A stretch of 64,000 bases of DNA, taken from IMG/VR virus record IMGVR_UViG_3300029258_002750, positions 186,001 to 250,000 of that record. The stretch is one strand, 5' to 3'. The notes under the pieces were generated by a model, which made no database searches, had not been told where the DNA came from, and saw only the letters and a list, made by a program, of their open reading frames with translations. Positions 1-64,000 of this stretch are shown in pieces. Numbering within the stretch: the first letter of the stretch is position 1; each line of letters starts with the position of its first letter. Both the position numbers and the translations under genes were made by a program.

Positions 1-2
1 GC

Positions 3-56
3 TCGCTGAACATCTTCCGCAACCGGCTCAAGACCGCAATTGGAGGACAGTCGTGA
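3..56 (+). CDS. 3' end of an upstream gene (partial, ...SLNIFRNRLKTAIGGQS*)
   Basis: Open frame from the window edge ending in TGA 54-56, overlapping the GTG start of the next gene (GTGA coupling). Confidence 0.4.
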   Translation, partial: SLNIFRNRLKTAIGGQS

Positions 57-607
57 GTTTCTACGATCGCATCGTCGAAGGCGGCGGCTACGACGACCCG
101 CCCGACCTTTCCGAGTTCCAGCGCCAGGTGCTCAGGGCTGCGCGGGCGACGCCCAGCGTGAGTGGCACGGGCCGGTTTATCGGCGGAAAGGCGGCGGGTT
201 CAGTCATCAAGACCATGCGCAAGCAGGGCGTCACCGTGAAGGCGGCGGAGGGCAAGAAGAAGGTAGAGAAGGCGCTCGCCCAGCTCCACAAGCGCGGCCT
301 AGTCTGGACCCGGCGCGAGGGTACCTGGTCCGGCAAGGCAGGTGGCGAGGTCTTCCACACGCGCGTCTCCACGCCATCCGCAACCTCGATCAAGAGGGGC
401 GGCTACGTCGACCTGTTGCTCAAGAAGCTGAAGAAGGCTGGCATCAAGACGGCGACGACGTGCCAGCTCGACTACAGCAAGACCCTGAACCGGCGCGAGG
501 GGATCGGTATGTCCATCGCCGATGTCGTGAAGCTCGCCGCACTTCCGTCCTTCAAGCTCCCGACGAAGGACGAAGCCCGCGCCCACAGGCACGCGAAGGG
601 GAAGTAG
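53..607 (+). CDS. Basic hypothetical protein, candidate internal head protein
   Basis: 184-aa Lys/Arg-rich ORF, GGAGG upstream, coupled to both neighbours. N-terminus MSFYDRIVE resembles the T4 capsid-targeting sequence (MKTYQEFIAE). Confidence 0.7.
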   Translation: MSFYDRIVEGGGYDDPPDLSEFQRQVLRAARATPSVSGTGRFIGGKAAGSVIKTMRKQGVTVKAAEGKKKVEKALAQLHKRGLVWTRREGTWSGKAGGEVFHTRVSTPSATSIKRGGYVDLLLKKLKKAGIKTATTCQLDYSKTLNRREGIGMSIADVVKLAALPSFKLPTKDEARAHRHAKGK

Positions 608-1092
608 TGGTCCCGTACGGTCTGGCAGAAGGAGCGCTCATCTACGCGGCCGATGGTTCGATCATCATGCCAACGTCGATCGAGAAGCTCGCCAAGACCG
701 GGGAGCAGCCCGAGGTTCTCGCCTACCACAAGAAGAAGGACAGGATCGTCAAGGTTGTGGCGCAGTACCCACGGATGGCCAGTACCGAGGCCGAGATCGT
801 GGAGGTGACCCTCTTCAACATGCACAAGCTCCGATGCACGCCGAACCACAAGGTGCTCACGACGGTTGGCCTCATCGAAGCCAGGGACCTGAGGACGGGC
901 GACAAGCTCGTTAGTCCGTCTGCCGGAGCGGGCATTCCCGGCCAGTTCATGTTCACCGCCAACAGGGCCAATCGCGTGGCGGTCGCGGGCGACCCTGTCC
1001 CAGCTGGAAAAGCGCGTGTGTTCGACATCACCACCACGACGGGCAACTTCGTTTGCGAGGGTATCGTCGTCTGCGGCAAGGATGCGAAGTGA
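607..1092 (+). CDS. Free-standing Hint (intein-like) domain protein, splicing residues degenerate
   Basis: GTG at 607 overlaps the upstream TAG. Block A-like GLAEGALIYAADGS, block B LRCTPNHKVLT, blocks F/G VFDITTTTGNFVCEGIVVCG. Has G where Cys1 is expected and CG where His-Asn is expected. Confidence 0.8.
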   Translation: MVPYGLAEGALIYAADGSIIMPTSIEKLAKTGEQPEVLAYHKKKDRIVKVVAQYPRMASTEAEIVEVTLFNMHKLRCTPNHKVLTTVGLIEARDLRTGDKLVSPSAGAGIPGQFMFTANRANRVAVAGDPVPAGKARVFDITTTTGNFVCEGIVVCGKDAK

Positions 1093-1826
1093 GCATTGCG
1101 GGCGACACGGTTATCCACACCCTCACCGGCCCGCAAACCGTCACTCGCATCGCCAACACCGACAAGGCTGTTCACGTCTTCGCCTGGAACGGGGCGAAGA
1201 TCGCGGGCGGCCGGATCTACATTCCGCCGACACCGTGCCGCGCTCAGACGTATCGCGTCGTCCTCGACAACGGCCGCAGCTTGCGGGTCAGCGCCGACCA
1301 GCGCTTCCTGGTATTCACCAAGAGCGAACCGAAGGGCGTTGAGACCGTTCAGGCGATAGACCTCAAGCCGGGCACGAGCCTGCTCCCCCTCTACCTCGGT
1401 CGTATCAAGCAAGGTGGCTATCCGACCTTCAAGCAGGTGGGCGATCATTGGAAGCGATCGGCGTGCGCCAGCGACCGGAAAAGATGGCGGAGCGTCGCTC
1501 GAATGGTGTATGAATGGGCCTCTGGCGACGCTCTCGTTCCTGGGCTTCGGGTGAAGCACAAGGACGGCAATCCTGACAACTGCCACCCCAAGAATCTCTA
1601 CATCGACGGGACCCCACGGCCGGGGAACCGCAGCAAGCTCAATCGTCTTCTCGATCTCCAGAGGAAGATCATGCCAGGCAACCACAAGGTCGCCGGTTGC
1701 GAACCCTGGATCGAAGAGGAAGATGTATACGACGTCCTTCCACAAGACTGCTCGAGCGTTGCGGCGACCGAGGTCTTCTTGGGGGTCGGCGAGGAGACTG
1801 GAGGACTAGATGGCCCTCCGCGATAG
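1089..1826 (+). CDS. Free-standing intein-like protein (Hint + HNH endonuclease domain), splicing residues degenerate
   Basis: GTG at 1089 (GTGA overlap). Block A MSIAGDTVIHTLTG, degenerate block B LRVSADQRF, LKPGTSLLPLY, HNH-like ARMVYEW...VKHKDGNPDNCHPKNL, block F NHKVAGCEPWIEEEDVYDV. No terminal HN. Confidence 0.75.
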   Translation: MSIAGDTVIHTLTGPQTVTRIANTDKAVHVFAWNGAKIAGGRIYIPPTPCRAQTYRVVLDNGRSLRVSADQRFLVFTKSEPKGVETVQAIDLKPGTSLLPLYLGRIKQGGYPTFKQVGDHWKRSACASDRKRWRSVARMVYEWASGDALVPGLRVKHKDGNPDNCHPKNLYIDGTPRPGNRSKLNRLLDLQRKIMPGNHKVAGCEPWIEEEDVYDVLPQDCSSVAATEVFLGVGEETGGLDGPPR

Positions 1827-3711
1827 GGCGGTCAAGGCGCTCCGAAACGTGTTCGGCGCTCCTCAAGCGGAGCGCGCCAAAGCCGACTCGCCCTCGGTCG
1901 CGGCGATGCGGCATCACGTGCCCAGCATGTTCACGGTCTGGGGACGCGAGGACATCGGCGGCCTGCTCACCGTCTCCCAGTCCCTCATGGATCGGTTCGC
2001 CGACTACGAGGCGATGGAGGAGTACCCAGACATCAACTCGGCCTTCCACTACTTCGCTAATGACGCGACTCAGCCCTCGGTCAAGGACGGCCGATGCATC
2101 TGGGTCCAGTCGGAGGACAGTGCGATCAAGGGCCTGGGCGACGACCTGATGCATCGGACGCTGCGGGTCGAGGATGAGATCTGGCCGCAGGCGTACGGTC
2201 TCGGGATGATGGGCAACGACTATCTCGAGCTGCTCATCACCGAGAACGGCGTCGTCGGGACCAACACGCTCCCCGTGCCCACGATGAGGCGCGTCGAGCG
2301 GCTTGACGGCGGCCTGATCGGCTTCGTACAGGACGTGACCGGCCAGTTCACCGCGAACAGCCAAGAGCTGCGGCGGATGCTCGCAGGCAATGTCGAGATC
2401 CCCAGGAGCCTCGCCCTGTTCGAGGACTGGCAGGTCGCCCACTTCCGACTGCGCGCGACGCGGCGGCGCATTCCCTACGGCGTCTCCGTCGCCGAGGGCG
2501 CCCGTTGGATCTGGAAGCGCCTGGTGATGCTCGAGGACAGCGTGCTGATCTACAAGCTCACACGCGCGCCAGCTCGCTACGCCTACTACATCGACACGAC
2601 GGACGTGCCATCCGATCAGGTCGGGTCGTTCCTCCAGAAGGCGAAGAGGGACCTCAAGAAGAAGCGGATGGTCAACCCCCGCTCCGGTCGCCTGGATCTC
2701 CGCTACAACCCGCTGGCGAGAGACGAGGACTTCTTCATCGCCGTTCGCGAGGGCCGCGAGCTGGCCCGGGTGGACGTCCTCTCCGGTCCCGACTACCAGG
2801 CTGTCGATGACGTGGAGTACTTCAAGCAGATGCTCCATGCGACGCTGAAGGTCCCGCGCGCCTACCTCGGCAAGGACGAGGCTCCGCCGTCGAAGTCGAT
2901 CCTCTCGAACGACGACGTGCGGGCGGCCAGGGTGACCTTGAACCTCCAGCGCGAGCTGAAGATCGGCTGGGAGCGGATCATCCGCACGCACCTGGCCGCG
3001 CGAGGCGTGCGCGATCCCTGGAAGCCCGAGTTCACGATCGAGATGACCATTCCTTCGGGGATCTGGGAGCTGTCGGCCTACGAGACCCTCAATGCGGCGG
3101 CCGACTATGCGAGCCGGATCCAGCCGTGGGTCAGTACCCGCTGGATTCAGGAGAAGATCCTCAAGTTCTCGGAGGAGGAGATCAAGGAGATCGAGAAGCA
3201 GCAGAAGAAGGACTCCGAAGAAGAGCAGTCCGGCGACCTGCCCAGCTATGCGATGGGCGGTGCCCAGGGAGGTCCGCCGGAGGCTCCGCCACCTGGCGGG
3301 GAGGAAGAGCCCGAGGAACCCGCGCCCGAGGAGAAGGAGGGCGAGGAGGAAGAGGGGACTCCCAAGCCGAAGCCTGCGCCCAAGCCTGCGCCGAAGCCCA
3401 GGGCTCCTGCGGTCGGGAAGTCGAAGAAGGCGACGCCGGAGGAGATGAAGCGGTGGGACTATGAGCGGCGGCTCGAGGAGTGGAAGTACAGGGAGTCGAA
3501 CCGGCGGCACGCCGAGATCATGGACAAGCTCGGCCAGCTGACAAAGGATGATCCGGGCTTCGCCAGGCGCGATCGGGAGCGCCGTGCGTTCTTCGAGGAC
3601 GTGCGCGGCCTACTCCGGCGAACCAACGGCGGCGGCATCGCTGTACCGCCTGGGGGGAAGTTCTCCCGGAAGGAGCTGCTCTCGATGTCCCGAAGATTCC
3701 ACGGCCGGTAG
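1810..3711 (+). CDS. Portal protein (T4 gp20-like)
   Basis: gp20-family motifs DYEAMEEYPDINSA, LEDSVLIYKLTRAPARYAYYID, YNPLARDEDFFIAVREG. GGAGG RBS. Position before core, protease and capsid genes. Confidence 0.93.
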   Translation: MALRDRAVKALRNVFGAPQAERAKADSPSVAAMRHHVPSMFTVWGREDIGGLLTVSQSLMDRFADYEAMEEYPDINSAFHYFANDATQPSVKDGRCIWVQSEDSAIKGLGDDLMHRTLRVEDEIWPQAYGLGMMGNDYLELLITENGVVGTNTLPVPTMRRVERLDGGLIGFVQDVTGQFTANSQELRRMLAGNVEIPRSLALFEDWQVAHFRLRATRRRIPYGVSVAEGARWIWKRLVMLEDSVLIYKLTRAPARYAYYIDTTDVPSDQVGSFLQKAKRDLKKKRMVNPRSGRLDLRYNPLARDEDFFIAVREGRELARVDVLSGPDYQAVDDVEYFKQMLHATLKVPRAYLGKDEAPPSKSILSNDDVRAARVTLNLQRELKIGWERIIRTHLAARGVRDPWKPEFTIEMTIPSGIWELSAYETLNAAADYASRIQPWVSTRWIQEKILKFSEEEIKEIEKQQKKDSEEEQSGDLPSYAMGGAQGGPPEAPPPGGEEEPEEPAPEEKEGEEEEGTPKPKPAPKPAPKPRAPAVGKSKKATPEEMKRWDYERRLEEWKYRESNRRHAEIMDKLGQLTKDDPGFARRDRERRAFFEDVRGLLRRTNGGGIAVPPGGKFSRKELLSMSRRFHGR

Positions 3712-3723
3712 GCGCAAACCTAG

Positions 3724-3752
3724 TTGCGCAGGATAGATGTAGACCGTAGAAA
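3724..3752 (+). promoter_or_regulatory. Possible sigma70-type promoter (TTGCGC-N17-TAGAAA)
   Basis: Intergenic, 17-nt spacer. The -35 overlaps a GCGCAA/TTGCGC inverted repeat. The -10 lacks the final T. Confidence 0.3.
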
Positions 3753-3773
3753 GTTAGGAAGGGAGCGCCTGTC

Positions 3774-4607
3774 GTGAACGACGCAGCCATCATCAGTCTC
3801 CTGCGCAACGTGAGGCAGGCCGACGACGTCCTCTCGCGTCTGCGGGATGGGTCGCTCGAGGTCCGGCGGGAGCGGATCGCCGAGGCGTTAGCCAGCCCCG
3901 ACTGGGCTGCCGGACCGGCGCAGCTCCTTGCCACGTACCCGCACCACGCGCTCATCGAGAAGAACGACATCCTGATGCGCGTCCGGGTCGAGGAGGAGGA
4001 CGGCAAGATCGAGTTGGGCGAGGTGGAGGTGTTCGACATCCCCGACAAGGTGGGGGATGTCGGTGCCGAGGTCATGGAGACAGCCAAGGCGGCCGTCGAC
4101 CTGATCCTGGCGGACGACTACGACGCTGCGACCCCGCTTGTTGCGGGCATTGCCAACGCGCTCAACTACAAAGGCGATCTCGGCGAGCAGGTCGCGACCG
4201 AAGTGTCCAAGCGTTCCATCCAGCGGGACGCCTGGTGGCACAAGGTCGTGCGCGAGGGAGTCGGCGAGGACGCGCAGATCGAGATCCCTGCTCCTCGCGC
4301 GAACGACCTGCCGGGGAGTATCGACGATCTCCGAGAGGCGCTGACGACGGCCGCGAGGACCGTGGCGGAGGTCGTGCAGCAGATCCCCGGGGAGCGCGCC
4401 ACGAAGGAGATCGTGGAAGCGGCCCGGGACATTGCGGCAGACATGAAGTACGCCATTCAGGCGCTCGGTGCCGCGAGCCGTGACGACGAAGCCGAGCTGG
4501 CAGGCGTCTACGAGGGCGTGTCCGGCATGGCGAGCCACCTTCTGATGGGTGCCAAGTTCCTCGCGAGCCTGGCCGAGCAAGACACCGCGAACGCAACGAA
4601 GGAGTAG
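3774..4607 (+). CDS. Hypothetical protein (head assembly region)
   Basis: 277-aa ORF with genome-typical codon usage, AAGGGAG upstream of GTG. Confidence 0.75.
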   Translation: MNDAAIISLLRNVRQADDVLSRLRDGSLEVRRERIAEALASPDWAAGPAQLLATYPHHALIEKNDILMRVRVEEEDGKIELGEVEVFDIPDKVGDVGAEVMETAKAAVDLILADDYDAATPLVAGIANALNYKGDLGEQVATEVSKRSIQRDAWWHKVVREGVGEDAQIEIPAPRANDLPGSIDDLREALTTAARTVAEVVQQIPGERATKEIVEAARDIAADMKYAIQALGAASRDDEAELAGVYEGVSGMASHLLMGAKFLASLAEQDTANATKE

Positions 4608-4611
4608 GACC

Positions 4612-5862
4612 ATGATGCTGGGAGACCAAGGACCCCAGACTTCGATCGAGGAGGATCTTCAGGCTCTCGGAATGGGTCACCTTCTCGCTGAGGCCGACAC
4701 TTGCCCGTCCAGCAAGGGCGACGGGGATGACGACGACGAGGACGAGGACGAGGGCAAGGAGGAACAGACCGAGGCGCGCGAGTACGACGAGGAGACCGGC
4801 CGTACCGAGATCGAGGTTCGCGCCGAGGACGAGGACGAGTACGAGATCGACGAGGACGAGTTCTTCGAGATCGTCGGCGAGTTCATGGAGTCGCTCGATC
4901 TGGACGAGGACCAGGTCGACGACGCCCTCGAGAGCGAGGAGTTCACGGACATCTTCGTCGAGGCCCTCGTGGCGAACGATGCCCTGGACGAGATCGACGA
5001 GGACGAGGAGGACGAAGAGATCGAGGAGGACGAAGACGAGATCGACGACCCCAGGATGGAGGCCGCTGCCGATCTGCTCGGCCTGTTCTACGATCATCTC
5101 CAGACCATGACCGAGGACGACGACAGGCCCAACTACGACGACCTGGTCGGAGTGATCGAGGCGTTCGAGTACCTCACGGACGGGATCCTCGACGAGACCA
5201 AGCGGACGATGGGTCTCCGCGCCCTCCGCAAGGCCCGCCGGACGAAGAGTCGCCTGGCCAAGCGCGGGAAGATGAAGCGGTCGACCTTCAAGGCCGCGAA
5301 GCGCGGCCGGATGATGATCGGCGGCCACGAGTTCAAGGCCGGTGCCGCGTCCCGCGCCCAGTTCCGCAAGCTGATGCGGAGCGCGAGCCCGAGGCGCCGG
5401 AAGGCCCTCAAGAAGCGGCTCAAGGCTCAGATGGGCGTGACCTCCAAGGACGTCAAGGCCCGGATCACCGGCAAGAAGATGGCAGCCGACGTGGAGCCCC
5501 AGGGCAGCCCGATCTCCGAGCTGGTGCAGCACCTCAACGACCTGCGCGAGGCCGTCCAGAGCGACGACTCCGCCGCCGAGGAGCTGGTCGACGGGCTCAG
5601 GAGCGTCTTCGAGACGGCGACCACCTTCTACGAGCGGATCGCGGAGGAGGTCAGCAGCGACGAGTCGATCGAGGAGGAGGACAAGGAGGACGACCCGCGC
5701 GTGGCGATGGGTCGGCACCTCGAGTCGATCGCCGAGGACTCGGCGGCCGTCGCCCAGCGGATCGTCGAGGGAGAGGCGGACATCAACGACGCGGCCGACG
5801 ACCTGCGCGCCCTGGCGGCGGACCTCGACGATGCGATGGAGGCGATGAAGGGGATCGAGTAG
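4612..5862 (+). CDS. Acidic/basic prohead core protein (T4 gp67/gp68-like position)
   Basis: ATG at 4612 after AAGGAG. Very acidic flanks around a K/R-rich core (LRALRKARRTKSRLAKR...RRRKALKKRLK). Lies between portal and protease like T4 core genes. Confidence 0.6.
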   Translation: MMLGDQGPQTSIEEDLQALGMGHLLAEADTCPSSKGDGDDDDEDEDEGKEEQTEAREYDEETGRTEIEVRAEDEDEYEIDEDEFFEIVGEFMESLDLDEDQVDDALESEEFTDIFVEALVANDALDEIDEDEEDEEIEEDEDEIDDPRMEAAADLLGLFYDHLQTMTEDDDRPNYDDLVGVIEAFEYLTDGILDETKRTMGLRALRKARRTKSRLAKRGKMKRSTFKAAKRGRMMIGGHEFKAGAASRAQFRKLMRSASPRRRKALKKRLKAQMGVTSKDVKARITGKKMAADVEPQGSPISELVQHLNDLREAVQSDDSAAEELVDGLRSVFETATTFYERIAEEVSSDESIEEEDKEDDPRVAMGRHLESIAEDSAAVAQRIVEGEADINDAADDLRALAADLDDAMEAMKGIE

Positions 5863-5915
5863 TCCAGCTGACCTGGTAACCTACTCGCTCAACATCTAGC
5901 CTTACGGAGATACCG

Positions 5916-8747
5916 ATGACGACAAACAGGCGCGTGCTGGTCGACCACTACGGTCCTCCCATGAAGATGCAGATCCTCGAGGGGAAGGACGGCGGCAAGC
6001 TCGTTGTCGAGGGCAAGATCGGCCACGTCGACAAGCCCACGGCGAACAACCGCGTCTACCCCCGCTCGGTCATGGAGAGGGAGATCGGAAGACTCCGGCC
6101 CCGGATCGAGCAGGGGTCCGTCATCGGGGCAGTCGATCATCCCGGTGATGGCAAGTGCCTCGGCCTGGGGACTCCGGTTCTCATGGCCGACGGTCGCGTG
6201 CTCCCGGTCGAGGAGATCGTCACCGGCGACCGCCTCATGGGACCGGATGGCAAGGCGCGGACGGTGCTGGCGACGACCGCTGGCACCGGCCCGCTCTACC
6301 GGGTTGACCCCAAGAAGGGCGATCCGTGGGTCTGCAACGACAAGCACGTCCTGACGCTGGTCCACACGTCCAACGGCGAGGTCGTGGACATCCCGGTCGA
6401 GGACTACCTCGACAAGAGCATCTACTACAAGAGCCGCTACAAGCTGTTCAGCACCGGCGTCGAGCGGTTCGAGGACGAGGCCGAGCCGCCCAGCGTCGAT
6501 CCCTACTTCCTGGGCGCCTGGTTCGGTGATGGTTCCAAGACGAAGATCAACTTCGTCGCGCCCGAGACGATGGGTCTGTCGGCTGTGCGCGCTGTGGCGA
6601 TCACGACCATCGACCCGGAGATCCGGGAGATGTGCGAGGACATCGCCGCCAAGTGGGAGGTTCGCGTCAACGAGGTTCCCAAGACCACGGGGACCGAGGC
6701 CGTCACGCTCTACCTGTCCACTGACAAGGGGCAGGACAACCGCCTGCTCCGCGCTGTGCGCGATCTCGTCGGGCCGGACATGCGCGTTCCCGATCAGATC
6801 GTGCGCGGGAGCCGCGAGACCCGTCTCCAGTTCCTCGCCGGTCTGATCGACACCGACGGGCATCTCCAGCACAACTGCTTCTACATCACCCAGAAGCGCG
6901 CCGACTACGCACAGGTCGCGCACCGGATCGCCAAGTCGCTCGGCTTCCAGGCCGTGCTCTCCACGCGCAAGGTGCAGGGCTACAGCGACGACTACCACAC
7001 GCTCACCATCTGGGGCGACGTGGAGCAGATCCCGACCCGTCTGGAGCGCAAGAAGGCCGAGCTGCGCGAGCAGCGGAAGGACGCGCTCAGGACCGGGTTT
7101 ATCGTCACGCCCATCGGAACCGGCGACTACGCCGGGTTCGAGCTGGACGGCGACGGTCGGTTCCTGCTGGGCGACTTCACCGTCAGCCACAACAGCCGGA
7201 TCCGGGAGGGTGGCTGCATCGTCCGAGGTCTCTGGATCGAGGACGATGGCACGATCAACGGCAAGTTCGAGGTCGTTGAGGAGGCCGACGCGGGTCGCAA
7301 CCTCGCCGCGTTCCTGCGGCGGGGTGCGGCCATCGGCATGTCCAGCCGGGGCATGGGTTCCACGTCCACCGGCCCCCAGGGCTGGGACGTGGTCGGCGAG
7401 GACTTCAAGCTCAACACGTGGGACTTCGTGGCCGATCCGGCCTGCCACGACGCCTACCCGTCCGTGATCTCCGAGGACGTGGACGGCGAGGGCAAGCCCA
7501 CCGGCAAGCTCGTGGTCAACCCCGAGGAGGTCAACGAGACGGTGCTGCGGCAGCACTTCCCCGACGCGGTTCGCGTGATCGAGCAGCACGCGATGCGCGT
7601 GGCCTCGGAGACGGCGGCCGAGGACGCCGACGACCGGGTCAACGGCGAGGTCGAGTCCCAGAAGGAGGAGATCTACAAGAAGGCGATCGACGAGCTGCGC
7701 GAGGACTTCGCGGCCAAGCTCGTCCGCGCGCTGGCCGAGATGCGCACGAAGGTCGAGGAGGACGTCCGCAGCGACTTCGCGAGCGACCCCGAGACGGCTG
7801 GCGCCAAGCTGGCCCTCAAGAAGATCGCCGAGATGGTCAACCCCTATGCCCCGTCGCCGGACGAGAAGAAGGTCTTGGACGAGAAGGACGCCAAGATCGA
7901 GGAGCTGTCCCAGGCAGCGGACGAGCAGGAGAAGAAGGCCCGCGATGCCGAGCTGCGCGTCGTCCGCGTCGAGGAGAAGACGCGCGAGCTGGCCTTCCAG
8001 CTCTACGTCGAGCAGATGATCGGCGGTCGCGAGGACCGCGAGAACGTCCGCGACCTGATCGGCGACCTCTCCGCGTGCAAGAACGCCGAGGAGCTGAAGA
8101 CGCGAGTCGAGTCTGCGCTGACCTCGATCGAGGAAGCCCAGATGTCGGCGAAGAACGAAGCGAACGAGGAGGCCGAGGCTGCGATCCGGCTCGCGGAGGA
8201 GCGAGCGAGCGACGCCGAGATCGCGCTTGCCCAGGCGGAGGCACGCGAGAAGCGCTACCGCGCCGAGGTCACCAAGCGGTTCGAGGCTCTGGAGTCCCAG
8301 CTGACCTCGGCCATCGAGAGCAAGGACGAGGAGATCGGTGCGGCCCGTGCCCGTATCGAGGAGCAGGCCGACATGCTGGAGCGGGCGGTCACCGCAGGCA
8401 CCCGCGCGAAGCTCCTGGCCTACGCGAGCGACCGCACGGTCGGTCACCCGCACCGCGACGCGATCATGGAGGACGTGAAGAACGACGAGCTGACGTCCAT
8501 CAAGGAGATCGATGCTCGCGCTTCCGAGACCGAGCGTCGAGCGCAGGAGCCGGGCGGCCCGATGGAGCGGGTGCGCCGGTCCATGAGTGCCGGTCGCGAG
8601 CACATCACCGAGGACGAGCGACGCGCGTTCGAGGCGAGCGAGAACCAAGGTTTCGTCGGTGGGGACGATGCTTCCCGGGACCTGGAGTACCTGGGAACGT
8701 CCTTGACCGAGCAGCAGCGCTTGGCCGGGAGGACCCGGCGAGCTTGA
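5916..8747 (+). CDS. Prohead protease (T4 gp21-like) with intein, fused to a C-terminal coiled-coil scaffold (gp22-like)
   Basis: TANNRVYPRSVMEREI, GAVDHP (catalytic His), AIGMSSRGMGS (catalytic Ser), WDFVADPA. Long E/A/K/R-rich C-terminal region. Directly upstream of the capsid gene. Confidence 0.9.
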   Translation: MTTNRRVLVDHYGPPMKMQILEGKDGGKLVVEGKIGHVDKPTANNRVYPRSVMEREIGRLRPRIEQGSVIGAVDHPGDGKCLGLGTPVLMADGRVLPVEEIVTGDRLMGPDGKARTVLATTAGTGPLYRVDPKKGDPWVCNDKHVLTLVHTSNGEVVDIPVEDYLDKSIYYKSRYKLFSTGVERFEDEAEPPSVDPYFLGAWFGDGSKTKINFVAPETMGLSAVRAVAITTIDPEIREMCEDIAAKWEVRVNEVPKTTGTEAVTLYLSTDKGQDNRLLRAVRDLVGPDMRVPDQIVRGSRETRLQFLAGLIDTDGHLQHNCFYITQKRADYAQVAHRIAKSLGFQAVLSTRKVQGYSDDYHTLTIWGDVEQIPTRLERKKAELREQRKDALRTGFIVTPIGTGDYAGFELDGDGRFLLGDFTVSHNSRIREGGCIVRGLWIEDDGTINGKFEVVEEADAGRNLAAFLRRGAAIGMSSRGMGSTSTGPQGWDVVGEDFKLNTWDFVADPACHDAYPSVISEDVDGEGKPTGKLVVNPEEVNETVLRQHFPDAVRVIEQHAMRVASETAAEDADDRVNGEVESQKEEIYKKAIDELREDFAAKLVRALAEMRTKVEEDVRSDFASDPETAGAKLALKKIAEMVNPYAPSPDEKKVLDEKDAKIEELSQAADEQEKKARDAELRVVRVEEKTRELAFQLYVEQMIGGREDRENVRDLIGDLSACKNAEELKTRVESALTSIEEAQMSAKNEANEEAEAAIRLAEERASDAEIALAQAEAREKRYRAEVTKRFEALESQLTSAIESKDEEIGAARARIEEQADMLERAVTAGTRAKLLAYASDRTVGHPHRDAIMEDVKNDELTSIKEIDARASETERRAQEPGGPMERVRRSMSAGREHITEDERRAFEASENQGFVGGDDASRDLEYLGTSLTEQQRLAGRTRRA
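6156..7193 (+). mobile_element. Intein with LAGLIDADG homing endonuclease (346 aa) in the prohead protease
   Basis: Starts CLGLGTPVLMADG and ends GDFTVSHN followed by Ser(+1). LAGLIDADG motifs YFLGAWFGDGS and FLAGLIDTDG. Confidence 0.95.
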
Positions 8748-8761
8748 TGAGGAGGTAGCCG

Positions 8762-10195
8762 ATGTTCACGGCTCGAGGCATGTTAGCCGAGAACCTCGGA
8801 GACTCGACTGCCATCGCGGACGAACCGGCCGTCAGCCGGTACGTGCGCAAGTGGCACAAGATGCTCCGGGGTCTCAACGAGGAGATGGGGCCGGGCTACG
8901 CGCCCTCCCACGTCAACTACGTTCGGGGCCTCTGCGCCCTGATGATCGAGCAGGAGGTGCGTCACCTCAAGCGGCTCAACGAGGAGACTCGCGCTCTCTC
9001 GGTCGGGCCGTTCATGAAGTACGTCCTGCCCGTCATCCGCCGGACCGCGATCCGCCTGGTCGCGACGCAGATCGCGTCCGTTCAGCCGATGACCGGCCCG
9101 ATCGGCGGCATCGCGTTCTACCGGCCCCGCTACGCGTCGGACAAGGGCTCCGTCGCCGCCGGGACCGAGATGAACAAGGTTCTGTCGAAGTGGTACAGCT
9201 CGAACTTCATCGACGGCGAGCGGTTCGGGACGGGCGACGGCGGGACCACCGTCTTCTCCCGGAACCTGGCGTGGCCGCGTCCTCGCCAGTCCACCGTCGT
9301 CGTGAAGGTCAACGGCGTCGTCAACGCGACCGACAACGGCGCTGGCGCGTTCACGGTCGTGGCGGGCACCCCGATGGCGGGCGGCAGCGGCACGGTCAAC
9401 TACGCGTCGGGCCAGATGTCGCTCACGTTCGGCACCGCTCCGGCGCTGAACGACGTCATCCTGGTCGAGTACCGCTACGACAACGAGCTGAACGCTCGGA
9501 TCCCCGAGGTCCAGCTCGACATCCAGCTCCAGAGCATCGAGGCCGAGAGCCGGAAGCTCAAGAGCCTGGCGAGCGTCGAGGCGGCCGACGACCTCCGCGC
9601 TCTGTGGGGCAGGGACATCGACGCCGACCTGGTCGCGCAGATGTCGGACGAGATGACGGCGGAGATCGACCGTGAGATCGCCGGAACGGCGCTCAACGCG
9701 GTCGAGCCCATCGCGGTCGTCAAGTGGGACCGGGCCACGCCCTCGGGCGTCAACGATCCCGACCACCTGAAGAGCCTCGTGATCCGCATGTCGCGGGCGA
9801 GCCACATCGTGCACCGTCGCACGCAGCGGGCTCCCTGCAACTGGGCGATCACCAGCTCCGAGGTGGCGAGCCTGCTCGACAACATCGACGGCTTCTCGGC
9901 CGTCGAGGAGGGTCACGTCTACCAGGGCGGGATCCTCAAGCAGGGCGTCCTCAAGAGGAAGTGGCTGATCTTCGTCGATCCGCTCTTCCCGGCCAACCAG
10001 ATCCTCATGGGATACCAGGGGCCGAGCATCCTCGACACGGGCCTGATCTACAGCCCGTACATCCCGATGGAGATCACGCCGAACTTCATCGATCCCAACG
10101 ATTTGAGCCTCCGGCGGGCGGTCAGGACCAGGCACAAGATCACCCTGACCCGCGCCGAATTCTTCGCCAGGGTGGAGATCGACAATCTCCTCTAG
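8762..10195 (+). CDS. Major capsid protein (T4 gp23-like)
   Basis: IASVQPMTGPIGGIAFY, ESRKLKSLASVEAADDL, MTAEIDREI, GLIYSPYIPM. Strong GAGGAGGT RBS. Confidence 0.95.
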   Translation: MFTARGMLAENLGDSTAIADEPAVSRYVRKWHKMLRGLNEEMGPGYAPSHVNYVRGLCALMIEQEVRHLKRLNEETRALSVGPFMKYVLPVIRRTAIRLVATQIASVQPMTGPIGGIAFYRPRYASDKGSVAAGTEMNKVLSKWYSSNFIDGERFGTGDGGTTVFSRNLAWPRPRQSTVVVKVNGVVNATDNGAGAFTVVAGTPMAGGSGTVNYASGQMSLTFGTAPALNDVILVEYRYDNELNARIPEVQLDIQLQSIEAESRKLKSLASVEAADDLRALWGRDIDADLVAQMSDEMTAEIDREIAGTALNAVEPIAVVKWDRATPSGVNDPDHLKSLVIRMSRASHIVHRRTQRAPCNWAITSSEVASLLDNIDGFSAVEEGHVYQGGILKQGVLKRKWLIFVDPLFPANQILMGYQGPSILDTGLIYSPYIPMEITPNFIDPNDLSLRRAVRTRHKITLTRAEFFARVEIDNLL

Positions 10196-10240
10196 GCCGA
10201 AGACGGTTCGATCGGCGATCTTATAGGTCGCACGTTCAAC

Positions 10241-10278
10241 GGAGGGGCGACGGTTTCGGCCGTCGCCCCTTCTGCTTG
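10241..10278 (+). terminator. Stem-loop with UUCG loop after the capsid gene
   Basis: GGAGGGGCGACGGT-TTCG-GCCGTCGCCCCTTC (14 bp, two G-U pairs) followed by a weak U tract (TGCTT). Confidence 0.7.
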
Positions 10279-10304
10279 TGAAGCGTCGAGCGCCGATCTA
10301 TATT
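10276..10304 (+). promoter_or_regulatory. sigma70-type promoter for the HNH gene (TTGTGA-N17-TATATT)
   Basis: Near-consensus hexamers, 17-nt spacer, GGAGG RBS and GTG start downstream. Confidence 0.6.
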
Positions 10305-10322
10305 AGTTGGTGGAGGTTCGCT

Positions 10323-11429
10323 GTGCCCACCAACTACCCCAAGTTCTCGCCGCGCGACCTGGAGCGATGGAACCAGAAGATCGAGCCCTCGGCCGTAGAC
10401 CGGCTTGCCGCTCCAGACGCCTGCGTCCTGTGGACGGCGAGCAAGAACGCGCGCGGCTATGGCGTCTTCAGGCTGGACAACCGCTCTCTGCTCGCCCACC
10501 GGGTGGCCTATGTACAGGCGAACGGTCAGATCCCGGACGGCGCGCTCGTGCGGCACACATGCGACGACCCGGCCTGCGTGAACCCACGACACCTGGTTCT
10601 CGGCACGCCAGCTGACAACTCGGCCGACATGGTTGAGCGCGGCCGATTCGCGGACCAGAGTGGGGAGAAGAACGGTCGCGCCAAACTCGACTGGGCGAAG
10701 GTGGACGAGATCCGCGCCCGGCTGGAAGCGGGGGAGTCCCAACGGGCACTGGCCGAGGAGTTCGGCGTCAGCCAGCCTCACCTGTCGGACATCAAGCTGG
10801 GACGGACCTGGCAGCGGCAGGACGTACCAGTGGTGCCGAAGAAGGCGCGATCGGATCGCGGGAAGAGGAGACGCGGCAGGAGCAGTCCGATCGAGGCAGA
10901 TGAGAAGACAACCAGGCGCTTCTGGAAGAAGGTCGCCAAGGCCGGACCCGACGACTGCTGGGAGTGGCAGGCCGCGAAGGACAGCTCGGGCTACGGCGCC
11001 TTCAACATCTGCGGCCGGGTCCGGGGCGCCCACCTGGTCTCCTACCTGATCGCCAACGGCAAGATGGCTGAGAACGACGTCGCCCACACCTGCGCGAACC
11101 GCGCCTGCGTGAACCCAGCTCACCTGAAGGACACGACCCGCACCAGCAACATGCAGAACCCGGAGACCCGCCGCCGGATCTCGAAGAAGGCGCGCGGCGG
11201 CCGGAGGAACACGAAGCTGACGGACGAGCAGATCAGGTTCGTCAAAGAACGGTTCAGGGACGACAAGCTACTCTCAGCTCGTAAGCTCGCCGACGAGCTG
11301 GGCAACGTGGTCACGCCCGAGTGCCTGGCCAACATCCGCAAGGGCAAGACCGGCCGCCACGTGAAGGTCCCTGGGTTCAGGGCGCGGAAGGTGACTCCGA
11401 AGCGGGCGGCGGCGATGAGGGCTTGTTAG
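10323..11429 (+). CDS. Free-standing homing endonuclease with two tandem HNH + HTH units
   Basis: Two CxxW...GYGxF...AHxVxY...HTCxNxxCVNPxHL units, each followed by a KLxxxxVxxIR HTH-like segment. GTG start at 10323 after GGAGG. Confidence 0.9.
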   Translation: MPTNYPKFSPRDLERWNQKIEPSAVDRLAAPDACVLWTASKNARGYGVFRLDNRSLLAHRVAYVQANGQIPDGALVRHTCDDPACVNPRHLVLGTPADNSADMVERGRFADQSGEKNGRAKLDWAKVDEIRARLEAGESQRALAEEFGVSQPHLSDIKLGRTWQRQDVPVVPKKARSDRGKRRRGRSSPIEADEKTTRRFWKKVAKAGPDDCWEWQAAKDSSGYGAFNICGRVRGAHLVSYLIANGKMAENDVAHTCANRACVNPAHLKDTTRTSNMQNPETRRRISKKARGGRRNTKLTDEQIRFVKERFRDDKLLSARKLADELGNVVTPECLANIRKGKTGRHVKVPGFRARKVTPKRAAAMRAC

Positions 11430-11835
11430 AGCCCCGGGCGCGCCCCTCGTGCACGCGCACTTCCCTTGCTCGGCGCCTACGACACAGCTCTTTAGGTGAG
11501 GGCGGCTTTGGGTCGCATAGTCCGAGAGCTTGGAGCGCGCGCTTTGCCTTGTGGTCATAGAGCCAGGTGTCGGGGGCGAATTGTAGAACGACTCTGCCTT
11601 GTGTTGACGGGCAGTTGCAGAGGAACTTGATGGACCAGATCAGACGGCCGTTGTTCTGTTTTCGCATGGCGATCGTGAGACCATCGTCATCGGCCGCCAT
11701 CTCGCAGTTGCCGGTATTGATGATTTCCACGAACTTGGCGACGCGGGTGCGCAGTCCGTTCCAATTCGTCTGTCCCGATTGAGGTTTGTCCTTGGTCAAT
11801 ACCAGCATGAGATCGATCGCCTCGTCCTTAGTCAT
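11377..11835 (-). CDS. Hypothetical protein
   Basis: ATG at 11835 with AAGGAG RBS (MTKDEAIDLMLVLT...). The 3' end overlaps the HNH stop, so the exact end is uncertain. Confidence 0.5.
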   Translation of the reverse strand: MTKDEAIDLMLVLTKDKPQSGQTNWNGLRTRVAKFVEIINTGNCEMAADDDGLTIAMRKQNNGRLIWSIKFLCNCPSTQGRVVLQFAPDTWLYDHKAKRALQALGLCDPKPPSPKELCRRRRAREVRVHEGRARGSNKPSSPPPASESPSAP

Positions 11836-11852
11836 AGAGATCGCTCCTTGAG

Positions 11853-11867
11853 ACTGTTCTACCCAGC
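11853..11867 (-). repeat. 15-bp direct repeat copy 1 (ACTGTTCTACCCAGC; minus strand GCTGGGTAGAACAGT)
   Basis: Exact match to 14178-14192. Both copies lie just upstream of leftward genes. Confidence 0.85.
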
Positions 11868-11954
11868 ACTTCGGACGCTCAGTGCAGGCCGAGAAAACCG
11901 GCGAGGTGTCGGAAGACCGGGGTAGAACTGACCGATGAAAGCGGGCAGCTCGAC

Positions 11955-12551
11955 ATGCCATTCGTAGCCAAGAGCCGTAGTTCTGGAAAGCGCTTGGATC
12001 TGACGCAGATCGATGAGCCGCAAAGGCTCGATCGTCGGGATGTGATGTGCCAACTCTGTGGCGGAGACATGGTACTCAAGTGCGGCCAGATCATTCGGCC
12101 ACACTTCGCCCATCTGGCGCGAACGTGTTCCTCTGACTACAGGTTTCACCCAGAGTCGTTGGACCACCTGATCGCGAAACAGGTTGTAGTTTCCCTGCTT
12201 CGCCGTTCATATGCCGATTTCCTACCAGACATCCTGCTGGAGTACGCGATCGAGGATCGCAAGCGGGTGGCCGACGTCATGTGCATATGGTCGACCGGGT
12301 GGTGGCAGGCGCACGAAGTCCAGCTCGCGTCGATCACGCAAGGGGAGCTGGAGGAGCGTACTAATGACTACGCCGAGCAGGGTATCGACGTCCGGTGGTG
12401 GCTTGGGAAGAGGGCGGATACGCCTCGCAACCGCGAGTGGTGCAACCGCAAGTGCGGTGAAGTCGGTCTCGTCTCGTTCTACGAGGAAGACGATGTTGGA
12501 GAATCGCTTCCGGCACGCGCTGGTTGGGTGCGAATCAAGCACGGAGACTAA
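11955..12551 (+). CDS. CoiA-like PD-(D/E)xK nuclease with N-terminal Zn ribbon
   Basis: CQLCGGDMVLKCGQIIRPHFAH, ESLDHLIAK, RVADVM...AHEVQLASIT...RTNDYAEQGIDVRWWLG match competence CoiA-family motifs. Confidence 0.8.
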   Translation: MPFVAKSRSSGKRLDLTQIDEPQRLDRRDVMCQLCGGDMVLKCGQIIRPHFAHLARTCSSDYRFHPESLDHLIAKQVVVSLLRRSYADFLPDILLEYAIEDRKRVADVMCIWSTGWWQAHEVQLASITQGELEERTNDYAEQGIDVRWWLGKRADTPRNREWCNRKCGEVGLVSFYEEDDVGESLPARAGWVRIKHGD

Positions 12552-13245
12552 GGAGGGCGTTGTTCCTCCGGTATGCGCCAGCTGTGGTGATGCTGGGATG
12601 GTCGTTCGCTACAGGAGACGCGATGGTAAGGCATTCTGGGGGTGTTTTAGGTTTCCGCACTGCCGGTACACGCTTGAACTGCGACCCGGCGATCACGGGG
12701 TGGATGATGGCTACCTCCGTCAGCGAGAGCTTGCTATCCGACAGGCCATCTTCCGAACGCTTGAGCTGTGGGGATCGATGACCTTCAGCGAGTTGTGCAA
12801 CGCGCTGTCGGGCCGGTGGTGCCAGTTCGATGGTGGCGGTGAGGTTTGCTATGAGTGTCCGAACAATCTCCGCTTCGAGGTAGACACCGCCGTCGATGAC
12901 GCCGTCGATGACGGCTGGCTCTCAGAGAGTCCGGCTGGACGGCTCTCCTTACGATCTACCCCGGAGGGGATGATTCCATTATCGGCCGACGTCAAGGCGG
13001 CGAGTCTGGCGCGCGCAACTCATCCTGATCGCGAGAAGTGGCTGCTTAGATGCGGACGATGCGGTCGGCCGATTCCAGAGAGAGTTGCCGCTCAGTCTGC
13101 TGTCCAGCGCACGTCGTTGGATTGTTCGGGATGTGGAAGCAGATTCACGTCGTCCGATTCCCGAGAGGTGTTGTCGATCTTGAGCAGATGGCGCCTGCGC
13201 GTACAGCGGCATCCAGACTCTCATATCGCTCATGGTGTCACCTAG
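12493..13245 (+). CDS. Protein with topoisomerase-type C4 zinc finger and further Cys pairs
   Basis: CASCGDAGMVVRYRRRDGKAFWGCFRFPHCRYT, plus CGRCG and CSGCG near the C-terminus. Start codon uncertain. Confidence 0.6.
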   Translation: MLENRFRHALVGCESSTETKEGVVPPVCASCGDAGMVVRYRRRDGKAFWGCFRFPHCRYTLELRPGDHGVDDGYLRQRELAIRQAIFRTLELWGSMTFSELCNALSGRWCQFDGGGEVCYECPNNLRFEVDTAVDDAVDDGWLSESPAGRLSLRSTPEGMIPLSADVKAASLARATHPDREKWLLRCGRCGRPIPERVAAQSAVQRTSLDCSGCGSRFTSSDSREVLSILSRWRLRVQRHPDSHIAHGVT

Positions 13246-14174
13246 ATCTCGAACTCCCGCCTCCGCTTCAGCTCGCGCTCGATCGCGGGCGCAGCCCGCT
13301 TCCAGTCATCGCGGTGCATGAAGTGGTGGGAGAAGAACCCGGGCATACCGTTGATCGAGCGCGGGCCGCGCTTCTCGAACCACTCCCACACGATCGCGAT
13401 CTTCTCCGCGTAGTCCGGCGGTGGGGGCGGGGACAGCATCAGGCACATGAAGACCATCGAGCAGTCGCGGCCCCACCGCTCGGCGGCCCGCTGGGCCTCT
13501 TCCTCGGTTTCGGCGGCGGCCACGGCCTCCCAGGACGGAATGTGCCGGTCCGAGTAGACGCTGCCGTCGAGGAAGCCGAGCACGAACCTCTTCAGCTCCT
13601 CCTCGGAGAGGCGACCCGGCTCGAGCGGCCAGGTGCGCTCCATCACGGCCGCGCGGAAGCAGCGTGGGCACAGCTTCAGCTCGGCCGCGCTCTCGTAGGC
13701 TTCGTCGGGTAGCTCGCGGTCCTTGAGCGGCTCGCTGCGGTCGCTGTAGTCCAAGGCCAGTGCGGTGTCCTCGATCAGCTTCTTCCACGGATCATCGGAG
13801 CAGAATCCGCGCTGATGCACACGGAGCGGATCGACCTCGGCCTTTGGGCTGTGAAGCGACCACGGCTTGTGCTCGGTGTTGATCTTCCAGTCGCCGCAGT
13901 AGGTCGCCTTGGGGTGTCCCCGGCCGCCCTCGTAGCACTCGATCAGGTGGGACAGGTGCATGACGATCGGAGCCAGCTCCGCCAGCTGATCAACGCCAGA
14001 AGCGAGCCTCATCCTGGTCGGGCTGAGTGCTACGTGCTCCTCGAGCTGGAGCCGACCGAGCACATCGTAGGGCCGGACAACCAGCTCGCCGTCGCTGTCA
14101 CAGACCCGACCTCGCCGTCGCTCGTCCTTGTCGTCGTACCAGAAGACCTCGTCGCCGACCTCTAGTTCTCTCAT
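13242..14174 (-). CDS. Hypothetical protein
   Basis: 310-aa ORF with genome-typical codon usage on the minus strand, converging on the Zn-finger gene. Confidence 0.75.
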   Translation of the reverse strand: MRELEVGDEVFWYDDKDERRRGRVCDSDGELVVRPYDVLGRLQLEEHVALSPTRMRLASGVDQLAELAPIVMHLSHLIECYEGGRGHPKATYCGDWKINTEHKPWSLHSPKAEVDPLRVHQRGFCSDDPWKKLIEDTALALDYSDRSEPLKDRELPDEAYESAAELKLCPRCFRAAVMERTWPLEPGRLSEEELKRFVLGFLDGSVYSDRHIPSWEAVAAAETEEEAQRAAERWGRDCSMVFMCLMLSPPPPPDYAEKIAIVWEWFEKRGPRSINGMPGFFSHHFMHRDDWKRAAPAIERELKRRREFEI

Positions 14175-14177
14175 GCC

Positions 14178-14192
14178 ACTGTTCTACCCAGC
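14178..14192 (-). repeat. 15-bp direct repeat copy 2 and possible -10 element (TAGAAC) for a leaderless transcript
   Basis: Identical to 11853-11867. TAGAAC lies 6 nt before the ATG at 14174, which has no RBS. Confidence 0.7.
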
Positions 14193-14193
14193 T

Positions 14194-14850
14194 CTACCAG
14201 TCGTCGATGGTCGCGTCATCGCCGACCAGGTCCATCAGCTTCGGCAGCCGCTTGCGAACGGCATCGACGATCTCTGGGGGCCTGGTCTCGGTCGCCTCGG
14301 GCTCGGCCGGTTCCTGCTCCCCGTCGTCATCCTCCTGGGGGAAGACCTCGCTCGGAAGCAGGGTCGGCTTGTCCTTGCCCTTCAGGGCGGCGTCTCGGCG
14401 GACGAGACGGTCCATTCGCACGTGGGCCGTCTTCTCGGTCACGGGCTCGCCTGACCGCGCATCCACGCGCTTCGCCGTGGCCCAGACGCGGGCCGGGGTG
14501 ATGATCGTGACGGCCGACCAGCCGGAGCCGCCCCACGCGGCCCAGGCGGTCGTCCCCTTGCAGACCGACCAGTCGGCCAGGAAACGGTCGCATCGCAGCT
14601 CCGCCAGGTGCTTCGCCCGGACCTCCTCCTCGGTGGGAGGGGGCGGCGGCGGGGGAGGTGGCGCGTAGGGATCGGGCGGCACGTCGAGCTGGCGGGCGTC
14701 GGCCTCGGCCAGCGCGAACTTCAGCTTGCGCCGCCACGAGCGCAGCTTCTTGGCGCACGACGGCTCCTTGTGGAACGGCTTGTAGTGAGCGACCCACTTG
14801 CGGGCCGCCCGGATGGTCTTCAAGACGTCGCGGTCAGTTGGACTGGGCAC
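14194..14850 (-). CDS. Hypothetical protein with poly-proline linker
   Basis: 218-aa ORF, GAGGAG RBS before GTG, PPPPPPPP tract. Confidence 0.75.
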   Translation of the reverse strand: MPSPTDRDVLKTIRAARKWVAHYKPFHKEPSCAKKLRSWRRKLKFALAEADARQLDVPPDPYAPPPPPPPPPTEEEVRAKHLAELRCDRFLADWSVCKGTTAWAAWGGSGWSAVTIITPARVWATAKRVDARSGEPVTEKTAHVRMDRLVRRDAALKGKDKPTLLPSEVFPQEDDDGEQEPAEPEATETRPPEIVDAVRKRLPKLMDLVGDDATIDDW

Positions 14851-15118
14851 GGGTCTCCTCGGTGATCCTCCGGGCGCACTTGGCGATCCGGGTCGCCACC
14901 GACGTGCGGCCGGTCAGCTTGAACGAGCGGTCGCGGTTGCGCGCGGCGGCGCGGCCAGCGGTGCAGAGGCGGAGCCCGGAGGAGTTGGTCCTGGTCCTGA
15001 TGTCCACGTGCAGCCACTTGTTGATGCGGAAGACGAGGCCATGGCAGTCGGGGCCGGTGCGATCGTCGGCCAGGTCGCGGCACAGGTCGCGGATCTCGAT
15101 CAGGTCAGGGTCGGTCAT
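14834..15118 (-). CDS. Hypothetical protein
   Basis: ATG at 15118 with AAAGGAG RBS (MTDPDLIEIRDLCRD...). Confidence 0.65.
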   Translation of the reverse strand: MTDPDLIEIRDLCRDLADDRTGPDCHGLVFRINKWLHVDIRTRTNSSGLRLCTAGRAAARNRDRSFKLTGRTSVATRIAKCARRITEETRAQSN

Positions 15119-15238
15119 GAGGCTCCTTTCATCCCTCTCAACAATCTCGCCCGCCATTCTCACACCGTTCCCCTAAGTAGCGCTGTAGCCCGGCCCTCCA
15201 CCGCAAGTTAGGATGGAAGCGGACCCCAGGAGCAACCC

Positions 15239-16075
15239 ATGACCCAAGCTCCAGAGCCCCCCGTTCCCGACGACCTCCCGGCGATCTCCGGCCAGGGCAA
15301 GAGCGAGCCCGAGCACTGGCGCTGGGTGCTCCGTAAGCTCGGCGGCGGGATCGTGGACATCGAGTTGACCTCGCCCGGCGATCTCGACCCGCTCACCGGC
15401 CAGCCGTTCCCGCCCGGCGAGACCCACTACGACGACTGCATGGAGGAGACGAAGCGCTGGTACTGCGAGCGAGTCGGCTTCCGCAAGGTGCTCCAGATCC
15501 CTCTCGCCAACGGGCAGACCTCCTACCTGCTGCCGCCCGACATCATCGAGGTGATCCGCATCGACTACCCGAACTACCAGCTCCCGACGCTCGACGCGGA
15601 CCAGTTCAGCTACACGTACTTCTCGCTCCTGTTCGGCCAGTGGACGAACCCGAACGTCGCGCCGCTACCCTACTCCGACCTGGTGCAGCGGCTCCAGTAC
15701 CTCGAAGAGATCGGCCGGATCTTCTCGACCGACCGGGACTGGGAGTGGACGAAGGAGACGCGCACGCTCGAGATCATGCCGCCTCCCGCGTCCGTCAACT
15801 CTGGGCTGGACCAGGCGCTCGTGACCGTCTGGTCGTGGAACATCGACACGCGCGTACTCGATCCGCAGGAGACGGGCTTCTTCAGGCGGAAGCTCCTGGC
15901 CGAGGCGATGGGTACGCTGGGGAACATTCGCATGACTGTGGACTCGTGGCCGTCGATCGCTGGCGATCGGACGATGAACGGCACCGACCTGATGTCCAAC
16001 GCCGAGACCGTCATGGAGAAGCTCAACCAGGACATCCTCAACTGGAAACGCGCCGTTCCGATCATCACCGGGTAG
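15239..16075 (+). CDS. Neck protein (T4 gp13-like head-tail adaptor)
   Basis: WVLRKLGGGIVDIEL...DDCMEE...WY N-terminal pattern typical of gp13 homologues. First gene after the insertion following the capsid gene. Confidence 0.7.
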   Translation: MTQAPEPPVPDDLPAISGQGKSEPEHWRWVLRKLGGGIVDIELTSPGDLDPLTGQPFPPGETHYDDCMEETKRWYCERVGFRKVLQIPLANGQTSYLLPPDIIEVIRIDYPNYQLPTLDADQFSYTYFSLLFGQWTNPNVAPLPYSDLVQRLQYLEEIGRIFSTDRDWEWTKETRTLEIMPPPASVNSGLDQALVTVWSWNIDTRVLDPQETGFFRRKLLAEAMGTLGNIRMTVDSWPSIAGDRTMNGTDLMSNAETVMEKLNQDILNWKRAVPIITG

Positions 16076-16078
16076 CCG

Positions 16079-16537
16079 ATGGCCAAAGAGCCTCAAGAGA
16101 AGTTCGATCCCTACGTCGCGATCCGTGATCCCGATAGTCTGCCGCCGCTGGTGATCTCGGGGATCTACTCGCACATCATGCGCGAAGCGTCCGGCAATGA
16201 CCCGACTGAGGACGACTTCGTCAAGGCGTTCAACGTCGTTACGTGGGGCCTGCTCACTGCCGGTCCCAGGCGAGATGGCTCTGAGGCCCGGATCAAGACG
16301 AATGCCCAGGACGAGAGCCGTGTCCAGCTGACGAACGCGGGGAAGCAGCGCGAGCGCGAGATGTTCGTGCGCGAACGGCAGCCGCTCCGGCATAGGAAAC
16401 GTCGCGGCGGGAAGCGGCCTCCGCCGATCGTCAAGTTCTCGGTCAAGGTCAGGAAGGTGCGGGGCTGGGCCAAGGGGCTCTACGAGGATGCGCCCGAGAG
16501 GTTCTCTCGGAACTGGTGGGAGGTGAACCGTGGCTGA
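16079..16537 (+). CDS. Hypothetical protein
   Basis: 152-aa ORF coupled between neck genes. Confidence 0.65.
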   Translation: MAKEPQEKFDPYVAIRDPDSLPPLVISGIYSHIMREASGNDPTEDDFVKAFNVVTWGLLTAGPRRDGSEARIKTNAQDESRVQLTNAGKQREREMFVRERQPLRHRKRRGGKRPPPIVKFSVKVRKVRGWAKGLYEDAPERFSRNWWEVNRG

Positions 16538-17315
16538 CGTGCGACCCCCCACTCCTCCCTCCTACGAGTACGGCCAGTTCAAGAACCTCGCTGGTACCAA
16601 GGGCACGGCCGGTGTTCCAGACACGTTCATTGGCCCGCGCAACAAGGCGTACGCGGACTTCATCTCGCGGCAGCTCACACGGCTTCGCGGCATGAACGCC
16701 TACTACTACGTGCTCGAGGACCAGAACAGGCGGATCGACGGCGACCATCCGCTGTCGAACGCCGGTCACCGCAGCAAGATCGCAACGCCGGAGACCGAGC
16801 CTGACGACCCGTTCGCGAGGAAGAAGCACGCGGGCTATGCGCTCTATGGAGAGCGCGTAATCATCAAGAGCAGGCTCGACTCGGCCCGCCGAGAGATCCA
16901 GCCGGATTGGCCGTACTTGCAGCCGATCCTCGTTCGCGGCCGAGTGGACAACGTCGAGCACGAGCAGGAGCCGGACGAGCGCGGCGTGATCTACGTCCGC
17001 CGGTGCGAGTACTTCCTCGCCCGAGTGTTGTGCGAGCGCGAGTGGGATCTCCAGCCGCGCCCCGGCGACATCGTCCGGTTCACCAAGCTGCTCGATATGT
17101 ACATGGACGTGGAGGATGTCGATCGTGACACCGAGGGCCGCTTCGGCGGCGATGGATTCTTCGTCTCCTACAAGCTCATCCTCGTGAAGTCCTCCAAGTA
17201 CGAGCCGCAGCGCAAGCTCGCCGAGAGGAAGCTCTCGGAGTCGCCGCCTGACGGGTCGACGGGTGACACGACGCCGGGGGACCTCTCGCCGGACTCGCCG
17301 CCGCCGAGAGCGTAA
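16530..17315 (+). CDS. Putative neck/head-closure protein (T4 gp14-like)
   Basis: RGMNAYYY and LQPRPGDIVRF...MYMDVEDV patterns. Position after the gp13-like gene. Confidence 0.5.
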   Translation: MADVRPPTPPSYEYGQFKNLAGTKGTAGVPDTFIGPRNKAYADFISRQLTRLRGMNAYYYVLEDQNRRIDGDHPLSNAGHRSKIATPETEPDDPFARKKHAGYALYGERVIIKSRLDSARREIQPDWPYLQPILVRGRVDNVEHEQEPDERGVIYVRRCEYFLARVLCEREWDLQPRPGDIVRFTKLLDMYMDVEDVDRDTEGRFGGDGFFVSYKLILVKSSKYEPQRKLAERKLSESPPDGSTGDTTPGDLSPDSPPPRA

Positions 17316-18074
17316 GTGGCTAAGTTCATAAAGATTACGACGACTGGCGGGATCCCCAAGACCTTCCGGCGGGACGTGCACAAGCGCGCGCGAGCTGCGG
17401 CCACAGCTGCCGGTCGGGCCATCGCCAAGGGCATTCAGGAGGACGTACAGGAGAGAATCCCGAAGGGAGAGAAGTGGCTCGACCTCTACCGTGACGCGAT
17501 CAAGTTCCTCGAGAACGACAAGAAGGACGAGTGGGCCATCGCGGGTCTTTCACGAACGAAGCTGACCACGGTTCCGGCCGAGAGCACCCAGATCAAGATC
17601 GGTGGCTCGAACCCGATTGCGATCGAGATGGCGAAGCACAACCCATGGACCGTGGACACGCTCCCGCCGATCTCGGGCGGTATCCCAGCTGAGGCGGAGG
17701 TTCGGCCTGCTTCGCCTGCCGAGATGGACGGCCATCGCCGTCGTCTGCGCGAGGTCTACGCTGACCTCGTGAGCAAGATCACGAAGCTCGGCGCAACAGT
17801 GACCGATGGCGTGAAGCCGTCGATCAACGGGAAGGTCTTCATCGACCTCGTGTTTCTCCAGATGCGCCTGGAGCACGGCCTGGGCGGTTTCCCCCGTGTT
17901 CCGCACTGGCTGAAGACGGCTAGGGCGGCGAAGAACCAGGCCCCGAGATGGGTCGCGGCTGCTGGCCGAGAGATCAGAGAAGCGCTGGCCGGTGGTCGGC
18001 TGGACGAGGTGGACAAACTGACCGAGGATCTCAGGAAACGCCTGGAGAAACGGCGGGACGAGAGCTGGCTGTAG
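17316..18074 (+). CDS. Hypothetical protein (neck/tail-completion region)
   Basis: 252-aa ORF abutting the upstream stop. Confidence 0.65.
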   Translation: MAKFIKITTTGGIPKTFRRDVHKRARAAATAAGRAIAKGIQEDVQERIPKGEKWLDLYRDAIKFLENDKKDEWAIAGLSRTKLTTVPAESTQIKIGGSNPIAIEMAKHNPWTVDTLPPISGGIPAEAEVRPASPAEMDGHRRRLREVYADLVSKITKLGATVTDGVKPSINGKVFIDLVFLQMRLEHGLGGFPRVPHWLKTARAAKNQAPRWVAAAGREIREALAGGRLDEVDKLTEDLRKRLEKRRDESWL

Positions 18075-18101
18075 TTTATGGCGGCCAGCGGCCCTCCGCC
18101 G

Positions 18102-18107
18102 TAGAAT
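18102..18107 (+). promoter_or_regulatory. -10 element TAGAAT, possible leaderless promoter
   Basis: TAGAAT ends 7 nt before ATG 18115, and no Shine-Dalgarno is present. Confidence 0.4.
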
Positions 18108-18114
18108 GTGTCCC

Positions 18115-18909
18115 ATGCCGTCGCTCGAGTTCGGAGAACGGACCGGCCACATCGACCTGATCGACTTCGATCAGGGCGTGGTCGAAGGTCTCGGCGCCCA
18201 GCTCGATCCAGAGAAGAACCAGTACTACCTTCCGCTCGAGGGCGTCTTCGTCGAGCCTGAGAACAGCAACGACGCGCCGATCAAGATCGAGCGCGCGTTA
18301 GTCGGGTTCAAGCAGTCCGAGCCCACCGACCAGGAGTGGGAGCTGCCATGCGTCCTGGTCATTCGCGACGACGCAACCCCGTCTCAGCAGCGCGTCTGGT
18401 CGCCGACGCTGTCGTACCGCCTTCCCGCCGAGGGAGCCACTCCGATCTCGGTCGGCCCCGACCTGGGCTGGTCTCACTACGAGATCAAGGAGAAGGAGTG
18501 GCCCTACGACTTCACCTACACGATCGAGTGCTGGAGCCGCCATCGGACCGTCGCCCAGGTGCTTCTCCAGATGGTCATGGTTCGGTATCCTCTCTACGGT
18601 GATGTGACGGTGGTGGATGGGCTCGGGGTCGAGCGCACTTACCACACGTTTCAGGAGGGGACAGCGGATCTCACGGAGATCAACTCGCTCGTCGATCGGG
18701 TGTGCGGGTACAGTGTGTCGCTTCGCGTCGAAGGGGAGCTGACGCTCGACAAGGTGCCCAAGGTCGTTCCGGGATTCGTCGGAGGGACGCAGCCTGATCC
18801 AATCGAGCCGGTCGATCCGAACAACCCTGGACCTGATCCGGGAGGCGGCGGCCTCTACGGTGATGGCCAGCCGATCAAGCGGGTGACCGCCATAGGGAGA
18901 GACGAATGA
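18115..18909 (+). CDS. Putative tail completion/terminator protein
   Basis: PYDFTYTIECWSRHRTVAQVLLQMVM fold pattern, two genes upstream of the sheath. ATG 18115 preferred as start. Confidence 0.5.
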   Translation: MPSLEFGERTGHIDLIDFDQGVVEGLGAQLDPEKNQYYLPLEGVFVEPENSNDAPIKIERALVGFKQSEPTDQEWELPCVLVIRDDATPSQQRVWSPTLSYRLPAEGATPISVGPDLGWSHYEIKEKEWPYDFTYTIECWSRHRTVAQVLLQMVMVRYPLYGDVTVVDGLGVERTYHTFQEGTADLTEINSLVDRVCGYSVSLRVEGELTLDKVPKVVPGFVGGTQPDPIEPVDPNNPGPDPGGGGLYGDGQPIKRVTAIGRDE

Positions 18910-19226
18910 GGACTCAGTACTACCAGGTCACCGGGCGCGGTCCGTGGATGGTGGACTTTCCCGGAGGCGTGACGAAGGCGCACCGTCCCGGCCAGATCTT
19001 CGAGGCCAGCCCCTCCAACAAGGGAGTCGTGCGCGGCCTGCGCGCGAAGCGCCTCCGCAAGCTGTCCGATCGCGAGGCCAACGCCCTCCGCGCGACGAAG
19101 CAGGCGACCGTGGTCAAGCCGAAGCCCGCACCAGCTCCCAAGAAGACCTCACCGGCCCGGCCGACCAGGGCGGCCAGGCCGGACGACACCCCCATCGTGA
19201 TCACCGACGACGACGAGCCCAAGTAG
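18906..19226 (+). CDS. Hypothetical protein
   Basis: 106-aa basic ORF, ATGA coupled, immediately before the sheath. Confidence 0.65.
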   Translation: MRTQYYQVTGRGPWMVDFPGGVTKAHRPGQIFEASPSNKGVVRGLRAKRLRKLSDREANALRATKQATVVKPKPAPAPKKTSPARPTRAARPDDTPIVITDDDEPK

Positions 19227-19269
19227 GGTGCTCGGTCCGCAATCAGCCAAGAGAGCTTAGGAGAGCGCC

Positions 19270-22050
19270 GTGGCCCAACTCGAAATCCTCAGCCCAGGTG
19301 TCTACGGCTTCGAGAAGGAGCCGTCCCGTGCCCCCGAGGGCATCTCTCCCGCGAAGGCCGGGTTCGTCGGCTGGACCGACGAGGGTCCGAGCAATACGCC
19401 AGTCGAGGTTCGCTCGACCGTCGAGTTCGAGCGTGTCTTCGGACCGATCTCGTCGTTAGGTCTGGTCCCGATCGGGATCCAGGGCTTCTTCGGGAACGGT
19501 GGCCAGCGGGCCTACATCGTCCGCGTGGTCCCGTCCGACGCCATCTCGGCGTGGGCGGACATCGACCCGACGCCCGGTCCCACCAAGTGGACCTTCACCA
19601 TGAAGGGGGAGGGGACCTGGGGCAACGACACCCGGATCCACATCCGAGGGAACCGCAACTTCCTCGATCGGACGGCCGGTGCCGAGCAGTGGGAGAAGTT
19701 CGACCTGCTCGTCCTCCGTCCTTCGGAGTACGACGCGTCGATCCTCGTCTCCGAGGAGACCTACGAGGCGGTCCAGTTCACCGACCCGGACGCGGCCGAC
19801 TACGTCACCACCGTCCTGACCGATCCCCGGAAGCCGTCTCAGCTGGTGGAGATCACCGAGGGCGCGGGCGGCACGCCCAGCGGGCTGATCCCCTCCTACG
19901 AGGAGGACGAGGTGCTGGTGGCCGGTGGCTCGGTCAACGGCATCGACACCAACTTCTCCGGGACGCTCGCCCAGGGCGCCTGCCTGGACAACACGCTGCG
20001 GATCGTCGCGGCCGACGCCCAGGTGGACGACGAGGCGCAGACGCCGACACCGGCGATCGACGGGATCGTGACGACCTTCGCGATCACCCTGCCGACGACG
20101 CCGGTGCTCGACGGCAGCCTGCGGATGTTCTACGCCAAGGTCGGCGACCAGGTCGACAACCTCGGCAGTGGTCCGTTCGCGGTCGGCACGGTCAACGGCA
20201 TCGACACGGCCTTCCAGATCGCGGCCGGTGCGCTGACCGCTCCGGTCCACCGGGAGAACACCGTCTTCCGTATCCGCTACGCGGTACCGGCTGGCGGATC
20301 GCCGTGGGTGCCCATCGGCGCGGCCACGCCCGGCCAGATCTACGACCTCGCCTCCACGCCGATTCCAGGCGTCACCCCGTCCACTCCGGTTCACCCTGGC
20401 ACGCTGGCCATCGCGGTGACGACTGTGGACGACGGTGCCCAGGTCATCCTCGACGACGGCGCTGGGAACCTCATCAACCCGCTCGTCTTCCAGGGCGGCA
20501 CCGGGACCATCGACTACACCACCGGCGCCATGACCGGGCAGACGCTCGGCTCGCTCGGCGGCGGCCTCGCCGGTGGCTCCCCGGTGACGGTGACCTACGA
20601 TGAGTCGGACATCATCACCAAGGCGGCGGCCACCGACAACATGGCCCAGGCGGTGGCTCTCGCGGGCGCGATCGGCGCGGGCACGAACGCGATCGACCTG
20701 GTGGACAGCGTCACGGCGCCTACCCAGAGCGGCCTGATCGACTTCACGACCTCGACTCCGCCGCAGAGCGGCACCAACATCCTGGTGGACTACGTGCCGC
20801 TCGGGATCGTGAACGGCGACGTGGCCGGGGATCTGACCGAGCTGGGCGGTGTCGCGGGCGCGGCCGGGTCGGCCGACTACGTCACCGGCGCCGTGGCGCT
20901 CACCACGCTGCTGGCTCCGAGGGCAGCCACCACGATCGACGCCGACTACCAGTCGGGCCAGGTCGCGACCGACGACGGCCTCGGCAACCTGGTCGGGGAT
21001 GTGGACGCGGCCGGGACCAACACGATCGACTACGACACTGGCGCCTACGACATCACCTGGGACAGCGCACCCACGGCGGGCACCGACATCCTGGGCAACT
21101 ACACCGGCCTCGCGAGCGACGTCGAGTGGCAGATGTCCGGCGGCGTCAACGGCTCTGCCGTCACCCGCGCGGACATCTCGGCCGCCGCGCTCGAATCCAG
21201 CAAGCAGGGCATCTACGCCCTGGATCTGGTCGAGGAGCCGCTCAACGTCGTGGTGCCCGACTTCGAGGGTTCGGAGTTCGTCCAGTTCGACATGGTGCAG
21301 TTCGCCAAGAACCGGCCCGACCTGCGCTACCTGATCATGGGCTACGCCAACGGGACGACCGTGAGCGAGGCGATCAAGTACATCCAGGTGGACCAGGCGT
21401 GGGACGAGAAGATCGGGGCGATGTACTACCCCAACGTCTACTTCGTCAACCCGCTCACCGATCGGGTCGAGCTGGTGCCGATCACTCCGCTCGTGGCGGG
21501 CGTCTACGCACGCACGGCGAACACCAAGAACGTCGGGAAGGCTCCGGGCGGTGTCGAAGACGGCGCGCTCAACGCGGTTGGCGTCGTCGCCGCCGAGTTC
21601 GTGCTGGAGAAGTCGGACCGGGACAACCTCTACCAGTCGCGGATCAATCCGATCATCTCCAGCGACGCGACCGGGATCGCCGTCTGGGGAGTGCGCAGCC
21701 TCTCGCGCGAGACGCGCTGGCGCTACATCAACGCGCGCACGCTGCACAACTTCCTGATGTACGCGACCAGCCTGAACCTCCAGTGGGCGGTGTTCGAGAA
21801 CAACGGCCCGCCGCTCTGGGCGAAGATCGAGACCGCGCTGAAGGGCTACTACGGCAGCCTCTTCCGGCTCGGCTACTTCGCAGGCCAGAACGAGGACGAG
21901 GCGTTCTTCGTGACGTGCAACGCCACGAACAACAACGCCTCGACCGTGGCGGAGGGCAAGGCGATCATCGACATCGGATTCAACCCCGGCACCCCGGCGG
22001 AGTTCATCACCTTCACCCTCCAGCAGCCGGTCGGCACGCAGACCTCGTAG
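19270..22050 (+). CDS. Tail sheath protein with large inserted surface domains
   Basis: N-terminal LSPGVYGFE...GFVGWTDEGPSNTPVEV...EFERVFG. C-terminal RDNLYQSRINPI...VWGVRSL...RYINAR...PGTPAEFITF. Confidence 0.93.
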   Translation: MAQLEILSPGVYGFEKEPSRAPEGISPAKAGFVGWTDEGPSNTPVEVRSTVEFERVFGPISSLGLVPIGIQGFFGNGGQRAYIVRVVPSDAISAWADIDPTPGPTKWTFTMKGEGTWGNDTRIHIRGNRNFLDRTAGAEQWEKFDLLVLRPSEYDASILVSEETYEAVQFTDPDAADYVTTVLTDPRKPSQLVEITEGAGGTPSGLIPSYEEDEVLVAGGSVNGIDTNFSGTLAQGACLDNTLRIVAADAQVDDEAQTPTPAIDGIVTTFAITLPTTPVLDGSLRMFYAKVGDQVDNLGSGPFAVGTVNGIDTAFQIAAGALTAPVHRENTVFRIRYAVPAGGSPWVPIGAATPGQIYDLASTPIPGVTPSTPVHPGTLAIAVTTVDDGAQVILDDGAGNLINPLVFQGGTGTIDYTTGAMTGQTLGSLGGGLAGGSPVTVTYDESDIITKAAATDNMAQAVALAGAIGAGTNAIDLVDSVTAPTQSGLIDFTTSTPPQSGTNILVDYVPLGIVNGDVAGDLTELGGVAGAAGSADYVTGAVALTTLLAPRAATTIDADYQSGQVATDDGLGNLVGDVDAAGTNTIDYDTGAYDITWDSAPTAGTDILGNYTGLASDVEWQMSGGVNGSAVTRADISAAALESSKQGIYALDLVEEPLNVVVPDFEGSEFVQFDMVQFAKNRPDLRYLIMGYANGTTVSEAIKYIQVDQAWDEKIGAMYYPNVYFVNPLTDRVELVPITPLVAGVYARTANTKNVGKAPGGVEDGALNAVGVVAAEFVLEKSDRDNLYQSRINPIISSDATGIAVWGVRSLSRETRWRYINARTLHNFLMYATSLNLQWAVFENNGPPLWAKIETALKGYYGSLFRLGYFAGQNEDEAFFVTCNATNNNASTVAEGKAIIDIGFNPGTPAEFITFTLQQPVGTQTS

Positions 22051-22079
22051 GGGTCGGGCAGACGAGATAGGAGACTGAC

Positions 22080-22565
22080 ATGGCTCGTGCAGCGTCCACT
22101 GATCCGTATTTGAACTACAGGTTTCACGTGGTCGATCCGGCCGGGGGGCATCTCGATCCCGTCGCCGGGTTCTCGACCGTCTCGACGCCCGAGGTCAGCA
22201 TCGACCCGGCGGAGTACCGCGAGGGCGTGTACCGCTGGACCCGGAAGTACCCGGGCATCCAGACGGTGGGCGAGTGCCAGCTGATGAAGGGCACCGTCCA
22301 GCGCGAGAGCGACTTCTACAAGTGGCTCATCGACGTGATCAACGGCGCGGCGGACACCTACCGCTCCGACCTGATGATCATGGAGTTCCACATCACCGAC
22401 GAGTTCGGGATCGACGGGTCGCCTTCCCGGATCATGCGCCTGCGCGAGTGCTGGCCCTCCACGGTGAAGCCGATGGCGGACAAGGACGCCACCGGCTCCG
22501 AGGTCGCTCTCCAAGAGCTGACCCTCACCGTCGAGGAGCTGGAGGTGGAGATCATCTCGGCGTAG
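22080..22565 (+). CDS. Tail tube protein (T4 gp19/eCIS-like)
   Basis: DPYLNYRFHV...AGFSTVSTPE...EYREG...KYPG...CWP...EVALQELTLTVE. Confidence 0.9.
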   Translation: MARAASTDPYLNYRFHVVDPAGGHLDPVAGFSTVSTPEVSIDPAEYREGVYRWTRKYPGIQTVGECQLMKGTVQRESDFYKWLIDVINGAADTYRSDLMIMEFHITDEFGIDGSPSRIMRLRECWPSTVKPMADKDATGSEVALQELTLTVEELEVEIISA

Positions 22566-22606
22566 CGTCGAGGTCAGCGCAGACCAGACACCAGAAAGAG
22601 GACGTG

Positions 22607-22915
22607 ATGAGCCACTTCGACAAGCTGGCGGGCCTGACCGAGCAGGAAGAGCAGGGCGATCAGGACGACGGCCGGAACCCGCTGCACGAGATGATGGGCA
22701 TGATGCCCCGCCGCTACCTCAACAAGCGCGACCTCCAGTACGCGCTCGAGGATGCGGCGACCACGTGCGATCGGATGTGGAAGGAGAAGAAGCGCTTCGC
22801 GAAGGGCGACGAGCTGGGAAAGATGAAGCCCAAGTACGACGCCCTCGTTTCCGCGCTCAAAGCCGCCGCAAAGGCGGCCGAGGCGTGCGCCGACGCCCAG
22901 GACGACAAGTACTAG
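22607..22915 (+). CDS. Hypothetical helical protein, candidate internal head protein
   Basis: ATG 22607 after AGAGGA. N-terminus MSHFDKLAGLTE. Confidence 0.65.
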   Translation: MSHFDKLAGLTEQEEQGDQDDGRNPLHEMMGMMPRRYLNKRDLQYALEDAATTCDRMWKEKKRFAKGDELGKMKPKYDALVSALKAAAKAAEACADAQDDKY

Positions 22916-22920
22916 GCGTC

Positions 22921-23751
22921 GTGAGTCTGTTCGAGCGGGTCGTTCCATCTGACGCCCGCCTTCTGCACGAGGGCATCTTCGATCCGCATATCCTGAAAGC
23001 GATCTTTCTGGGCGGCGGCATGGGATCCGGCAAATCGTGGACTGCCGGAACGATGTTCGGGAAGCTCGGCAGCCAGCTCGGCGGAGCCTTCGGGCTCAAG
23101 ACCCTGAGCGTGGATGAGATCTACGCTTGGCGCGTCAAGCAGAAGGGCCTCGATCTCAAGACGGCCTTCGAGGTGCCGACCGACAACCCGAAGTTCCCAT
23201 CGATCGGGAAGGAGCTGCACGACCGCTCGTGGTACACGATGATGAATCAGCGCGCGCACTTCGCGCGTGGGCGACTCGGCGTGATCGTCGATGGCACGGC
23301 CAAGAACCCCACCTACATCCTGAAAGGCAAGAAGGCGCTCGAAGACCTCGGCTACGACTGCTCGATGGTGATGGTGGTCACACCGATCGAAGTGGCTCGC
23401 GAGCGCAACCAGGCGCGCGGCCGGACCGTCCCGGATGCGGACGTGGTCGCCTCGCATCAGGCGGTCGCGAAGGCTGGTCAGACCTACAAGAAGAAGTTCG
23501 GCCATCGCTACTACGAGATCGAGAACAAGGGGACGTACGACACGGGCAGCGCCGAGTTTCGTACCGAGATCGAGCCGAAGATGCACCGGATGGCCTCGAA
23601 GATTCTCGCCAAACCGCTAGAGAACCCGAAGGGGAAGGCGTGGGTCGAGGGCCAACTGGCCGGAGCGCCTGAACACCTCAAGCGGAAGGTCTACTCCGGC
23701 CTGGGCATTCGGCCGAAGAAGAGGAAGCGGCGGAAGCTCAAGACGCGGTAG
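22921..23751 (+). CDS. P-loop kinase (Zeta-toxin/AAA_33-like)
   Basis: HEGIFDPHILKAIFLGGGMGSGKSW (Walker A), GVIVDGTA, VARERNQARGRTVP. GTG start at 22921. Confidence 0.8.
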   Translation: MSLFERVVPSDARLLHEGIFDPHILKAIFLGGGMGSGKSWTAGTMFGKLGSQLGGAFGLKTLSVDEIYAWRVKQKGLDLKTAFEVPTDNPKFPSIGKELHDRSWYTMMNQRAHFARGRLGVIVDGTAKNPTYILKGKKALEDLGYDCSMVMVVTPIEVARERNQARGRTVPDADVVASHQAVAKAGQTYKKKFGHRYYEIENKGTYDTGSAEFRTEIEPKMHRMASKILAKPLENPKGKAWVEGQLAGAPEHLKRKVYSGLGIRPKKRKRRKLKTR

Positions 23752-23760
23752 GATGGGCGC

Positions 23761-24288
23761 ATGGCCAGATCGGTGAACTCAGACCCGCTCTTGAGTCACA
23801 ACTTCGCGCTGCTCGACGTCCCCGTCGCTGGCGTCTTCCCCACCGCGTTCCCACTGAAGTCCGCCCAGTCCGCCATCAACAACGGGAGCTACATCGGCTT
23901 CCAGTCGATCTCGATCCCCGAGATGACGATGGACGTGAAGGACATCCGCGAGGGGAACTGGCCGTACGTGCACCGGGTGCCGCAGGGCTACGTTACCGGC
24001 GGCGACTGCACGCTCCGGTTCGCGGTCTTCAACACGAACCTTGATATGTACCTCTGGTTCATGCAGGTCGTCTGGGGCCGCGTCGCGCCCCGGCGGAGCT
24101 TCATCGTCGTGCAGACGAGGAACCAGAAGGTCATTCCACAGCGGATGCTCTGGATGCGGGACGCCATTCCCACTACGTGGAAGCCCGCGACCGACCTGGA
24201 CGCCTCGGGTTCCGAGGTCGTGATGGAGGAGCTGACTCTCTCCGTTCAGCGGGTCACGGTCCTGCCGCTTCCCGTGCCCCAGGTCTAG
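23761..24288 (+). CDS. Second gp19-like tail tube protein
   Basis: DPLLSHNF...GFQSISIPEM...REGN...AIPTTWKPATDLDASGSEVVMEELTL. Paralogue of 22080-22565. Confidence 0.85.
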   Translation: MARSVNSDPLLSHNFALLDVPVAGVFPTAFPLKSAQSAINNGSYIGFQSISIPEMTMDVKDIREGNWPYVHRVPQGYVTGGDCTLRFAVFNTNLDMYLWFMQVVWGRVAPRRSFIVVQTRNQKVIPQRMLWMRDAIPTTWKPATDLDASGSEVVMEELTLSVQRVTVLPLPVPQV

Positions 24289-24292
24289 GGGG

Positions 24293-24340
24293 TTGCGCCG
24301 TCCAGCTGCGTGAGGCAGAATGCCTCCTCAAGTGAGGAGG
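24293..24340 (+). promoter_or_regulatory. Promoter (TTGCGC-N17-CAGAAT) with perfect palindrome CCTCCTCA-AG-TGAGGAGG covering the RBS
   Basis: Inverted repeat at 24323-24340 whose right arm is the Shine-Dalgarno of the RHH gene. Confidence 0.6.
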
Positions 24341-24348
24341 TCTTCCTC

Positions 24349-24834
24349 ATGGAAGCCAGCTTGAAGCCCCGTCTCAACTTTGTCATTCCAGAGGACTTAG
24401 ACGACACGCTCGCGTCCTACTGCGAGGAGACCGGCCGCTCCCAGAGTGAGGTCATCCGCCAGGTCGTGCTGGAGTGGCTCGACGGGGACAGGCGCCTGCC
24501 CGCGCCCGCGCGTGTGCACCCGTCTGGTCGACGTACCAACATGCAGCTCTCCCACGTCCTCCGGGGCGCTCTGGAGGCCAAAATCAAGGAGGAGGGCCAC
24601 GGGACCATCTCCGCCGTGATCGAGGCTCTCCTGCGCTCCTACGTGGCCCACAGGGGCAACGGAGGGGACGGCACGACCATCGTTCGGGTCGCTCTCCCGA
24701 CCGGGGTCTACGACGAGCTGTTCGTCTTCTGCCAGCGTTGGGGATGGACCGTCGCAGACGGTCTCAAGGTGCTGGCCGAGAGTCCAGAGAGGTTCGAGCG
24801 CTTGGTGAGGTACGCGCTCGAGAAGGAGGCATAA
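24349..24834 (+). CDS. Tandem ribbon-helix-helix (CopG/Arc-like) DNA-binding protein
   Basis: RLNFVIPEDLDDTLASYCEETGRSQSEVIRQVV, RTNMQLSHVLRGALEAKIKEEGHGTISAVIEALL and a third VRVALPTGVYDEL unit. ATG 24349 follows GAGGAGG. Confidence 0.75.
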   Translation: MEASLKPRLNFVIPEDLDDTLASYCEETGRSQSEVIRQVVLEWLDGDRRLPAPARVHPSGRRTNMQLSHVLRGALEAKIKEEGHGTISAVIEALLRSYVAHRGNGGDGTTIVRVALPTGVYDELFVFCQRWGWTVADGLKVLAESPERFERLVRYALEKEA

Positions 24835-24894
24835 GTGCCAGGAATTGTTGATGTTCCGGGGGTAGAGGTGTTCGGCAAGGGCCGTGGGCGATGA
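24835..24894 (+). pseudogene. Stranded original 5' end of the tail chaperone gene (19-codon minigene MPGIVDVPGVEVFGKGRGR*)
   Basis: 17 of the first 18 aa match the N-terminus of the gene at 26240. Has an AAGGAGG RBS, abuts the RHH stop, and its TGA overlaps ATG 24891. Confidence 0.85.
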
Positions 24895-25226
24895 AGGACT
24901 ACGCCCGGGACGACAACGGCGACATCGTGCTCCGCGCCTACGAGATTCCCTATCGGCCGCAGTACGTGCTCACGTTCACGCCGGGCGAGTTCGGCCCGGA
25001 CGCTAGCTCGCTACCGTCTGGGGAGTGGGACCAGGACTACCCCGGCTTTCGCTTCCACCTGTCGCCCGAAGCGCTGGCGCTGGTCGCCGAGCAGGGCGCC
25101 AACCGAGATGACGGGTTCCAGCGGATCGAGGTCATCTGGGATGCCACGGACCCCGGTCCGGTGAAGCTCCGAGCGACGCAGGCTGTGACCGAGGAGCAGC
25201 TCGCTTCTTTGGGAGGGGGCGACTAA
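24891..25226 (+). CDS. Hypothetical protein (cassette cargo)
   Basis: 111-aa ORF, ATGA coupled to the minigene. No recognisable motif. Confidence 0.65.
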   Translation: MKDYARDDNGDIVLRAYEIPYRPQYVLTFTPGEFGPDASSLPSGEWDQDYPGFRFHLSPEALALVAEQGANRDDGFQRIEVIWDATDPGPVKLRATQAVTEEQLASLGGGD

Positions 25227-25236
25227 GTGCTACTAT
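25209..25236 (+). promoter_or_regulatory. Internal promoter for the nuclease gene (TTGGGA-N16, extended -10 TGCTACTAT)
   Basis: TGn-TACTAT at 25228-25236, GGAGGT RBS at 25251, ATG at 25260. Confidence 0.55.
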
Positions 25237-25259
25237 GTCTGCGGAAACGCGGAGGTAGT

Positions 25260-26255
25260 ATGGGACGCCCGAGGACCAACGTGTCTGCGGCGAAGCGTGC
25301 CGAGGTGCGCTGTCGATACAAGGCCGGAGCTACGCTGGATGAGGTCTCGGCTGCGACTGGGTTGTCCGTCTGGCTCGTCCGTCGCGAGCTGGGGCGCACG
25401 CGCCGTCATCCGGCACGCAAGCGGCATCTGTTCGCGGATGATCCGAGCGCGCGGGCCGAGATTGTCAGTCGCTACGAGGCCGGGGAGTCGGTCAACTGGT
25501 TGGCCGAGTGGTTCGAGTGCTCGGCGAGCCCGATCAAGCGCGTGCTGCTCGAAGAGGGTGTCGATGTTCGCGGACGAGACAGGTGTCGCGGCTTCACCTT
25601 CCGCGATCGGCTGGGTCGCGTGTTCTTCTTCCGATCTTCGTGGGAGGCGAAGACCGCCGCCTGGCTCGATGCGCGCAGGTTCAACTGGGACTACGAGGTC
25701 GAGCAGTTCGACGACTACCTGCCGGACTTCTGGATCTACAACAGCGGTGGCGAGATCGACTACTTGATCGAGGTCAAAGGCTGGCTCTCCCCGGAGGGTG
25801 CCGAGAAGATCGAGCGCTTTCGGGAGAGGCATTCAGAGATCAGATTGAAGCTGTGGCGCAAGGCCCAGCTGAAGAGGCGCGGGATCTTGGACCTACGACC
25901 GGAGACGCTAGTCGATCACAGGTTCCGCACGCGCATGAATCGGGCGGTGCGCAAGCAGATCATCAAGCTCTACGAGAGCGGCATGTCGGCGATCGAGGTT
26001 GGACGCGAGGTCGGGCGTGCGAAGTCGAGTGTGCTGCGTGTGCTCCACATCGCCGGTGTGGTTCGCGGTGTGTCCGAAGCCAAGCTGCTCAACTCCAGCT
26101 TCGCACCATCGAAGAGAAACAAAGCGGAACAGCTCTACAGGAAGGGGCTGTCGCTGAACGAGGTGTCAGAGAAGATCGGTGTTCCGTTGGGCACCGTCTA
26201 CGACGAGTTACGCAAGCGAGGCGTGGTCAGGAGGAAAGCGTGCCGGGGATCGTAG
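25260..26255 (+). CDS. PD-(D/E)xK endonuclease flanked by multiple HTH repeats (homing endonuclease-like)
   Basis: FRSSWEAKTAAWLD...WDYE...YLPDFWI...LIEVKGW nuclease core. Four HTH-like segments of the Y.xG.S..E(I/V) type. Confidence 0.8.
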   Translation: MGRPRTNVSAAKRAEVRCRYKAGATLDEVSAATGLSVWLVRRELGRTRRHPARKRHLFADDPSARAEIVSRYEAGESVNWLAEWFECSASPIKRVLLEEGVDVRGRDRCRGFTFRDRLGRVFFFRSSWEAKTAAWLDARRFNWDYEVEQFDDYLPDFWIYNSGGEIDYLIEVKGWLSPEGAEKIERFRERHSEIRLKLWRKAQLKRRGILDLRPETLVDHRFRTRMNRAVRKQIIKLYESGMSAIEVGREVGRAKSSVLRVLHIAGVVRGVSEAKLLNSSFAPSKRNKAEQLYRKGLSLNEVSEKIGVPLGTVYDELRKRGVVRRKACRGS

Positions 26256-27139
26256 ACGTACCGGGTGTTGAAGTATTTGGGCGTGGTAGGGGGCAGTACC
26301 AACTCCCCTGCGGTTACGTGGACGAGCAGGGCAAGGTCCACAAGACCATCGTCCTCCGTGAGATGACCGGCACGGAGGAAGACATCATGGACGATGACGA
26401 GCTGCCTGTTCACGAGCGGACAACCATGCTCCTCTCGGCCTGCTGCGAGAAGATCGGCAACGAGACCGATCCTGAGAAGATCAAGGCGATCATCGGTGAC
26501 GACCTGAAGGCGGGTCTGCCGATCACGTCGTCGGACCGGCTGGCGATGCGGATCTTCCTCCGCCGCTGCTCCTGCGGTGACGTCTACAAGTTCGAGCGGA
26601 CGTGCCCGCGCTGCGGCCACCTGAACAAGAACAAGCAGCTCGACCTGCGGACGATCGAGATGACCGAGGTCCCCGAGGATCGGGTGTCGAAGCGCCGCGT
26701 CGAGGTCGTGCTCCGCCGGTCCGGCCGGAAGGCGATCGTGCGCGTGCTGACGGCCAGCCACGAGGAGAAGCTCACGGGCCTGAGCCTGAACCAGAAGGAT
26801 CTGCGGTCCTACGCGATCCTCGCCAGGCTCGAGCAGCTCGAGGTCGAGACAGAAGTTCCTGGGGCTGACGGTCAGCCACCACAGAAGCAGAAGCAGATGA
26901 TCACGCTCGGCGATCCGAAGCGAGACCTGGATCTGGTGAAGGCGCTCCCGAAGGACGACCGGAACCATCTCCGCGAGGTCTACAACGCGATGGAGGCCGA
27001 CGTGGACACGAGCGTCCAGGTCAGCTGCCAGGGCCGCCTCTGCAACTGCGAGTTCGAGTTCCCGCTCGACCTGGGGCAGGCTTTTTTCTCGAACACGGGA
27101 GCCGAGCCTGTTACGGCCGAGGGGCTGAACTGGTTGTAG
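26240..27139 (+). CDS. Tail/baseplate assembly chaperone (eCIS-type LPCGYVD family, T4 gp26-like position)
   Basis: GTG 26240 after AGGAGG. YQLPCGYVDEQGKVHKTIVLREMTGTEED and CPRCG. Directly upstream of the tape measure. Confidence 0.75.
   Translation: MPGIVDVPGVEVFGRGRGQYQLPCGYVDEQGKVHKTIVLREMTGTEEDIMDDDELPVHERTTMLLSACCEKIGNETDPEKIKAIIGDDLKAGLPITSSDRLAMRIFLRRCSCGDVYKFERTCPRCGHLNKNKQLDLRTIEMTEVPEDRVSKRRVEVVLRRSGRKAIVRVLTASHEEKLTGLSLNQKDLRSYAILARLEQLEVETEVPGADGQPPQKQKQMITLGDPKRDLDLVKALPKDDRNHLREVYNAMEADVDTSVQVSCQGRLCNCEFEFPLDLGQAFFSNTGAEPVTAEGLNWL
27082..27088 (+). other. Candidate -1 programmed frameshift slippery site T TTT TTC
   Basis: In-frame XXXYYYZ heptamer near the end of the chaperone gene. 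The -1 frame is open from here to 27423. Confidence 0.65.
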
Positions 27140-27423
27140 GACCGCGCTTCCATGCGTTCCTACCTCTTGGTTCCCGGGCGAATCTGGAGCACGACATCGT
27201 GTTCCTCATGGAAGCCTACAATCAGCCGTACGACGCCGTGATGAGTATGCCCTCGTCACGAAGGCATCGGTTGGTGAAAATACGAGAGGAGATCGTCCGA
27301 ACGCGGAAGACGGGTGGCGGCGGTGGGACTCAGCGCCAGGTGACATACTCGACTGGTCTGAGCCCTCACGCCTCTCAGCCGGTCGCAGAGAGGCCATCTG
27401 CTGGAGCTGCCTGGGGAGTCTAA
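27082..27423 (+). CDS. -1 frame extension of the tail chaperone (gpGT-like), or small gene from GTG 27199
   Basis: NLEHDIVFLMEAYNQPYDAVMSMPSSRRHRLVK resembles the small pre-tape-measure chaperone part. The motif begins upstream of the only start codon. Confidence 0.6.
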   Translation, partial: FFLEHGSRACYGRGAELVVGPRFHAFLPLGSRANLEHDIVFLMEAYNQPYDAVMSMPSSRRHRLVKIREEIVRTRKTGGGGGTQRQVTYSTGLSPHASQPVAERPSAGAAWGV

Positions 27424-30400
27424 GTGGAACTCTATAACCTCGGAATCGGCCTCACAGTTGTCGATCACGCGACGAAGCCGATCAAATCGGTTGACGCGGC
27501 GCTGGTGTCGTTGGCCTCGTCGACCGAGGCGGCGACGAAGGCGGCTGGGGGACTCGACCACGCGTTAGTCGGCGGGTCCGTCGCTCCGGCGATGGACGAG
27601 GCGGCCGAGGGTGGCGAGGATCTGACCATCAAGATCACCGAGACAGGGCTGGCCTTCAACAGGTTTACCGCGTCGGCCGGTCTCCTCAGCAAGGCGCTGG
27701 GCCTGGTTGGTACCGACCTTCAGGGGTTGCCCCGGTGGATGAGCCAGGTCCGGGATGAGCAGGGCCGGTTCACCTCGGTGACGTGGGAGAACATGGACGC
27801 GCTCGAGCGCGTTGCGCTCGGGGCCGGGAAGACGGTCGGCTCATTCAGGGAGCTTCTCAGTACGGCCACGAAGGTCCATCCCGCGTTCTCCGCACTCGCC
27901 CGGGAGCTGAAGGAGAGCGGCCAGGCGATCTCTGGTTTCGTGCAGGACGTCGAGAACCTGGAATTCCTCGGCCGGGAACGGGACACGTTCCTCGAACTGG
28001 AGGACTCGTCACGGAAGATGGCGGCAGGATTCGGCGAGGGGCGCGAGGCCGCGTTCGAGCTTCGCAGCGACATGCTTCAGCTGGTCGGTACGACACAGTT
28101 CAGCATTGGCGAAGTCACCCGGATGACCCAGGGCTTGGCGGCGGCCGGTGTCTCTCTCACCGAGCTGTCCGAGGACCAGCAGCAGGCGTTCATCGCGCTC
28201 AACGACCTATATGGTGTGTCTGGTCAGGAGATCGCGAAGGCCGATTCCGCTATGCGGACGTTCGGTGGCTCGATGGTCGGGGCGCTGGACGATGCCACCA
28301 AGTTCCAGTCGGCGTTCCGAATGCCGGGGATGATGGAGCAGCTCCCGGGCGTGATCGAGGGCGCAATGGACGCCACAGTCTCGTTCGGCAAGGCCGTGGT
28401 CGGCTCCGGCGCTGGGATCGTGAAGAGCGTCTCCCAGACGGCCGGTGTCTACGCCAAGGCGTTCGGCAAGACGATGGCCGAGGCTGTCCAGGCCGCCCAG
28501 CGCACGTTCGAGCGCTTCGCCAGGGCGTCGCAGACGCAGCGGCGCGTGTTCCTCGGTCTCAGCGACAGCTTCGACCCGCTCCAGATGGCAATGATGGAGA
28601 CCGGGATCTCGCTCGACCAGAGCGGCGCACTGATGCGTCAGGCGCAGACGGACACGCTCGGGTTCGTCACATCCCTGCGCGGTCACATCGACTCGATCCC
28701 GTCCCAGTTCCTCCGTGACAGGTTCATGGAGCAGCTCCGTGACGAGCTGCCCGCAGAACTCATGCGAGCGATCGAGCACACCGAGGACTACAACGCGATG
28801 GTGCGCGAGCAGGAGGAAGCCGAACGGCGTCGCGCGCTCGGGACTGCTGCCGGAGTCCAGTCGTTCGACGAGCTGACGTCTGGAATGCTCGACACGACGA
28901 AGGAACTACAGAAGATGTGGTTCAACGTCAAGCAGCTCGGCATCGCGTTCCTCACGCAGACCGGACTGATCGACGTGCTGAAGGACGCCTTCGGTGGGGC
29001 GAAGGACACGCTCGCCAGTCTCAGCTTGACGATCAAGGACTTCATCGAGAGCGAGCGGATGCGCGAGTGGGGTCAGGCCCTTGCGCCGATCCTGGGTACT
29101 GTCGGCAAAGGCGTCCTGCTCCTGGGGACAGCGTTCGGCACGCTGCTGGGCGTGGCTGGTGGTGCTACGGGGGCCATCGGCAAGCTGAATGCGATCGGCA
29201 AGTTGTTCGGCCGGTTCCCCAAGCTCGCCGGGGCGTTGCGAGCGATTGGCCCCAGGCTCCTCAAGATCCTGGGACCGATCGGGCTGATCGTCTCCGGGAT
29301 CGACGCGGTGATGGACGGGATGGATCGCATGAGCAAGGTGCTCTCCGATCCCGAGGCGTCCGGGCTGGACATCTTCCAAGGCGCTGTGGAGACGGCCATC
29401 GTCACTCTCGGTACCTTCCTCGACAACATCCTGCTTGGCATCCCCAGCTGGCTTGCTGAGAAGTTCTTCCCGGAGCTAGGCGACATCTGGGAGCACGGCC
29501 TGAGCGACATCATTGGGGGGATCGGACTCAGCTTCAAGGTCTCGTTCTTCGAGATCAAGAGCCTCGGCATCACCGTGGGCAAGTTCCTGCTCGAGCACAT
29601 GGGCGGCATGTGGGTGTCGGTCGCGCAGATCGCTCTCAGCTCGTTCGAGAAGATCTCCAACGCGATCGTGGCGATCAAAGGTGTCGGACAGTTCGTTGTC
29701 GATGCCTTCAGTGGAAGCTGGGAGAAGGGCTGGGCGGCGATCAAGGTGGCCGGGCTCACTGCCGCGAAGGCCATCTCCGACATGCTGCTGGGAGAAAACG
29801 GCATCCTTAGCGGAGCGCTCACCGCTGTTGAGAAGCTATTGGACTACGCATACAACTACGGACCACGCGGGGCGTCGGACATGGCGCTGGAGGCGCTTAC
29901 CGCTATCCGTGGCGTGCGGTCCAGTGCCGTAGGCTTCGGTAGGGACATGGCCGCGTCCCTGACGGCCGCCGCCGACGAGCAAGCCAGAATATCCGGGCTG
30001 GGCGCCGACTGGGAGACCACGCAGCAGCGAATTGCGGCCGAGCAGAAGGCCGTGACGTCGGGTGTGGCCGGTATGAAGGAGGGTCTAGACGACGCCCACC
30101 AGTCGGCGCTGAAGTTCATGGACGACCAGAAGGTCATCGCCGAAACGGAAGTGGCCAATTCGCGCGCCGAGTTGGAGCTGAACAGGCGGAAGCGCAAGGA
30201 GAACAACGAGAACTTCGGCGAGGCCGCCGAGTTCCGCCGCCGGGCGAAGAGCCACACGGAGCAGGCTCTCCGAGAGCTGGCCGAGAAGGGTACCGCTCTC
30301 AGCGCGTCCGGTATGCGCGAGGCCGAGCGCCGCCTCAGGTCGCACATGGAGAAGTCCCTGAGCGACATCGCATCGTCGGTCGCCAAGGGCGAGATCGAGC

Positions 30401-30669
30401 TGGACGAGGGGATCACGAGATTTGCCGAGGCCAAGCGCCGTGGCCTGGAAGCTGCCATGAAGGGCAAGGCCCCGGGCGAGGTCGCGGATAGCGCGGGCAA
30501 GGGCGCGGGCGCGGGCGGCATCCCAGCTGAGGCGTGGGCCGCGCTGGTTAGGAAGCTCGAGGGGCGCGGCGGCGGCGATCAGAAGGTGCGCGTCGTGTTC
30601 CGGGGCGTCGGCAACGGCATCGATGAGCACATGGCTCGGAAGGCGTCTGTTGAGGAGGCGCAGATGTAA
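27424..30669 (+). CDS. Tape measure protein
   Basis: 1081 aa, helical A/G/L-rich with a hydrophobic middle. LGIGLTVVDHATKPIK N-terminus. Follows the chaperone genes. Confidence 0.85.
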   Translation: MELYNLGIGLTVVDHATKPIKSVDAALVSLASSTEAATKAAGGLDHALVGGSVAPAMDEAAEGGEDLTIKITETGLAFNRFTASAGLLSKALGLVGTDLQGLPRWMSQVRDEQGRFTSVTWENMDALERVALGAGKTVGSFRELLSTATKVHPAFSALARELKESGQAISGFVQDVENLEFLGRERDTFLELEDSSRKMAAGFGEGREAAFELRSDMLQLVGTTQFSIGEVTRMTQGLAAAGVSLTELSEDQQQAFIALNDLYGVSGQEIAKADSAMRTFGGSMVGALDDATKFQSAFRMPGMMEQLPGVIEGAMDATVSFGKAVVGSGAGIVKSVSQTAGVYAKAFGKTMAEAVQAAQRTFERFARASQTQRRVFLGLSDSFDPLQMAMMETGISLDQSGALMRQAQTDTLGFVTSLRGHIDSIPSQFLRDRFMEQLRDELPAELMRAIEHTEDYNAMVREQEEAERRRALGTAAGVQSFDELTSGMLDTTKELQKMWFNVKQLGIAFLTQTGLIDVLKDAFGGAKDTLASLSLTIKDFIESERMREWGQALAPILGTVGKGVLLLGTAFGTLLGVAGGATGAIGKLNAIGKLFGRFPKLAGALRAIGPRLLKILGPIGLIVSGIDAVMDGMDRMSKVLSDPEASGLDIFQGAVETAIVTLGTFLDNILLGIPSWLAEKFFPELGDIWEHGLSDIIGGIGLSFKVSFFEIKSLGITVGKFLLEHMGGMWVSVAQIALSSFEKISNAIVAIKGVGQFVVDAFSGSWEKGWAAIKVAGLTAAKAISDMLLGENGILSGALTAVEKLLDYAYNYGPRGASDMALEALTAIRGVRSSAVGFGRDMAASLTAAADEQARISGLGADWETTQQRIAAEQKAVTSGVAGMKEGLDDAHQSALKFMDDQKVIAETEVANSRAELELNRRKRKENNENFGEAAEFRRRAKSHTEQALRELAEKGTALSASGMREAERRLRSHMEKSLSDIASSVAKGEIELDEGITRFAEAKRRGLEAAMKGKAPGEVADSAGKGAGAGGIPAEAWAALVRKLEGRGGGDQKVRVVFRGVGNGIDEHMARKASVEEAQM

Positions 30670-30977
30670 TGGCGAGTCCGATCAGACGAAACCCAAAGGG
30701 TCCGCTGCGTTTTTCGACGCTCGTCAAGTACGAGGAGGTGATCTGGTGGGACAAGACGCGCCCACCGGCCCTCAACCCTCACTCGGACGACCACGAGTAC
30801 GTCGTCCACTACCTCGACCGCCCAGACAGCCTGGCTGACGAGGAGCTGGGCGACGACGCGACCGGCCACCTCATCATGCTCCGCAACGACATGCGGCTCT
30901 GGCCGAACGACTTCCTTCCCGGCCTCCGTATCCAGGTTCCGACCAGGCTCAGTCTCAGTGAGAGGGGCTTCCTCTAG
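30669..30977 (+). CDS. LysM-like baseplate protein (gp53/tail X-like)
   Basis: YVVHYLDRPDSLADEELGD...IMLRND...PGLRIQVP, directly after the tape measure. Confidence 0.7.
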   Translation: MASPIRRNPKGPLRFSTLVKYEEVIWWDKTRPPALNPHSDDHEYVVHYLDRPDSLADEELGDDATGHLIMLRNDMRLWPNDFLPGLRIQVPTRLSLSERGFL

Positions 30978-32497
30978 TGGGCGACGGGCGCTACAACCCG
31001 CTTTCCGGCGCCGAAGGTACAGGTGACTTCTTCGCGCCGTTCTTCACGTTGAAGTTCCTCACCGTGGAGCAGCTCGAGGGGAACGTCAACGTCGATGGCG
31101 AGCAGGTTGGCAACAACGAGCGTCAGCCCATTGAGGAGTCCAAGGGCCAGACGAGCAGCGGTGACATCACGCTCGAGTTCGACTACAGCAGTTGGCTGCG
31201 GAGCTTTTCCCCATCGATCGAGATCAGGCTCGAGGGCGGCGGCTTCGCCGAGGCGACGGTGACGCTCGAGCCGCCGTTCGCCGACGCGGTCAAGATCGTC
31301 GATGACCGCGCGATCCAGAGGAACGGCGTCATGGTGATCGAGTGGGGCTGGCTGCCGAGCACGCCCACCGCGAAGAAGCTCACCAGCGACAAGCACATCT
31401 TCATGATCACGAAGCCGGGTCTCGATATGTCGGGCACCGACATTCGGGTGACAATCCACGGCACGGACCTCCTCAGCGGCAGCGGAATTGCCAGGCAGGC
31501 GAAGACAAGCTACGCGAGGAACTCGGGAGCTGCTGCTAGGGCTGAGGAGAACGGGACGTTCGCTACCGATCTAGCCGTTCTCGAACACCTCGCCAGGAAG
31601 ACCAACCTGGAGCTGGATGTATCGCAGGTCGGCGCTGACTCGCCGCTCCGCCAACAGAGGCCGCTCAACAAGGAGGAGCCGGAGGTACTCGAGCAGAACT
31701 CTAGTGACTGGCTCTTCTTCAAGGAGCTGTGCGATACGAACCGCTGCTCGTTCTTCGTGCTCGGTGACAAGGTGATCGTGGGCGACATGAACACGATCAA
31801 GAAGGTGGACGCGTCCTACAACCTGCTGTTCATGCAGGCGCCCGAGAACGACCGCGACATCCCGATGGAGGCGTTCTCGACGAGGGCGCTGGAGACCTTG
31901 TTCTCGACTCCGGCCGGTCGAGGCATGACGCACTCGTACGCCGACCCGGATACGGGAGAGGTCACTACACTGGTGCTCGATCCACTAGACATGGCGGACG
32001 AGGAGCACACCGGCCAGCTGAATGCGGCCGGTGCGAGGAACGCAGATGGAACCACCTACCAGGTAGATCAGCAGGGGACAGCGGTTACCCCGAATCCGGC
32101 CATGACGGGGAACACGGTCGGTACGCACAAATCAAACTCTAATGCTATCCCGAACCGCGATGAGCACGCCAAAAAGCCTGTCCGGGACGGGAACACCTGG
32201 ATGAACACGGAGGCAACGGCCACGGTCCTCGGTCACCCGGATCTGGTGCCGATGATGATCGTGCGCGTGCTGTGCGGTAGCGAGACGTTCAGCGGTGCCT
32301 ACCGGATCATCGAGGTGACGCACCGGATCGGGATGGACGGCTACTCCACTGATCTGAAGCTGAAACGAGAGTCCTCGAGCGGTGACAAGAACACCGGAAC
32401 AGGGAAGGTTCCGATCACGGGCGGGCAGGATCCTCCCACGAGGGAGGGCGGGGGCGAGGCTGTAGACCCGGAGCCGCAGGAAAGGGTCGACAGCTGA
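30977..32497 (+). CDS. Baseplate hub protein (gp27/gpD-like)
   Basis: Position before the spike. QNSSDWLFFKEL and ATVLGHPDLVPMMIVRV...FSGAYRIIEVTHRIGMDGYST hub-type motifs. Confidence 0.7.
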   Translation: MGDGRYNPLSGAEGTGDFFAPFFTLKFLTVEQLEGNVNVDGEQVGNNERQPIEESKGQTSSGDITLEFDYSSWLRSFSPSIEIRLEGGGFAEATVTLEPPFADAVKIVDDRAIQRNGVMVIEWGWLPSTPTAKKLTSDKHIFMITKPGLDMSGTDIRVTIHGTDLLSGSGIARQAKTSYARNSGAAARAEENGTFATDLAVLEHLARKTNLELDVSQVGADSPLRQQRPLNKEEPEVLEQNSSDWLFFKELCDTNRCSFFVLGDKVIVGDMNTIKKVDASYNLLFMQAPENDRDIPMEAFSTRALETLFSTPAGRGMTHSYADPDTGEVTTLVLDPLDMADEEHTGQLNAAGARNADGTTYQVDQQGTAVTPNPAMTGNTVGTHKSNSNAIPNRDEHAKKPVRDGNTWMNTEATATVLGHPDLVPMMIVRVLCGSETFSGAYRIIEVTHRIGMDGYSTDLKLKRESSSGDKNTGTGKVPITGGQDPPTREGGGEAVDPEPQERVDS

Positions 32498-33789
32498 TGA
32501 GTCCCTTCTTCCGATTCGTGAAGAACATCCGAGATCGCGGCCTGGAGTACGTCACAGGCAGGCACTACTCGAAGTATCAGGGGACCGTCGTCGACAACGA
32601 GGATCCGCAGGGCCAGGGCCGAGTCAGGGTCAGCTGCGAGTCGGTGACCGGCCGCAAGGGTGAGCTGAGTATCTGGGCCTACCCCAGCTCGGACTTCGCT
32701 GGGCCGGACAAGGGTATCTTCTTCCCCCCGAACAAGGACGACAAGGTCTGGGTCTGGTTCGACTACGGCGACCTCCGTGTGCCGAGGTTCTCCGGGTCCT
32801 GGTGGGGGAACAGGGACCAGGACAAGGGCGCGAACGGCGCCCAGGTGCCGAAGGAGTTCGCGACCGAGGGCGGCGAGCCCACGAAGCGCGGTATCAAGAC
32901 GAAGGCGGGTCTCGGACTCCTGTTCGAGGACAAGGCTGGCGAGCAGAAGGTCCAGGTCTGGACCGGCGCCCAGGGAGAGGCGGGAACCGAGGCCGAGAAG
33001 CACCACCAGATGACCCTCTCCGACAAGAGCGGGGAGGAGCAGATCGTTATCGCGTCGTTCGGGGGGCGTCAGTCCAGTTGGATCGACATCTCCGGCCAGG
33101 AGGCGATCGAGCACAGGTCCGCGAACGACCACTTCATCAAGATCAGCGACGCCCAGGACAACATCGTCCTCCAGCTCGCGAACGGGAACACGATCAAGAT
33201 CGAGACGAACCCCAGCAAGATCACCGTGCAGACGACCGGCCAGCAGAAGGCCGAGTTCTTCGACTCGCCTGCCTCGATCAACGTGCAGGACGCGAACGGG
33301 AACATCGTCAACATGGGTCCGACCGGCGTGAACGTCAATGCAGCCGCGCTGGTGAACGTGGTGGCCGGAACGACCGCGAACGTCACGGCTGGCGGGGCTG
33401 CGACCGTGACGGCCGCCGGTCTCCTGACGCTCGCCGGTAACGGTCTGACGATGCAGAGCACGGGGTCAGCGCCGACCCAGATCACAGGCGGCGGGGTCGC
33501 GAATGAGACGTTCGCCGGGGCCAAGACGTCGCAGGATGGGGGCTCGATCCACACGTCCACAGGCCCGTGGCGGGTGACTGGCGCAGGGGTCGAGCTGATC
33601 TCGGCCCTCGGGTCCTCGACCTGCTTCGTGGGCGCGAACGGGGTCAAGTACCGGCTCGTCGATGAGCGGTTCTTGGTCTGGGCCGAGAACCACACGCATC
33701 TGCTCGGCTTCAGCGGTGCGCCGACTGGCAAGCCGATCCAGCCGGTCATACCGAACCTCATGGCTACCGACGCGCTGAGGGGGAACTGA
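32497..33789 (+). CDS. Baseplate spike (gp5/VgrG OB-fold + beta-helix)
   Basis: YQGTVVDNEDPQGQGRVRV...WAYP...GIFFPPNKDDKVWVWFDYGDLRVPRFSGSW. Beta-strand repeats and terminal NHTH. Confidence 0.88.
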   Translation: MSPFFRFVKNIRDRGLEYVTGRHYSKYQGTVVDNEDPQGQGRVRVSCESVTGRKGELSIWAYPSSDFAGPDKGIFFPPNKDDKVWVWFDYGDLRVPRFSGSWWGNRDQDKGANGAQVPKEFATEGGEPTKRGIKTKAGLGLLFEDKAGEQKVQVWTGAQGEAGTEAEKHHQMTLSDKSGEEQIVIASFGGRQSSWIDISGQEAIEHRSANDHFIKISDAQDNIVLQLANGNTIKIETNPSKITVQTTGQQKAEFFDSPASINVQDANGNIVNMGPTGVNVNAAALVNVVAGTTANVTAGGAATVTAAGLLTLAGNGLTMQSTGSAPTQITGGGVANETFAGAKTSQDGGSIHTSTGPWRVTGAGVELISALGSSTCFVGANGVKYRLVDERFLVWAENHTHLLGFSGAPTGKPIQPVIPNLMATDALRGN

Positions 33790-34169
33790 TGGCCACGATC
33801 AAAGGGCTCTACGGGCCAATCAGGTTCACCTCCCGAGGCTACCCGGAGGCGGCCACAGACATCGACCTCCTGGGAGTGTCGATCAACACGATCCTCAAGA
33901 CCGGGATCGGTGAGCGTGTTCGTCGGCCGTTGTTCGGCTCCGGGCTCAAGCGACTCCTGTTCTCCAACGTGTCTCGGGCCACGGCTCTCCGGGCGAAGGT
34001 CGAGGCGCGGCGGGCGATCGAGCAGTGGGAGCCCCGTGTTGTGGTGGACGAGATTCTCGTTAGGACCGAGGAGAGTAGAATCGTGCTCGAAGTCATCTGG
34101 CGCCAGCGTGGGTCGATCGGCGACGCTCGACGGACGCAGGTTCCATTTGACGCGGCGGGGGCGCGCTGA
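33789..34169 (+). CDS. Baseplate wedge protein (gp25-like)
   Basis: SINTILKTGIGERVRRPLFGSGLKRLLF...IEQWEPRVVVDEI. Confidence 0.9.
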   Translation: MATIKGLYGPIRFTSRGYPEAATDIDLLGVSINTILKTGIGERVRRPLFGSGLKRLLFSNVSRATALRAKVEARRAIEQWEPRVVVDEILVRTEESRIVLEVIWRQRGSIGDARRTQVPFDAAGAR

Positions 34170-35785
34170 TGAGCAACGGCATTTCGCTGAGTACGACCGC
34201 ACGGGATCTCGTCAGATCGGGTTTATTTGGCAAGGACTTCGAGACCAACCGAGACGAGATCATCTCGTTCCTCCAGCTCCGCTTCGGCCCCGAAGTTTCC
34301 TCCAACATCGTCGCGTCCGAGAAGGGCATCGAGCTGATCGAGATGTTCGCCTTCGGACTCTCGACGATGAACTGGTACGGGGACCGGCAGGCGGACGACA
34401 CCAACCTGCGCGACGTGCGTCTGCGAGCTGCGGCCGTCACAATCGCCCGCCAGCTGGGCTACAAGCCTGCGGCGGCCGTTCCACCTGCCGTGCGGATCAC
34501 GATGACGTTAGCTGCCCCAGCCCCGAGCCGGTTTACGATCGAGAAGGGACGTAAGCTCCAGGGGCCGAGCGGCTTGATCTTCGAGGTCGTGGACGAGACC
34601 ATCTTCGATGTCGGGGAGTCGGGTCCCAAGGAGTTCGACGCCAGGCAGGGCGAGTCGCTCGAGTCGGTCTTCGTCTCCACCGGCGAGCCCGCCCAGATCT
34701 TCCAGATCACCAACGTCCCGGATGGGTTCTCGATCGCTCAGGACAGCCCGCAGCTCTTCGTGTCGGCTGTCGAGTGGGACGAGAACCGCTTCATGGAGTT
34801 CGAGCAGACCAACCAGTTCGAGTTCCAGTACGGCTTCTCGCCGCCCCGCGCGGTGATGGGCGATGGTGTGGCCGGAAACATTCCACTGAAGGACGCCGAG
34901 CTGCGCTTCAAGTTCTTTGTGACGAGCGGTACCGGCGGTTCCGTGGCCGCGAACACGGTGACGGCCTTCATGGAGCCGGTCGTGGCCGGTACGACCCTGA
35001 TCGAGCCGATCCTGGTCCACGACGAGCCCTCCACGCCCGGGTCTGACCGGGAGACGATCGACGCGATCAAGGTGAACGCGCCCCTGGTCTTCCAGACGGC
35101 CCAGCGAGCCGTCACCCAGGTGGACCTGGACGGATGGATCAACTCCTTCTCCGACCCGACGTGGGGCAGCGTGGCGATCGGCCGCGCGACCACACCCAGG
35201 AGTGTCGAGCAGGACGCCGAGGCCCTCACGATCCTCGAGGAGATGGCGAATGCGGGGGTCCCACAGGACACAATCGACCGGCTCTACAACTACTGGAACC
35301 GGGTCCTGGCGTCGAACGGGCAGGCGGAGATCATCCTGGCCCAGATCCTCGCGGAGGACGACGTTGGGCGCTACGTGACTGCTCCGGTCGGGCTGGCCCA
35401 GGCGCTAGAAGTCTTCCTCGACGAGAAGGCGGTCAGCACGGCGAAGGTCCACGTCACCGACGGGTCGGTCAACCTCCTCTCGGTCGATCTGACGGTCTCG
35501 ATCACGACGACCGAAGACTACAGCAGCCAGGAGCAGAAGGAGACCGTGCTTGCCGAGGTACGGTCACAGCTAGAGGACGAGCTTCTGGGCAGGGCCTACG
35601 GGGAGTCGATTCGCATCAGCGACATCTACCAGCTGATCAACGGCATCACCGGGGTGAGCTGGAGCCATGCTGCTATCACCGGCGATACCGAGTCGCTCGG
35701 CCGCGTCAACGGCTTCGGCGATCTGGAGATCGAGGACTTCGAGGTGATCACGATGGGCGCGATCCCAGCGGTCACGGTGCAGTAG
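34169..35785 (+). CDS. Baseplate wedge subunit (gp6/baseplate J-like)
   Basis: DFETNRDEII...LIEMFA...ARQLGYKP, GDGVAGNIP, GSDRETIDAIKVNAP...RAVTQVD. Confidence 0.88.
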   Translation: MSNGISLSTTARDLVRSGLFGKDFETNRDEIISFLQLRFGPEVSSNIVASEKGIELIEMFAFGLSTMNWYGDRQADDTNLRDVRLRAAAVTIARQLGYKPAAAVPPAVRITMTLAAPAPSRFTIEKGRKLQGPSGLIFEVVDETIFDVGESGPKEFDARQGESLESVFVSTGEPAQIFQITNVPDGFSIAQDSPQLFVSAVEWDENRFMEFEQTNQFEFQYGFSPPRAVMGDGVAGNIPLKDAELRFKFFVTSGTGGSVAANTVTAFMEPVVAGTTLIEPILVHDEPSTPGSDRETIDAIKVNAPLVFQTAQRAVTQVDLDGWINSFSDPTWGSVAIGRATTPRSVEQDAEALTILEEMANAGVPQDTIDRLYNYWNRVLASNGQAEIILAQILAEDDVGRYVTAPVGLAQALEVFLDEKAVSTAKVHVTDGSVNLLSVDLTVSITTTEDYSSQEQKETVLAEVRSQLEDELLGRAYGESIRISDIYQLINGITGVSWSHAAITGDTESLGRVNGFGDLEIEDFEVITMGAIPAVTVQ

Positions 35786-35795
35786 GAGAATCGAG

Positions 35796-36779
35796 ATGGC
35801 CGATCTCACCCCGCGTCTTTCGATCCCGGTTCCCTCGGAGTTCGAGGAGCCCTACTACGAGACGTCCCGCGACGGGTCGCTGGCCTTGGACTCCATCGGT
35901 TACAGCAACGCCGAGAACAGTCAGCTCCAGTTCCTCTCCACTGGCTCGGTCGGCTGGGACGTCGCCGGGGCGCCGCCGAATGGCCTGGTCTACTGGACCG
36001 AGGACATCGATGTCACCGGATTCTCCGACGCCTTCAAGGCTTACATCGCAGGCGGGGCCTCGGTCGAGATGCAAGACGGGGAGGTGCTGTTCTTCCTCCT
36101 CCCGCGCGCGCTCAGGGCCAGGACGGAGCTGACGCTCTACCGGAGCAACCGGATCTTCCTAGAGGGCTCTCGGCTGCCGGATCTTCGACTGTTCTGCGCC
36201 CGGGTGGGCGACAAGCTCTACTTCCAGAATGGCCTGAGCCTCAAGGACGGCCAGGAGGGGGAGTTGTTCGGTGGCGGCCTGTTTCCCTCCACCATCACGC
36301 CGATCCACCAGCACGAGCCAGCGCTGATCATCCAGCCGCCATCGGCCGGGGTCTCGACGCTCGATGCGGGCATCACTGCCCCAGACCTGATCAAGGTGGA
36401 GGTCTACCGGAACGGCCAGCTTCTCGCCGCACCGGACGACTACACGATCAACCTGGGAACCGGGATCGTCACGCTCGTCATCCCCACGGTGCACGGCAGC
36501 GAGCGCTTCGTGCTCCTGCGCGAGACCCGTGACCCGATCTCGCTCACGCTGGGACACTCGCACCTCTCGACGCTCGTGCTCAAGCCAGCCCCGGCCACGG
36601 CACTGCTCGACATGCTGGTGACCGCCCCTGTGCTGGACGCTGTGGACCTGTTCCGTGGCGGTGCCATCCTGGTCGAGCCTGACGACTACACCCTCGATAC
36701 CGGCACCGGCTTTGTCACACTCGTGACGCCAACCGGGGTTGGTGAGGTCTTCGTGGCGCATCGGAGGATCAACGTCTAG
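35796..36779 (+). CDS. Baseplate-associated structural protein with two C-terminal repeats
   Basis: Two ~70-aa repeats (VYRNGQLLAAPDDYTINLGTGIVTL / LFRGGAILVEPDDYTLDTGTGFVTL). Confidence 0.6.
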   Translation: MADLTPRLSIPVPSEFEEPYYETSRDGSLALDSIGYSNAENSQLQFLSTGSVGWDVAGAPPNGLVYWTEDIDVTGFSDAFKAYIAGGASVEMQDGEVLFFLLPRALRARTELTLYRSNRIFLEGSRLPDLRLFCARVGDKLYFQNGLSLKDGQEGELFGGGLFPSTITPIHQHEPALIIQPPSAGVSTLDAGITAPDLIKVEVYRNGQLLAAPDDYTINLGTGIVTLVIPTVHGSERFVLLRETRDPISLTLGHSHLSTLVLKPAPATALLDMLVTAPVLDAVDLFRGGAILVEPDDYTLDTGTGFVTLVTPTGVGEVFVAHRRINV

Positions 36780-36781
36780 TC

Positions 36782-37711
36782 ATGGGCAAGCCGTCGAGAA
36801 TCGGTTACGGCCACAACCCCTTCGGGCATCCGCACGGCGGCGCCTTGTTCAGCGTCCCCGGCGGCGGCCCGTACTCGGTCAATGCTGGGTTCGGCCGAGG
36901 CGACTGGGCCGAGGAGGTCACCTGGCGGATCCTCCCCGACGACACGCGGGATGAGGACGGGCTCGGCAGCGACGTTCCAGAGCCGCTCCGGGGGATCATT
37001 GAGGCCGTCAAGCCGCTCCTGAACGAGCTGCTCGCCAAGTGGGCGATCTTCCCGAGCTTGTGGGACGCGGTCACCTGTCCGATCGACCAGCTGCCGATGC
37101 TGGCCTACAACGTGGGGATCACGCTCGATCCCACGAAGAACGAGCGGCTTCAGCGCTCGGAGGTGCTCAACGCTCCCCAGCTGTTCCTGCACAAGGGAAC
37201 CGACCTGGGCTACACGATCCTCGCTGCCTTCGAGGATCTCCTGGTCGAGATCATTCCGCTCTGGGCCGAGAGCGCCGACCCCAGCGCCGCACTGACCCCG
37301 GTCGACCCGACCGTGTTTATCCCGTACTACAACAGCGAGGTCACCGACGTGGTGCCCCTCGACGCGGAGTACGACGACCGCTTCGCGCTGTGGCCCAAGT
37401 ACCTGGGTGTCAAGGACGAGAAGCGGTCCCACTTCCTGCGGCTGATCTTCTATCCGACAGATGACCCTTCGCAGGACTTCGACCCCGATGTGGCCGCGCG
37501 TCTGGCCGAGCGGCTGCTGCGGTTTAAGCCGATCTACGTGGAGATCGACAGGATCGTGTTCGACGGCCTACGCGGGTCGAGTCAGACGTGGACACAGAGC
37601 ATCGAGGCTGGCGACCACGCCGCCGGAATGTGGATGAATGGCCCAATCGTCGCGATGTTGACCGCAGCCAGCCAGACGTGGACCGGCGCTGTCGTGGCGG
37701 ACACGGTATGA
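36782..37711 (+). CDS. Baseplate/tail protein (P2 gpI or gp7-like)
   Basis: CPIDQLPMLAYNVGI...QLFLHKGTDLGY, follows the baseplate J-like gene. Confidence 0.65.
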   Translation: MGKPSRIGYGHNPFGHPHGGALFSVPGGGPYSVNAGFGRGDWAEEVTWRILPDDTRDEDGLGSDVPEPLRGIIEAVKPLLNELLAKWAIFPSLWDAVTCPIDQLPMLAYNVGITLDPTKNERLQRSEVLNAPQLFLHKGTDLGYTILAAFEDLLVEIIPLWAESADPSAALTPVDPTVFIPYYNSEVTDVVPLDAEYDDRFALWPKYLGVKDEKRSHFLRLIFYPTDDPSQDFDPDVAARLAERLLRFKPIYVEIDRIVFDGLRGSSQTWTQSIEAGDHAAGMWMNGPIVAMLTAASQTWTGAVVADTV

Positions 37712-37905
37712 GCGAGCTGACGATGGCGAGGATGGAATACGCCAAGCGAGTTGCCCCATTCGTGTCAACGAGCTGGCTCGCAAAGACGATTCTCGATCTC
37801 AGCGAAGATGAATACCAGGCGCTCAGGCGCAAGGTGATCTACGAGACGCTCTACGAAGAGAGCGCAGTTGACCTGCTCGGCGCTCTCGCGGAGAGGAAGA
37901 GCTAG
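37708..37905 (+). CDS. 65-aa protein homologous to the portal C-terminal (crown) helices
   Basis: EYAKRVAPFVSTSWLAKTILDLSEDEYQAL vs portal DYASRIQPWVSTRWIQEKILKFSEEEIKEI: 13/30 identical by manual alignment. ATGA and TAGATG coupling. Confidence 0.7.
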   Translation: MSELTMARMEYAKRVAPFVSTSWLAKTILDLSEDEYQALRRKVIYETLYEESAVDLLGALAERKS

Positions 37906-39309
37906 ATGGCGAAGGCGCTAGCGTTCAGGCGAGACACCAGCACGGTCGTCACGATCGACACCATCAACAACGTCGTGGCCGACGTTGGAATCGCGATTCC
38001 CGGAGCGCTCACGACGACGGTGTTTCCGGGGCGTACCAGGAACAACATCGCCGTCTACAACGGCGATCCCTACCTGCTCTACATCCACTCGTCAGGCGAG
38101 GCCCGTGTCGCGGTATACCAGAGCGGCTCGTGGTCCGACGTTCCATCGGCCGCTTTCCCTCCTGTGTCGGGAACCGTCGTTCCGATCAGCCTGGAGGTCG
38201 TCCAAGACTACCTCGTGATGAGCGTGTGGCGGCAGAACTCCGCCAGCGTGGATGGTCTGATCGTGAAGCGGACGGCCGATGGCTCGACGTGGGACGCGCC
38301 GGTGGCACTCGGCGCCCCTGTGCAGCCCACGGTCTCGGAGGGCTGCGCCTCGATCGCCTGGCGACAGGTCATGTGGTACGCCACGGCGAGCGGGATCGCC
38401 TACTACAACCCGATCACCAACACGATGTCGGCCGCCTTCGATGACGGGGACGACGGCAACCTCGACGGTCCAGAGGTGCCCGTCGGCTCGTTCGCGTTCT
38501 GGAACAACAACCTCTACGTCCTGAAGCCTGGGACAGCCCTGTCCCTCTACCAGCTCGACACCGCGTGGCAGCCGACAGCGCCAACCGCCCCGCCCTCGTG
38601 GACCAAGCTCTCGGCTACCGGCATCCCGAGCTTGGGATCGCTCACGATCGTACCGGACACGCCACCTGCGCTGCTCTTCGTCAACAGGGTCGATGAGTTG
38701 TGCATCCTCTACTCGGCCGCGCTTGGCTCGAAGCTCGTCAAGACGGACGCGGCGGCCTTCCCAGTCTTCGCCTTCACGGACGTGACGACCAGCCTGCTAC
38801 CCTCGGCCATCCAGGGCATCTCGGACGGCGGCTTCACGCTCTACCAGGACGACCGGCGACGGGTCAACGAGGTTCAGAACATCCTGATTCACAGTAGCTC
38901 CACCACCCAGCTGGCTACGTGGGATGGCGTGTCGGAGATCAACGTCCGAACGACATTCTCCCATCGGGTCATGCCGCCCGATGAGCGGTTTGGCGCGCTG
39001 CGGACGTTCACGAACCTCCAGCCGACGACTTCGATTACTGGCGTCGCGCAACCGTGGGACGGTCGCGTCGTGATCGACTACGACGTCAGAGATGCCAGTT
39101 CGCGGCCGGTGGACATCTTCGGCGAGTACTCGGTCGATGGCGACGAGTGGTCGCCGATGACCCAGGGCGACGGGGATGACGGCAACGAGCAGCTCGCGAC
39201 AACCCCGGCAGGCAGCAGCTACCAGTTCTACTGGGACGCCTGGGCCGACCTGACCGGCACGTACCCCAACATGAACATGCGGATCGTCTCCCGGATCTCC
39301 GGGGTCTAG
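37906..39309 (+). CDS. Hypothetical beta-rich structural protein
   Basis: 467-aa ORF rich in W/Y beta-strand motifs, in the baseplate/fibre region. Confidence 0.65.
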   Translation: MAKALAFRRDTSTVVTIDTINNVVADVGIAIPGALTTTVFPGRTRNNIAVYNGDPYLLYIHSSGEARVAVYQSGSWSDVPSAAFPPVSGTVVPISLEVVQDYLVMSVWRQNSASVDGLIVKRTADGSTWDAPVALGAPVQPTVSEGCASIAWRQVMWYATASGIAYYNPITNTMSAAFDDGDDGNLDGPEVPVGSFAFWNNNLYVLKPGTALSLYQLDTAWQPTAPTAPPSWTKLSATGIPSLGSLTIVPDTPPALLFVNRVDELCILYSAALGSKLVKTDAAAFPVFAFTDVTTSLLPSAIQGISDGGFTLYQDDRRRVNEVQNILIHSSSTTQLATWDGVSEINVRTTFSHRVMPPDERFGALRTFTNLQPTTSITGVAQPWDGRVVIDYDVRDASSRPVDIFGEYSVDGDEWSPMTQGDGDDGNEQLATTPAGSSYQFYWDAWADLTGTYPNMNMRIVSRISGV

Positions 39310-39381
39310 GAAGATAGAGGCACTCGGTCGGTGAATGGTGGTAAGTTCGCTCTCTGGCACGCTAGGTGAGGTGGAGAGCAA

Positions 39382-39651
39382 ATGCCGAAGATCGAACTGG
39401 ACGAGTTAGGAGAGGCCCACGTCAAGCTGCTCATGGAGACGAGAGGCAGGGCAGTGGCCGAGGCCGAGAGGAAGTTCAACGAGGGCCTGGAGATCGTGCT
39501 GCGAGCGAGCAACCACGAGTGGCCCGGCACAGACCTGGGTGTCCGCAAGAAGGAAGGCAAGATGCTCCTTGTGTGGGGGGATGAGCTGACCAAGGAGAAG
39601 GGGGCCATCGCGGCCAGCGGTGGTCCGCCGGAAGATACGCCGCCCTACTAG
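39382..39651 (+). CDS. Hypothetical protein
   Basis: 89 aa, GGAG RBS. Confidence 0.6.
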   Translation: MPKIELDELGEAHVKLLMETRGRAVAEAERKFNEGLEIVLRASNHEWPGTDLGVRKKEGKMLLVWGDELTKEKGAIAASGGPPEDTPPY

Positions 39652-39661
39652 GAGGCGATGA

Positions 39662-40129
39662 ATGAGCACCCTGATTCGACAAGGCGACACGCTTCCGCTG
39701 TCGTTGCAGCTCCCGGACGGGGTCACCTCGAAGTACCCGCAGGCGGACATCTACTCGGTGGCCGGGGCACTCCTGACCACCGTGGACCTCGTCCACCGCG
39801 CCACCGGGCTCTACACGGTCGACACGGAGAACATGCCTGCCCAGGACTTCGTGACGGTCGTCTACACCGTCTACGATGACGCCGGTCACACGATCGTCTC
39901 TGCCACGTACGACCGGACGTCCGAGGTGTTCGTTCGGGCCGCGTTCATCGCGCTGGGCGACCTCGTGGACGGGACGGTCACCGTCCAGACAGCCCTGGCT
40001 CGCGCGAACGCGGCTGCGGCCGGGAAGGTCGTCAGAACGATGGGTAACCGTTACGAGTACCGCAATGACGCGGACACGGGCGCCCTGTTCACCAACATCG
40101 ACAACGACACGGAGCGGACCCCGGTGTGA
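39662..40129 (+). CDS. Hypothetical structural protein
   Basis: 155 aa, GGAGG RBS, Ig-like beta pattern. Confidence 0.65.
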   Translation: MSTLIRQGDTLPLSLQLPDGVTSKYPQADIYSVAGALLTTVDLVHRATGLYTVDTENMPAQDFVTVVYTVYDDAGHTIVSATYDRTSEVFVRAAFIALGDLVDGTVTVQTALARANAAAAGKVVRTMGNRYEYRNDADTGALFTNIDNDTERTPV

Positions 40130-40401
40130 CGACGGTCAGGCGCGTCTACACTTTCGGATGGGATGGACCTCCGCCCTCAGGCGAGGAGGACGAGCCCACG
40201 TTCGTCTTTACCGGCGGCTGGTTCGGACAGTCGTACGACATTCCGCTCATCGAACCGCTGGATCCATCGATCGTGGCTCACGAGCAGAAGATCACCGGCC
40301 AGCTGACGACGTTCTTCGCACAGGGCACAGGCTCGACGATCAGTCCCGGCACCAGGGGCGTGGAGAGCGGAGACGCGAGGGTTGGTGAGGTGGTGCTGTA
40401 G
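40126..40401 (+). CDS. Hypothetical protein
   Basis: 91 aa, GTGA coupled. Confidence 0.55.
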   Translation: MTTVRRVYTFGWDGPPPSGEEDEPTFVFTGGWFGQSYDIPLIEPLDPSIVAHEQKITGQLTTFFAQGTGSTISPGTRGVESGDARVGEVVL

Positions 40402-42596
40402 TGGCTGTCTTCCCGACGAGCACGATCAACAAGCAGAACGTGAAGTTCCGGTACGGGGAGCAGTACGTCTCGGAGGCCGCGAACCGGAAATTCCTCGCGA
40501 TCCCGAGAGGCGTCTACTACGGCTTCATCCCCACGTTCGAGAACGACGTGCTGACCCTCGCGCCGGACCCGACCTACGGAGTCTCTCAGGCTCGGCTCAC
40601 GTCGTCCGACGATCCGCTGATCGCGCTCGATGTCGTGACCACTGAGTCGATCACGCTTGACTTCACCGGTCACTCGAGCTACCCGGTGAACGTGGTCCTC
40701 AAGGCCAACGGGGCGCTGGGGCTGGCGCACTCAGCCCAGGTCTTCACCAAGGTCGGGGCCGCGACTGATCCGACCGAGCTGCTGCTCGGCGAGGTCACGG
40801 CCGCGAACACGATCGACGTGACGCTGCCCGCCAAGAGGAGCAACCCCTACGCCTACGCCGGGGCGCCTCTCGGCTACGGCTTCATGCCCTCGGGGTCGGT
40901 CGAGGATCTCATCGCCGCCGTCTCCCTGGTGCAGGAGGTCGAGAACGCCAGAACCGATCTGACTGGCTTCACGCACCCGACCCTGCGTGAGCGGCTCGAC
41001 GCCGACGCCACTGGTCCGGCCATCGCCGAGCGGCTGGGGAAAGAGCTGCGGACGATTGTCAGCGAGGACATCACGCTGCCGTCTGCGCCTACCGGCAGTA
41101 TCAACGTGAGCCGGTCGTTCTCGGCCCTCTACCGATCGTCCTCGCCTGTCGAGAACATCCCCGGGTTCGCCTCCGAGGACCGCAACGGTGCGATCACGGG
41201 TGGAACACTCCCAGTTCTGGTGCCGCCGGGTGCGCTGTCTGACTCGGAGCGCAACGTCTGCATGGTTATCGATACCTCGACCGAGCGCCGGATCCAGAAC
41301 ACTGCCAAGGTGGCGGCCTACGGGCGGCTGACGCTCTCCGAGGTCGTGCTCACGGGCACGCTCACGTTCGTGGCCGCAAGCGATCGGGTCAGCGGAGCTG
41401 GAACCGACTTCCCGAACCAGGTAGAGGTTGGGGACATCGTCCAAGATACGGCCGATGACTACTACGAGGTGACCGCGATTCCCCAGACCGTGACAGGCGA
41501 GCTGCTCGCGACGATCGGCGGCTCACCCGCTCCGCACGATCTCTCGACGACTCCGCTCTCGAACCCAACGGCGATCATCCCCGGCTCCGTCTCGATCGAC
41601 GTCGTGGTGGACGGTGTAGGGTCCGACGTCATCATCGACGACGGGGCCGGGAACCTCACGAGCGCCGCGCTGACCGCACCCGGGACGATCAATTACACGA
41701 CCGGGGCAATGACCGGAGTCACGGTCAACCTCCAGGCGGCCTCGCTGGTCCAGGCCAACTACACCACGGTGACCAACGAGATCCAGATCTCGACGCCAGC
41801 TGCCACCCCCGGCTCGTCGGCTACATTGCTGAGGCGGCGGTTCACTCTCTCCTTCTACGTTCGCACCGGCATCGGAGCCGAGTCCGGCCTGGCGCTCGAC
41901 GGCGGCCCGACGCTTCGGTTCTTCTTCCCGCTCTGGGACACGATGGAGACGTCGCAGTTCGACTACCTGCCGTACCTCTTCAGGAACGCGGACGCCGAGC
42001 CGGTGATCGACGCGACGACCGTGATCTCAGGCCGCGCGCTGGTAGCCGCCAACGCGGGTGATGGGAAGGCCGGGGCCATCAACGAGATTCAGGACACGGG
42101 GAACCCGCTGCCGGACGGCTTCTACCACACGCTCAACTTCAACGGCGCATCCGATGGCGGGAGCGGCGTTGCCAACATCACGCAGCGAGGGCCGACCGGG
42201 CCAACAGGGCCAGACGCATCTGGCGGGCCGGTCGGACCAACTGGTCCGAAGGGCGATCAGGGACCCGGCTTCGAGCGATCGTCCGGCGACAACCCTGGAA
42301 CCTATCCGATCGTAGAGACATTCAACGTACCCCAGGGCTACTTTGGGTATACGCCAGGGACGACCTGGACCGACACGCACGACTTCAGTGCCACTCACAG
42401 CATCTCGGAGATCTTGTTCGGAACGACGGGGCTCTCGAAGTGGAACCCGAACGACGACCATGGGGACGACCGCTGGCAGATCGAGCTGCTCGAGAAGATC
42501 TCGGCTACGACGTTGCGGGTGACCGGCTATGTGCCGCTCGGCAACCCGGATGTCGCCGGTATCCGATTCCTCTTCAACGCTGCGGGGCTTGACTGA
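40401..42596 (+). CDS. Tail fibre-like protein, paralogue 1 (short collagen stalk)
   Basis: Shares GVYxGFxP, GFMP, ERLxAD...RLG, RRxTL, RFxFP and HTxNF motifs with the next two genes. GPTGPT triplets at 42189-42269. Confidence 0.75.
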   Translation: MAVFPTSTINKQNVKFRYGEQYVSEAANRKFLAIPRGVYYGFIPTFENDVLTLAPDPTYGVSQARLTSSDDPLIALDVVTTESITLDFTGHSSYPVNVVLKANGALGLAHSAQVFTKVGAATDPTELLLGEVTAANTIDVTLPAKRSNPYAYAGAPLGYGFMPSGSVEDLIAAVSLVQEVENARTDLTGFTHPTLRERLDADATGPAIAERLGKELRTIVSEDITLPSAPTGSINVSRSFSALYRSSSPVENIPGFASEDRNGAITGGTLPVLVPPGALSDSERNVCMVIDTSTERRIQNTAKVAAYGRLTLSEVVLTGTLTFVAASDRVSGAGTDFPNQVEVGDIVQDTADDYYEVTAIPQTVTGELLATIGGSPAPHDLSTTPLSNPTAIIPGSVSIDVVVDGVGSDVIIDDGAGNLTSAALTAPGTINYTTGAMTGVTVNLQAASLVQANYTTVTNEIQISTPAATPGSSATLLRRRFTLSFYVRTGIGAESGLALDGGPTLRFFFPLWDTMETSQFDYLPYLFRNADAEPVIDATTVISGRALVAANAGDGKAGAINEIQDTGNPLPDGFYHTLNFNGASDGGSGVANITQRGPTGPTGPDASGGPVGPTGPKGDQGPGFERSSGDNPGTYPIVETFNVPQGYFGYTPGTTWTDTHDFSATHSISEILFGTTGLSKWNPNDDHGDDRWQIELLEKISATTLRVTGYVPLGNPDVAGIRFLFNAAGLD

Positions 42597-44578
42597 TGGC
42601 GATCTACCCCGTCGAGTTCTTCACCCTGGGCAACGCGCTACTCAACTACTCCGACGAGTGGCAGTCGGCGCCGCTCGTTCAGAAGTTCGGGGGGATGCCG
42701 AAAGGCGTCTACGTCGGATTCACGCCAACCGTGGCCTCGCCGGTGCTCAACCTGGTGACCGACGCCGCCGAGGGCTTCTCGCTCCTCAAGACAGCATCTC
42801 AGGACGATCCGGGAGGACTGACAGTCGCTCTGGACTCGAACATCTCCCTGGACTTCACGGGTCAGCCTCCAGGCGACTTCCCGCTTCACGTGATCGCGCG
42901 AGCCTCGTACACAGCCGACGGGTCAGCGCCGACCTCGGCCGAGATCATCACCAGGTCAGCTGGACCAGTGGCCCACGACGAGGTGCTAGTCTGCATCGTG
43001 ACCGGGAACGCCGGGGCGATGACGATCTCCTACCGGCTTGTGCTGAACTTCGGCCACTCCCACACGGTCGAGCTGGACGCCAGCCTCAACGGCACTTCTT
43101 CGATCGACGACAGCCACTCCCACACGGTCGTCGCCGGGGTCGTGCAGATGGCGTCCGGCCACACGCACTCCCTGGATATGCTGCGGGATGCGCCGCTGGC
43201 CTACGACGGTGTCGACTTCGGCTTCATGCCCGCCGGATCTGTCGAAGACCTCGCGACGGCCGTCGAGATCGTCAACGAGATGGCCGCAGCTCGGATCGGG
43301 CTGGATTCGACCGTCTACGACACGCTCTCCGAACGACTCGCTGCCGACCAGAGCGCGCCCTCGATGGGCGGTCGGTTGGGTTTCATCCTCGCGGCGCTAC
43401 GAAGCAACGACTACCTGGTCGAGTCGGGCGATACCTCGGTCAACGTCTCGGGATCGTTCTCCGAGGTCAACCGGCTCCACAAGCCCGAGATCACTCTCGA
43501 CGGCCAGGGCGCCGAGGGTGTGCGCGGGGCCGTCTCGTCGCCCAACGACGACGTACGCAACATCGCGGTGGTGCTTGACGCGGTGACCGGATACCGGCTC
43601 CTCGACGATGACGACACTCGGCGAGTGATCTTCGGCCGCGTGACCGGCCCAGAGGAATCCACGCTCACCGGGACCTACAACTTCCTGAACGCCCAGAAGG
43701 CCGTGTCGATCACGGACGGCCAGGCGGTCGGAGAGCTGGAGGTTGGGGACACGATCATGGGTGTTGACGGCCTCTACTATGAGGTCGGGACGATCTTCTC
43801 TGACGAGCTGATCGAGCTGGTCGACGAGTACCAGGGGCCAAACGCCGCGTCGGGCGGCCTGACGAAGCGGCGCTGGACGCTGGAGCTGAAGAAGATCTCG
43901 GGCACGCTCGAGATCGATGCCGAGGCTGATGCGGCGACCACCATCCGGTTCATCTTCCCCGCCTTTGTGCCGCTCGAGACAGGCATGGCCGATCAGCGGC
44001 TCATTCACCACATGCCGGGCGGTAAGCCGCCGCTGCCCGACGCGACTACGACGCAGCGAGGCCGCGTGCTCTTGTCTCAGTCTGGCGCGAAGCTGGGCGC
44101 GATCAATATCCAAAACGCGGGTGCACCGCTGGTTGGCGGACCGTTCCACACGATCAACTTCCGTGACGGAGGCGGCCAGGTCATCGAGACCGGCGATGGT
44201 GAGGTCACAGTCGGCGAGATCGGACCGACTGGACCAACAGGCGACCCCGGCATCCCGGGAGCCCCAGGACCAACCGGGCCGGATGGTGTTGGATTCGACG
44301 AGATCAACGTCTGGGAACTCAGCGGGTGGTTGCCCAGCTCCGGCTACAACTCGGGTGGCCCGAACACCTACAGCTTCCAGACGGGGATGGGGCACACGAT
44401 CAGGGCCTTGTGCGGCGGCATCGCCTCGTGGGATGACGATGGCGTCTTCGAGACCAGTACGCCGGACGAGATCGAGATCATCGACATCACCGGCGTAGGA
44501 ACAGGCACCGGCCGGATCGAGATCACCCTGCGCAACGACACGCGCGCGAAGCTCTTCTTGTCATCGGCGGGGTCGTAA
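42596..44578 (+). CDS. Tail fibre-like protein, paralogue 2
   Basis: Same architecture. His-rich insertion. Eight Gly-X-Y triplets at 44222-44293. Confidence 0.75.
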   Translation: MAIYPVEFFTLGNALLNYSDEWQSAPLVQKFGGMPKGVYVGFTPTVASPVLNLVTDAAEGFSLLKTASQDDPGGLTVALDSNISLDFTGQPPGDFPLHVIARASYTADGSAPTSAEIITRSAGPVAHDEVLVCIVTGNAGAMTISYRLVLNFGHSHTVELDASLNGTSSIDDSHSHTVVAGVVQMASGHTHSLDMLRDAPLAYDGVDFGFMPAGSVEDLATAVEIVNEMAAARIGLDSTVYDTLSERLAADQSAPSMGGRLGFILAALRSNDYLVESGDTSVNVSGSFSEVNRLHKPEITLDGQGAEGVRGAVSSPNDDVRNIAVVLDAVTGYRLLDDDDTRRVIFGRVTGPEESTLTGTYNFLNAQKAVSITDGQAVGELEVGDTIMGVDGLYYEVGTIFSDELIELVDEYQGPNAASGGLTKRRWTLELKKISGTLEIDAEADAATTIRFIFPAFVPLETGMADQRLIHHMPGGKPPLPDATTTQRGRVLLSQSGAKLGAINIQNAGAPLVGGPFHTINFRDGGGQVIETGDGEVTVGEIGPTGPTGDPGIPGAPGPTGPDGVGFDEINVWELSGWLPSSGYNSGGPNTYSFQTGMGHTIRALCGGIASWDDDGVFETSTPDEIEIIDITGVGTGTGRIEITLRNDTRAKLFLSSAGS

Positions 44579-46444
44579 ATGGCGAGCTTCCCTACATACG
44601 ACTTCACCGAAGAGTTCGTGAAGACTCGCTTCTTGGAGCCGTTCGCGGGTGATGCCATCAACGTGCGCGCGCTCGCCCTTCCGCGAGGTGTGTATCTGGG
44701 CTTCATCCCGCAGACGACGCCAGGCTCCGACATCCTGGTGCTGGCCACCGACCCGAACCACAACTTCTCCAAGCTGTCGGTCGGTTCCCAGACCAGGAAG
44801 ATGAACGTCGACCTCTTCACGGCCAACGATGTGGACCTGAACTTCAACGGACACACCGTGTTCCCGGTCTACGTGATCGCAAGGGCGGACTACCGAGACA
44901 AGATCGCGACCCAGGCCAAGATCCTGACGAGGGCGACGACCGCCTCCGGGCCACAGGAGGTGCTGATTTGCAAGGTGGACAAGGTCGGCGCTGACCTTAC
45001 GGTCACGTACGACTTCCCGGACACGCGTCAGCCGCCGATCGCGTTCGACGGGCAAGTGGTCGGATTCATGCCTGACGACGCGATCACCGACCTGGAGATC
45101 GGCAACTCGACGCGGGCCGAGGTTACCGACGCGCGGCTGTCGGCGCACACGACGCCCGCGCCGCACCCGAGCCTGGCCGATCGTATCGAAGCCGATCTGG
45201 TCGGTCCGTCGATGGCCGACCGACTCGGCTACCGGCTCAGTCTCCTCGTCGGCAACCTGGTAACGGGGGTGGCCGGAACAGCGACGAATGTGTCCGGTTC
45301 GTTTGCGGCCACGAATCGCGAGTTCGCTCCTCTGATCGACGTCGTCCCCGGCGGAACAGAGACGGACGAGGGCGCGCTCACCGACCCTACCGACACGCTC
45401 CGCAACCTGTGTTTCGTCGTGGACGGAGGCACCGGCCAGCGGGTCGTCGACTCGACCAGCCGGGAGCCGATTTACGGCAGTCTCGTGTTCACGGAGTCGG
45501 CCCCCGGCTCCGACATCTCCGGCAACGTGTCCGGGACGATCAACTTCTACAACGGCACAACCACCGTCGATGGGACCGGCAACCCGTTCGCCTCCATCCA
45601 AGAGGGCGACCTGGTCAAGGCGACGAGTCCGCCTGGCGACGACAGGTGGTACGAGATCGCCGAGATCGACGACGCGAACAACGCCACGCTGGGAGCCGCC
45701 TTCCAAGGCGGGACGCCTGGAGGTCCGGCCATTCCCGTCGTCAATCCGCCGTTCCGTCGGTACACCCTGAACTTCTTCACCGTGTCGGGTGGTGCTCACT
45801 CGATGCCGGGTGGCAGCTCGATCAGGTTCCTCTTCCCGGCCTTCTACCGCGCCGACAGGTCGATCTTCGATGGGTGGCTGCTCCTCAAGCGGAACGGTGA
45901 GCTGCCGCCGGTGCCCGATGCGACCGAGTCCACGCCCGGCAAGGCGCTGCTCGCAGCCCCAGACGGCAAGGTGGGCTCGCTCAGATCGGTCGAGAACAAC
46001 GGAACGCCGGTTGGCAACGACTACCACACGCTCAACTTCGTCTACGGCGGTGCCTCGGACGCTGGTCTGGGCGTGGCCGAGGTGTCGGTAATCGGCGCGA
46101 AGGGGCCGAAGGGGGCTGACTCGAACCCGGGTCCAACGGGGCCGCAGGGAGACCCCGGCTACGGCTTCACGAACTGCAACCCGTTCGAGAAGGATTCGTT
46201 GTGGGTCGGCCCTGGCCCGACGGTCTCGAAGTCGTTCACGGTCGATTTCAGCTCGGTGTCCCCGTCGATCTCTTCGATCCGACACGTCTGGGGCGGCCTC
46301 GCCGGATTGCGAGGGTTCAACCAGGGGAGAGAGATCAGAATCGACCACCTCAGCTTCTCCGGCTCGACGGGCCGGATCGACGGTCGCCTGATCGGCGCGG
46401 CCGAAAACATCTACTTCAAGCTATGGTTGGGGGCCTGCGAATGA
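44579..46444 (+). CDS. Tail fibre-like protein, paralogue 3
   Basis: Same architecture. Gly-X-Y triplets at 46094-46165. Confidence 0.75.
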   Translation: MASFPTYDFTEEFVKTRFLEPFAGDAINVRALALPRGVYLGFIPQTTPGSDILVLATDPNHNFSKLSVGSQTRKMNVDLFTANDVDLNFNGHTVFPVYVIARADYRDKIATQAKILTRATTASGPQEVLICKVDKVGADLTVTYDFPDTRQPPIAFDGQVVGFMPDDAITDLEIGNSTRAEVTDARLSAHTTPAPHPSLADRIEADLVGPSMADRLGYRLSLLVGNLVTGVAGTATNVSGSFAATNREFAPLIDVVPGGTETDEGALTDPTDTLRNLCFVVDGGTGQRVVDSTSREPIYGSLVFTESAPGSDISGNVSGTINFYNGTTTVDGTGNPFASIQEGDLVKATSPPGDDRWYEIAEIDDANNATLGAAFQGGTPGGPAIPVVNPPFRRYTLNFFTVSGGAHSMPGGSSIRFLFPAFYRADRSIFDGWLLLKRNGELPPVPDATESTPGKALLAAPDGKVGSLRSVENNGTPVGNDYHTLNFVYGGASDAGLGVAEVSVIGAKGPKGADSNPGPTGPQGDPGYGFTNCNPFEKDSLWVGPGPTVSKSFTVDFSSVSPSISSIRHVWGGLAGLRGFNQGREIRIDHLSFSGSTGRIDGRLIGAAENIYFKLWLGACE

Positions 46445-47043
46445 GGCACTACTTCGGATACCTGGCAGACGGCGCCTTGACCTCGATCGAGACCCACACG
46501 CCCGGCGGCTGGCCGCCCTGTGACTGCTCGCCTGGCTGCGAGGGTCTCTCCAACCCGGACTGCAAGCACGAGAATTCGACGACGCTTCGGGCGAGTCGGG
46601 CCAAGCACCGGCCGGACATCGTCGGCTACATCGCCTACGATTGTCCATGCCCAGCTGAGATGAAGCACTGCGCAGGTCACGTGAGCGTAGTCTTCGCCGA
46701 GAACTGGGTCGTGGACGGCAAGCTGACCCCCAAACCTGTGACGAAGCACTACATCGACGGCGAGGAGGTCACACAGGGCCAGACGATCGCGAGGCCGCCT
46801 GGCACCGAGCTGGAGTACAAGCTCGCGTCGCCTGGGATCCCAGATGGCACCAAGGTCAACTGCTCACAGGCCCGGTCTACGTGGGTTGCCCCCGAGGCCG
46901 AATGGGAGATGGTCTTTACCAACGGCGAGACGCCGGTGAAGAGGCTGGTTGTGCCTGCCCAGGGCGCTGTCGGTATGGTCAAGGCCGCCGGGATGCTGGC
47001 GCGCGGCACTCGGTTTAGGATTCTCGGCTGGGCAGTAGGGTAA
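46441..47043 (+). CDS. Cys-rich hypothetical protein (possible fibre assembly chaperone)
   Basis: ATGA coupled to paralogue 3. CDCSPGC...C...CPC...C cluster. Confidence 0.55.
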   Translation: MRHYFGYLADGALTSIETHTPGGWPPCDCSPGCEGLSNPDCKHENSTTLRASRAKHRPDIVGYIAYDCPCPAEMKHCAGHVSVVFAENWVVDGKLTPKPVTKHYIDGEEVTQGQTIARPPGTELEYKLASPGIPDGTKVNCSQARSTWVAPEAEWEMVFTNGETPVKRLVVPAQGAVGMVKAAGMLARGTRFRILGWAVG

Positions 47044-47087
47044 GCTGTTCGGCCCCAACAATCAGCCCACTGTGGGAGGAGGAAGAC

Positions 47088-47405
47088 GTGAGACGAGTTC
47101 TCGCTATGACGGTGCTGGTGGGCGTTCTGTTCTTGAGCGCCTGTGCTTGCGATCGTCATCCGGTGACGATGGTGAGCATCGACAGCTACGTCGAGTCCAT
47201 CGAGAAGATCAAGGACAACCTGGAGAAGGACATCCGCCCCGGCTACTCGGAGGCGCTGGACGCGGCCGTCGAGGCCGAAGCGATCATCCCCGAGCTGAAG
47301 GAGGGACGGCTGGACGTCGTGGACGCCACGATCCTTCTCTGCGACGACTGTCTGACAGGCGCCGTCGAGGAGAAGAAGGCCGCCGAGGGCGGAGGTGACC
47401 AGTGA
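47088..47405 (+). CDS. Lipoprotein
   Basis: MRRVLAMTVLVGVLFLSAC signal peptide with lipobox LSAC. GGAGGAGG RBS. Confidence 0.75.
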   Translation: MRRVLAMTVLVGVLFLSACACDRHPVTMVSIDSYVESIEKIKDNLEKDIRPGYSEALDAAVEAEAIIPELKEGRLDVVDATILLCDDCLTGAVEEKKAAEGGGDQ

Positions 47406-47923
47406 GCGACGAGTCCGCCCCGACCCCCGACCTGAAGGAGCAGGTCATCGCCATCGCCGAGCCGAAGCTCGTCGAGGCAGCCGACCGGATTCGCGGCAAC
47501 TTCATGACGAAGTTCGGCGAGTTCGTCGAGGCAGCTCACAAGGACGAGCTGGAGGATCTGTTCAAGGGCGCGGCCGACGCCAAGGTCAAGTGTCTCGTGC
47601 AGACGGATCCCGAGAAGGCCCGGCAGTGGGCGCAGGTCTACGAGTCCAAGGTCCGCGCGATGGAGACGCTGGGCCTGGGCGCGAAGGTTGTCGCGGATGC
47701 CAAGGCCGCGAGCTTCCTGATGGAGACCGTGAACCTCGTCCTCGACACACTCGAGGACATCGCGATCAGCATCATCAAGGGCGTCACGGCCGGACTCGTG
47801 TCCGGCGCGATCAACGCCCTCACCGGCGGCGCAGCCGGGGCCGTGGGAGGAGGGATCGCGGGCGCGGTCGATTCCTTTCTCGACGCTGCTGGAGACGCCG
47901 CCACCGGACCCTCTGAGAGCTGA
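47402..47923 (+). CDS. Hypothetical protein with C-terminal glycine-zipper-like hydrophobic segment
   Basis: GVTAGLVSGAINALTGGAAGAVGGGIAGAV. GTGA coupled to the lipoprotein. Confidence 0.65.
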   Translation: MSDESAPTPDLKEQVIAIAEPKLVEAADRIRGNFMTKFGEFVEAAHKDELEDLFKGAADAKVKCLVQTDPEKARQWAQVYESKVRAMETLGLGAKVVADAKAASFLMETVNLVLDTLEDIAISIIKGVTAGLVSGAINALTGGAAGAVGGGIAGAVDSFLDAAGDAATGPSES

Positions 47924-47942
47924 CGGGCTCAAGGACAGAACG

Positions 47943-48326
47943 ATGGCAGAGTTCACGATCGAACAGGTGGAGCAGCACGCCAAGGACGTGCTCGAGGTGT
48001 TCGAGGACGGCTGGCAGTGGACCGATCTCTTCGAGATCGTCCCGAAGGTGATGGAGATCGTCGAGGCGGTCGAGGGCATGACCGGCGCAGAGAAGGCTGC
48101 GGCGGCCGAGCAGATCCTCGACTACGTGATCGATGAGACCGACATCCCGTGGCTGCCGGACAGCCTCATCGACCCGATCCTCAAGAAGGGGGTCCGCTAC
48201 ATGATGCCCGTCATCTGCAAGGCGGCGAAGGGCGGCGAGGACGGCTACGCGATCAACAACGACGCGGTCACCAGGCTGGGCGACCTCGCCCGCGACCCGG
48301 AGACCGGGGGCGCGGCCGAAGGGTAG
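47943..48326 (+). CDS. Hypothetical helical protein
   Basis: 127-aa ORF with typical codon usage, followed by a terminator. Confidence 0.65.
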   Translation: MAEFTIEQVEQHAKDVLEVFEDGWQWTDLFEIVPKVMEIVEAVEGMTGAEKAAAAEQILDYVIDETDIPWLPDSLIDPILKKGVRYMMPVICKAAKGGEDGYAINNDAVTRLGDLARDPETGGAAEG

Positions 48327-48351
48327 GACTCATCCCGTCTTGGGACAGCTT

Positions 48352-48390
48352 GGGGCGGCTCGCGGGGTACTCGGGCCGTCCCTTGTTGTT
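48352..48390 (+). terminator. Rho-independent terminator-like hairpin
   Basis: GGGGCGGCTCG / CGGGCCGTCCC 11-bp stem followed by TTGTTGTT. Confidence 0.55.
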
Positions 48391-48450
48391 CGGGCGCGTC
48401 CTGGTGCTCTCCCGCCTTGGGGCGCATAATGGGGCACGGAGCTTCGGCTT

Positions 48451-49200
48451 ATGTCGATCAACACGCGCCTGAGCGACACGCAGGACATCTTCCGCGACGG
48501 CGAGCCGCGCGCGGCCTATATGTTCCCGGAGATGGTGAGCATCGCCGGGAACAAGAGGACGGGCGCGATCAGCGACGAGACGTTCGTCTTCCAGTACTGG
48601 CCGGAATCGCTCGACGACACCTACAACGTCGAGTACGCCCAGAAGCAGGTTCCGGGAGCGAGCCATCCGCTGCTTCAGTGGATCGGCGGGAGCGGCCGAC
48701 AGATCACCTTCACGGCTCAGTTCACGGCCGAGTTGGACATGGGCGAGGAGCGCGGCGGCCTGAGCGTGCAGGCCAGCATCAACCAGGGGTTAGCTCGCAT
48801 CGGGATGATGCCGTCCGACCGATACACGGTGGACATCCGAGCTGCGCTCTCGCGCCTGCGCTCGTTCATGATGGCCGACTACGGGACCCAGGCGAGCGGC
48901 CTCAACTCGTTAGCCAGCCCGCCCAAGAAGCTCTGGCTCGTGCTCGAGGGCTCGCTGCTCGGTGGCACCGACGACGCGATCCTGGTGGTCCTCCGCAGCG
49001 CCCCGATCACCTACGAGTCCTGGTTCCCGAACGGCCACCCGCGCATGGTCCAGGTCTCACTCACCTTCGACGAGATCGTCCAGCACTCGTCAGCTGGCAG
49101 GGGTCAGTCGTCGATCAAGTACATCGGCCGGACTCCGTTCGAGCAGGACGGCCGCAACTACCAGTACAGGGGCACCGTCGATAGGGTGCTGGGGCAGTAG
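48451..49200 (+). CDS. CIS tube-initiator/P2 gpU-like protein
   Basis: FVFQYWPESLDDTYNVEYAQKQVPGASHPLLQWIGGSGRQITFTAQF...SWFPNGHPRMVQVSLTFDE. CATAAT upstream at 48425. Confidence 0.7.
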   Translation: MSINTRLSDTQDIFRDGEPRAAYMFPEMVSIAGNKRTGAISDETFVFQYWPESLDDTYNVEYAQKQVPGASHPLLQWIGGSGRQITFTAQFTAELDMGEERGGLSVQASINQGLARIGMMPSDRYTVDIRAALSRLRSFMMADYGTQASGLNSLASPPKKLWLVLEGSLLGGTDDAILVVLRSAPITYESWFPNGHPRMVQVSLTFDEIVQHSSAGRGQSSIKYIGRTPFEQDGRNYQYRGTVDRVLGQ

Positions 49201-49216
49201 ATCCCAGGGGGCTTGA

Positions 49217-49534
49217 ATGGCAGGCACAGGCGAGACGAGCATTCGCTCCTACAACTACTTCGTGGACTCCACGATCCAGGGCGCTGGCACCTACACCGAC
49301 AACGTGTTGGTGTTCGAGGATCTGGACACGACCAACCCGTTCACGAGCCACTCGATCATGCTGGCGAACGACGCGGGATCCGACATCTACTTCCGCGTCG
49401 CGCCAGACACCGGCGGTCTACCGGACCACGGACGCGTGAAGGCTGGTGAGTCGCTGGTGCAGGACTTCCGGCGGCTGAAGGCCATCTACCTCAAGGGGAC
49501 TCCGGGAGCCGCCTTCCGCTTCTGGGCCTGGTAG
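49217..49534 (+). CDS. Hypothetical beta-rich protein
   Basis: 105 aa, terminal aromatic FRFWAW. Confidence 0.65.
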   Translation: MAGTGETSIRSYNYFVDSTIQGAGTYTDNVLVFEDLDTTNPFTSHSIMLANDAGSDIYFRVAPDTGGLPDHGRVKAGESLVQDFRRLKAIYLKGTPGAAFRFWAW

Positions 49535-49548
49535 CGTCAGGAGGACCC

Positions 49549-50088
49549 GTGAGCGGTATCGGCAAGCGTGGCCCCGGGGGCTTCACCGTTGGCGCGCTCC
49601 AGGGCGTGCACGGCAATGAGCGCATCTTCGTTGCGGACATGCTCCAGGTGCCCGGCGGCACGTGGCCGGTCTCGTCCAACGCCCCGGTGGTCGCCGACTC
49701 CCCTTACTCGGCGTCCGGGCTAGCTCGAGCCTTCGTGGACTCCGGCGAGACCGGCGCCGGGTTCTCGCTCCAGATCCCGTCCGGCGTGACGACGATGGTC
49801 GTGAGGATGCCGGGCCGAGCCGGGGACGCTCCCGCTGTGGCCGGTGACGTCGTTGTACGCCTGCACGCGCGGGTGGGAGCTGGCGCGTGGTCAGGTCCGG
49901 TTGCCTTGGGGATCCTCGCTGTGCCCAACGACCTGGCGCAGAGCTGGTCGTTCTCCACGACGCTCGCTGGTCTGAGCCTGAGCCCGGGTGACGATGCGCA
50001 GTTCATCGTGAGTAGGAATCCGGCCTCAGGCTCGGACACCCTGGTGGGCCGTTGGTTCCTCTACGAGCTGGGGGTCAACTTCGCATGA
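49549..50088 (+). CDS. Hypothetical jelly-roll-like structural protein
   Basis: 179 aa, AGGAGG RBS. Resembles the repeated domain of 58129-60543. Confidence 0.6.
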   Translation: MSGIGKRGPGGFTVGALQGVHGNERIFVADMLQVPGGTWPVSSNAPVVADSPYSASGLARAFVDSGETGAGFSLQIPSGVTTMVVRMPGRAGDAPAVAGDVVVRLHARVGAGAWSGPVALGILAVPNDLAQSWSFSTTLAGLSLSPGDDAQFIVSRNPASGSDTLVGRWFLYELGVNFA

Positions 50089-50930
50089 GCAGTCTCGGCA
50101 GACCCGGCTACAGCACGCTCGGCACTCCAGTCGATCCTGCTTCGCCGTCTGGCATCCTGATCGACCCGACCACCGAGATCGGCGGATCTCCCGCGCTCAA
50201 CGATGTCCTCAAGGGCGACGGCCTGGGCGGCTGGACCGTTGGCCCGGCGCCCGGCGCTGGCGGCATCACCTACAAAGGCACGTGGGACGCTTCTACGAAT
50301 ACTCCCGCGCTCGCTTCTGGTGTTGGCACCCCGGGCGAATACTACATCGTCGCGGTCGGCGGAACCACGACCCTCGACGGTGTCAGCCTGTGGACCGTGG
50401 GCGACTGGGCTATCTTCAACGGGACCGCCTGGCAGAAGATCGACAACGACACCAGGCCGGACTACGGACCGCTTGCTGCCGATCCGGCAGGGACTTCGCC
50501 GGACGGCTCCAAGTACTACAACACCGCGCTCGACATGGAGATGCGCTACGACGCCACCCGCGCGAAGTGGGTCTCTGTTGAGGCCAAGGTGTGCACCTTC
50601 TCGAACTCGGGCTTCTTCGGAACAGCGGCCGGGGCTTACTACCGTGGTATCGGGGCCGTCACCGGGGCAGGCGCTACGGGGTACCTCTTGCCGCACAACG
50701 CAACTGTGGTGGCAATGGGCTACACCAGGACGGACACGGATGCGGCAACCTTCGAGGTGATGGACGATGGGGCCTCGGTCGCTACACTGGCGTCCTCGGC
50801 CGCGTCTGGCAAGAGCACCGCACTGAACGTGGACATCGCCTCCGACAGCGTGCTGTCCCTGCGGAACCAGTCCGGGGGGAACACCACCTCCGGGGTCCAG
50901 GCGTGGGTGAAGGTCCGGTGGAGGGCGTAG
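50085..50930 (+). CDS. Fibre/decoration protein
   Basis: YKGTWDASTNTPALASGVGTPGEYYIVAVGG...GDWAIFNGTAWQKIDN fibre module. C-terminal module duplicated in the next gene. Confidence 0.7.
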   Translation: MSSLGRPGYSTLGTPVDPASPSGILIDPTTEIGGSPALNDVLKGDGLGGWTVGPAPGAGGITYKGTWDASTNTPALASGVGTPGEYYIVAVGGTTTLDGVSLWTVGDWAIFNGTAWQKIDNDTRPDYGPLAADPAGTSPDGSKYYNTALDMEMRYDATRAKWVSVEAKVCTFSNSGFFGTAAGAYYRGIGAVTGAGATGYLLPHNATVVAMGYTRTDTDAATFEVMDDGASVATLASSAASGKSTALNVDIASDSVLSLRNQSGGNTTSGVQAWVKVRWRA

Positions 50931-51150
50931 CGTGACGACCATCATCGCGAAGAACCAGACCGCAGGCGACCTCGCGCTCACGCGCTTGGTTGCGCCCGAT
51001 GCCAAGATCCCGGCGAGCGGCCAGGCCCAGCTGACCGACTGGAACGCGCCCTACGAGATCACGATCGACCCGGAGCTGGTCGCCTACATCAACGCCGACC
51101 AGGTGCTCCTGAACATCGACGGCGTGGACCTGACCAAGGCGGAGAGCCTG
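50460..51150 (+). repeat. Diverged tandem duplication, copy A (C-terminal module + junction + MTTIIAKNQ module)
   Basis: Protein-level match to 52615-53307, including the stop/start junction GGAGGG(C/T)GTAGCG. Confidence 0.85.
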
Positions 51151-53085
51151 ACGGCCGCCGAGCAGAAGGTCGCGGGCACGAACATCGGCAACCTGGTCGA
51201 GGTTGTGGATGTTGGCGGAAGTGTCGCCGGACTACCGGCGCTGGACGGCTCCTTGCTCACCAATCTGGCGGCCTCCGGCGCCTACCGGCTTCCCCCGAAC
51301 CTCGTGCTGGTGGATCCAGCCCAGCCAGCCCTGGTCGGGGTTCGATACCAGACATGGGCCGCCGCCGACACCTACGTGGCAACGCAAACACCGTCCTCCA
51401 CGAACAGGTGGGGCATCCAGATCACCGGCACGAACAGCGAGAACATCGTCGTGCGCCCGTGGGTGGTCATCGTGGGGATGCCAGAAGGGTCCACGAGGCT
51501 CACCGGCAACCTGACCTCGACGGTCAGCTTCAACGGCACAGGCGACCCCACCATCGGGCTCGTGCGCGAGTGCGAAGTCGCCAGTCTCGCTTTCTCGGCC
51601 GCGAACGAGTGGACCATCTTCCACAACTGCAAGCTGACGGGAGGAACTCCCACCGGAGGTTGGTGCCGACTCGACCATTGCCGCGTGGATGGCGGCAACT
51701 ACTTCAACATGGATCTGATGCAGATCTACCGCAGCATCGTCGATGGTTCCGGCGGCGGCTTCCCGGACGTGGTCCAGGCGCACTGGACCAGGTTCGCGTC
51801 GAACTACACCCTGCGGGGCGGCAACTTCAACTTCTGCGAGATCTTCATCGGCGGCACCACAACCTACCTGGCCGGGAGCTACACGCTCTGGAACTGCGTC
51901 AGCTACGCTGCGCTGAACGCGGCCAGCGCCGGGCATCGGATCAGGATTCTCAACACCATCCTGGTGGGAAACCCCACGATCACCCTCAACCCCGGTGACC
52001 TGACCACGCGCTCGGTCGTGGGGGACTTCGCCGTCTCTAACACAGGCGGCAACTGGACCAACGAGGGCGACTTCTACGACAACACGGCCTCCGGCCTCGC
52101 GGCGGATGAGGTCCAGGCGGCCATCGACGAGATCGTGGCCGGTCTGCCCACTGGCGATGTCGTCGGGCCGGGAAGCTCGACTACCAACAACGTGCCCCAG
52201 TTTGCGGACACGTCCGGCAAGCTCCTGAAGGATGGGCTGACGCCTGGCGGCGCAAATGGTCTGGCCACGCTCAACTCGGGCAGCAAGGTACCGCTGATCC
52301 AGCTCCCAGCTTCGCAGACGCCAGCTGTGGACACGATTCCCGTCTCTGGCTCGGTTCAGCCCACGATCAACCCAGGTTGGCTCCCGGGCGCGTCCGAGAG
52401 CGCGCAGGGCGCTATCGAGATCGCCACCCAGACCGAGACCGACACCGGCACGGACAATACGCGTGCTGTTACTCCGCTCAAGCTAGCTGGTCGAACGGCT
52501 ACAGAAACGCGCGCTGGTATTGCCGAGCTTGCGACTCAGGCCGAGACGGATACCGGTACAGACGATGCCAGGATCGTCACCCCGCTCAAGCTCAAGGGAA
52601 GGGTGCCGCGCACGGACTTCGGCGCATCGGCCAGTGACCCAGCCGGGTCTCCTGTTGACGGGGACATCTACTACAACACGGCGCTCGACAAGGAAATGCG
52701 ATACGACGCGACGAGAGCTAAGTGGCTTTCGGTTGCCGAGGCCGCCTACCAGTTCGGCCGCAACGGAGACACGCCTAGCGGCTCGTTCTATCGCGGTATC
52801 AACGGGCTTGCGTTTTCTGCTACGCGGGGGCTGACTATGCCGCATGACGGAACAATTGTCGCCCTGGGCTATCACCGGGATGATTCAGATGCTGCAACCT
52901 TTGCGATTAGAAACAATACGACAGCAAGCGTCGTTGTGACAGTCGCCTCGACCGCTAACAAGGGAGTTGACTCGTCACTGAACGCTAACTTCTCGGCCCA
53001 GGACGTTCTCGCTCCCGGCAACAATACGGGCTCTAATACGACCTCCAATGTAATCGGCTGGTTCAAGGTCAAATGGAGGGTGTAG
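50932..53085 (+). CDS. Tail fibre protein
   Basis: Beta-helix-like middle, two A(S/T)E...G..E.ATQ.ETDTGTD....VTPLKL fibre repeats. Confidence 0.75.
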   Translation: MTTIIAKNQTAGDLALTRLVAPDAKIPASGQAQLTDWNAPYEITIDPELVAYINADQVLLNIDGVDLTKAESLTAAEQKVAGTNIGNLVEVVDVGGSVAGLPALDGSLLTNLAASGAYRLPPNLVLVDPAQPALVGVRYQTWAAADTYVATQTPSSTNRWGIQITGTNSENIVVRPWVVIVGMPEGSTRLTGNLTSTVSFNGTGDPTIGLVRECEVASLAFSAANEWTIFHNCKLTGGTPTGGWCRLDHCRVDGGNYFNMDLMQIYRSIVDGSGGGFPDVVQAHWTRFASNYTLRGGNFNFCEIFIGGTTTYLAGSYTLWNCVSYAALNAASAGHRIRILNTILVGNPTITLNPGDLTTRSVVGDFAVSNTGGNWTNEGDFYDNTASGLAADEVQAAIDEIVAGLPTGDVVGPGSSTTNNVPQFADTSGKLLKDGLTPGGANGLATLNSGSKVPLIQLPASQTPAVDTIPVSGSVQPTINPGWLPGASESAQGAIEIATQTETDTGTDNTRAVTPLKLAGRTATETRAGIAELATQAETDTGTDDARIVTPLKLKGRVPRTDFGASASDPAGSPVDGDIYYNTALDKEMRYDATRAKWLSVAEAAYQFGRNGDTPSGSFYRGINGLAFSATRGLTMPHDGTIVALGYHRDDSDAATFAIRNNTTASVVVTVASTANKGVDSSLNANFSAQDVLAPGNNTGSNTTSNVIGWFKVKWRV

Positions 53086-53307
53086 CGTATGACTACGATC
53101 ATCGCTAAGAATCAGACGGCCGGTGACCTGTTGCTGACATTGCTGTCAGTACCAGACACTGTGATTCCAGCCTCCGGCCAAGTCCAGTTGACGGATTGGA
53201 ACACAGTCACAGAAATTCAAAACGATCCCGAACTGCTTGCTTACATTAACAGCGATCAGGTGCTGCTGAACATCGACGGCGAGGACCAGACCAAGGCGCA
53301 GAGTCTT
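52615..53307 (+). repeat. Diverged tandem duplication, copy B (low GC)
   Basis: See copy A. About 50-57% GC by manual line counts. Confidence 0.85.
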
Positions 53308-54051
53308 GCGGCCCAGTCCACAGTGTCCTTTCCGGTTGACGACACGACCGAACTCGTCCGCGATCCTGTCGATACAACGAAGCGACTACGGCTAGACGCT
53401 GGGGCGGTCACGACAGGTACAACGAGGATAGTCTCTGTTCCAGACAAGAACGTCACGCTGGACGACGCGGCAGATTCCCGAGATCCGAACACGCACGCGA
53501 GTAGCCACCGGAACGGCGGCACTGACGAAGTAGCCACGGCAACCCCGGCCGCGAACGCGATCCCCAAGGCGGACGGTTCAGCCAAGCTCGATGGATGGGT
53601 TACTGCCGATGTCGCTGGACCTTCGTCAGCAACGGACAACGCTGTTGCTAGGTTTGACGGTACGACGGGGAAGGTGGTCCAGGGGTCGGACGTAGTCATT
53701 GACGACGACGGCGCTGTCTCCAACGTCGAGCGGATCGCCTACAAGACGGAGATCAACAACGGAAACAGCGGCGCGACGAAGACTATCGACTGGACAGCCG
53801 GTCAGAAGCAACGTGTGACCATGACAGCCGACTGCACGTTCTCCTTCACGGCGCCCGCCGGGCCTACCAACCTGTTGCTCAAGTTGGTACAGGATGTCAC
53901 CGGCGGACACGACGCGACCTGGCCGGGTTCCGTGCTATGGGCGAAAGGCAAGGCGCCGAACCTCACAAACGGCGGCGATGCCATCGATATCGTCACGTTC
54001 TACTACGACGGGACGAACTACTTCGGCGTGGCGAGCCTGGACTTCAGCTAG
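53089..54051 (+). CDS. Tail fibre-related protein
   Basis: GPSSATDNAVARFDGTTGK and NSGATKTIDWTAGQKQRVTM...WAKGKAPNLTNGGDAIDIVTFYYDGTNYFG modules common in phage fibres. Confidence 0.7.
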   Translation: MTTIIAKNQTAGDLLLTLLSVPDTVIPASGQVQLTDWNTVTEIQNDPELLAYINSDQVLLNIDGEDQTKAQSLAAQSTVSFPVDDTTELVRDPVDTTKRLRLDAGAVTTGTTRIVSVPDKNVTLDDAADSRDPNTHASSHRNGGTDEVATATPAANAIPKADGSAKLDGWVTADVAGPSSATDNAVARFDGTTGKVVQGSDVVIDDDGAVSNVERIAYKTEINNGNSGATKTIDWTAGQKQRVTMTADCTFSFTAPAGPTNLLLKLVQDVTGGHDATWPGSVLWAKGKAPNLTNGGDAIDIVTFYYDGTNYFGVASLDFS

Positions 54052-55755
54052 ATGCCTACCTGGGGACGAACTACTGCCAATCCGACGGAAACGTCGGTCG
54101 ACTGGTGTCGAGCGATGGGCGGGACTTCGCCCAACGTCGACTACATGAAGTTGACCTCGGTCTCGGTCTACGTCGGGTCGCCGCACACCAACCAGGTCCG
54201 GGTCGCCGTGTACCAGGGCGGCGCGCTTGACGATCCGTCCGGCGCAACGCTGGTCTACGACTTCGGCCTCACGTCCGGTTCCGCTACCGATCAGTTCTTG
54301 ACGCTGTCTGTCGTTGGCGACATCGACCTCGCTGCGAACGAGGTCACCTGGATCGCGGTTAAGGGCAACGACAGCGGATTCGATGTCGTCTACCAGAACA
54401 GTTCCGCCGGGGCCGGTGACTTCCAGACGGCGCGAGGTAGGTTCGAGTCTAGCGGCATTTCCTCAAACGAGAACACCGCTTACCCGAGCACGTTCCCGGC
54501 TGGCGGCTCGTTCAGCGACTTCTGGTACAGCTTCTACCTGACCTACATGGTGGAGCCGCCCGATGAGCCTGACGAGCCCTCCAACATCCTGAAGACAGAG
54601 GCACTGACCGAGCAGAGCACGAGCAGTGGCACCTTCGTGGACGTACCTAATTCGTCGCTGACGGTGACACCTACGCGCGACGAGGATGTGTGGCTCGTTT
54701 TCGTGAGCGGGGTGATGCGCTCGTCCAGTACAGCCGAGACCTCGGCCGAGATGCGGCTGCTCATCGACGGGTCCGAGGTCGACTACTGGGGGCATCAGGT
54801 AGATCCGACCACCACGCCGAACGGCGCGGGGTTCTTGATCTTCGACCGTATTACCGGGGTCACGGGCGACCAGGTGATCCAGCCGCAGTTCCGGGCCGCC
54901 GCAGGCACCACGTACGTCAGCCAGCTGCGCGTGGTGGCGGCCCGGCTACCACATGGCGCCGATCTCCAGTTCGCTCGGTCGAACTCAACCGTTCAGACCA
55001 CGGGGGTGAATCAGCAGATCCAGGCTCTCACCTTCACGCCGTCGAGCGCTGGCAACTACTTCGTGTTTGGCAAGGCGTCCATCCAGGAAGCTCCGGGCGG
55101 GAGCACAGCACAGATCTGGGTGCTCGGGGCCGATAGCACTCAGCACCCGAACTCGCCGTCCGGCGTCCACTACTCGAACGCGAGAGACTGCTGGAGCCCC
55201 TTCTCCACAGCGTATCGTGAGAGCTTGGGTAGCGGCTCGCAGACCATCAGTCTGCGGTTCACGTCGAGCGCCTCGGGCACGGAGGGTAGTCAGCACAGGT
55301 ACCGGAAGCTGATGACCTTCCGCGAAGACGTGTGGGACCTGGTGCAGTACGACCTTGAGGCTGCGCAGACGACGACCACGTCCACGTCCTACGTGCAGAA
55401 GAACGCGATCACCACAACTGCGCCGTCAGAGGAGCGGGAGTACCTGGTGATTCAGTCCATGCGCATCTCGGGCGACACGACTGGATCGGGCCGCAAGTCC
55501 GGGGTGATCGCAGAAGACTCCTCCGCCGTGCTGCTCACGAATCATCGGATCAGCCGCAATGGCAGCGCCGACCAGGGCTACCACCACATCGCCGGGGTCG
55601 CGGACGTCAGGACGCGGTCGGTCTCGGCCATCTGCCGTAACGGCGGGATCTCCCCCGACGGCATCACGCTCCAGGCAGCAGAGAGCGTCATCATCGTACT
55701 CAGGTATCCCGCCCTCCAGCGGTGGAACAGTCCGTTCTTTGGAACGGTGGCGTAG
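54052..55755 (+). CDS. Beta-rich fibre/decoration protein
   Basis: 567 aa S/T-rich. Repeated E..T.S.T...V..LT.T modules. Confidence 0.65.
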   Translation: MPTWGRTTANPTETSVDWCRAMGGTSPNVDYMKLTSVSVYVGSPHTNQVRVAVYQGGALDDPSGATLVYDFGLTSGSATDQFLTLSVVGDIDLAANEVTWIAVKGNDSGFDVVYQNSSAGAGDFQTARGRFESSGISSNENTAYPSTFPAGGSFSDFWYSFYLTYMVEPPDEPDEPSNILKTEALTEQSTSSGTFVDVPNSSLTVTPTRDEDVWLVFVSGVMRSSSTAETSAEMRLLIDGSEVDYWGHQVDPTTTPNGAGFLIFDRITGVTGDQVIQPQFRAAAGTTYVSQLRVVAARLPHGADLQFARSNSTVQTTGVNQQIQALTFTPSSAGNYFVFGKASIQEAPGGSTAQIWVLGADSTQHPNSPSGVHYSNARDCWSPFSTAYRESLGSGSQTISLRFTSSASGTEGSQHRYRKLMTFREDVWDLVQYDLEAAQTTTTSTSYVQKNAITTTAPSEEREYLVIQSMRISGDTTGSGRKSGVIAEDSSAVLLTNHRISRNGSADQGYHHIAGVADVRTRSVSAICRNGGISPDGITLQAAESVIIVLRYPALQRWNSPFFGTVA

Positions 55756-55766
55756 CAGGAGTTTCA

Positions 55767-56840
55767 ATGCCCTCAACCGAATACCCGTTCGTCATTGCCA
55801 CGGACTTCCCAAACGGGAAGGTGAACATCCCACGTCTCTTGGAGGACATCCGCCAGTCGCCCATCAAGACAGCGGTGGACTACATCACAGCGTCGGGCGC
55901 CGCGTGCTCCGTCTGGTTCAAGGCCGAGTTGGACAGCACTGACGAAGGCATCCTGTACGGGGGCGTCTCGCCAGCCAGCGACGAGAGCATCATCGGCTCG
56001 CACTCTGGCGCCGTTCTGCTCGAAGCGGGCGTGACGAAGATCGTCAACGACGACCAAAGCACCGTCTGGAACCAGCCGCAGACGACGAACAAGACGCCGA
56101 TCTTCAACCCGGACGTCATTCCGCCGAGCTACCTGCTCTACCTGACCGGGGCCTTCGACGATCTCGGTGGCGGGCTGATCGGTGCCGGTGACCAGATCGA
56201 GATCGAGGCTACCTACGATGGCGGCCCCAAGACGGAGACGCTGGACGGCCAGTACCTCACGCACCAGTACATCGTCGGTGGCGAGATCGGCGTGATTGGG
56301 ACGATCGGCAAGGGGGACTGGGCATCGATGATGGCCTACGCTCCCGCGAGTGCGCCCGAGGACCGGACCGGCACGCACGACGGCAACGCGAACAAGGTGG
56401 CCACCGGCATGGGCTTCAACATCATCGTGCCAGCGCCCGGGAACGACGGCGACTGGAACGTGGATGGGTCAGCGCTGACCGCCGGTGAGATCAACACGGG
56501 CCTGGTTCCGGTGCCGAGCGCAAGCACACCGCAGACCGGCTACTGGAACTGGGACCCGGACGAGGATCCGTCGATCACGCCGGTCGCCAATCCGGGGGCT
56601 CCAGACGGCGCCTATGATCTCTACGACGTGGCAATGCCGCTCGTCCGCCAGGCGAACCGACTCGGTCTGGCGGCGGTGACCGGGAAGAACTGCTGCCCGC
56701 CGAACGTTCGCGGCAAGAAGTTCCTCCCGCACTGGAAGTGCCGGTTCTTCCTGCACCGCGAGACATCGGGCAGCATCGTCGCCCAGTTCAGCATGAAGTT
56801 CGGCCGCAGAAGCACCACGAACCCGAACGACCTGTTGTGA
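55767..56840 (+). CDS. Hypothetical structural protein
   Basis: ATG 55767 after AGGAG. G/P/D-rich. Confidence 0.65.
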   Translation: MPSTEYPFVIATDFPNGKVNIPRLLEDIRQSPIKTAVDYITASGAACSVWFKAELDSTDEGILYGGVSPASDESIIGSHSGAVLLEAGVTKIVNDDQSTVWNQPQTTNKTPIFNPDVIPPSYLLYLTGAFDDLGGGLIGAGDQIEIEATYDGGPKTETLDGQYLTHQYIVGGEIGVIGTIGKGDWASMMAYAPASAPEDRTGTHDGNANKVATGMGFNIIVPAPGNDGDWNVDGSALTAGEINTGLVPVPSASTPQTGYWNWDPDEDPSITPVANPGAPDGAYDLYDVAMPLVRQANRLGLAAVTGKNCCPPNVRGKKFLPHWKCRFFLHRETSGSIVAQFSMKFGRRSTTNPNDLL

Positions 56841-57445
56841 TCGTCGTAGTCCTCTCGACCCCCAGGTCGTTCCACCTGTCCTCGTGGTTGATCAAGATCG
56901 GGACGGGCTACCCGGCCAGCCACGCGTCCCTGCACATCATGGGACGCGGCCTGTTCGAGGGCGAGCGGATGGTCTTCGAGGCAACTGCGCACGGGATCGG
57001 CCTGGTCCACCCGTCGCGGTGGGACAAGCTGAACCGGCCGGTCGCGGCCTACGAGATGGTCGAGCAGCACGAGGTCATCGGAAGGGCCGCGTTCCGGGAG
57101 ATGTGGAAGAACCTGGGCGCGGATTACGACTGGAAGGGCGCGTTCAGCTTCGCGTTGCGGATCATCGTCGCCAAGCTCTATGGCGTGACGGTCCCAGTGG
57201 AGGATACCCCAGAGAAGATGTTCTGTTCTGAGCTGGTGGCAAGGTGGCTGAACGAGGTGCAACTCCGGCTCGACCAACCCCAAGACGCGCTCCGCCCTGA
57301 CGACGTATCGCCAGCGGGATTGTCAGCCGTGCTGGAGCGTTCCGAGCTTTTTCGGAGCGTGCCATGCGAACCCTCGTTGTCAGCGATCTTCACCTCGGAG
57401 CCCCCGGACGCCTCCCCCAAGCGGACGGAGAACTCTGCAACTTGA
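56837..57445 (+). CDS. Permuted papain-like amidase (YaeF/YiiX, NlpC/P60 superfamily)
   Basis: His before Cys order: SWLIKIGTGYPASHAS...YDWKG...KMFCSELVA. GTGA coupled. Confidence 0.8.
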   Translation: MIVVVLSTPRSFHLSSWLIKIGTGYPASHASLHIMGRGLFEGERMVFEATAHGIGLVHPSRWDKLNRPVAAYEMVEQHEVIGRAAFREMWKNLGADYDWKGAFSFALRIIVAKLYGVTVPVEDTPEKMFCSELVARWLNEVQLRLDQPQDALRPDDVSPAGLSAVLERSELFRSVPCEPSLSAIFTSEPPDASPKRTENSAT

Positions 57446-58056
57446 TCCACCGGGGCGACTGGGGGCAGATCGTCCTCCTGGGCGACGTCTTCGATCTGTG
57501 GGCCGCGCCCTTCCATAAGATCGCGAGGATGCACGCAGCGGTGCTGGCGGTGCTCGAGGCAGCCGAGTGCACCGTCACCTACGTTCCCGGCAATCACGAC
57601 GACGCGTTTCGCGGCCTCAGCTACCTCAACTCGTTCCAGACCGTCTGGCCCTACTATCGCTTCAGCTCGGGCGGGAAGTGGGTTGTCGCAGCGCACGGAG
57701 ATACCTACGACGAGTTTGAGGGTGTTCCGTCCAGGTTCGGTGCGTGGGCTTCTCGACTGGCCGACCGCGTTGCCCGCTGGTTCGCTGGCCCGGGTGTCTC
57801 GATCACCAGGAGCTTCCGGTACTCGTATGCCGAGCGAGGACCGGGGCGGTCGAGCTACGTTGCCCCGATCCACAGCAAGGCGGCGGCCGACCTCGACGGG
57901 GACATCGTCCTCATCGGCCATACCCACGTCCCTACGACCCGCGAGGAGCACGGCGAGAAGATCCTGGTGAACACAGGCGATTTCGGCCCGGAGCACATGA
58001 CCTACGTGGTCGTTGAGGACGGCCGGGCGGAGCTGCGCTCAATCGACCCGTCCTGA
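57364..58056 (+). CDS. Calcineurin-like metallophosphoesterase (YbbF/LpxH-like family)
   Basis: VVSDLHLG, LLGDVFDLW, VPGNHD, HGD, IGHTH. Confidence 0.9.
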   Translation: MRTLVVSDLHLGAPGRLPQADGELCNLIHRGDWGQIVLLGDVFDLWAAPFHKIARMHAAVLAVLEAAECTVTYVPGNHDDAFRGLSYLNSFQTVWPYYRFSSGGKWVVAAHGDTYDEFEGVPSRFGAWASRLADRVARWFAGPGVSITRSFRYSYAERGPGRSSYVAPIHSKAAADLDGDIVLIGHTHVPTTREEHGEKILVNTGDFGPEHMTYVVVEDGRAELRSIDPS

Positions 58057-58087
58057 TAGACAGAAGGGCACGCCGGGACGCGCTTTG

Positions 58088-58112
58088 TATAATGCCCGTT
58101 CGTAGCGGACGG
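58088..58112 (+). promoter_or_regulatory. Perfect -10 (TATAAT) followed by a 5' hairpin CCGTTCG-TAG-CGGACGG
   Basis: Intergenic, AGGAG RBS downstream. No consensus -35. Confidence 0.5.
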
Positions 58113-58128
58113 ACAGGAGTCGAGCAAG

Positions 58129-60543
58129 ATGCCGCCCTTCCCCACTGAGCAAGTACTCGACATCCAGAGCGACAAGACCCTCACCGACGCCAGGCTCCAA
58201 TCCACTGTCGAGCTGCAAGATGCGTCAGCGATCCGCAAGCTCATCATGGACTGGGACGAGCCCGCCACGGTCGATCGCGTGGTCAAGTTCACCGATCCCG
58301 GCCGAGACGCGGAAGTCGCCTACAAGCATGAGGTTGCGGCGGGCCAGGCTGGCTGGAAGGAGGTGCTGCTCACCGCGACCCAACTCGACAGCGTCAACGA
58401 CGGGATCCAGCCCGCGATCGTCTTTGCGCTCTCCGGTCTCCCAGCTGACGGCCAGACGCTCATCATCGAGAACGACACCGATGGCGCCGAGACCTTCACG
58501 TGGCGGGCCGCAGCGGCAGCTCCGTTCGAGGTGCAGATCGGCGGCGATGTTCCGACCTCGCACGCGAACTTGGCGTCCCAGATCGGCACGGACTCTACCT
58601 ACTGGGGAGCCGCCGTTCACACGAACCTGACCTCGATTGCGCCCAACGTGGTCGTGATCCGCAAGCTCATCCCCGATGACGGCGACAACGACCGCCTCTA
58701 CGGCTCGACCACGAACGGCCAGGTCGTGGACTACGGGACGATCCCCGACGACCTGGACTACGGAAACAAGTCGCTGACCGCGCTCCCGGCCGCCGACCCG
58801 GGGACCAGGAACTTCGGGATCAGCCGAGCCCTGGCCTCCCTCGATCCCGGCGAGCAGCACCTCGTCCTTGCCGAGGATCTCCAGTACGCCTGGGACGCGG
58901 ACGCGACCCAGTGGAACCAGATCGGGATCGTGGTGCCGGTCGCAACGTCAGGCTCGGGCGGCGGCACCATCGGCAAGCTCACGATGGACGAGGACAAGGC
59001 GCTCAAGATCACCGCTGGCGTCGCCGAGGTGCTGGTCGACGGCGTCACGATGACGATCGACGGGTTCGGCAAACTCGCCTCGCTTGGTACTGGTAGCGGT
59101 GCGCTGACAGCCGACGCGACCTACGCGCCCGTCTTCGTCAGGAACGCGTCGGGGATCACGCCCGCGACCCCCGGGACGACCGGAACCGACACGGACACTC
59201 TGGACCACCCGGCCGGGTCGGACACCGGCCAGCGCTTCGAGTACGTGGTCCCGGACGACTACGCGGGCGGCGATCTCACGGTCCTGGTCGTCTATCGGAT
59301 GGACAGTGTCGGCACGGCCGGGAACCTGCGGATGCGAGGGCAGGCCGAGGTCCACGACATCGACGCTGGCGGCACGACGCTTCTCTCAGCCGTGGACTAC
59401 GACTTCGCGCCCCTGGTCACCACGAACATCGACCAGGAATCGATCTTCGCGATCCCGGCCGCCAACGTGACGCGCGGGGACACGCTCCAGATCTTCATGC
59501 AGCGGATCGGGACGTGGGGCGGCGAGACCGACACCCGGGCCTTGAAGCTCATTGCCTACCAGGTCCGCTACAAGAGCGAGATCACCAATCGCGCACGCAC
59601 GATTCACGTGGAGGCGCTCCGCTCGACCGACGAGCCTGCTCCAACGTCCGGCACGATTGGCACGGACACGGATACCGAGGAGTTCCCGACCGGCTCCGAC
59701 ACCGAGGTGAAGTTCTCCTTCCACATCCCGGACGAGTGGGACGAGATCACGCCACCGGCCCTGCGCGTCGTCTACGCGATGAGTACCGGCGCTGGCGGAA
59801 CCGTCCGTATGGCCACCGAGGGCGAGATCATGTCCATCGGTGGTGCGGTTGTTCCCATCGGGATCGTGAACGCCGATCTCCTGGTTCCGGCGAACACGAA
59901 CATTCATCGGTCCACGATCATCAGGGAGCTGACGCCCACGGCCCTCCAGCGCGGGGACTTCGTCACCCTCAAGCTGGCTCGCCGAGTGGCGGTCGGGGGC
60001 AACTCGCCCGCGAACTTCCGTATGGTTGCGGTGACGATCACCTTCACGAACATTGCTCAGGGCGGGTTTACGACCGTCCAGACGGAGGAGAAGTTCCTCG
60101 AGCTGGGCGTCTTCAGCCAACCAGCTGACATCGACATCTTCGGTGACACGGCCTATCCCTCGTTCGGCGGCGACTTCCACGCGATGGACCACATCTACGC
60201 TACATCGAACGGCAAGCAGCTCGACGTCGCCTACCAGGGCCGGATCGCGGCCTATCAGGCCAACGGTCTGAAGTCGGTGCGGATCTTCATCAAGGGAGTC
60301 GGCCCCAGCCCACGCTACAAGCTGAAGATCTATACGGCCACGGGCGGGGCCACACCGATCTACGACAACAGCGGCGGCGGATCGCCCGTGGCGGCGCCGC
60401 TCACGCTTACTCCGATCGTCTTGACCAGCCCCGGCGACTTCTCGGCCACGACCGCGAACGAGATCTACCACGTCGTTGTCGAGGCTCACCTCGACAACAC
60501 CGAGGAACTCTACGTGAGCCGCCCGTGGGTGAGGCACGAGTAG
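58129..60543 (+). CDS. Large virion structural protein with two internal jelly-roll-like repeats
   Basis: GTDTDTLDHPAGSDTGQRFEYVVPDD and GTDTDTEEFPTGSDTEVKFSFHIPDE repeats. Confidence 0.7.
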   Translation: MPPFPTEQVLDIQSDKTLTDARLQSTVELQDASAIRKLIMDWDEPATVDRVVKFTDPGRDAEVAYKHEVAAGQAGWKEVLLTATQLDSVNDGIQPAIVFALSGLPADGQTLIIENDTDGAETFTWRAAAAAPFEVQIGGDVPTSHANLASQIGTDSTYWGAAVHTNLTSIAPNVVVIRKLIPDDGDNDRLYGSTTNGQVVDYGTIPDDLDYGNKSLTALPAADPGTRNFGISRALASLDPGEQHLVLAEDLQYAWDADATQWNQIGIVVPVATSGSGGGTIGKLTMDEDKALKITAGVAEVLVDGVTMTIDGFGKLASLGTGSGALTADATYAPVFVRNASGITPATPGTTGTDTDTLDHPAGSDTGQRFEYVVPDDYAGGDLTVLVVYRMDSVGTAGNLRMRGQAEVHDIDAGGTTLLSAVDYDFAPLVTTNIDQESIFAIPAANVTRGDTLQIFMQRIGTWGGETDTRALKLIAYQVRYKSEITNRARTIHVEALRSTDEPAPTSGTIGTDTDTEEFPTGSDTEVKFSFHIPDEWDEITPPALRVVYAMSTGAGGTVRMATEGEIMSIGGAVVPIGIVNADLLVPANTNIHRSTIIRELTPTALQRGDFVTLKLARRVAVGGNSPANFRMVAVTITFTNIAQGGFTTVQTEEKFLELGVFSQPADIDIFGDTAYPSFGGDFHAMDHIYATSNGKQLDVAYQGRIAAYQANGLKSVRIFIKGVGPSPRYKLKIYTATGGATPIYDNSGGGSPVAAPLTLTPIVLTSPGDFSATTANEIYHVVVEAHLDNTEELYVSRPWVRHE

Positions 60544-60547
60544 GACT

Positions 60548-60976
60548 ATGGTCTTTTCCATCGACAAGGCTATCGAGTCGGGCTCTGCCGCAGCCGGTCT
60601 GCCCGAGGTCATTCGGAACTACACGGGCGGAGTGCAGATCCGCGATGTCGTCTACCAGAAGAGCGACGGCACCGTGGACCGGGCCGATGCCTCGTCGATC
60701 ACGACCGCCGAGACCGCCATTGGGCTAGTGATTGCCATCGACGACCCCGGCGCTGGCGAGTGCCGCGTCAGGCTCCACGGCGACATGGACGGTTTCACCG
60801 GCCTCACGGTCGGTGGGCTCTACGTCCTGGCGTCTTCGCCGGGCCAGATCGTTCGCGTTGACGACACCGGAAACCCCAACTACCCAGGGCCAGGTCACGC
60901 GCTGCGTGAGGTCGGGAATGCTGTTAGCACCACGAAGCTGTTCATCGAGCCCGGCAGGGATTTCGAGGTGCTGTAG
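60548..60976 (+). CDS. Small decoration/cement-like protein
   Basis: DVVY...ADA...IG...G...V..G...GLTVG..Y.L..PG module, also at the C-terminus of 61241-63334. Confidence 0.6.
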   Translation: MVFSIDKAIESGSAAAGLPEVIRNYTGGVQIRDVVYQKSDGTVDRADASSITTAETAIGLVIAIDDPGAGECRVRLHGDMDGFTGLTVGGLYVLASSPGQIVRVDDTGNPNYPGPGHALREVGNAVSTTKLFIEPGRDFEVL

Positions 60977-60984
60977 GAGGAAGC

Positions 60985-61233
60985 ATGGCAGACTACGACG
61001 TGGACGATCTCGTCGATGTGAGGGCCGACAAGACCCACTCATGGCGGGCTGGTACGGTCACGGCCGCCGAGGACACTCGCTACCAGGTGACGCTCGACAC
61101 GCCGGTTACCGCAGACACTTGGTCCGGGGCGACCCGGAAGTACGGAGGGTCGGACACGCTCTCCGTGGTCTACATTCTCAAGAACGCTGAGGTCGTCGCG
61201 GAAGGCGAACTCATCAGGACCCAGGGAGGCTAG
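60985..61233 (+). CDS. Hypothetical protein (SH3-like pattern)
   Basis: 82 aa, AGGAGG RBS. WRAGTVTAAEDTRYQVTLD. Confidence 0.6.
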   Translation: MADYDVDDLVDVRADKTHSWRAGTVTAAEDTRYQVTLDTPVTADTWSGATRKYGGSDTLSVVYILKNAEVVAEGELIRTQGG

Positions 61234-61240
61234 GTAGGAG

Positions 61241-63334
61241 ATGGCAACTGCAACTCTCGTCAAGCGCACCTCTCGGGCGCACATGCAAGTGCTCCCGGAC
61301 ACGGACGATGCCGTCATCGGCAGCATCGTCCGGTCCACCGCTGGAGCGATGAAGATCGGTGACGACACGAACTCGACGTCGATCCAGCTCGGCGGCGCTG
61401 CTGCCGACAACGTCACGCAGATCGACATCGGGCAGGACTCGGGGATGACCTCCCTGACTACCCTGAACCTCGCCACCGTAGCCACCATGACCGCGCTGAA
61501 CATCGGCACGGGCATGGGGTCCGGTGACACGATCGCGATCGGTGCTACCGGGACCGCTGTGAACATCCCGGCTACGGTGACGATCACCGACCTGACGGTC
61601 AACGGAACGACCACAACGGTCTCGACCACGAACCTGTCCGTTGCGGACGACCTGATCATCCTCCGGGGCGACTCGTCGGCCCAGGCGGCGGCCGACTCCG
61701 GCATCGTGGTCGAGCGCGGTACGACCAGCGCGGACGACGCGATCTGGCTCTGGAGCGAGACGAACGATCGCTTCGAGCTGGGCTTGTTCGCCTCGAACAA
61801 CGGAGCCAACAGCGCGCCTTCGGACGTGACTACGGCGGGCTACAAGGATCTCAAGATCCTCAACCTGCTGCTGGATGGCACTGGCGTCACGTTCGATGGC
61901 GCAGGTACGGTCGCGGCCACAGGTGCGGTCCTCAGCCTCGACGGCACCGGGATCGAGACCAGCGCGGCCACGATCACGGCGGACGCAGGGCTCGACATCG
62001 TCACGACCACGACCGGCAACCTGGTCCTCGACAGCGGGACCACTGGCTCGGTTAGCTTGGGCGTGGACGCCGCCAACGCCAAGACCGTGACGGTTGGCGC
62101 GTCAGCTGGCGCTTCGACAACCGCCATCGAGTGCGGCACGGGCGGCCTGAACCTCGGAACCACGGCCAACGCTCACACGGTCACCCTGGGCAGCACGACG
62201 GGCGCGAGCGCGACCACGATCCAGTGCGGCACCGGAGCCATGACCTTTACGGCGGGCGGCGCCTTCGACGTCAACACCGCCGGTGCGGTCACCATCGACA
62301 GCTCTGGTGGGACGATCAGCATCGGTGCCGACGACGTCGATCAGGCGATCAACATCGGCGGCCAGGGCGAGCGCACTACAACGATCGGCAACAACGTCGG
62401 GGCCAACGGGATCGCGCTCGAGACTGGAACCGGTGGACTGGGCGTGGACGCCGATGGCGACTCCACCTGGACCATGTTCGACTGGACCATCACGCTCAAC
62501 GAGACCCAGACGGCCGGGTCCACCACGGCGGGTAACCCGTACGCGCTGACGGCTGGCGCTGGCGCAGCGGCCGATGCGGCTGCGGCTGGTGGTGTCGGTG
62601 GCGCGATCGGTCTGACGGCCGGTGTCGGTGGTGCGGGCGACGACAACCCGCAGGATGGCGGCGCGGGTGGCGCGCTCACGATCACGTCTGGTGTTGGCGG
62701 GGTCTCAGGCAACAACGCCGGTTCGACCTCGGGCGCTGGTGGCGACGTTCTGATCGTTGCTGCGGACGCAGGAGCGATCGTCGGTGCCGGAGCCAAGGGG
62801 AACCCTGGCCGTGTGGCCTTCACCTCCGGGACGACCCAGTACTACCTGACGGCTGCTGGGACCGGGCCTGCGCTCGCTACTACGGCACAGACGATCATCG
62901 AGGCGATCAACGAGGTTGCGGGCGGCACGTCCTCGGCCGCGACCATGATCACCACGACCTTCGCCACGACCGGGCTCACGGTCGGGGCTCCGTGCTACGT
63001 GTCGGCGCTCGACACGGCTTCGGAGTGCGACGCCGACGCGGTCGCCACGTCGGATGTGATCGGCTTCGTCAAGACGGTCGGCGCGGCCGGAACCGGCGAG
63101 GTCGTCCTGGGCGGCGTGACCAACATGGCCTTCGAGGTCGGGCTCAACGTCCTCCCCGGCGAGGTGATCTACCTCTCGACCGTCACCGGCCGCGTGACCA
63201 ACGTCGCCCCGTCTGGGACGGGTGATACGGTCTACGAGGTCGGATTCGCGAACGACTCCGAGGCGGGCGGCGCCACGACCGATGGTGAGGCGCTCGAGTG
63301 CGTCATTCACTTCGGTTCCCGGGTCGTCGTCTAG
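61241..63334 (+). CDS. Gly/Thr/Ala-rich beta-helical fibre protein
   Basis: LTVNGTTTTVSTTNLSVADDLIIL...DSGIVVERG...IWLWSETNDRF module, then G/A/T repeats. Confidence 0.75.
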   Translation: MATATLVKRTSRAHMQVLPDTDDAVIGSIVRSTAGAMKIGDDTNSTSIQLGGAAADNVTQIDIGQDSGMTSLTTLNLATVATMTALNIGTGMGSGDTIAIGATGTAVNIPATVTITDLTVNGTTTTVSTTNLSVADDLIILRGDSSAQAAADSGIVVERGTTSADDAIWLWSETNDRFELGLFASNNGANSAPSDVTTAGYKDLKILNLLLDGTGVTFDGAGTVAATGAVLSLDGTGIETSAATITADAGLDIVTTTTGNLVLDSGTTGSVSLGVDAANAKTVTVGASAGASTTAIECGTGGLNLGTTANAHTVTLGSTTGASATTIQCGTGAMTFTAGGAFDVNTAGAVTIDSSGGTISIGADDVDQAINIGGQGERTTTIGNNVGANGIALETGTGGLGVDADGDSTWTMFDWTITLNETQTAGSTTAGNPYALTAGAGAAADAAAAGGVGGAIGLTAGVGGAGDDNPQDGGAGGALTITSGVGGVSGNNAGSTSGAGGDVLIVAADAGAIVGAGAKGNPGRVAFTSGTTQYYLTAAGTGPALATTAQTIIEAINEVAGGTSSAATMITTTFATTGLTVGAPCYVSALDTASECDADAVATSDVIGFVKTVGAAGTGEVVLGGVTNMAFEVGLNVLPGEVIYLSTVTGRVTNVAPSGTGDTVYEVGFANDSEAGGATTDGEALECVIHFGSRVVV

Positions 63335-63351
63335 GAGACTAGGCTTCTTCT

Positions 63352-63389
63352 GGGGGCCGAGTAGGGCAGAGGCGATCCTACCGGCCCCC
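63352..63389 (+). other. Intergenic stem-loop
   Basis: GGGGGCCG/CGGCCCCC outer stem plus GTAGG/CCTAC inner stem. Confidence 0.5.
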
Positions 63390-63418
63390 TGGGTTCTTCA
63401 ACTTCAGTGGAGAGAGAC

Positions 63419-63829
63419 ATGCCAAGCCGAGGAAAGCAGGGCAGGTTGCAGTCGATTCCCAACAACGCTCCCAAGGGTCCCAAGGTCCCCAAGATTGGGG
63501 GCAACAACGACGGATCCGACAAGAAGGAAGCGGACGATCGGATCCCGGCCACCGAGCTGGACTATCTGGGAGTGCAGCTTCACCAGGCCAGGGAAGACGC
63601 CAATCGGCTGCGCACCCAGTTGCTCGCGAGGGAGAAGGAGATCGTCGAGCTGCGGACCCAGCTGGGCGTCGCAAATCAGCGGATCCTCACGATGGAGATC
63701 GAGGACAGCGCGAAGGAGAACCAGTCGCTTGTCAAGGAGCGCAAGTTCGAGCTGGGGCGGTCCATCACGAAGGACGACAAGACCGGCGAGTTCTTCTGGG
63801 AGAAGGCGCGGGCACCGGCCCAGGGGTAG
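63419..63829 (+). CDS. Coiled-coil hypothetical protein
   Basis: ATG 63419. LHQAREDANRLRTQLLAREKEIVELRTQL heptads. Confidence 0.65.
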   Translation: MPSRGKQGRLQSIPNNAPKGPKVPKIGGNNDGSDKKEADDRIPATELDYLGVQLHQAREDANRLRTQLLAREKEIVELRTQLGVANQRILTMEIEDSAKENQSLVKERKFELGRSITKDDKTGEFFWEKARAPAQG

Positions 63830-63841
63830 GGAGGCTAGCAG

Positions 63842-64000
63842 ATGTCGTCCCTGAAGCTGCTCAGGCGGTACGGGACGAGGGCGTTCGGCCAAGCAGTGGC
63901 GGCTCCGTTCGTCCTCGAGACCGTGTCCGGCATCAACGCGCTGTCGGAGACCGAGACATCCCTCTATACAGTGCCCACCGGCGAGGAAGTGGTCGTCATC
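63842..64000 (+). CDS. Hypothetical protein (partial, runs off window)
   Basis: GGGAGG RBS, ATG 63842, open to the window end. Confidence 0.6.
   Translation, partial: MSSLKLLRRYGTRAFGQAVAAPFVLETVSGINALSETETSLYTVPTGEEVVVI

What the first reader, a model, noticed from the sequence alone, without database searches (positions are those of the whole stretch)
53..23751. Shared capsid-targeting-like N-terminus on three scattered genes
Seen: MSFYDRIVE (53), MSHFDKLAGLTE (22607) and MSLFERVVPSDARLLHE (22921) share M-S-x-[FY]-[DE]-[RK]-[ILV], followed by an [IL]-x-E site. Established: T4 internal proteins use an N-terminal capsid-targeting sequence (MKTYQEFIAE) removed by gp21 after (I/L)-x-E, and this phage encodes a gp21-like protease. 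Inference: these three proteins are packaged and injected with the DNA.
Basis: inference. Interest (0 to 1): 0.6.

Follow-up and report, generated by a model that had tools for sequence, protein, structure and literature searches.

The report
Shared capsid-targeting leader on phage proteins
An uncultured 275-kb phage with T4-type head genes puts the same short N-terminal tag, ending in a protease cut site, on at least ten unrelated proteins; the tag most likely marks them for packing into the capsid and delivery into the host, as T4 does with its internal proteins.

Summary
The window is part of a complete 275,101-bp virus record. A six-frame scan finds M-S-x-[FY]-[DE]-[RK]-[ILV] at ten start codons, about 0.1 expected by chance. 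Three are in the window, and there are two near-variants. The ten bodies are unrelated to one another. Every leader ends in [ILVM]-x-E at residues 9-17, against 18% of other N-termini. Eight of ten predicted mature proteins are basic (pI 9.7 or more).

The phage has T4-type portal, gp21-family protease (interrupted by an intein), gp23-type capsid protein, sheath and tube. The capsid protein starts with its own 10-residue peptide ending L-A-E.

The third window gene is a PNK/zeta-like P-loop kinase. In 100 of 102 anchored homologues the domain follows [LIVM]-x-E, although the leaders differ by lineage. Cultured T4-related phages carry T4-CTS-like leaders on it. The Agrobacterium phage Atu_ph07 homologue, Gp53, is in the published virion proteome.

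It is not proven: there are no proteomics for this phage and injection is untested. I file it as a new member of a known kind, with unusual cargo (kinase, HAD, 2H phosphoesterases).

The parts
53..607 (+). Leader gene A, 184 aa. The leader MSFYDRIVE occupies 53-79. The predicted mature protein is basic (pI 10.6) and is a clade-restricted orphan. It lies 1.2 kb upstream of the portal gene.
   Evidence: no family in Pfam, PHROGs or NCBIfam
22607..22915 (+). Leader gene B, 102 aa. The leader MSHFDKLAGLTE occupies 22607-22642 and belongs to a second leader subclass, shared with genome gene 72102-72389. The predicted mature protein has pI 5.8. It is an orphan.
22921..23751 (+). Leader gene C, 276 aa. 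The 17-residue leader ends L-H-E (22921-22971). It is followed by a P-loop kinase of the PNK/zeta-toxin clade and a basic C-terminal tail.
   Evidence: Pfam AAA_33 33.8 bits and Zeta_toxin 32.3 bits, both over cut-off; AF2 pLDDT 83.9 with residues 1-20 at low confidence; Foldseek top hits are Pnkp kinase, then zeta toxins
23728..23748 (+). C-terminal RRKLKTR, a copy of a second recurrent terminal motif (RRPLKTL) seen in six proteins of the genome.
5916..8747 (+). Prohead protease of the gp21 family (Peptidase_S77), fused to a long acidic coiled-coil C-terminal part. A LAGLIDADG intein interrupts it at residues 81-426 (nt 6156-7193).
   Evidence: intein-free orthologues in two relatives join exactly at K80/S427; the intein-free domain hits only T4 gp21 (5JBL), E 3e-13
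8762..10195 (+). Major capsid protein of the gp23 type. Its first ten residues end L-A-E (8762-8791). Further conserved L-x-E sites lie at residues 38-40 and 72-74, ahead of the region that aligns with mature T4 gp23*.
1810..3711 (+). Portal protein of the T4 gp20 family.
   Evidence: Portal_T4 E 4.9e-51; phrog_213
3774..5862 (+). Two ORFs between portal and protease (277 aa, and about 416 aa from 4612). The second is extremely acidic and then basic. They are candidate core or scaffold proteins, rich in L/I-x-E.
   Evidence: no family found
19270..22565 (+). Tail sheath (19270-22050) and a tail-tube-like gene (22080-22565), directly upstream of leader genes B and C.
23761..24288 (+). T4 gp19-type tail tube paralogue directly downstream of leader gene C. 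Genes B and C are therefore inserted between two tube genes.
   Evidence: Phage_T4_gp19 E 6.4e-17

Best explanation
The shared N-terminus is a lineage-specific counterpart of the T4 capsid targeting sequence. It is a short leader of 9-17 residues with consensus M-S-L-[FY]-[DE]-R-[VI], then 0-8 residues, then [LIVM]-x-E.

Inferred mechanism: the leader docks otherwise unrelated proteins onto the scaffold core while the prohead assembles. The gp21-family prohead protease then removes it by cutting after the Glu. The mature proteins, mostly basic, stay inside the capsid with the DNA and probably enter the cell with it.

Shown: the motif, its portability, the cut-site-like ending, and the T4-type head machinery. 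For the kinase family, also shown: lineage-specific leaders at a fixed junction, and presence of one homologue in a virion proteome.

Inferred: docking, cleavage and ejection in this phage.
For: (1) Ten strict copies and two variants are found, against about 0.1 expected, with a clean score gap.

(2) The bodies show no mutual similarity by blastp. Synonymous sites in the leader vary, so selection acts on the peptide.

(3) 10 of 10 leaders, and every strict member in relatives, have [ILVM]-x-E ending at residue 9-17, against 18% of other N-termini. 8 of 10 predicted mature proteins have pI 9.7 or more, against 29% of proteins genome-wide with pI above 9.

(4) T4-type portal, protease, capsid protein, sheath and tube are present. 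The capsid protein starts with a 10-residue peptide ending L-A-E and has conserved L-x-E sites in its propeptide region across 13 relatives.

(5) The subclass ending V-L-[GA]-E matches T4's MKTYQEFIAE in length, aromatic 4, hydrophobic 7, L/I 8, small 9 and E10.

(6) Relatives at 76-95% capsid identity carry the leader on other cargo, including five such genes within 6 kb. This resembles T4 internal-protein clusters.

(7) In the kinase family, 100 of 102 anchored homologues have [LIVM]-x-E immediately before the domain, while the leaders differ by lineage. Melnitz and RsoM2USA carry MKTF.. and MTTF.. leaders close to T4's.

(8) Atu_ph07 AUZ94865 equals Gp53 by exact mass (87.07 against 87.08 kDa). 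It carries the kinase domain after V-T-E. It was found in virions with 31 peptides and was most abundant in a band where proteins of about 21 kDa run. Twelve more virion proteins of that phage, thirteen in all, share an 8-10-residue leader ending in L-x-E.

(9) The AF2 model leaves residues 1-20 outside the confident fold.
Against: There is no virion proteome or N-terminal data for this phage or its clade.

The near-invariant E17-G18 of the kinase could be structural rather than a cut site.

Relatives at 69% capsid identity (G004, 89% complete; G005) lack the motif, so it is young or replaceable.

Two predicted mature cargoes are acidic or neutral. The variant at genome 148804 has no early L-x-E.

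The first seven residues show only pattern-level likeness to the T4 sequence, not homology.

The protease specificity is inferred from family membership and from the capsid propeptide. It was not measured.
Confidence: 0.7

Rival explanations
1. The leader is a virion-incorporation tag that is not cleaved, or it directs proteins to another virion compartment such as the tail lumen or baseplate rather than the head interior.
For: Genes B and C sit between two tail-tube genes and gene A sits beside the portal. The portal itself begins M-A-L-R-D-R-A-V, loosely leader-like. No cleavage data exist.
Against: Seven other members lie far from the tail genes. Every leader ends in the Glu-terminated motif typical of gp21-family sites. 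The capsid propeptide shares that ending.
Confidence: 0.12
2. The motif serves a function unrelated to virions: a degron, a chaperone or host-factor docking site, or a timing signal for a set of phage effectors made in the cell.
For: Nine of ten bodies have no known function. Enzymes such as PNK-like kinases normally act in the cytoplasm after expression (T4 Pnk; established knowledge).
Against: The kinase homologue in Atu_ph07 is a virion protein. The co-occurrence with gp21-type machinery and the L-x-E ending is then left unexplained.
Confidence: 0.1
3. The similarity is a by-product of descent or of nucleotide-level constraints: duplicated 5' gene ends, a recombination hotspot, or an optimal translation-initiation region. 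On this view there is no sorting function.
For: All copies use AGY for Ser, and 7 of 10 start with GTG. Adjacent pairs share some upstream bases.
Against: AGY is the usual codon-2 Ser genome-wide, in 49 of 61 genes. Upstream regions are otherwise dissimilar, and codons 3-7 vary synonymously while the residues are kept. The motif is kept in orthologues at 60-86% identity. The L-x-E ending at variable distance is not explained.
Confidence: 0.05

Closest known systems
T4 internal proteins IPI, IPII, IPIII and their capsid targeting sequence (Mullaney and Black 1996; PMC8442874, PMC3012670)
   Same: A leader of about 10 residues sits on unrelated, mostly basic proteins. It ends in (L/I)-x-E. The phage encodes gp21-type protease and gp23-type capsid. 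The genes lie partly in clusters and vary between relatives.
   Different: The residues differ (M-S-L-[FY]-[DE]-R-V, not M-K-T-Y-Q-E-F). Leader length varies from 9 to 17. There are at least ten cargoes rather than three. The cargo includes enzymes up to 367 aa. No experimental proof exists.
T4 Alt and gp24 N-terminal propeptides
   Same: An enzyme (Alt) or shell protein (gp24) loses a short N-terminal peptide to gp21 (PMC5694885). Here a kinase carries the leader, and the capsid protein carries a 10-residue L-A-E peptide.
   Different: No ADP-ribosyltransferase-like cargo was found here. The enzyme is a PNK/zeta-like kinase.
Agrobacterium phage Atu_ph07 Gp53-Gp63, Gp43, Gp47
   Same: It is a jumbo phage with T4 core genes. 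Thirteen proteins with a shared 8-10-residue leader ending L-x-E are all in the virion proteome. Gp53 contains the homologous kinase domain, E 1.6e-22.
   Different: The leader is M-[KR]-W-x-Q-L-x-E. Most of those proteins are paralogues with a YRGM motif. The kinase is an internal domain of a 778-aa protein.
Propeptides of phiKZ-like giant phages (SPN3US, phiKZ, 201phi2-1)
   Same: A related protease cuts after Glu, and the propeptides are thought to target ejection proteins to the prohead (PMC5694885).
   Different: Those propeptides are mostly longer than 100 residues with A/S/G-x-E sites. Here the leaders are short, as in T4, with a hydrophobic residue at P3.

Membership tests
T4-type capsid targeting sequence / internal proteins | One short N-terminal leader shared by otherwise unrelated proteins of the same phage | tested here: met
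   Ten strict copies; no body-to-body blastp hit within the genome
T4-type capsid targeting sequence / internal proteins | The leader ends in a prohead-protease site, hydrophobic-x-Glu | tested here: met
   10 of 10 at residues 9-17, against 18% background
T4-type capsid targeting sequence / internal proteins | The phage encodes gp21-family protease and gp23-type capsid protein | tested here: met
   PF03420 over cut-off; 5JBL E 3e-13; PF07068 E 1.3e-55
T4-type capsid targeting sequence / internal proteins | Sequence likeness to MKTYQEFIAE | tested here: inconclusive
   Only positional classes are shared (M1, aromatic 4, hydrophobic 7, L/I 8, small 9, E10). Kinase homologues in Melnitz and RsoM2USA are much closer to T4
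T4-type capsid targeting sequence / internal proteins | Proteins present in virions with the leader removed | not testable with these tools
   The only indirect evidence is that the Atu_ph07 kinase homologue is in the virion proteome and runs far below its full size
T4-type capsid targeting sequence / internal proteins | The leader is sufficient to package a foreign protein | not testable with these tools
   Needs a bench test
Peptidase_S77 (T4 gp21 prohead protease) | Family profile match and conserved His and Ser motifs | tested here: met
   37.1 bits against a cut-off of 27. D-H-P and S-S-R-G-M-G-S align with the 5JBL sequence. The intein is removed in silico only by comparison with intein-free orthologues
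PNK / zeta-toxin clade of P-loop kinases (leader gene C) | Walker A, conserved Asp and lid Arg, kinase fold | tested here: met
   G32, G35, G37, K38, D65, D124, R162 and R166 are invariant in 30 sequences. Pfam hits are over cut-off. Foldseek finds Pnkp at E 2.5e-6 and zeta toxin at 6.8e-6
PNK / zeta-toxin clade of P-loop kinases (leader gene C) | Substrate (5'-OH nucleic acid, UDP-GlcNAc or NAD) | not testable with these tools
   The structural scores do not separate the subfamilies
Twin-arginine (Tat) signal, considered for RRPLKTL | N-terminal RR motif followed by a hydrophobic h-region | tested here: not met
   No hydrophobic stretch follows, and copies also sit at C-termini

The most novel reading that the evidence does not exclude
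The leader defines a capsid-delivered enzyme kit aimed at host RNA- or nucleotide-based defence. The recognisable cargoes across the clade are a PNK-like kinase, a HAD phosphatase of the 'Swiss Army Knife' RNA-repair type, and two 2H phosphoesterases that each have both H-x-T/S motifs. A second terminal motif, RRPLKTL, is present on three leader proteins and three others, and may act as a further sorting, DNA-anchoring or ejection signal. Pre-packaged end-healing or cyclic-nucleotide-degrading enzymes would act before any phage gene is expressed.
Probability: 0.2. Interest if true: 0.75.

Novelty: new member of a known kind. Interest (0 to 1): 0.55.

Why it matters
Capsid targeting sequences have been shown experimentally only in T4 and its close kin. 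Here a simple N-terminal scan of a metagenomic genome recovers a whole predicted set of packaged proteins.

The same logic, a lineage-specific leader ending in L-x-E, also sorts the published virion proteome of Atu_ph07.

This gives a cheap way to predict injected proteins in uncultured T4-related jumbo phages. Such proteins are the first phage molecules a host defence meets. It also yields a candidate tag for loading foreign proteins into such capsids.

The cargo list points to RNA or nucleotide chemistry that has not been described for packaged phage proteins.

Tried and rejected
**Complex prediction.** I submitted the intein-free protease domain of relative G003 with a 75-aa leader protein. 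The score was 0.00 and the verdict was no answer. This is neither support nor evidence against.

**Gene A structure and function.** Single-sequence AF2 of gene A gave pLDDT 51.5 and was unusable. The ESM Atlas gave no usable hit.

**Kinase by sequence.** A PDB sequence search with the kinase gave nothing meaningful.

**Homologues of genes A and B.** The word-based search found only 3-4 homologues, all from the same clade. That search sees only proteins of 0.55-1.75 times the query length, so longer fusions or fragments are not excluded. I did not use the large profile search.

**Faster evolution of leader genes.** This is not supported. Identities to relative G001 are 42-86%, against a genome median of 77%.

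**Ligase to complete an RNA-repair pathway.** PF09414 and RtcB are absent from the genome.

**AGY serine codons as a nucleotide-level signal.** Rejected, because AGY is normal at codon 2 in this genome.

**Marine 296-aa kinase homologues.** Their neighbourhood showed no recurring leader.

Full report
**What the window is.** The 64-kb window is positions 186,001-250,000 of a 275,101-bp IMG/VR virus record with direct terminal repeats, rated 100% complete, 65% G+C. Its left third is a T4-type morphogenesis module:
- portal (Portal_T4, E 4.9e-51);
- two unassigned ORFs, one extremely acidic;
- a 943-aa ORF holding a Peptidase_S77 domain;
- the major capsid protein (PF07068, E 1.3e-55);
- an HNH endonuclease;
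- tail sheath and two tail-tube genes.

The nearest cultured capsid proteins are only about 30% identical: Bacillus SP-15, Listeria LIS04 and a 595-kb uncultured phage. IMG/VR holds relatives at 69-95% capsid identity.

**The observation.** The three N-termini are exactly as described, with plausible ribosome sites and coding-type base periodicity. Scanning all six frames of the whole genome for a start codon followed by S-x-[FY]-[DE]-[RK]-[ILV] gives ten ORFs of 40 codons or more, all on the + strand. From amino-acid composition the expectation is 0.004 for true gene starts and 0.11 for every open candidate start. A matrix built from the leaders separates the ten (14.9-22.3 bits) and two variants (13.4 and 12.8 bits; genome 148804 and 150256) from all other 16,949 starts, none of which exceeds 9. 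The finding therefore undercounts the family.

**It is a portable peptide, not a gene family.** With the first 20 residues removed, the ten proteins show no similarity to each other. Only orthologue pairs between genomes match. Codons 3-7 vary at synonymous sites while the residues are kept, and the upstream DNA is mostly unrelated. The uniform AGY serine codon looked odd. However, 49 of 61 genes with Ser at codon 2 use AGY, so it needs no special explanation.

**The leader ends like a protease site.** Each of the ten, and every strict member found in relatives, has [ILVM]-x-E ending between residues 9 and 17. Only 18% of other predicted N-termini do. After that Glu, eight of ten proteins have pI 9.7-11.3, whereas the genome median is 6.1. 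T4 internal proteins are likewise described as highly basic (PMC8442874). Three members read M-S-L-[FY]-[DE]-R-V-L-[GA]-E. That is the same length as T4's MKTYQEFIAE and shares its aromatic 4, hydrophobic 7, L/I 8, small 9 and E10.

**The protease and its known substrate fit.** The 943-aa ORF carries a LAGLIDADG intein (Hom_end_hint, Hom_end). Two relatives have the gene without it, joined exactly at K80/S427. The intein-free domain hits a single PDB sequence, T4 gp21 (5JBL, E 3e-13), with the His and Ser motifs aligned. Prohead proteases of this family all cut after Glu (PMC5694885). T4's preference for L or I at P3 is established knowledge. The capsid protein begins with ten residues ending L-A-E. 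It keeps L-x-E at residues 38-40 and 72-74 in 13 relatives, upstream of the segment that aligns with the start of mature T4 gp23*.

**Relatives.** Partial genomes at 80-95% capsid identity carry two to four strict leaders each. Some are on orthologues and others on new cargo. A nucleotide pattern for the V-L-x-E subclass hits only eight IMG/VR stretches, all from the metagenomes that hold this clade. One 6-kb stretch has five leader genes. Two relatives at 69% capsid identity have none, so the leader is clade-specific. Orthologues of gene A keep the junction to G-G-G-Y-D-D while the leader drifts, including F/Y4 to H. Orthologues of gene B keep the L-T-E junction in three of four; the fourth has a diverged K-T-E ending. 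The G001 kinase has Cys at position 2 but the same L-H-E ending.

**The kinase gives the strongest comparative evidence.** Gene C passes the Pfam cut-offs for AAA_33 and Zeta_toxin. It has 108 homologues. In 100 of the 102 that contain the conserved start of the domain, [LIVM]-x-E immediately precedes it. The preceding peptide ranges from 6 to about 55 residues and differs by lineage. An AF2 model built on 30 sequences (pLDDT 83.9) places the first strand at residue 26 and leaves residues 1-20 at low confidence. Foldseek ranks the Clostridium thermocellum Pnkp kinase first and zeta or PezT toxins next, so the substrate stays open.

The family occurs in several cultured T4-related phages:
- In Methylophilales phage Melnitz (Kyanoviridae) the leader is M-K-T-F-A-E-L-Q-E.
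- In Ralstonia phage RsoM2USA it is M-T-T-F-K-E-Y-L-L-E, and three neighbouring genes have similar leaders.
- In Agrobacterium phage Atu_ph07 the domain sits after V-T-E inside a 778-aa protein that starts M-K-W-N-D-L-N-E.

Its computed mass of 87.07 kDa identifies that protein as Gp53 of the published virion proteome. Gp53 had 31 unique peptides and 45.5% coverage, and was most abundant in band 9, where proteins of about 21 kDa run. Gp54-Gp63, Gp43 and Gp47 were matched in the same way by mass. All are virion proteins and all begin with an 8-10-residue leader ending L-x-E. The paper does not discuss this.

**Cargo.** Nine of the ten proteins in this genome match no family. Genes A and B have only 3-4 homologues among 5.8 billion sequences. 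Where domains are visible, they concern nucleic-acid ends or nucleotides:
- the kinase;
- a HAD_SAK_1 phosphatase at genome 94297-95037;
- a 663-aa 2H phosphoesterase in relative G002;
- a 151-aa 2H candidate in another relative.

Each 2H protein has both H-x-T/S motifs. No RNA ligase or RtcB is encoded. An RNA-repair or anti-signalling kit is therefore only a possibility.

**Verdict.** The motif is real and selected. The T4-like targeting-and-cleavage reading is the best explanation (0.7). Injection follows only by analogy. This is a new member of a known kind. Its practical value is as a predictor of packaged proteins in uncultured T4-related jumbo phages.

Noticed in passing
window 23728-23748; genome 62788, 72153, 80548, 104725 (minus strand), 185194: A second short motif, RRPLKTL, recurs near the N- or C-termini of six proteins, three of which are leader proteins. 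Synonymous sites vary, so it is a peptide-level signal. Kinase orthologues of the clade also end in RR-x-LKT. It is not a Tat signal and its function is unknown.
   Followed up: partly
window 6156-7193: A LAGLIDADG intein interrupts the prohead protease gene at D-H-P-G-D-G-K / S. Relatives G002 and G003 lack it, while G001 and G004 have it.
   Followed up: yes
L055:3801-4828 (relative G001, minus strand): The kinase orthologue of relative G001 carries an insertion of about 1 kb inside its P-loop, starting G-G-G-M-G / C. Two database gene calls start inside it and end ..H-H-N / S-G-K-S. This looks like an intein in a predicted packaged enzyme.
   Followed up: partly
window 610-1826: Two free-standing ORFs lie between leader gene A and the portal. 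One has an intein-splicing (Hint) domain. The other has weak HNH_3 and Hint hits. Portal ORFs are 1080 aa in G001 and 1583 aa in G003, against 633 aa here. This may reflect inteins but was not checked.
   Followed up: partly
genome 93662-95037 (L004:2662-4037): The leader at 93662 is a remnant. An HNH_3 homing endonuclease gene on the minus strand (93725-94216) separates it from a HAD_SAK_1 gene whose start repeats about 25 nt of the leader end (V-L-x-x-E-D-R-G). The annotated 212-aa ORF is mostly antisense to the HNH gene. The same layout is found in a near-identical relative (L074).
   Followed up: yes
genome about 94810 (L004:3810); L074:3001-3903: A leader-like S-L-Y-D-R-I-[IV]-E lies inside the HAD ORF, with GAG where a start codon would be. 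The relative has 65 extra residues after it, and this genome has a deletion between two [IV]-E sites.
   Followed up: partly
L081 (Atu_ph07, MF403008.1 30000-62000): Thirteen proteins of the published virion proteome share an M-[KR]-[WL]-x-x-L-x-E type leader. Most also carry a YRGM motif suggestive of ADP-ribosyltransferases. The source paper does not mention this.
   Followed up: partly
relative G003 (L045-L050): Four genes in G003 share another N-terminus, M-[DE]-Q-[LV]-A-[DE]-[IL]. It ties with the leader as the most frequent N-terminal pattern there.
   Followed up: no
window 10278-11429 and 11955-12551: A double HNH endonuclease lies directly after the capsid gene, and a CoiA-like nuclease lies nearby. 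The structural module is rich in mobile elements.
   Followed up: no
window 8600-8747: The protease-scaffold ORF ends with a conserved L-G-T-S-L-T-E-Q in this genome and in G003. This may be a C-terminal autocleavage site like those reported for phiKZ and SPN3US proteases.
   Followed up: no

Follow-up and report, generated by a model that had tools for sequence, protein, structure and literature searches.

A portal mini-intein turned free-standing gene that has lost its splicing residues in an uncultured phage

The window analysed here is a 64,000-nucleotide stretch of IMG/VR record IMGVR_UViG_3300029258_002750 (positions 186,001 to 250,000 of that record), and the gene of interest, henceforth referred to as ORF1, lies at 607..1092 on the plus strand. 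ORF1 encodes 161 aa, starts with GTG, ends with TGA, and is translationally coupled to both neighbours. Its GTG (607-609) overlaps the TAG (605-607) of an upstream 184-aa ORF of unknown function (53..607, +), while its TGA (1090-1092) overlaps the GTG (1089-1091) of the next gene, ORF2 (1089..1826, +). A purine-rich Shine-Dalgarno-like stretch, GAAGGGGAAG, is found at 595..604 (+), 3-12 nt upstream of the start codon. The same GGGGAAG + GTG arrangement is seen in L009 (related loci are designated by L numbers and homologous proteins by P numbers), in which the upstream ORF is replaced by an unrelated gene. GC content by codon position in ORF1 is 0.60/0.44/0.82, like the flanking genes, whereas the upstream DNA read in the ORF1 frame gives 0.87/0.59/0.49 and is not coding in that frame, so there is no N-extein. 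The sequence was reproduced without differences or indels in contigs of two sequencing runs of 2018 and 2021, although either may be the window's own source. A single copy of this family is present in the 275-kb genome.

The ORF1 product has a confidently predicted Hint/mini-intein fold. The Pfam Intein_splicing family (PF14890) scored 38.3 bits against a cut-off of 35.8, the AF2 model has a pLDDT of 91.5, and the top Foldseek matches are the NpuDnaB and Mtu RecA mini-inteins (TM 0.8-0.9). Only 4 residues precede and 4 follow the Hint domain. PHROGs returned only weak hits, to intein-containing head and helicase families, and no nuclease family was hit in Pfam or PHROGs; the 161 aa are filled by the Hint fold. 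Megablast of 6 kb and tblastn of ORF1 against 50,697 phage records gave no match, and the best cultured portal relative is only 31% identical, such that no annotated relative was found.

Catalytic positions were assigned by alignment with 22 active relatives. Gly5 (619..621, +) sits where Cys1 is found in 22 of 22 inteins, and this Gly is invariant in the window subclade. Cys156-Gly157 (1072..1077, +) replace the terminal His-Asn, and Lys replaces the +1 Ser. The block B motif TPNH is retained at residues 78-81 (838..849, +), as is the block F Asp, D140 (1024..1026, +). These two features are not conserved in the gene's own orthologues, however, with P0004 carrying TPEY and VFH. The block B His is 100% conserved in active inteins but present in only 42% of free-standing copies, and the block F Asp becomes His in P0003/P0004 and N/M/T/Q/A in other free-standing copies. 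Overall, Cys1, the block B His, the block F Asp, His-Asn and the +1 Ser are 91-100% conserved in the 22 active copies and at most 42% conserved in 12 free copies. Charge and pI showed no pattern between free and intein copies.

ORF2 is a second free-standing intein-derived gene of 245 aa with Hint-N + HNH_3 + Hint-C architecture, identified by Pfam and PHROG HNH hits and by an AF2 model (pLDDT 85) whose best PDB matches are inteins. It lacks the block B His and the terminal His-Asn. Its HNH_3 core motif (H157 ... N164 ... N169-L170; 1557..1598, +) is intact, while the first His is replaced by F/Y in one subclade (L018, L019, L022, L025, L026, L056). ORF2 evolves with a dN/dS of 0.17-0.25, and homologues are active portal inteins in P0011, P0012 and P0013. 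ORF1 is not a duplicate of ORF2, as pairwise BLASTP found no significant similarity (best E 3.1), and the two represent different intein lineages. A programmed frameshift fusing ORF1 to ORF2 was also rejected, since no slippery site is visible and gene order differs between lineages.

The T4 gp20-like portal gene (1810..3711, +; Pfam Portal_T4, 4.9e-51) follows ORF2 and is intein-free in this phage. A profile search of 1.84 billion proteins with the ORF1 family gave, as best non-family hits, portal proteins with contiguous ~150-aa inserts (E 1e-46 to 1e-30), flanked as EYPDIN|C...HN|SAF. The corresponding site in the window's own portal gene, N76|S77 (EYPDIN|SAFHYF; 2035..2040, +), about 950 bp downstream, is uninterrupted. 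A second empty site, E67|A68 (ADYE|A; 2008..2013, +), is the position at which P0011/L115, P0012 and P0013 carry an active ORF2-type Hint-HNH intein.

HMM scans of related loci showed that the ORF1-type element occurs in one of three mutually exclusive forms in this uncultured phage clade. It is an active portal intein in L017, L018, L019, L021, L022, L024, L025, L026, L033, L034, L052 and L056. It is an active intein nested in the ORF2-like gene, with an empty portal site, in L027 and L051, and in P0019, whose 603-aa portal is intein-less as judged by length; P0023, P0025, P0027 and P0031 show the same nested architecture, as judged without their genomic contexts. It is free-standing, with an empty portal site, in the window, L005, L011, L013, L014, L029, L031 and L111, and in the contig of P0156, whose 605-aa portal is intein-less as judged by length. 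P0156 itself is a truncated family member of 139 aa with an extra 79-aa ORF upstream. L009 and L010 also carry free copies, but their contigs end before the portal. No sufficiently complete locus has two copies and none has zero, within a sample of about 30 metagenomic lineages, some of them retrieved through ORF1 homology. Mutual exclusivity could be a trivial consequence of relocating a single, poorly mobile element. An ORF2-type element is present in every locus that reaches far enough upstream, either as a portal intein (codon 67/68) or as a free-standing gene just upstream of the portal. Distant T4-like phages (portal 25-30% identical) have neither element.

Purifying selection on the free-standing copies was measured as NG86 dN/dS. 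Values were 0.11 (0.07-0.18) for L013-L031, 0.16 (0.09-0.29) for L029-L111, 0.25 for L010-L005 and 0.47 (0.31-0.74) for window-L005, compared to 0.06-0.26 for active inteins and 0.05-0.09 for the portal. The window subclade is the least constrained, reaching 0.69 (CI reaching 1.13) against the mosaic L009, and free copies sit on long branches, which is compatible with relaxed constraint. The number of exits from the portal is unresolved: the ML tree and the portal tree suggest 2-3 or more events, but the AU test does not reject a single origin (p 0.12-0.18).

The original prediction, that this is a free-standing Hint-domain gene with its own coupled GTG start, essentially no exteins and altered splicing termini, was borne out. 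Its interpretation as a domesticated intein fold kept as an expressed gene in the head operon was supported only in part. The conditions named beforehand as refuting it did not materialize, in that a Hint fold is predicted, the free-standing copies show purifying selection rather than neutral decay, and the upstream DNA is not coding in the ORF1 frame. Retention as a gene at the start of the head module under purifying selection is supported, but the emphasis on an intact block B carries no functional weight, the proposed link to the prohead protease intein is not supported, and the suggested role as a decoy or modulator of splicing has no positive evidence. Descent from the mini-intein of the adjacent portal gene and the intein origin of ORF2 had not been recognized.

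Taken together, the sequence comparisons demonstrate that ORF1 is the free-standing descendant of a mini-intein that interrupts the adjacent portal protein at EYPDIN|S in sister phages, that it now lies outside the portal gene as its own coupled cistron, that it has lost its splicing chemistry while keeping the predicted Hint fold, and that it has been maintained by purifying selection in at least three diverged subclades. It is therefore considered a domesticated ex-intein rather than a decaying relic, a rare case of an intein co-opted as an ordinary protein. The route of exit, expression and biochemical role are inferred. Local rearrangement or illegitimate recombination at the ORF2/portal junction between intein-bearing and intein-free alleles would have produced the free copy. 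L011, which still starts with the portal-like MALR and keeps Cys1 (MALRRQEK|C...), looks like an intermediate, and in L013, L014, L029 and L031 the start codon sits exactly at the Cys1 position. An overall probability of roughly 0.6 is assigned to this reading.

The mechanism is much more tentative. In this view, the gene delivers directly the polypeptide that sister phages release by splicing, a ready-excised mini-intein, and this non-catalytic Hint protein would work as a binding or accessory subunit with the Hint-HNH protein and/or the portal N-terminal region, in homing/recombination or in head/packaging initiation, without itself splicing, cleaving or cutting DNA. Structure prediction of an ORF1 + ORF2 complex returned a score of 0.00, counted neither for nor against, so the partner hypothesis has only genomic-linkage support. 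No direct evidence of expression was obtained, as only DNA metagenomes were listed as holding the locus in a run search that was not dedicated to RNA. The samples that hold the phage are of sediment and seawater. A bolder and doubtful, though not excluded, possibility is that the excised polypeptide is itself a required factor for this clade, acting with the Hint-HNH protein and supplied by three interchangeable routes: spliced out of the portal, spliced out of the Hint-HNH protein, or translated on its own once splicing is lost. In that case an intein product would have acquired a post-splicing function, with the free-standing gene as the end point of intein domestication.

Among the alternatives, the best surviving, although unlikely, is that ORF2 is an active free-standing HNH homing endonuclease descended from a portal intein and that ORF1 is merely co-converted with it, as a relic of a two-intein homing unit or of collaborative homing, with no function for the phage. 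In P0011/L115 and P0013 the two elements are portal inteins only 8-9 codons apart, so they would home together, and the HNH motif is intact in the window's ORF2. Between the window and L009, identity rises from unrelated, to 78%, to 100% towards ORF2, with the boundary inside ORF1, which resembles an exchange boundary at a nuclease gene (PMC10448857). Trans-homing of a defunct element by a neighbouring free-standing HNH gene also has precedent in mobE/I-TevIII (PMC2790892). Hitch-hiking does not, however, explain protein-level purifying selection on ORF1, ORF2-type elements are not sporadic, and ORF2 stays constrained in the subclade that has lost the first HNH His. Additionally, an intact ORF2 coexists with an empty portal site whose DNA is nearly identical to the extein junction of intein-bearing alleles, and it therefore probably does not cut that site.

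Slightly less likely is that ORF1 is a relic on its way to deletion, kept open only because ribosomes must read through it to reach the coupled downstream genes, or because a high-GC genome rarely generates stop codons. Loss of catalytic residues, long branches after release, the dN/dS of 0.47-0.69 in the window subclade, the long spurious ORFs of GC-rich genomes, and the published inactive intein pseudogene Arth_1007 (PMC3196547) are in its favor. Against it, dN/dS is well below 1 in three free-standing subclades, down to 0.11 and equal to or below active inteins, length and Hint-core residues are retained, and there are no frameshifting indels. The most diverged free copy (L029, 57% GC; end branch 3.6 substitutions/site) is still detectable by HMM, and none of the free-standing lineages examined has lost the gene, although deleting a free ORF is easy.

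The originally proposed trans-acting modulator or decoy, regulating the phage's own protease intein or poisoning the portal intein of competing sister phages during co-infection, is improbable. Its closest relatives are active portal inteins of sister phages, an L009-like variant strain of the window's own phage, also with a free-standing copy, co-occurs in metagenomes holding the window's sequence, so that related strains meet in the same samples, mini-inteins can domain-swap (PDB 5bkh, among the fold hits of the ORF2 model; PMC8175363), and the window's protease does carry an intein (aa 81-426, C...HN|S). That intein, however, belongs to another family (Hom_end_hint/LAGLIDADG), and free-standing Hint genes persist in phages whose protease shows only Peptidase_S77 and an intein-less length (L014, L029, L111). 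Residues that would contact a splice junction (block B His, block F Asp) are not conserved, and contiguous inteins fold in cis. Finally, a still-working class 2/3-like or split intein with overlooked exteins, despite TPNH, the block F Asp and the PF14890 score, is refuted by the sequence: there is no nucleophile at position 1, no Trp-Cys-Thr class 3 signature given Asp rather than Cys at block F:4, no terminal Asn/Gln and no +1 Ser/Thr/Cys, ORF1 holds a complete contiguous Hint domain and ORF2 is itself a complete Hint + HNH, the upstream frame is non-coding by GC3, and the conserved GTG lies 4 codons before the domain in all orthologues, even where the upstream gene differs.

Inteins are usually regarded as purely selfish elements, with a life cycle of invasion, fixation, decay of the nuclease and, rarely, precise loss, and whether an intein or its excised product can become useful to its host is an old open question. 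This locus offers a natural series in closely related phages, in which the same 150-aa Hint element appears as an active portal intein, as an active intein nested in another ex-intein, and as a free-standing, catalytically dead gene that is still selected, with a second element (Hint-HNH) showing the same intein/free-gene duality. How inteins leave host genes, whether excised inteins have functions, and how intein-derived endonucleases become ordinary genes are thereby made directly testable. The locus also warns annotators that a PF14890 hit in a phage is not necessarily a splicing element.

The closest known systems are the active class 1 mini-inteins of the T4-like portal proteins of sister phages (e.g. 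P0005, L017, L021), which share with ORF1 the family (E 1e-46, 38-44% identity over the whole 150 aa), fold, size, lack of an endonuclease domain and genomic neighbourhood, but are in-frame inserts with Cys1, TxxH, Asp, His-Asn and +1 Ser, whereas ORF1 is its own cistron with Gly1 and Cys-Gly and, inferred from sequence, cannot splice. Bacterial intein-like (BIL) and Hedgehog Hint domains (PDB 2lwy, 6y75 and 1at0 among the fold hits) also use the Hint fold outside canonical splicing, but are domains of larger proteins, often secreted or variable in the case of BILs, that retain autoprocessing chemistry (Cys1 and/or a C-terminal Asn); ORF1 is free-standing and lacks both, and its nearest sequence relatives are true inteins, not BILs. 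Two short uncharacterised phage proteins in BFVD (A0A1S5RCV4, 143 aa, Lactobacillus phage P1; A0A2Z3EFP0, 172 aa) seem to consist of a Hint domain only, at 15-18% sequence identity. Free-standing HNH homing endonucleases acting on a neighbouring gene's defunct element (T4 mobE/I-TevIII, PMC2790892; collaborative homing, reviewed in PMC2988022) match the geometry of ORF2 and the portal mini-intein in sister phages, in which an HNH gene sits immediately next to a gene carrying a self-splicing element without its own nuclease. Those cases involve group I introns, the nuclease activity of ORF2 is only predicted, and in the window the mini-intein is no longer in the target gene. Yeast HO endonuclease, a domesticated free-standing relative of the VMA1 intein PI-SceI, likewise left its host protein, lost splicing and was co-opted, and is the best analogue for ORF2 and for the general process, but HO keeps a nuclease and has a known function while ORF1 is a bare Hint domain. 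Arthrobacter sp. FB24 Arth_1007, a phage-derived 'DnaB' intein with almost no exteins that lacks essential catalytic residues and is unable to splice (Tori & Perler 2011, PMC3196547), is a single orphan interpreted as a pseudogene, whereas ORF1 belongs to a family of at least 13 sequences in three subclades, at a fixed locus and under purifying selection.

The 275,101-bp IMG/VR virus record from which the window was taken (bases 186,001-250,000) carries direct terminal repeats. A 161-aa ORF with a GTG start, henceforth referred to as ORF1, lies at 607..1092 (+) of the window. Its start overlaps the TAG of an upstream 184-aa ORF (TAGTG, 605-609), its TGA overlaps the GTG of the following ORF (GTGA, 1089-1092), and a GAAGGGGAAG stretch precedes the start. 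GC content by codon position (0.60/0.44/0.82) matches that of the neighbouring genes, while the upstream DNA read in the ORF1 frame looks non-coding (0.87/0.59/0.49), and there is thus no hidden N-extein. The stretch was reproduced with no differences and no indels in contigs of two runs of 2018 and 2021, either of which may be the window's own source.

ORF1 was identified as a Hint domain by the Pfam Intein_splicing model, which scored 38.3 bits, above the 35.8 cut-off. An AlphaFold2 model built on 28 sequences had a pLDDT of 91.5 and superposed on the NpuDnaB, NrdJ-1 and Mtu RecA mini-inteins at TM 0.8-0.9. When ORF1 was aligned to 22 active relatives, Gly5 occupied the Cys1 column, TPNH corresponded to block B, Asp140 corresponded to the block F Asp, and Cys156-Gly157-Lys replaced His-Asn-Ser. 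The original prediction of a free-standing Hint-domain gene whose splicing termini are knocked out is therefore confirmed. However, orthologues show TPEH/TPEY, VFH and Ser-Ala at these positions, and the residues that had been described as intact are leftovers and not conserved features.

The origin of ORF1 was examined by a profile search of 1.84 billion representative proteins, which returned four kinds of hit: the gene's own family; long T4-like portal proteins as the next-best hits (E 1e-46 to 1e-30); ORF2-like proteins, related to the product of the gene following ORF1, with the same mini-intein nested inside them; and a few short free-standing proteins. In the long portal proteins the whole 150-aa domain is an insert flanked EYPDIN|C ... 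HN|SAF(H/R)YF, indicating that these are active mini-inteins. The window's own portal gene (1810..3711; Pfam Portal_T4, 4.9e-51) reads EYPDIN|SAFHYF without interruption at N76|S77 (2035-2040), and its DNA at this site is nearly identical to the joined exteins of intein-bearing alleles.

About 30 distinct related loci (designated by L numbers, with individual related proteins designated by P numbers) were collected through ORF1 homologues and, independently, through the portal protein, and were scanned with HMMs of ORF1, ORF2 and the portal. In the clade whose portals are at least about 50% identical, the ORF1-type element is present exactly once per locus, in one of three mutually exclusive forms. 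In the first form it is an active intein in the portal at codon 76/77, as observed in L017, L018, L019, L021, L022, L024, L025, L026, L033, L034, L052 and L056. In the second form it is an active intein nested inside the ORF2-like gene, where it sits in the HNH motif in L027/P0021 and near block F in P0019 and L051; the portal site was read as empty in L027 and L051 and was inferred to be empty for P0019 from a portal length of 603 aa. P0023, P0025, P0027 and P0031 have the same nested architecture near block F, as judged from the proteins without their genomic contexts. In the third form it is a free-standing, catalytically dead gene with the portal site empty, as observed in the window, L005, L011, L013, L014, L029, L031 and L111, and in the P0156 contig as judged by its 605-aa portal length. 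L009 and L010 also carry free-standing copies, but their contigs end before the portal.

The order of the free-standing genes is Hint-HNH-portal in the window, L005, L013 and L031, and HNH-Hint-portal in L011, L014, L029 and L111. In L013, L014, L029 and L031 the initiation codon sits exactly at the Cys1 position. P0156 is called as only 139 aa, lacking the first ~21 residues, with an extra 79-aa ORF just upstream on its contig, which is possibly a disrupted copy or a mis-called start. Distant T4-like phages (25-30% portal identity) have neither element, and the window's genome has a single copy of ORF1.

The neighbouring gene, ORF2 (1089..1826 (+), 245 aa), is also a free-standing, intein-derived gene of Hint-N + HNH_3 + Hint-C arrangement, in which an HNH_3 core (VKHKDGNPDNCHPKNL, 1551-1598; H157 at 1557-1559) is inserted in a Hint fold. 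HNH hits were obtained with both Pfam and PHROG, and the AF2 model had a pLDDT of 85 with inteins as its best PDB matches. The protein starts Met-Ser-Ile-Ala-Gly-Asp-Thr, but has SADQ for block B, without the block B His, and no terminal His-Asn. A free-standing ORF2 homologue sits immediately upstream of the portal in every locus that reaches far enough upstream, except L115/P0011, where no free copy was found upstream. There, and in the portal proteins P0012 and P0013 (considered without their genomic contexts), the ORF2-type element is itself an active portal intein at ADYE|C...HN|S, only 8-9 codons before the mini-intein site, and in P0012 the mini-intein is nested in that portal intein. 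Both elements therefore alternate between intein and free-gene states and always co-occur. In the ORF2-like genes upstream of the portal in L018, L019, L022, L025, L026 and L056, which form a subclade, the first His of the HNH motif is Phe or Tyr, yet the gene keeps a dN/dS of about 0.23, which suggests a non-nuclease role for the Hint-HNH protein.

Further inteins were observed in the same genome and in its relatives. The portal of L005 (11204-14446), a 63%-identical sister phage, carries a LAGLIDADG intein at LIYKL|C..HN|T that the window's portal lacks, and other relatives have 4-6 inteins in the portal (L024, an ORF of 2600 aa; L022, more than 2124 aa), including tandem and nested ones (P0008, P0012). 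Within the window, the S77 prohead protease (5916-8747 (+)) carries a 346-aa Hom_end_hint/LAGLIDADG intein (6156-7193; aa 81-426) with canonical termini (K|CLGLG ... SHN|S). The family A DNA polymerase of the same genome (G000:C1, about 40.8-43.7 kb; L002, 19-2859) carries a mini-intein, with PF14890 scoring 31.8 bits within a DNA_pol_A protein. Between the portal and the protease lies a 437-aa, extremely acidic (Asp/Glu-rich) ORF (4549-5862 (+)) with no family hit, which is probably a scaffold or core protein. Its listed start overlaps the preceding ORF by 59 nt, and the true start is probably further downstream.

The five splicing positions are 91-100% conserved in the 22 active copies and at most 42% conserved in 12 free copies, while the Hint-core positions remain conserved in both groups. 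Pairwise NG86 dN/dS values with bootstrap intervals for the free copies were 0.11 (0.07-0.18) for L013-L031, 0.16 (0.09-0.29) for L029-L111, 0.25 (0.14-0.45) for L010-L005, 0.47 (0.31-0.74) for window-L005 and 0.69 (0.41-1.13) for window-L009, compared to 0.06-0.26 for active mini-inteins, 0.10-0.25 for ORF2 and 0.05-0.09 for the portal. The window's own subclade is the least constrained. No free copy shows frameshifts, and none of the free-standing lineages examined has lost the gene. Free copies sit on long branches. This pattern fits a burst of change on release from the portal followed by renewed purifying selection, which indicates domestication rather than neutral decay.

While the Hint identity, the relationship to the portal mini-inteins, the three alternative locations and the constraint on the free copies were demonstrated by the sequence analyses, both the route by which the element left the portal and its present role are inferred. 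The free ORF of L011 (2501-3010) reads MALRRQEK|CVAEG... and ends ...HM|SGESE. It starts like the portal (MALRDR...), retains Cys1, block B (TPDH) and the +1 Ser, and appears to be an intermediate between portal intein and free gene; the gene caller had picked a later ATG. It looks like a truncated portal 5' end fused to the intein, which is what an illegitimate crossover between an intein-bearing and an intein-free allele at the ORF2/portal junction would leave. The intein tree places L013+L014 next to the L017 portal intein (98/93), and the portal tree nests window+L005 among intein-bearing portals (99/99), forcing 3 or more changes, but a single origin could not be rejected by the AU test (p 0.12-0.18). 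In several intein-free alleles the +1 Ser at portal codon 77 has since changed to Ala (L013, L031), Asn (L027) or Thr (L051), and sites with Ala or Asn could no longer support splicing of a re-inserted intein.

Nothing in ORF1 can splice, cleave or cut DNA. Universal retention of the element in one of three forms, its fixed position beside ORF2 and the portal, and selection on the dead copies together suggest that the polypeptide itself is used. The preferred reading is that it may act as a non-catalytic binding partner of the Hint-HNH protein and/or the portal N-terminus. This reading is tentative and rests on genomic linkage only, since the complex prediction was uninformative. A general search of sequencing runs, not dedicated to RNA, found no RNA run with the locus.

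Of the alternatives, an unlikely but better-supported one is that ORF1 is a selfish hitch-hiker of an HNH homing endonuclease. In its favour, comparison of the window (400-1400) with L009 (1129-2039) shows an exchange boundary inside ORF1: the upstream gene is unrelated, the 5' 210 nt of ORF1 are about 78% identical, the 3' half is 97-100% identical, and the first 220 nt of ORF2 are identical (compare PMC10448857). The same variant occurs in two metagenome runs, X5 and X8. However, hitch-hiking does not explain the protein-level constraint on ORF1, ORF2 is fixed, and one subclade lost the first HNH His while staying constrained. A relic kept open by translational coupling is contradicted by the dN/dS values. 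The splicing decoy is the weakest of these three alternatives, as the protease intein is of another family (LAGLIDADG type) and free Hint genes persist where the protease has no intein (L014, L029, L111). The interpretation put forward in the original prediction is accordingly only partly supported: a domesticated intein fold is borne out, but a decoy or modulator of splicing linked to the protease intein is not.

The feature is real, and it is neither a working intein nor a pseudogene. Its fold and family are those of class 1 mini-inteins, but three defining features of an intein, namely insertion in a host protein, the position-1 nucleophile, and the terminal Asn with a +1 nucleophile, were tested and found to be lacking. 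Literature searches for domesticated, degenerate or inactive inteins found nothing closer than the one published extein-poor dead intein, Arth_1007, which was interpreted as a pseudogene (PMC3196547). A recent survey of actinophage inteins describes non-canonical nucleases and free-standing HEGs but, in the passages retrieved by a term search, no free-standing dead mini-inteins (10.1101/2025.01.02.630785). BFVD contains a few uncharacterised Hint-only phage proteins, and the phenomenon may therefore be wider. Exapted intein-derived genes are already known; what differs here is that the gene is a bare Hint domain with a traceable origin in the gene next door, with any function being inferred. 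The process resembles the domestication of the yeast HO endonuclease from a VMA1-type intein, an analogy that fits ORF2 better than ORF1.

What the first reader, a model, noticed from the sequence alone, without database searches (positions are those of the whole stretch)
1089..1826. Second stand-alone intein-derived gene (Hint + HNH) directly before an intein-free portal
Seen: starts at Ser in block A (MSIAGDTVI), contains LKPGTSLLPLY, an HNH-like segment and block F, but block B is degenerate (SADQ) and there is no terminal HN. It overlaps the portal start. From recall, this architecture resembles HNH inteins inserted in portal and terminase genes of large phages. Inference: an intein that escaped its host gene and persists as a free-standing homing endonuclease next to its target (intronless homing), or a second domesticated Hint protein. 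Two such genes in tandem suggest a system rather than debris.
Basis: partly seen in the sequence, partly recalled or inferred. Interest (0 to 1): 0.68.

Follow-up and report, generated by a model that had tools for sequence, protein, structure and literature searches.

The report
Escaped portal intein, now a gene
This phage gene is a former intein (a self-splicing protein insert carrying an HNH nuclease) that left the portal gene and survives as a conserved independent gene directly in front of it, a bacteriophage counterpart of the yeast HO/WHO endonucleases.

Summary
Window 1089-1826 (+) is a real 245-aa gene with a complete Hint (intein) fold and an I-HmuI/HNH_3-type nuclease module at the usual endonuclease insertion point. 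It has no splicing residues: no Cys1, no block-B His, no terminal His-Asn and no exteins. It overlaps the start of an intein-free T4-type portal gene by 17 nt.

It is not unique debris. Among the best 150 cluster representatives of an exhaustive search, 43 are free-standing relatives. In every locus inspected the gene lies directly upstream of the portal. It is under purifying selection (dN/dS 0.18 against an 85 % relative).

The free-standing family is monophyletic (100/98). Its sister group is genuine Hint-HNH inteins inserted between portal codons 67 and 68, about 200 bp downstream of the gene. Genomes carry one form or the other, never both. The "escaped intein" reading is therefore supported.

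The upstream mini-Hint gene (607-1092) is a splicing-dead copy of a mini-intein. In relatives that mini-intein sits at portal codon 76/77, inside the Hint-HNH gene, or nested in the portal intein. The two elements always co-occur.

Nuclease activity is untested. A third to a half of family members lack the catalytic His yet stay under selection, and the family co-diverges with the portal. A domesticated, non-homing role is therefore a serious rival to homing.

The parts
1089..1826 (+). Free-standing Hint-HNH gene (P0001, 245 aa), an intein-derived protein without exteins
   Evidence: ORF and translation. Homologues of the same length at 34-85 % identity. Hint fold. Profile matches to DnaE inteins and I-HmuI. 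dN/dS 0.18 against L004.
1089..1403 (+). N-terminal Hint lobe (residues 1-105). Ser2 stands where Cys1 would be. Block B is SADQ without His. Contains the SLLPLY motif.
   Evidence: Alignment to DnaE intein residues 5-91. High pLDDT (82-93) in the model. Column counts.
1461..1613 (+). HNH_3 / I-HmuI-like beta-beta-alpha-metal module (residues 125-175): H157, D159, N164, N169. K156 stands where most His-Me nucleases have Asp or His.
   Evidence: Pfam HNH_3 on residues 138-170. PHROGs HNH families. I-HmuI 1u3e aligned to profile 125-200. 33 of 44 relatives match HNH_3.
1677..1787 (+). C-terminal Hint lobe (residues 197-233): invariant N198-H199, block F VYDV, block G EVFLGV without the terminal His-Asn
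   Evidence: Alignment to the DnaE C-intein. pLDDT 90-92 for residues 201-230. Column counts.
607..1092 (+). Free-standing mini-Hint gene (P0002, 161 aa). A splicing-dead copy of a mini-intein: Gly where Cys1 would be, Cys-Gly where His-Asn would be, block B T..H kept. It overlaps the P0001 start by 4 nt.
   Evidence: Pfam Intein_splicing 1.5e-9, above the cut-off. 41 % identity (9e-29) to the intein nested in P0012. Homologous to mini-inteins at portal codon 76/77. Only 4 other free-standing clusters exist, all in this lineage. dN/dS 0.49, different from 1 at p = 7e-4.
1810..3711 (+). T4-type portal gene (P0003, 633 aa) with no intein
   Evidence: Portal_T4 4.9e-51. Relatives carry 1-7 inteins in this gene.
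2008..2013 (+). Portal codons E67|A68: the empty 'site a', where the sister-group Hint-HNH inteins are inserted in relatives (..ADYE|C...THN|SM..)
   Evidence: P0090, P0064, P0048 and P0037. Coordinates read.
2035..2040 (+). Portal codons N76|S77: the empty 'site b', where the P0002-type mini-intein is inserted in most relatives (..YPDIN|C...VVHN|S..)
53..607 (+). Upstream gene of unknown function (184 aa), first gene of the tightly coupled run orfX / mini-Hint / Hint-HNH / portal
   Evidence: ORF list. No family match. Conserved in L004, dN/dS 0.32. No promoter-like or terminator-like site between the four genes.

Best explanation
P0001 is an intein that left its host gene.

Origin. An ancestral Hint-HNH intein sat in-frame between codons 67 and 68 of the T4-type portal gene. 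It was relocated once, early in a large uncultured clade of big phages, to the position immediately upstream of the portal start codon. There it became an independent, translationally coupled gene. All protein-splicing residues were lost. The Hint fold was kept, most likely as the DNA-contacting scaffold it already is in intein endonucleases. The I-HmuI-like HNH module was also kept.

Likely mechanism (inferred, not shown). The protein recognises DNA at the 5' part of the portal gene, its ancestral homing site about 200 bp from its own stop codon. In copies such as this one, which retain His157, Asn164 and Asn169, it would nick or cut alleles of co-infecting relatives. Repair would then copy the endonuclease gene together with the linked portal 5' region. 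This is the logic of yeast WHO elements and of collaborative homing.

The partner element. Its constant companion is an endonuclease-less mini-intein. That element normally lies 27 bp from the ancestral site, at portal codon 76/77. In this window it has also become a free-standing, splicing-dead gene (P0002).

Shown: the fold, the motif losses, the conserved position, monophyly and the sister group, mutual exclusivity with the portal intein, purifying selection, and co-occurrence with the mini-intein.

Inferred: the direction of the relocation (it rests on rooting with other inteins), DNA binding at the portal locus, any cleavage, and any drive.
For: Fold and motifs.

Family size. The exhaustive profile search gave 3551 hits at E <= 1e-3. 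Of the best 150 representatives, 40 are free-standing, 3 are free-standing with a nested mini-intein, and 107 are long proteins; 79 of those 107 are T4-type portals.

In-frame relatives. P0090, P0064, P0048 and P0037 carry the same Hint-HNH with intact Cys1, block-B His and terminal HN|S at portal site ..ADYE|C.

Trees.
- FastTree on 213 copies: the free-standing clade has support 0.952, and together with the site-a inteins 0.998.
- IQ-TREE LG+C20 on an independent MAFFT alignment: the free-standing clade has 100/98, together with the site-a inteins 100/99, and the next outgroups are portal site-b HNH inteins.

Mutual exclusivity. Portals with the site-a intein have no free-standing gene upstream (L017-L019, L036, L037). 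Every free-standing copy inspected, including ones at about 30 % identity, abuts the portal start.

Selection. dN/dS is 0.18 against L004, with uniform dS of about 0.45 across the locus.

Companion element. Every locus that carries a Hint-HNH also carries the mini-intein, in one of four places.

Expression context. Shine-Dalgarno sites, overlapping stops and starts, and no terminator between the genes.
Against: - No cleavage or binding data exist.
- The residue before the general base is Lys156, where His-Me nucleases usually have a metal-binding Asp or His (reading against established knowledge of I-HmuI and Cas9 HNH).
- The general-base His is replaced by Phe, Tyr or Leu in 14 of 44 representatives and in 10 of 22 distinct IMG/VR copies. 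Those copies are under the same purifying selection, dN/dS 0.10-0.26.
- Pairwise identities of the free-standing gene, the mini-intein and the portal co-vary (r about 0.9), and no pair suggests recent horizontal transfer.
- No related portal at >= 48 % identity whose 5' end is held lacks both forms, so no empty target allele was seen.
- In this window both ancestral portal sites are uninterrupted. An active enzyme with the ancestral specificity would need some other self-protection.
- The trees are unrooted. The direction intein to free gene rests on parsimony of splicing-motif loss and on outgroup inteins.
Confidence: 0.6

Rival explanations
1. Domesticated Hint-HNH protein with a nuclease-independent job. 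The origin is the same (escaped portal intein), but the gene is now kept because the phage needs the protein. Possible roles: a site-specific DNA binder at the head-gene locus (a regulator, or a shield of the portal site against related inteins), or a partner of the free mini-Hint protein. It would not be kept because it homes.
For: - The catalytic His is lost in a third to a half of lineages, with unchanged purifying selection.
- Lys stands at the metal-ligand position in this copy.
- The family co-diverges with the portal (r 0.9), with no transfer signal.
- It is fixed in the whole clade, with no empty alleles.
- The free-standing mini-Hint is still under some constraint after losing its splicing residues (dN/dS 0.49, p 7e-4).
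- Every genome ends up producing both free proteins, whatever the arrangement.
Against: - No function can be named from sequence.
- Asn169, Asn164 and Asp159 of the nuclease motif stay highly conserved (44/44, 40/44 and 39/44), and this window's copy keeps His157.
- dS is saturated in most comparisons of His-less copies.
- The fast protein divergence (49 % identity where portals are 95 % identical) would also fit a selfish element.
- The complex prediction gave no answer.
Confidence: 0.3
2. Reverse direction. A free-standing Hint-HNH gene upstream of the portal is the older state, and it invaded the adjacent portal gene to give the site-a inteins.
For: The trees are unrooted. The site-a inteins are few (4 representatives) and closest to the free-standing clade. 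The literature proposes that free-standing endonucleases invade inteins (10.1101/2025.01.02.630785).
Against: - It would require regaining Cys1, the block-B His, the terminal His-Asn and a +1 Ser, all at once and in frame.
- The site-a inteins are paraphyletic to the free-standing clade, and the next outgroups are again in-frame portal inteins.
- The whole wider family consists of in-frame inteins.
Confidence: 0.05
3. Packaging-associated HNH, like HK97 gp74: an HNH protein that assists terminase cleavage and lies next to the portal and terminase genes.
For: Adjacency to the portal, an HNH motif, and conserved position. This class is discussed in PMC10448857 and PMC3592412.
Against: - No terminase gene is adjacent in any locus (gene tables).
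- The family is HNH_3/I-HmuI-like inside a Hint fold, not the zinc-ribbon or PF01844 type.
- The catalytic His is dispensable in many members.
- The record ends in direct terminal repeats, not cos ends.
Confidence: 0.03
4. Decaying remnant: a dead intein fragment that merely has not yet been deleted.
For: All splicing residues are gone, and this copy is weak against Pfam.
Against: Intact ORFs of constant length in 43 of the best 150 cluster representatives. dN/dS 0.08-0.26. Conserved position and translational coupling.
Confidence: 0.02

Closest known systems
Yeast HO endonuclease and WHO elements (Coughlan et al. 2020, eLife 9:e55336, as cited in PMC10448857)
   Same: An intein-derived protein (Hint domain plus homing-endonuclease domain) encoded as a free-standing gene. 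WHO genes sit directly beside the gene they target and drive inheritance of the linked allele. HO is the domesticated end point.
   Different: Those are eukaryotic, with a LAGLIDADG nuclease plus a zinc finger, and lie downstream of FBA1. This one is in a phage, with an HNH_3 nuclease and no zinc finger, and lies upstream of the portal gene. Its in-frame intein sister group is still present in the very gene it abuts. Its activity is untested.
Collaborative homing of a free-standing endonuclease with an endonuclease-less group I intron (cyanophage psbA/F-CphI; T3/T7-like phages; discussed in PMC10448857 and PMC2790892)
   Same: A free-standing nuclease gene lies beside a gene that carries a self-splicing element lacking its own nuclease, a few hundred bp away, and the two are co-inherited.
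   Different: Here the splicing element is a mini-intein rather than an intron, and the free-standing nuclease is itself a former intein. In this window the mini-intein is no longer in the target gene at all.
Phage T4 MobE trans-homing of defunct I-TevIII (PMC2790892)
   Same: A free-standing HNH gene in a T4-type phage mobilises a neighbouring element that cannot move by itself.
   Different: MobE has no Hint domain and no intein ancestry. MobE activity is shown experimentally.
In-frame HNH inteins of phages (Dalgaard et al. 1997, as cited in 10.1101/2025.01.02.630785)
   Same: The same architecture: N-Hint, HNH, C-Hint. The same sequence family, sharing the SLMPLY and NHKV motifs.
   Different: P0001 has no exteins and none of the splicing residues, so it cannot be an intein.
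I-HmuI (PDB 1u3e), HNH nicking homing endonuclease of phage SPO1
   Same: The HNH module of the family profile aligns to I-HmuI residues 51-121 (E 0.015). It is of the H-N-N type.
   Different: I-HmuI is intron-encoded, has other DNA-binding modules and no Hint fold. It has Asp before the catalytic His, where P0001 has Lys.
Fractured genes: split inteins with a free-standing endonuclease gene between the halves (Dassa et al. 2009, PMC2677866)
   Same: A metagenomic phage-like context in which intein parts and endonuclease genes are separate ORFs.
   Different: There the intein is split and still splices in trans, and the endonuclease is not Hint-derived. Here nothing is split and nothing can splice.

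Membership tests
Inteins (protein-splicing elements) | Hint fold | tested here: met
   AlphaFold2 model and Foldseek matches to mini-inteins. Profile matches to DnaE inteins.
Inteins (protein-splicing elements) | In-frame insertion in a host protein, with N- and C-exteins | tested here: not met
   The start codon directly precedes block A, and the stop comes 12 residues after block G. The flanking genes are in other frames.
Inteins (protein-splicing elements) | Nucleophile at position 1, block-B Thr..His, terminal His-Asn and a +1 Cys/Ser/Thr | tested here: not met
   In this copy: Ser2 with no preceding peptide bond to attack, SADQ in block B, and G-V in place of H-N. Across 44 relatives: position 1 is S/A/G/T/gap with one Cys, block B has no His, and there is no terminal HN.
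HNH_3 / I-HmuI-like His-Me finger nucleases | General-base His and the two Asn of the H-N-N motif | tested here: met
   H157, N164 and N169 are present. Across the family: N169 44/44, N164 40/44, H157 only 30/44.
HNH_3 / I-HmuI-like His-Me finger nucleases | Metal-binding Asp or His next to the general base | tested here: not met
   Lys156 in this copy. The family has R/E/S/K at this position. The comparison with I-HmuI and Cas9 rests on established knowledge.
HNH_3 / I-HmuI-like His-Me finger nucleases | Pfam gathering score | tested here: inconclusive
   This copy scores 20.2 bits against a cut-off of 24.8. 33 of 44 relatives match at E <= 0.01, best 5.3e-9.
HNH_3 / I-HmuI-like His-Me finger nucleases | DNA nicking or cleavage | not testable with these tools
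   Needs biochemistry.
Free-standing homing endonuclease genes | Sporadic presence among close relatives, with empty target alleles | tested here: not met
   Every related portal locus at >= 48 % identity whose 5' end is held has the free gene or the site-a intein.
Free-standing homing endonuclease genes | Phylogeny incongruent with the host genome (horizontal spread) | tested here: not met
   Identities of the gene, the mini-intein and the portal correlate (r about 0.9), and no outlier pair was found. This is a coarse test on 15 loci.
Free-standing homing endonuclease genes | Cleaves alleles lacking it, at a site near its own gene | not testable with these tools
   Inferred only from the ancestral insertion site 200 bp away.
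HO/WHO-type intein-derived free-standing endonucleases | Hint plus endonuclease domains as an independent gene, derived from an intein | tested here: met
HO/WHO-type intein-derived free-standing endonucleases | LAGLIDADG nuclease and C-terminal zinc finger; homology to VDE | tested here: not met
   HNH_3 instead, with no LAGLIDADG or zinc-finger match. The resemblance is analogy, not homology of the element.
Packaging HNH (HK97 gp74-like) | Adjacent to terminase or cos; classical HNH (PF01844) or zinc-ribbon type | tested here: not met
   No terminase next to it in any locus. HNH_3 only. The record has direct terminal repeats.
Bacterial intein-like (BIL) / pretoxin Hint domains | Hint domain embedded in a larger non-intein protein, with at least one processing end conserved | tested here: not met
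   There are no flanking domains and no conserved terminal residues. PT-HINT does not match P0001.

The most novel reading that the evidence does not exclude
The free Hint-HNH protein and the free mini-Hint protein are a two-protein unit that the phage keeps for its own use, independent of protein splicing and of canonical HNH catalysis. Every genome of the clade ends up producing both free proteins: by splicing where they are inteins, and by direct translation in this window. The unit could be a site-specific DNA-binding device at the head-gene locus that excludes or resists related phages' portal inteins. That would make them inteins domesticated in a virus.
Probability: 0.2. Interest if true: 0.85.

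Novelty: new variant of a known kind. Interest (0 to 1): 0.72.

Why it matters
Inteins are regarded as elements that can persist only inside host proteins. The one well-known exit is the yeast HO/WHO lineage. This locus gives a second, independent exit, in a bacteriophage and with a different nuclease class. Both the donor state (an intact intein at portal codon 67/68) and the derived state (a free gene 200 bp upstream) survive in sister lineages.

That makes an old question directly testable with natural sequence pairs: how do a splicing element and its endonuclease part company, and how does a selfish nuclease become a resident gene? The same loci show a mini-intein in four alternative positions, including nested in another intein and free-standing. 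They also show portal genes carrying up to seven inteins. Together these form a natural series for studying intein mobility without an intein's own nuclease.

Hint-HNH proteins of about 230 aa could also be a compact source of site-specific DNA binders or nickases.

Tried and rejected
- Megablast of window 1-6000 against 50,697 phage records: no match.
- tblastn of P0001 against the same records: only a 27 % intein hit in a cyanophage dCTP deaminase gene, so no cultured phage carries the family.
- The nearest cultured portal is 31 % identical.
- A single-sequence PDB search with the HNH part alone found nothing. Only the family profile reaches I-HmuI.
I surveyed portal loci instead.
- Complex prediction of P0001 with P0002 returned no answer (ipSAE 0.00, controls not run). 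It is evidence neither for nor against binding.
- Terminase Pfam families PF03237 and PF17289 were not found in the 275-kb record, so the distance to the terminase could not be given. The terminase may be too divergent or interrupted.
- A sensitive profile search for remnants of portal codons 1-67 upstream of free-standing genes was run as a test of an unequal-recombination escape path. It found only true portal starts.
- A test for recent gene conversion between the window and L004 showed uniform dS.
- No promoter-like or terminator-like sites lie between the genes.
- Searches (wrong arguments; script key error) were slips and were repeated correctly.
Full report
WHAT IS THERE

The window is bases 186,001-250,000 of a 275,101-bp IMG/VR virus record with direct terminal repeats, that is, a large phage. 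At its left end four genes run head to tail on the + strand, with overlapping or abutting stops and starts:
- orfX, 53-607, unknown function.
- P0002, 607-1092.
- P0001, 1089-1826.
- The portal gene P0003, 1810-3711 (Portal_T4, E 4.9e-51).

These are read. Each gene has a Shine-Dalgarno-like purine run. No promoter-like or terminator-like site separates them.

P0001 is 245 aa.
- SIAGDTVI after the start codon.
- LKPGTSLLPLY at residues 92-102.
- SADQ where block B should read T..H.
- The HNH-like stretch V-K-H157-K-D159-G-N-P-D-N164-C-H-P-K-N169-L.
- VYDV and EVFLGV for blocks F and G, with no His-Asn.
- A 17-nt overlap with the portal start.

IS IT MORE THAN CHANCE?

On its own, P0001 is only weak against Pfam: HNH_3 at E 4.6e-4 (below the gathering score) and Intein_splicing at E 2.6e-3. 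PHROGs gives several HNH endonuclease families at about 1e-4. The case becomes firm with relatives.
- A word-based search found ten proteins of the same length at 34-85 % identity.
- A profile built from them matches DnaE inteins over both the N-terminal and C-terminal parts (E 5.7e-6; 1.8e-8 with 44 sequences). It matches the nicking homing endonuclease I-HmuI over the middle (E 0.044; 0.015 with 44 sequences).
- 33 of 44 relatives match HNH_3, best 5.3e-9.
- The AlphaFold2 model (pLDDT 78.7, pTM 0.73) is a Hint fold with an inserted module. Foldseek ranks Ssp DnaB, DnaE, RadA and GyrA inteins first (E down to 4e-7, TM by target 0.65-0.76), with alignments spanning about 240 columns.

A LARGE FAMILY, ALWAYS IN FRONT OF THE PORTAL

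An exhaustive profile search of 1.84 billion cluster representatives gave 3551 hits at E <= 1e-3 and 1324 at E <= 1e-10. The best 150 break down as follows:
- 40 are free-standing proteins of 185-266 aa.
- 3 are free-standing with a mini-intein nested inside.
- 107 are long proteins of 811-2930 aa carrying one to several in-frame copies.
- 79 of those 107 are recognisably T4-type portal proteins.

Other hosts sampled are ThyX, a ResIII/DEAD helicase and other portal types. A terminase host was not verified.

In every locus where context is available, the free-standing gene lies immediately upstream of the portal start. This holds for members only about 30 % identical to P0001.

No record among 50,697 GenBank phage genomes carries the family, and the nearest cultured portal is 31 % identical. 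Five full-text literature searches found no description of such a gene.

WHERE IT CAME FROM

Four portal proteins (P0090, P0064, P0048, P0037) contain a full-length homologue of P0001 as a genuine intein. It starts with Cys, has an intact block B (..GNH.. or ..PDH..), and ends ..THN followed by Ser. It is inserted at ..ADYE|C...HN|SM(D/N)(D/E)YP... In the window's portal this site is the junction of codons E67 and A68 (bases 2010|2011), about 200 bp downstream of P0001's stop.

Two trees agree.
- FastTree on 213 profile-aligned copies: all 50 free-standing copies form one clade (0.952). Its sisters are the four site-a inteins, with a joint clade at 0.998. HNH inteins at the neighbouring site b (codon 76/77) come next.
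- IQ-TREE (LG+C20, 73 rows, independent MAFFT alignment): the free-standing clade has 100/98, and the free-standing plus site-a clade has 100/99. Site a is paraphyletic, and site-b portal inteins are again the next outgroups.

Genomes whose portal has the site-a intein have no free-standing copy upstream (L017-L019, L036, L037). Genomes with the free-standing gene have an empty site a.

The simplest reading is a single relocation of a portal intein to the intergenic position in front of its host gene, followed by loss of every splicing residue. Across 44 free-standing representatives:
- The Cys1-equivalent position is S/A/G/T or a gap, with one Cys.
- The block-B His is never present.
- No member has a terminal His-Asn.

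The trees are unrooted. The direction rests on the outgroup inteins and on the implausibility of regaining four splicing determinants at once.

THE COMPANION ELEMENT

P0002 (161 aa, Intein_splicing 1.5e-9) is homologous to an endonuclease-less mini-intein (41-45 % identity). The survey covered 39 IMG/VR portal loci plus the contigs fetched earlier. Each genome falls into one of five states.

| State | Arrangement | Loci |
|---|---|---|
| A | Free Hint-HNH gene; mini-intein at portal ..YPDIN\|C...VVHN\|S.. (codon 76/77, 27 bp from site a) | More than 20 loci |
| B | Both elements in-frame in the portal, eight or nine codons apart. In L018/P0037 the mini-intein is nested inside the Hint-HNH intein. 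| L017, L019, L035-L037 |
| C | Mini-intein inside the free Hint-HNH gene, either in the HNH motif (..DRHN\|C.., P0012) or near the C-terminus (P0043, P0050, L040). Portal without it. | L005/L006, L040 |
| D | Free mini-Hint gene, free Hint-HNH gene, portal without either | This window and its 85 % relatives only |
| E | Neither element | Distant portals (39-45 % identity) |

No locus has a Hint-HNH without the mini-intein.

Free-standing mini-Hint proteins exist in only four other clusters, all of this lineage. All have Gly in place of Cys1, and Cys-Gly or Ser-Ala in place of His-Asn.

It cannot yet be decided whether the association reflects function or shared descent with tight linkage.

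SELECTION AND INHERITANCE

Against the 85 % relative L004, dS is uniform across the locus: about 0.43-0.47 in the portal and P0001, and 0.53 in P0002. The genes have therefore diverged together. The dN/dS values are:

| Gene | dN/dS |
|---|---|
| Portal | 0.05-0.07 |
| P0001 | 0.18 |
| orfX | 0.32 |
| P0002 | 0.49 |

The P0002 value differs from neutrality at p = 7e-4. It is relaxed compared with most in-frame mini-inteins, which give 0.04-0.31 with one pair at 0.50.

Across 15 distinct state-A loci, pairwise identities of the Hint-HNH gene, the mini-intein and the portal extein correlate at r about 0.9. No pair suggests a recent transfer. The Hint-HNH gene evolves much faster than the portal, for example 49 % identity where the portals are 95 % identical.

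IS IT A NUCLEASE?

This copy keeps His157, Asp159, Asn164 and Asn169. It has Lys156 where I-HmuI and most His-Me nucleases place a metal-binding Asp or His. The latter point comes from established knowledge, not from a test here.

In the family, Asn169 is invariant and Asn164 nearly so. His157 is replaced by Phe, Tyr or Leu in 14 of 44 representatives and in 10 of 22 distinct IMG/VR copies. Two of the four site-a inteins also lack it.

His-less copies show dN/dS of 0.10-0.26, the same range as His-bearing copies, although dS is saturated in most of these pairs. Something other than canonical HNH catalysis is therefore under selection in a large part of the family.

Taken together with fixation in the clade and co-divergence with the portal, this is not the profile of an actively invading homing endonuclease. 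It fits an element that is either at the end of its homing cycle but retained, or domesticated.

MECHANISM I COMMIT TO

Origin as an escaped portal intein: about 0.85.

Present action: a site-specific DNA-binding protein, a nickase where the triad is intact, directed at the 5' region of the portal gene. It would bias inheritance of its own gene and the linked portal segment in mixed infections, as WHO elements and collaborative-homing pairs do. Overall confidence in the whole statement is 0.6.

The main rival, at 0.3, keeps the same origin but proposes a nuclease-independent domesticated role, possibly together with the free mini-Hint protein. One attempt to test that pairing by complex prediction gave no answer.

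Three further rivals are unlikely, for the reasons given in their entries: the reverse direction (free gene invaded the portal), a packaging HNH, and plain debris.

COMPARISON WITH WHAT IS KNOWN

- The closest analogue is yeast HO and the WHO elements. These are intein-derived, free-standing endonuclease genes that sit beside the gene they target (Coughlan et al. 2020, as cited in PMC10448857). The nuclease class, host domain and geometry differ, so this is convergence and not membership.
- Collaborative homing (PMC10448857) and MobE trans-homing (PMC2790892) are the closest phage precedents for a free nuclease next to a nuclease-less splicing element. Both involve introns and nucleases without intein ancestry.
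- P0001 is not an intein, because three defining features were tested and not met.
- It is a divergent HNH_3-type protein.
- It fails the population-level hallmarks of a typical free-standing homing endonuclease gene.

I rate it a new variant of a known kind.

LIMITS

- All relatives are metagenomic.
- No biochemical fact is available.
- The trees use 170-190 columns.
- The survey of states covers a few dozen loci out of thousands of hits.
- The terminase of this phage was not located.

Noticed in passing
window 5916-8747 (+): The prohead protease gene (Peptidase_S77) carries a LAGLIDADG intein (Hom_end_hint 1e-12, Hom_end, LAGLIDADG_3), inserted at ..DHPGDGK|C...VSHN|S...
   Followed up: no
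window about 10278-11429 (+); also G000:C1:93929-94060 (-): A 383-aa ORF has two HNH_3 domains (E 2e-14 and 4e-6), and another HNH_3 gene lies elsewhere in the genome. The phage therefore carries several further HNH_3 genes unrelated to Hint.
   Followed up: no
G000:C1:42281-42628 (+), outside the window: A further Intein_splicing match lies inside a 982-aa open frame, so there is at least one more intein in this genome.
   Followed up: no
L004:6722-9964 (also L011, L012, L031, L032): The 85 % relative's portal is 1080 aa because of a roughly 445-aa LAGLIDADG intein at ..IYKL|C...VVHN|TRAPARY... The window's portal is empty at that site (codon 250/251). dS around the site is uniform, so there is no sign of a recent conversion tract.
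   Followed up: partly
L018:747-4220 (P0037): An intein within an intein: the mini-intein is nested inside the site-a Hint-HNH intein of a portal gene. In L005/L006, L040, P0043 and P0050 it is nested inside the free-standing Hint-HNH gene at two different sites, one of them in the HNH motif itself (..DRHN|C..).
   Followed up: partly
proteins P0027-P0164; for example L054, L055, L061: Metagenomic T4-type portal proteins of 1,000-2,930 aa carry 3-7 Hint or Hint-HNH inteins at recurrent sites (..RYADYE|C..YPDIN|C..LRYNPL|C..YDExx|C, and after ..SILSN). Some copies begin Leu-Pro or Pro instead of Cys (..SWVRN|LPV....LRYNPL|PV..) and may be class-3-like inteins.
   Followed up: partly
window 1089-1826 and relatives, residues N198-H199 and P100: An Asn-His pair at the start of the C-terminal Hint lobe (..NHKV..) and Pro100 of ..SLMPLY.. 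are invariant in all 44 free-standing representatives. They are also present in the in-frame HNH inteins, and are more conserved than the catalytic His157. Their role is unexplained.
   Followed up: no
window 53-607 (+): orfX (184 aa) has no family match in Pfam or PHROGs but is conserved in L004 (66 % identity, dN/dS 0.32). Its dS (0.95) is about twice that of the three genes downstream.
   Followed up: no
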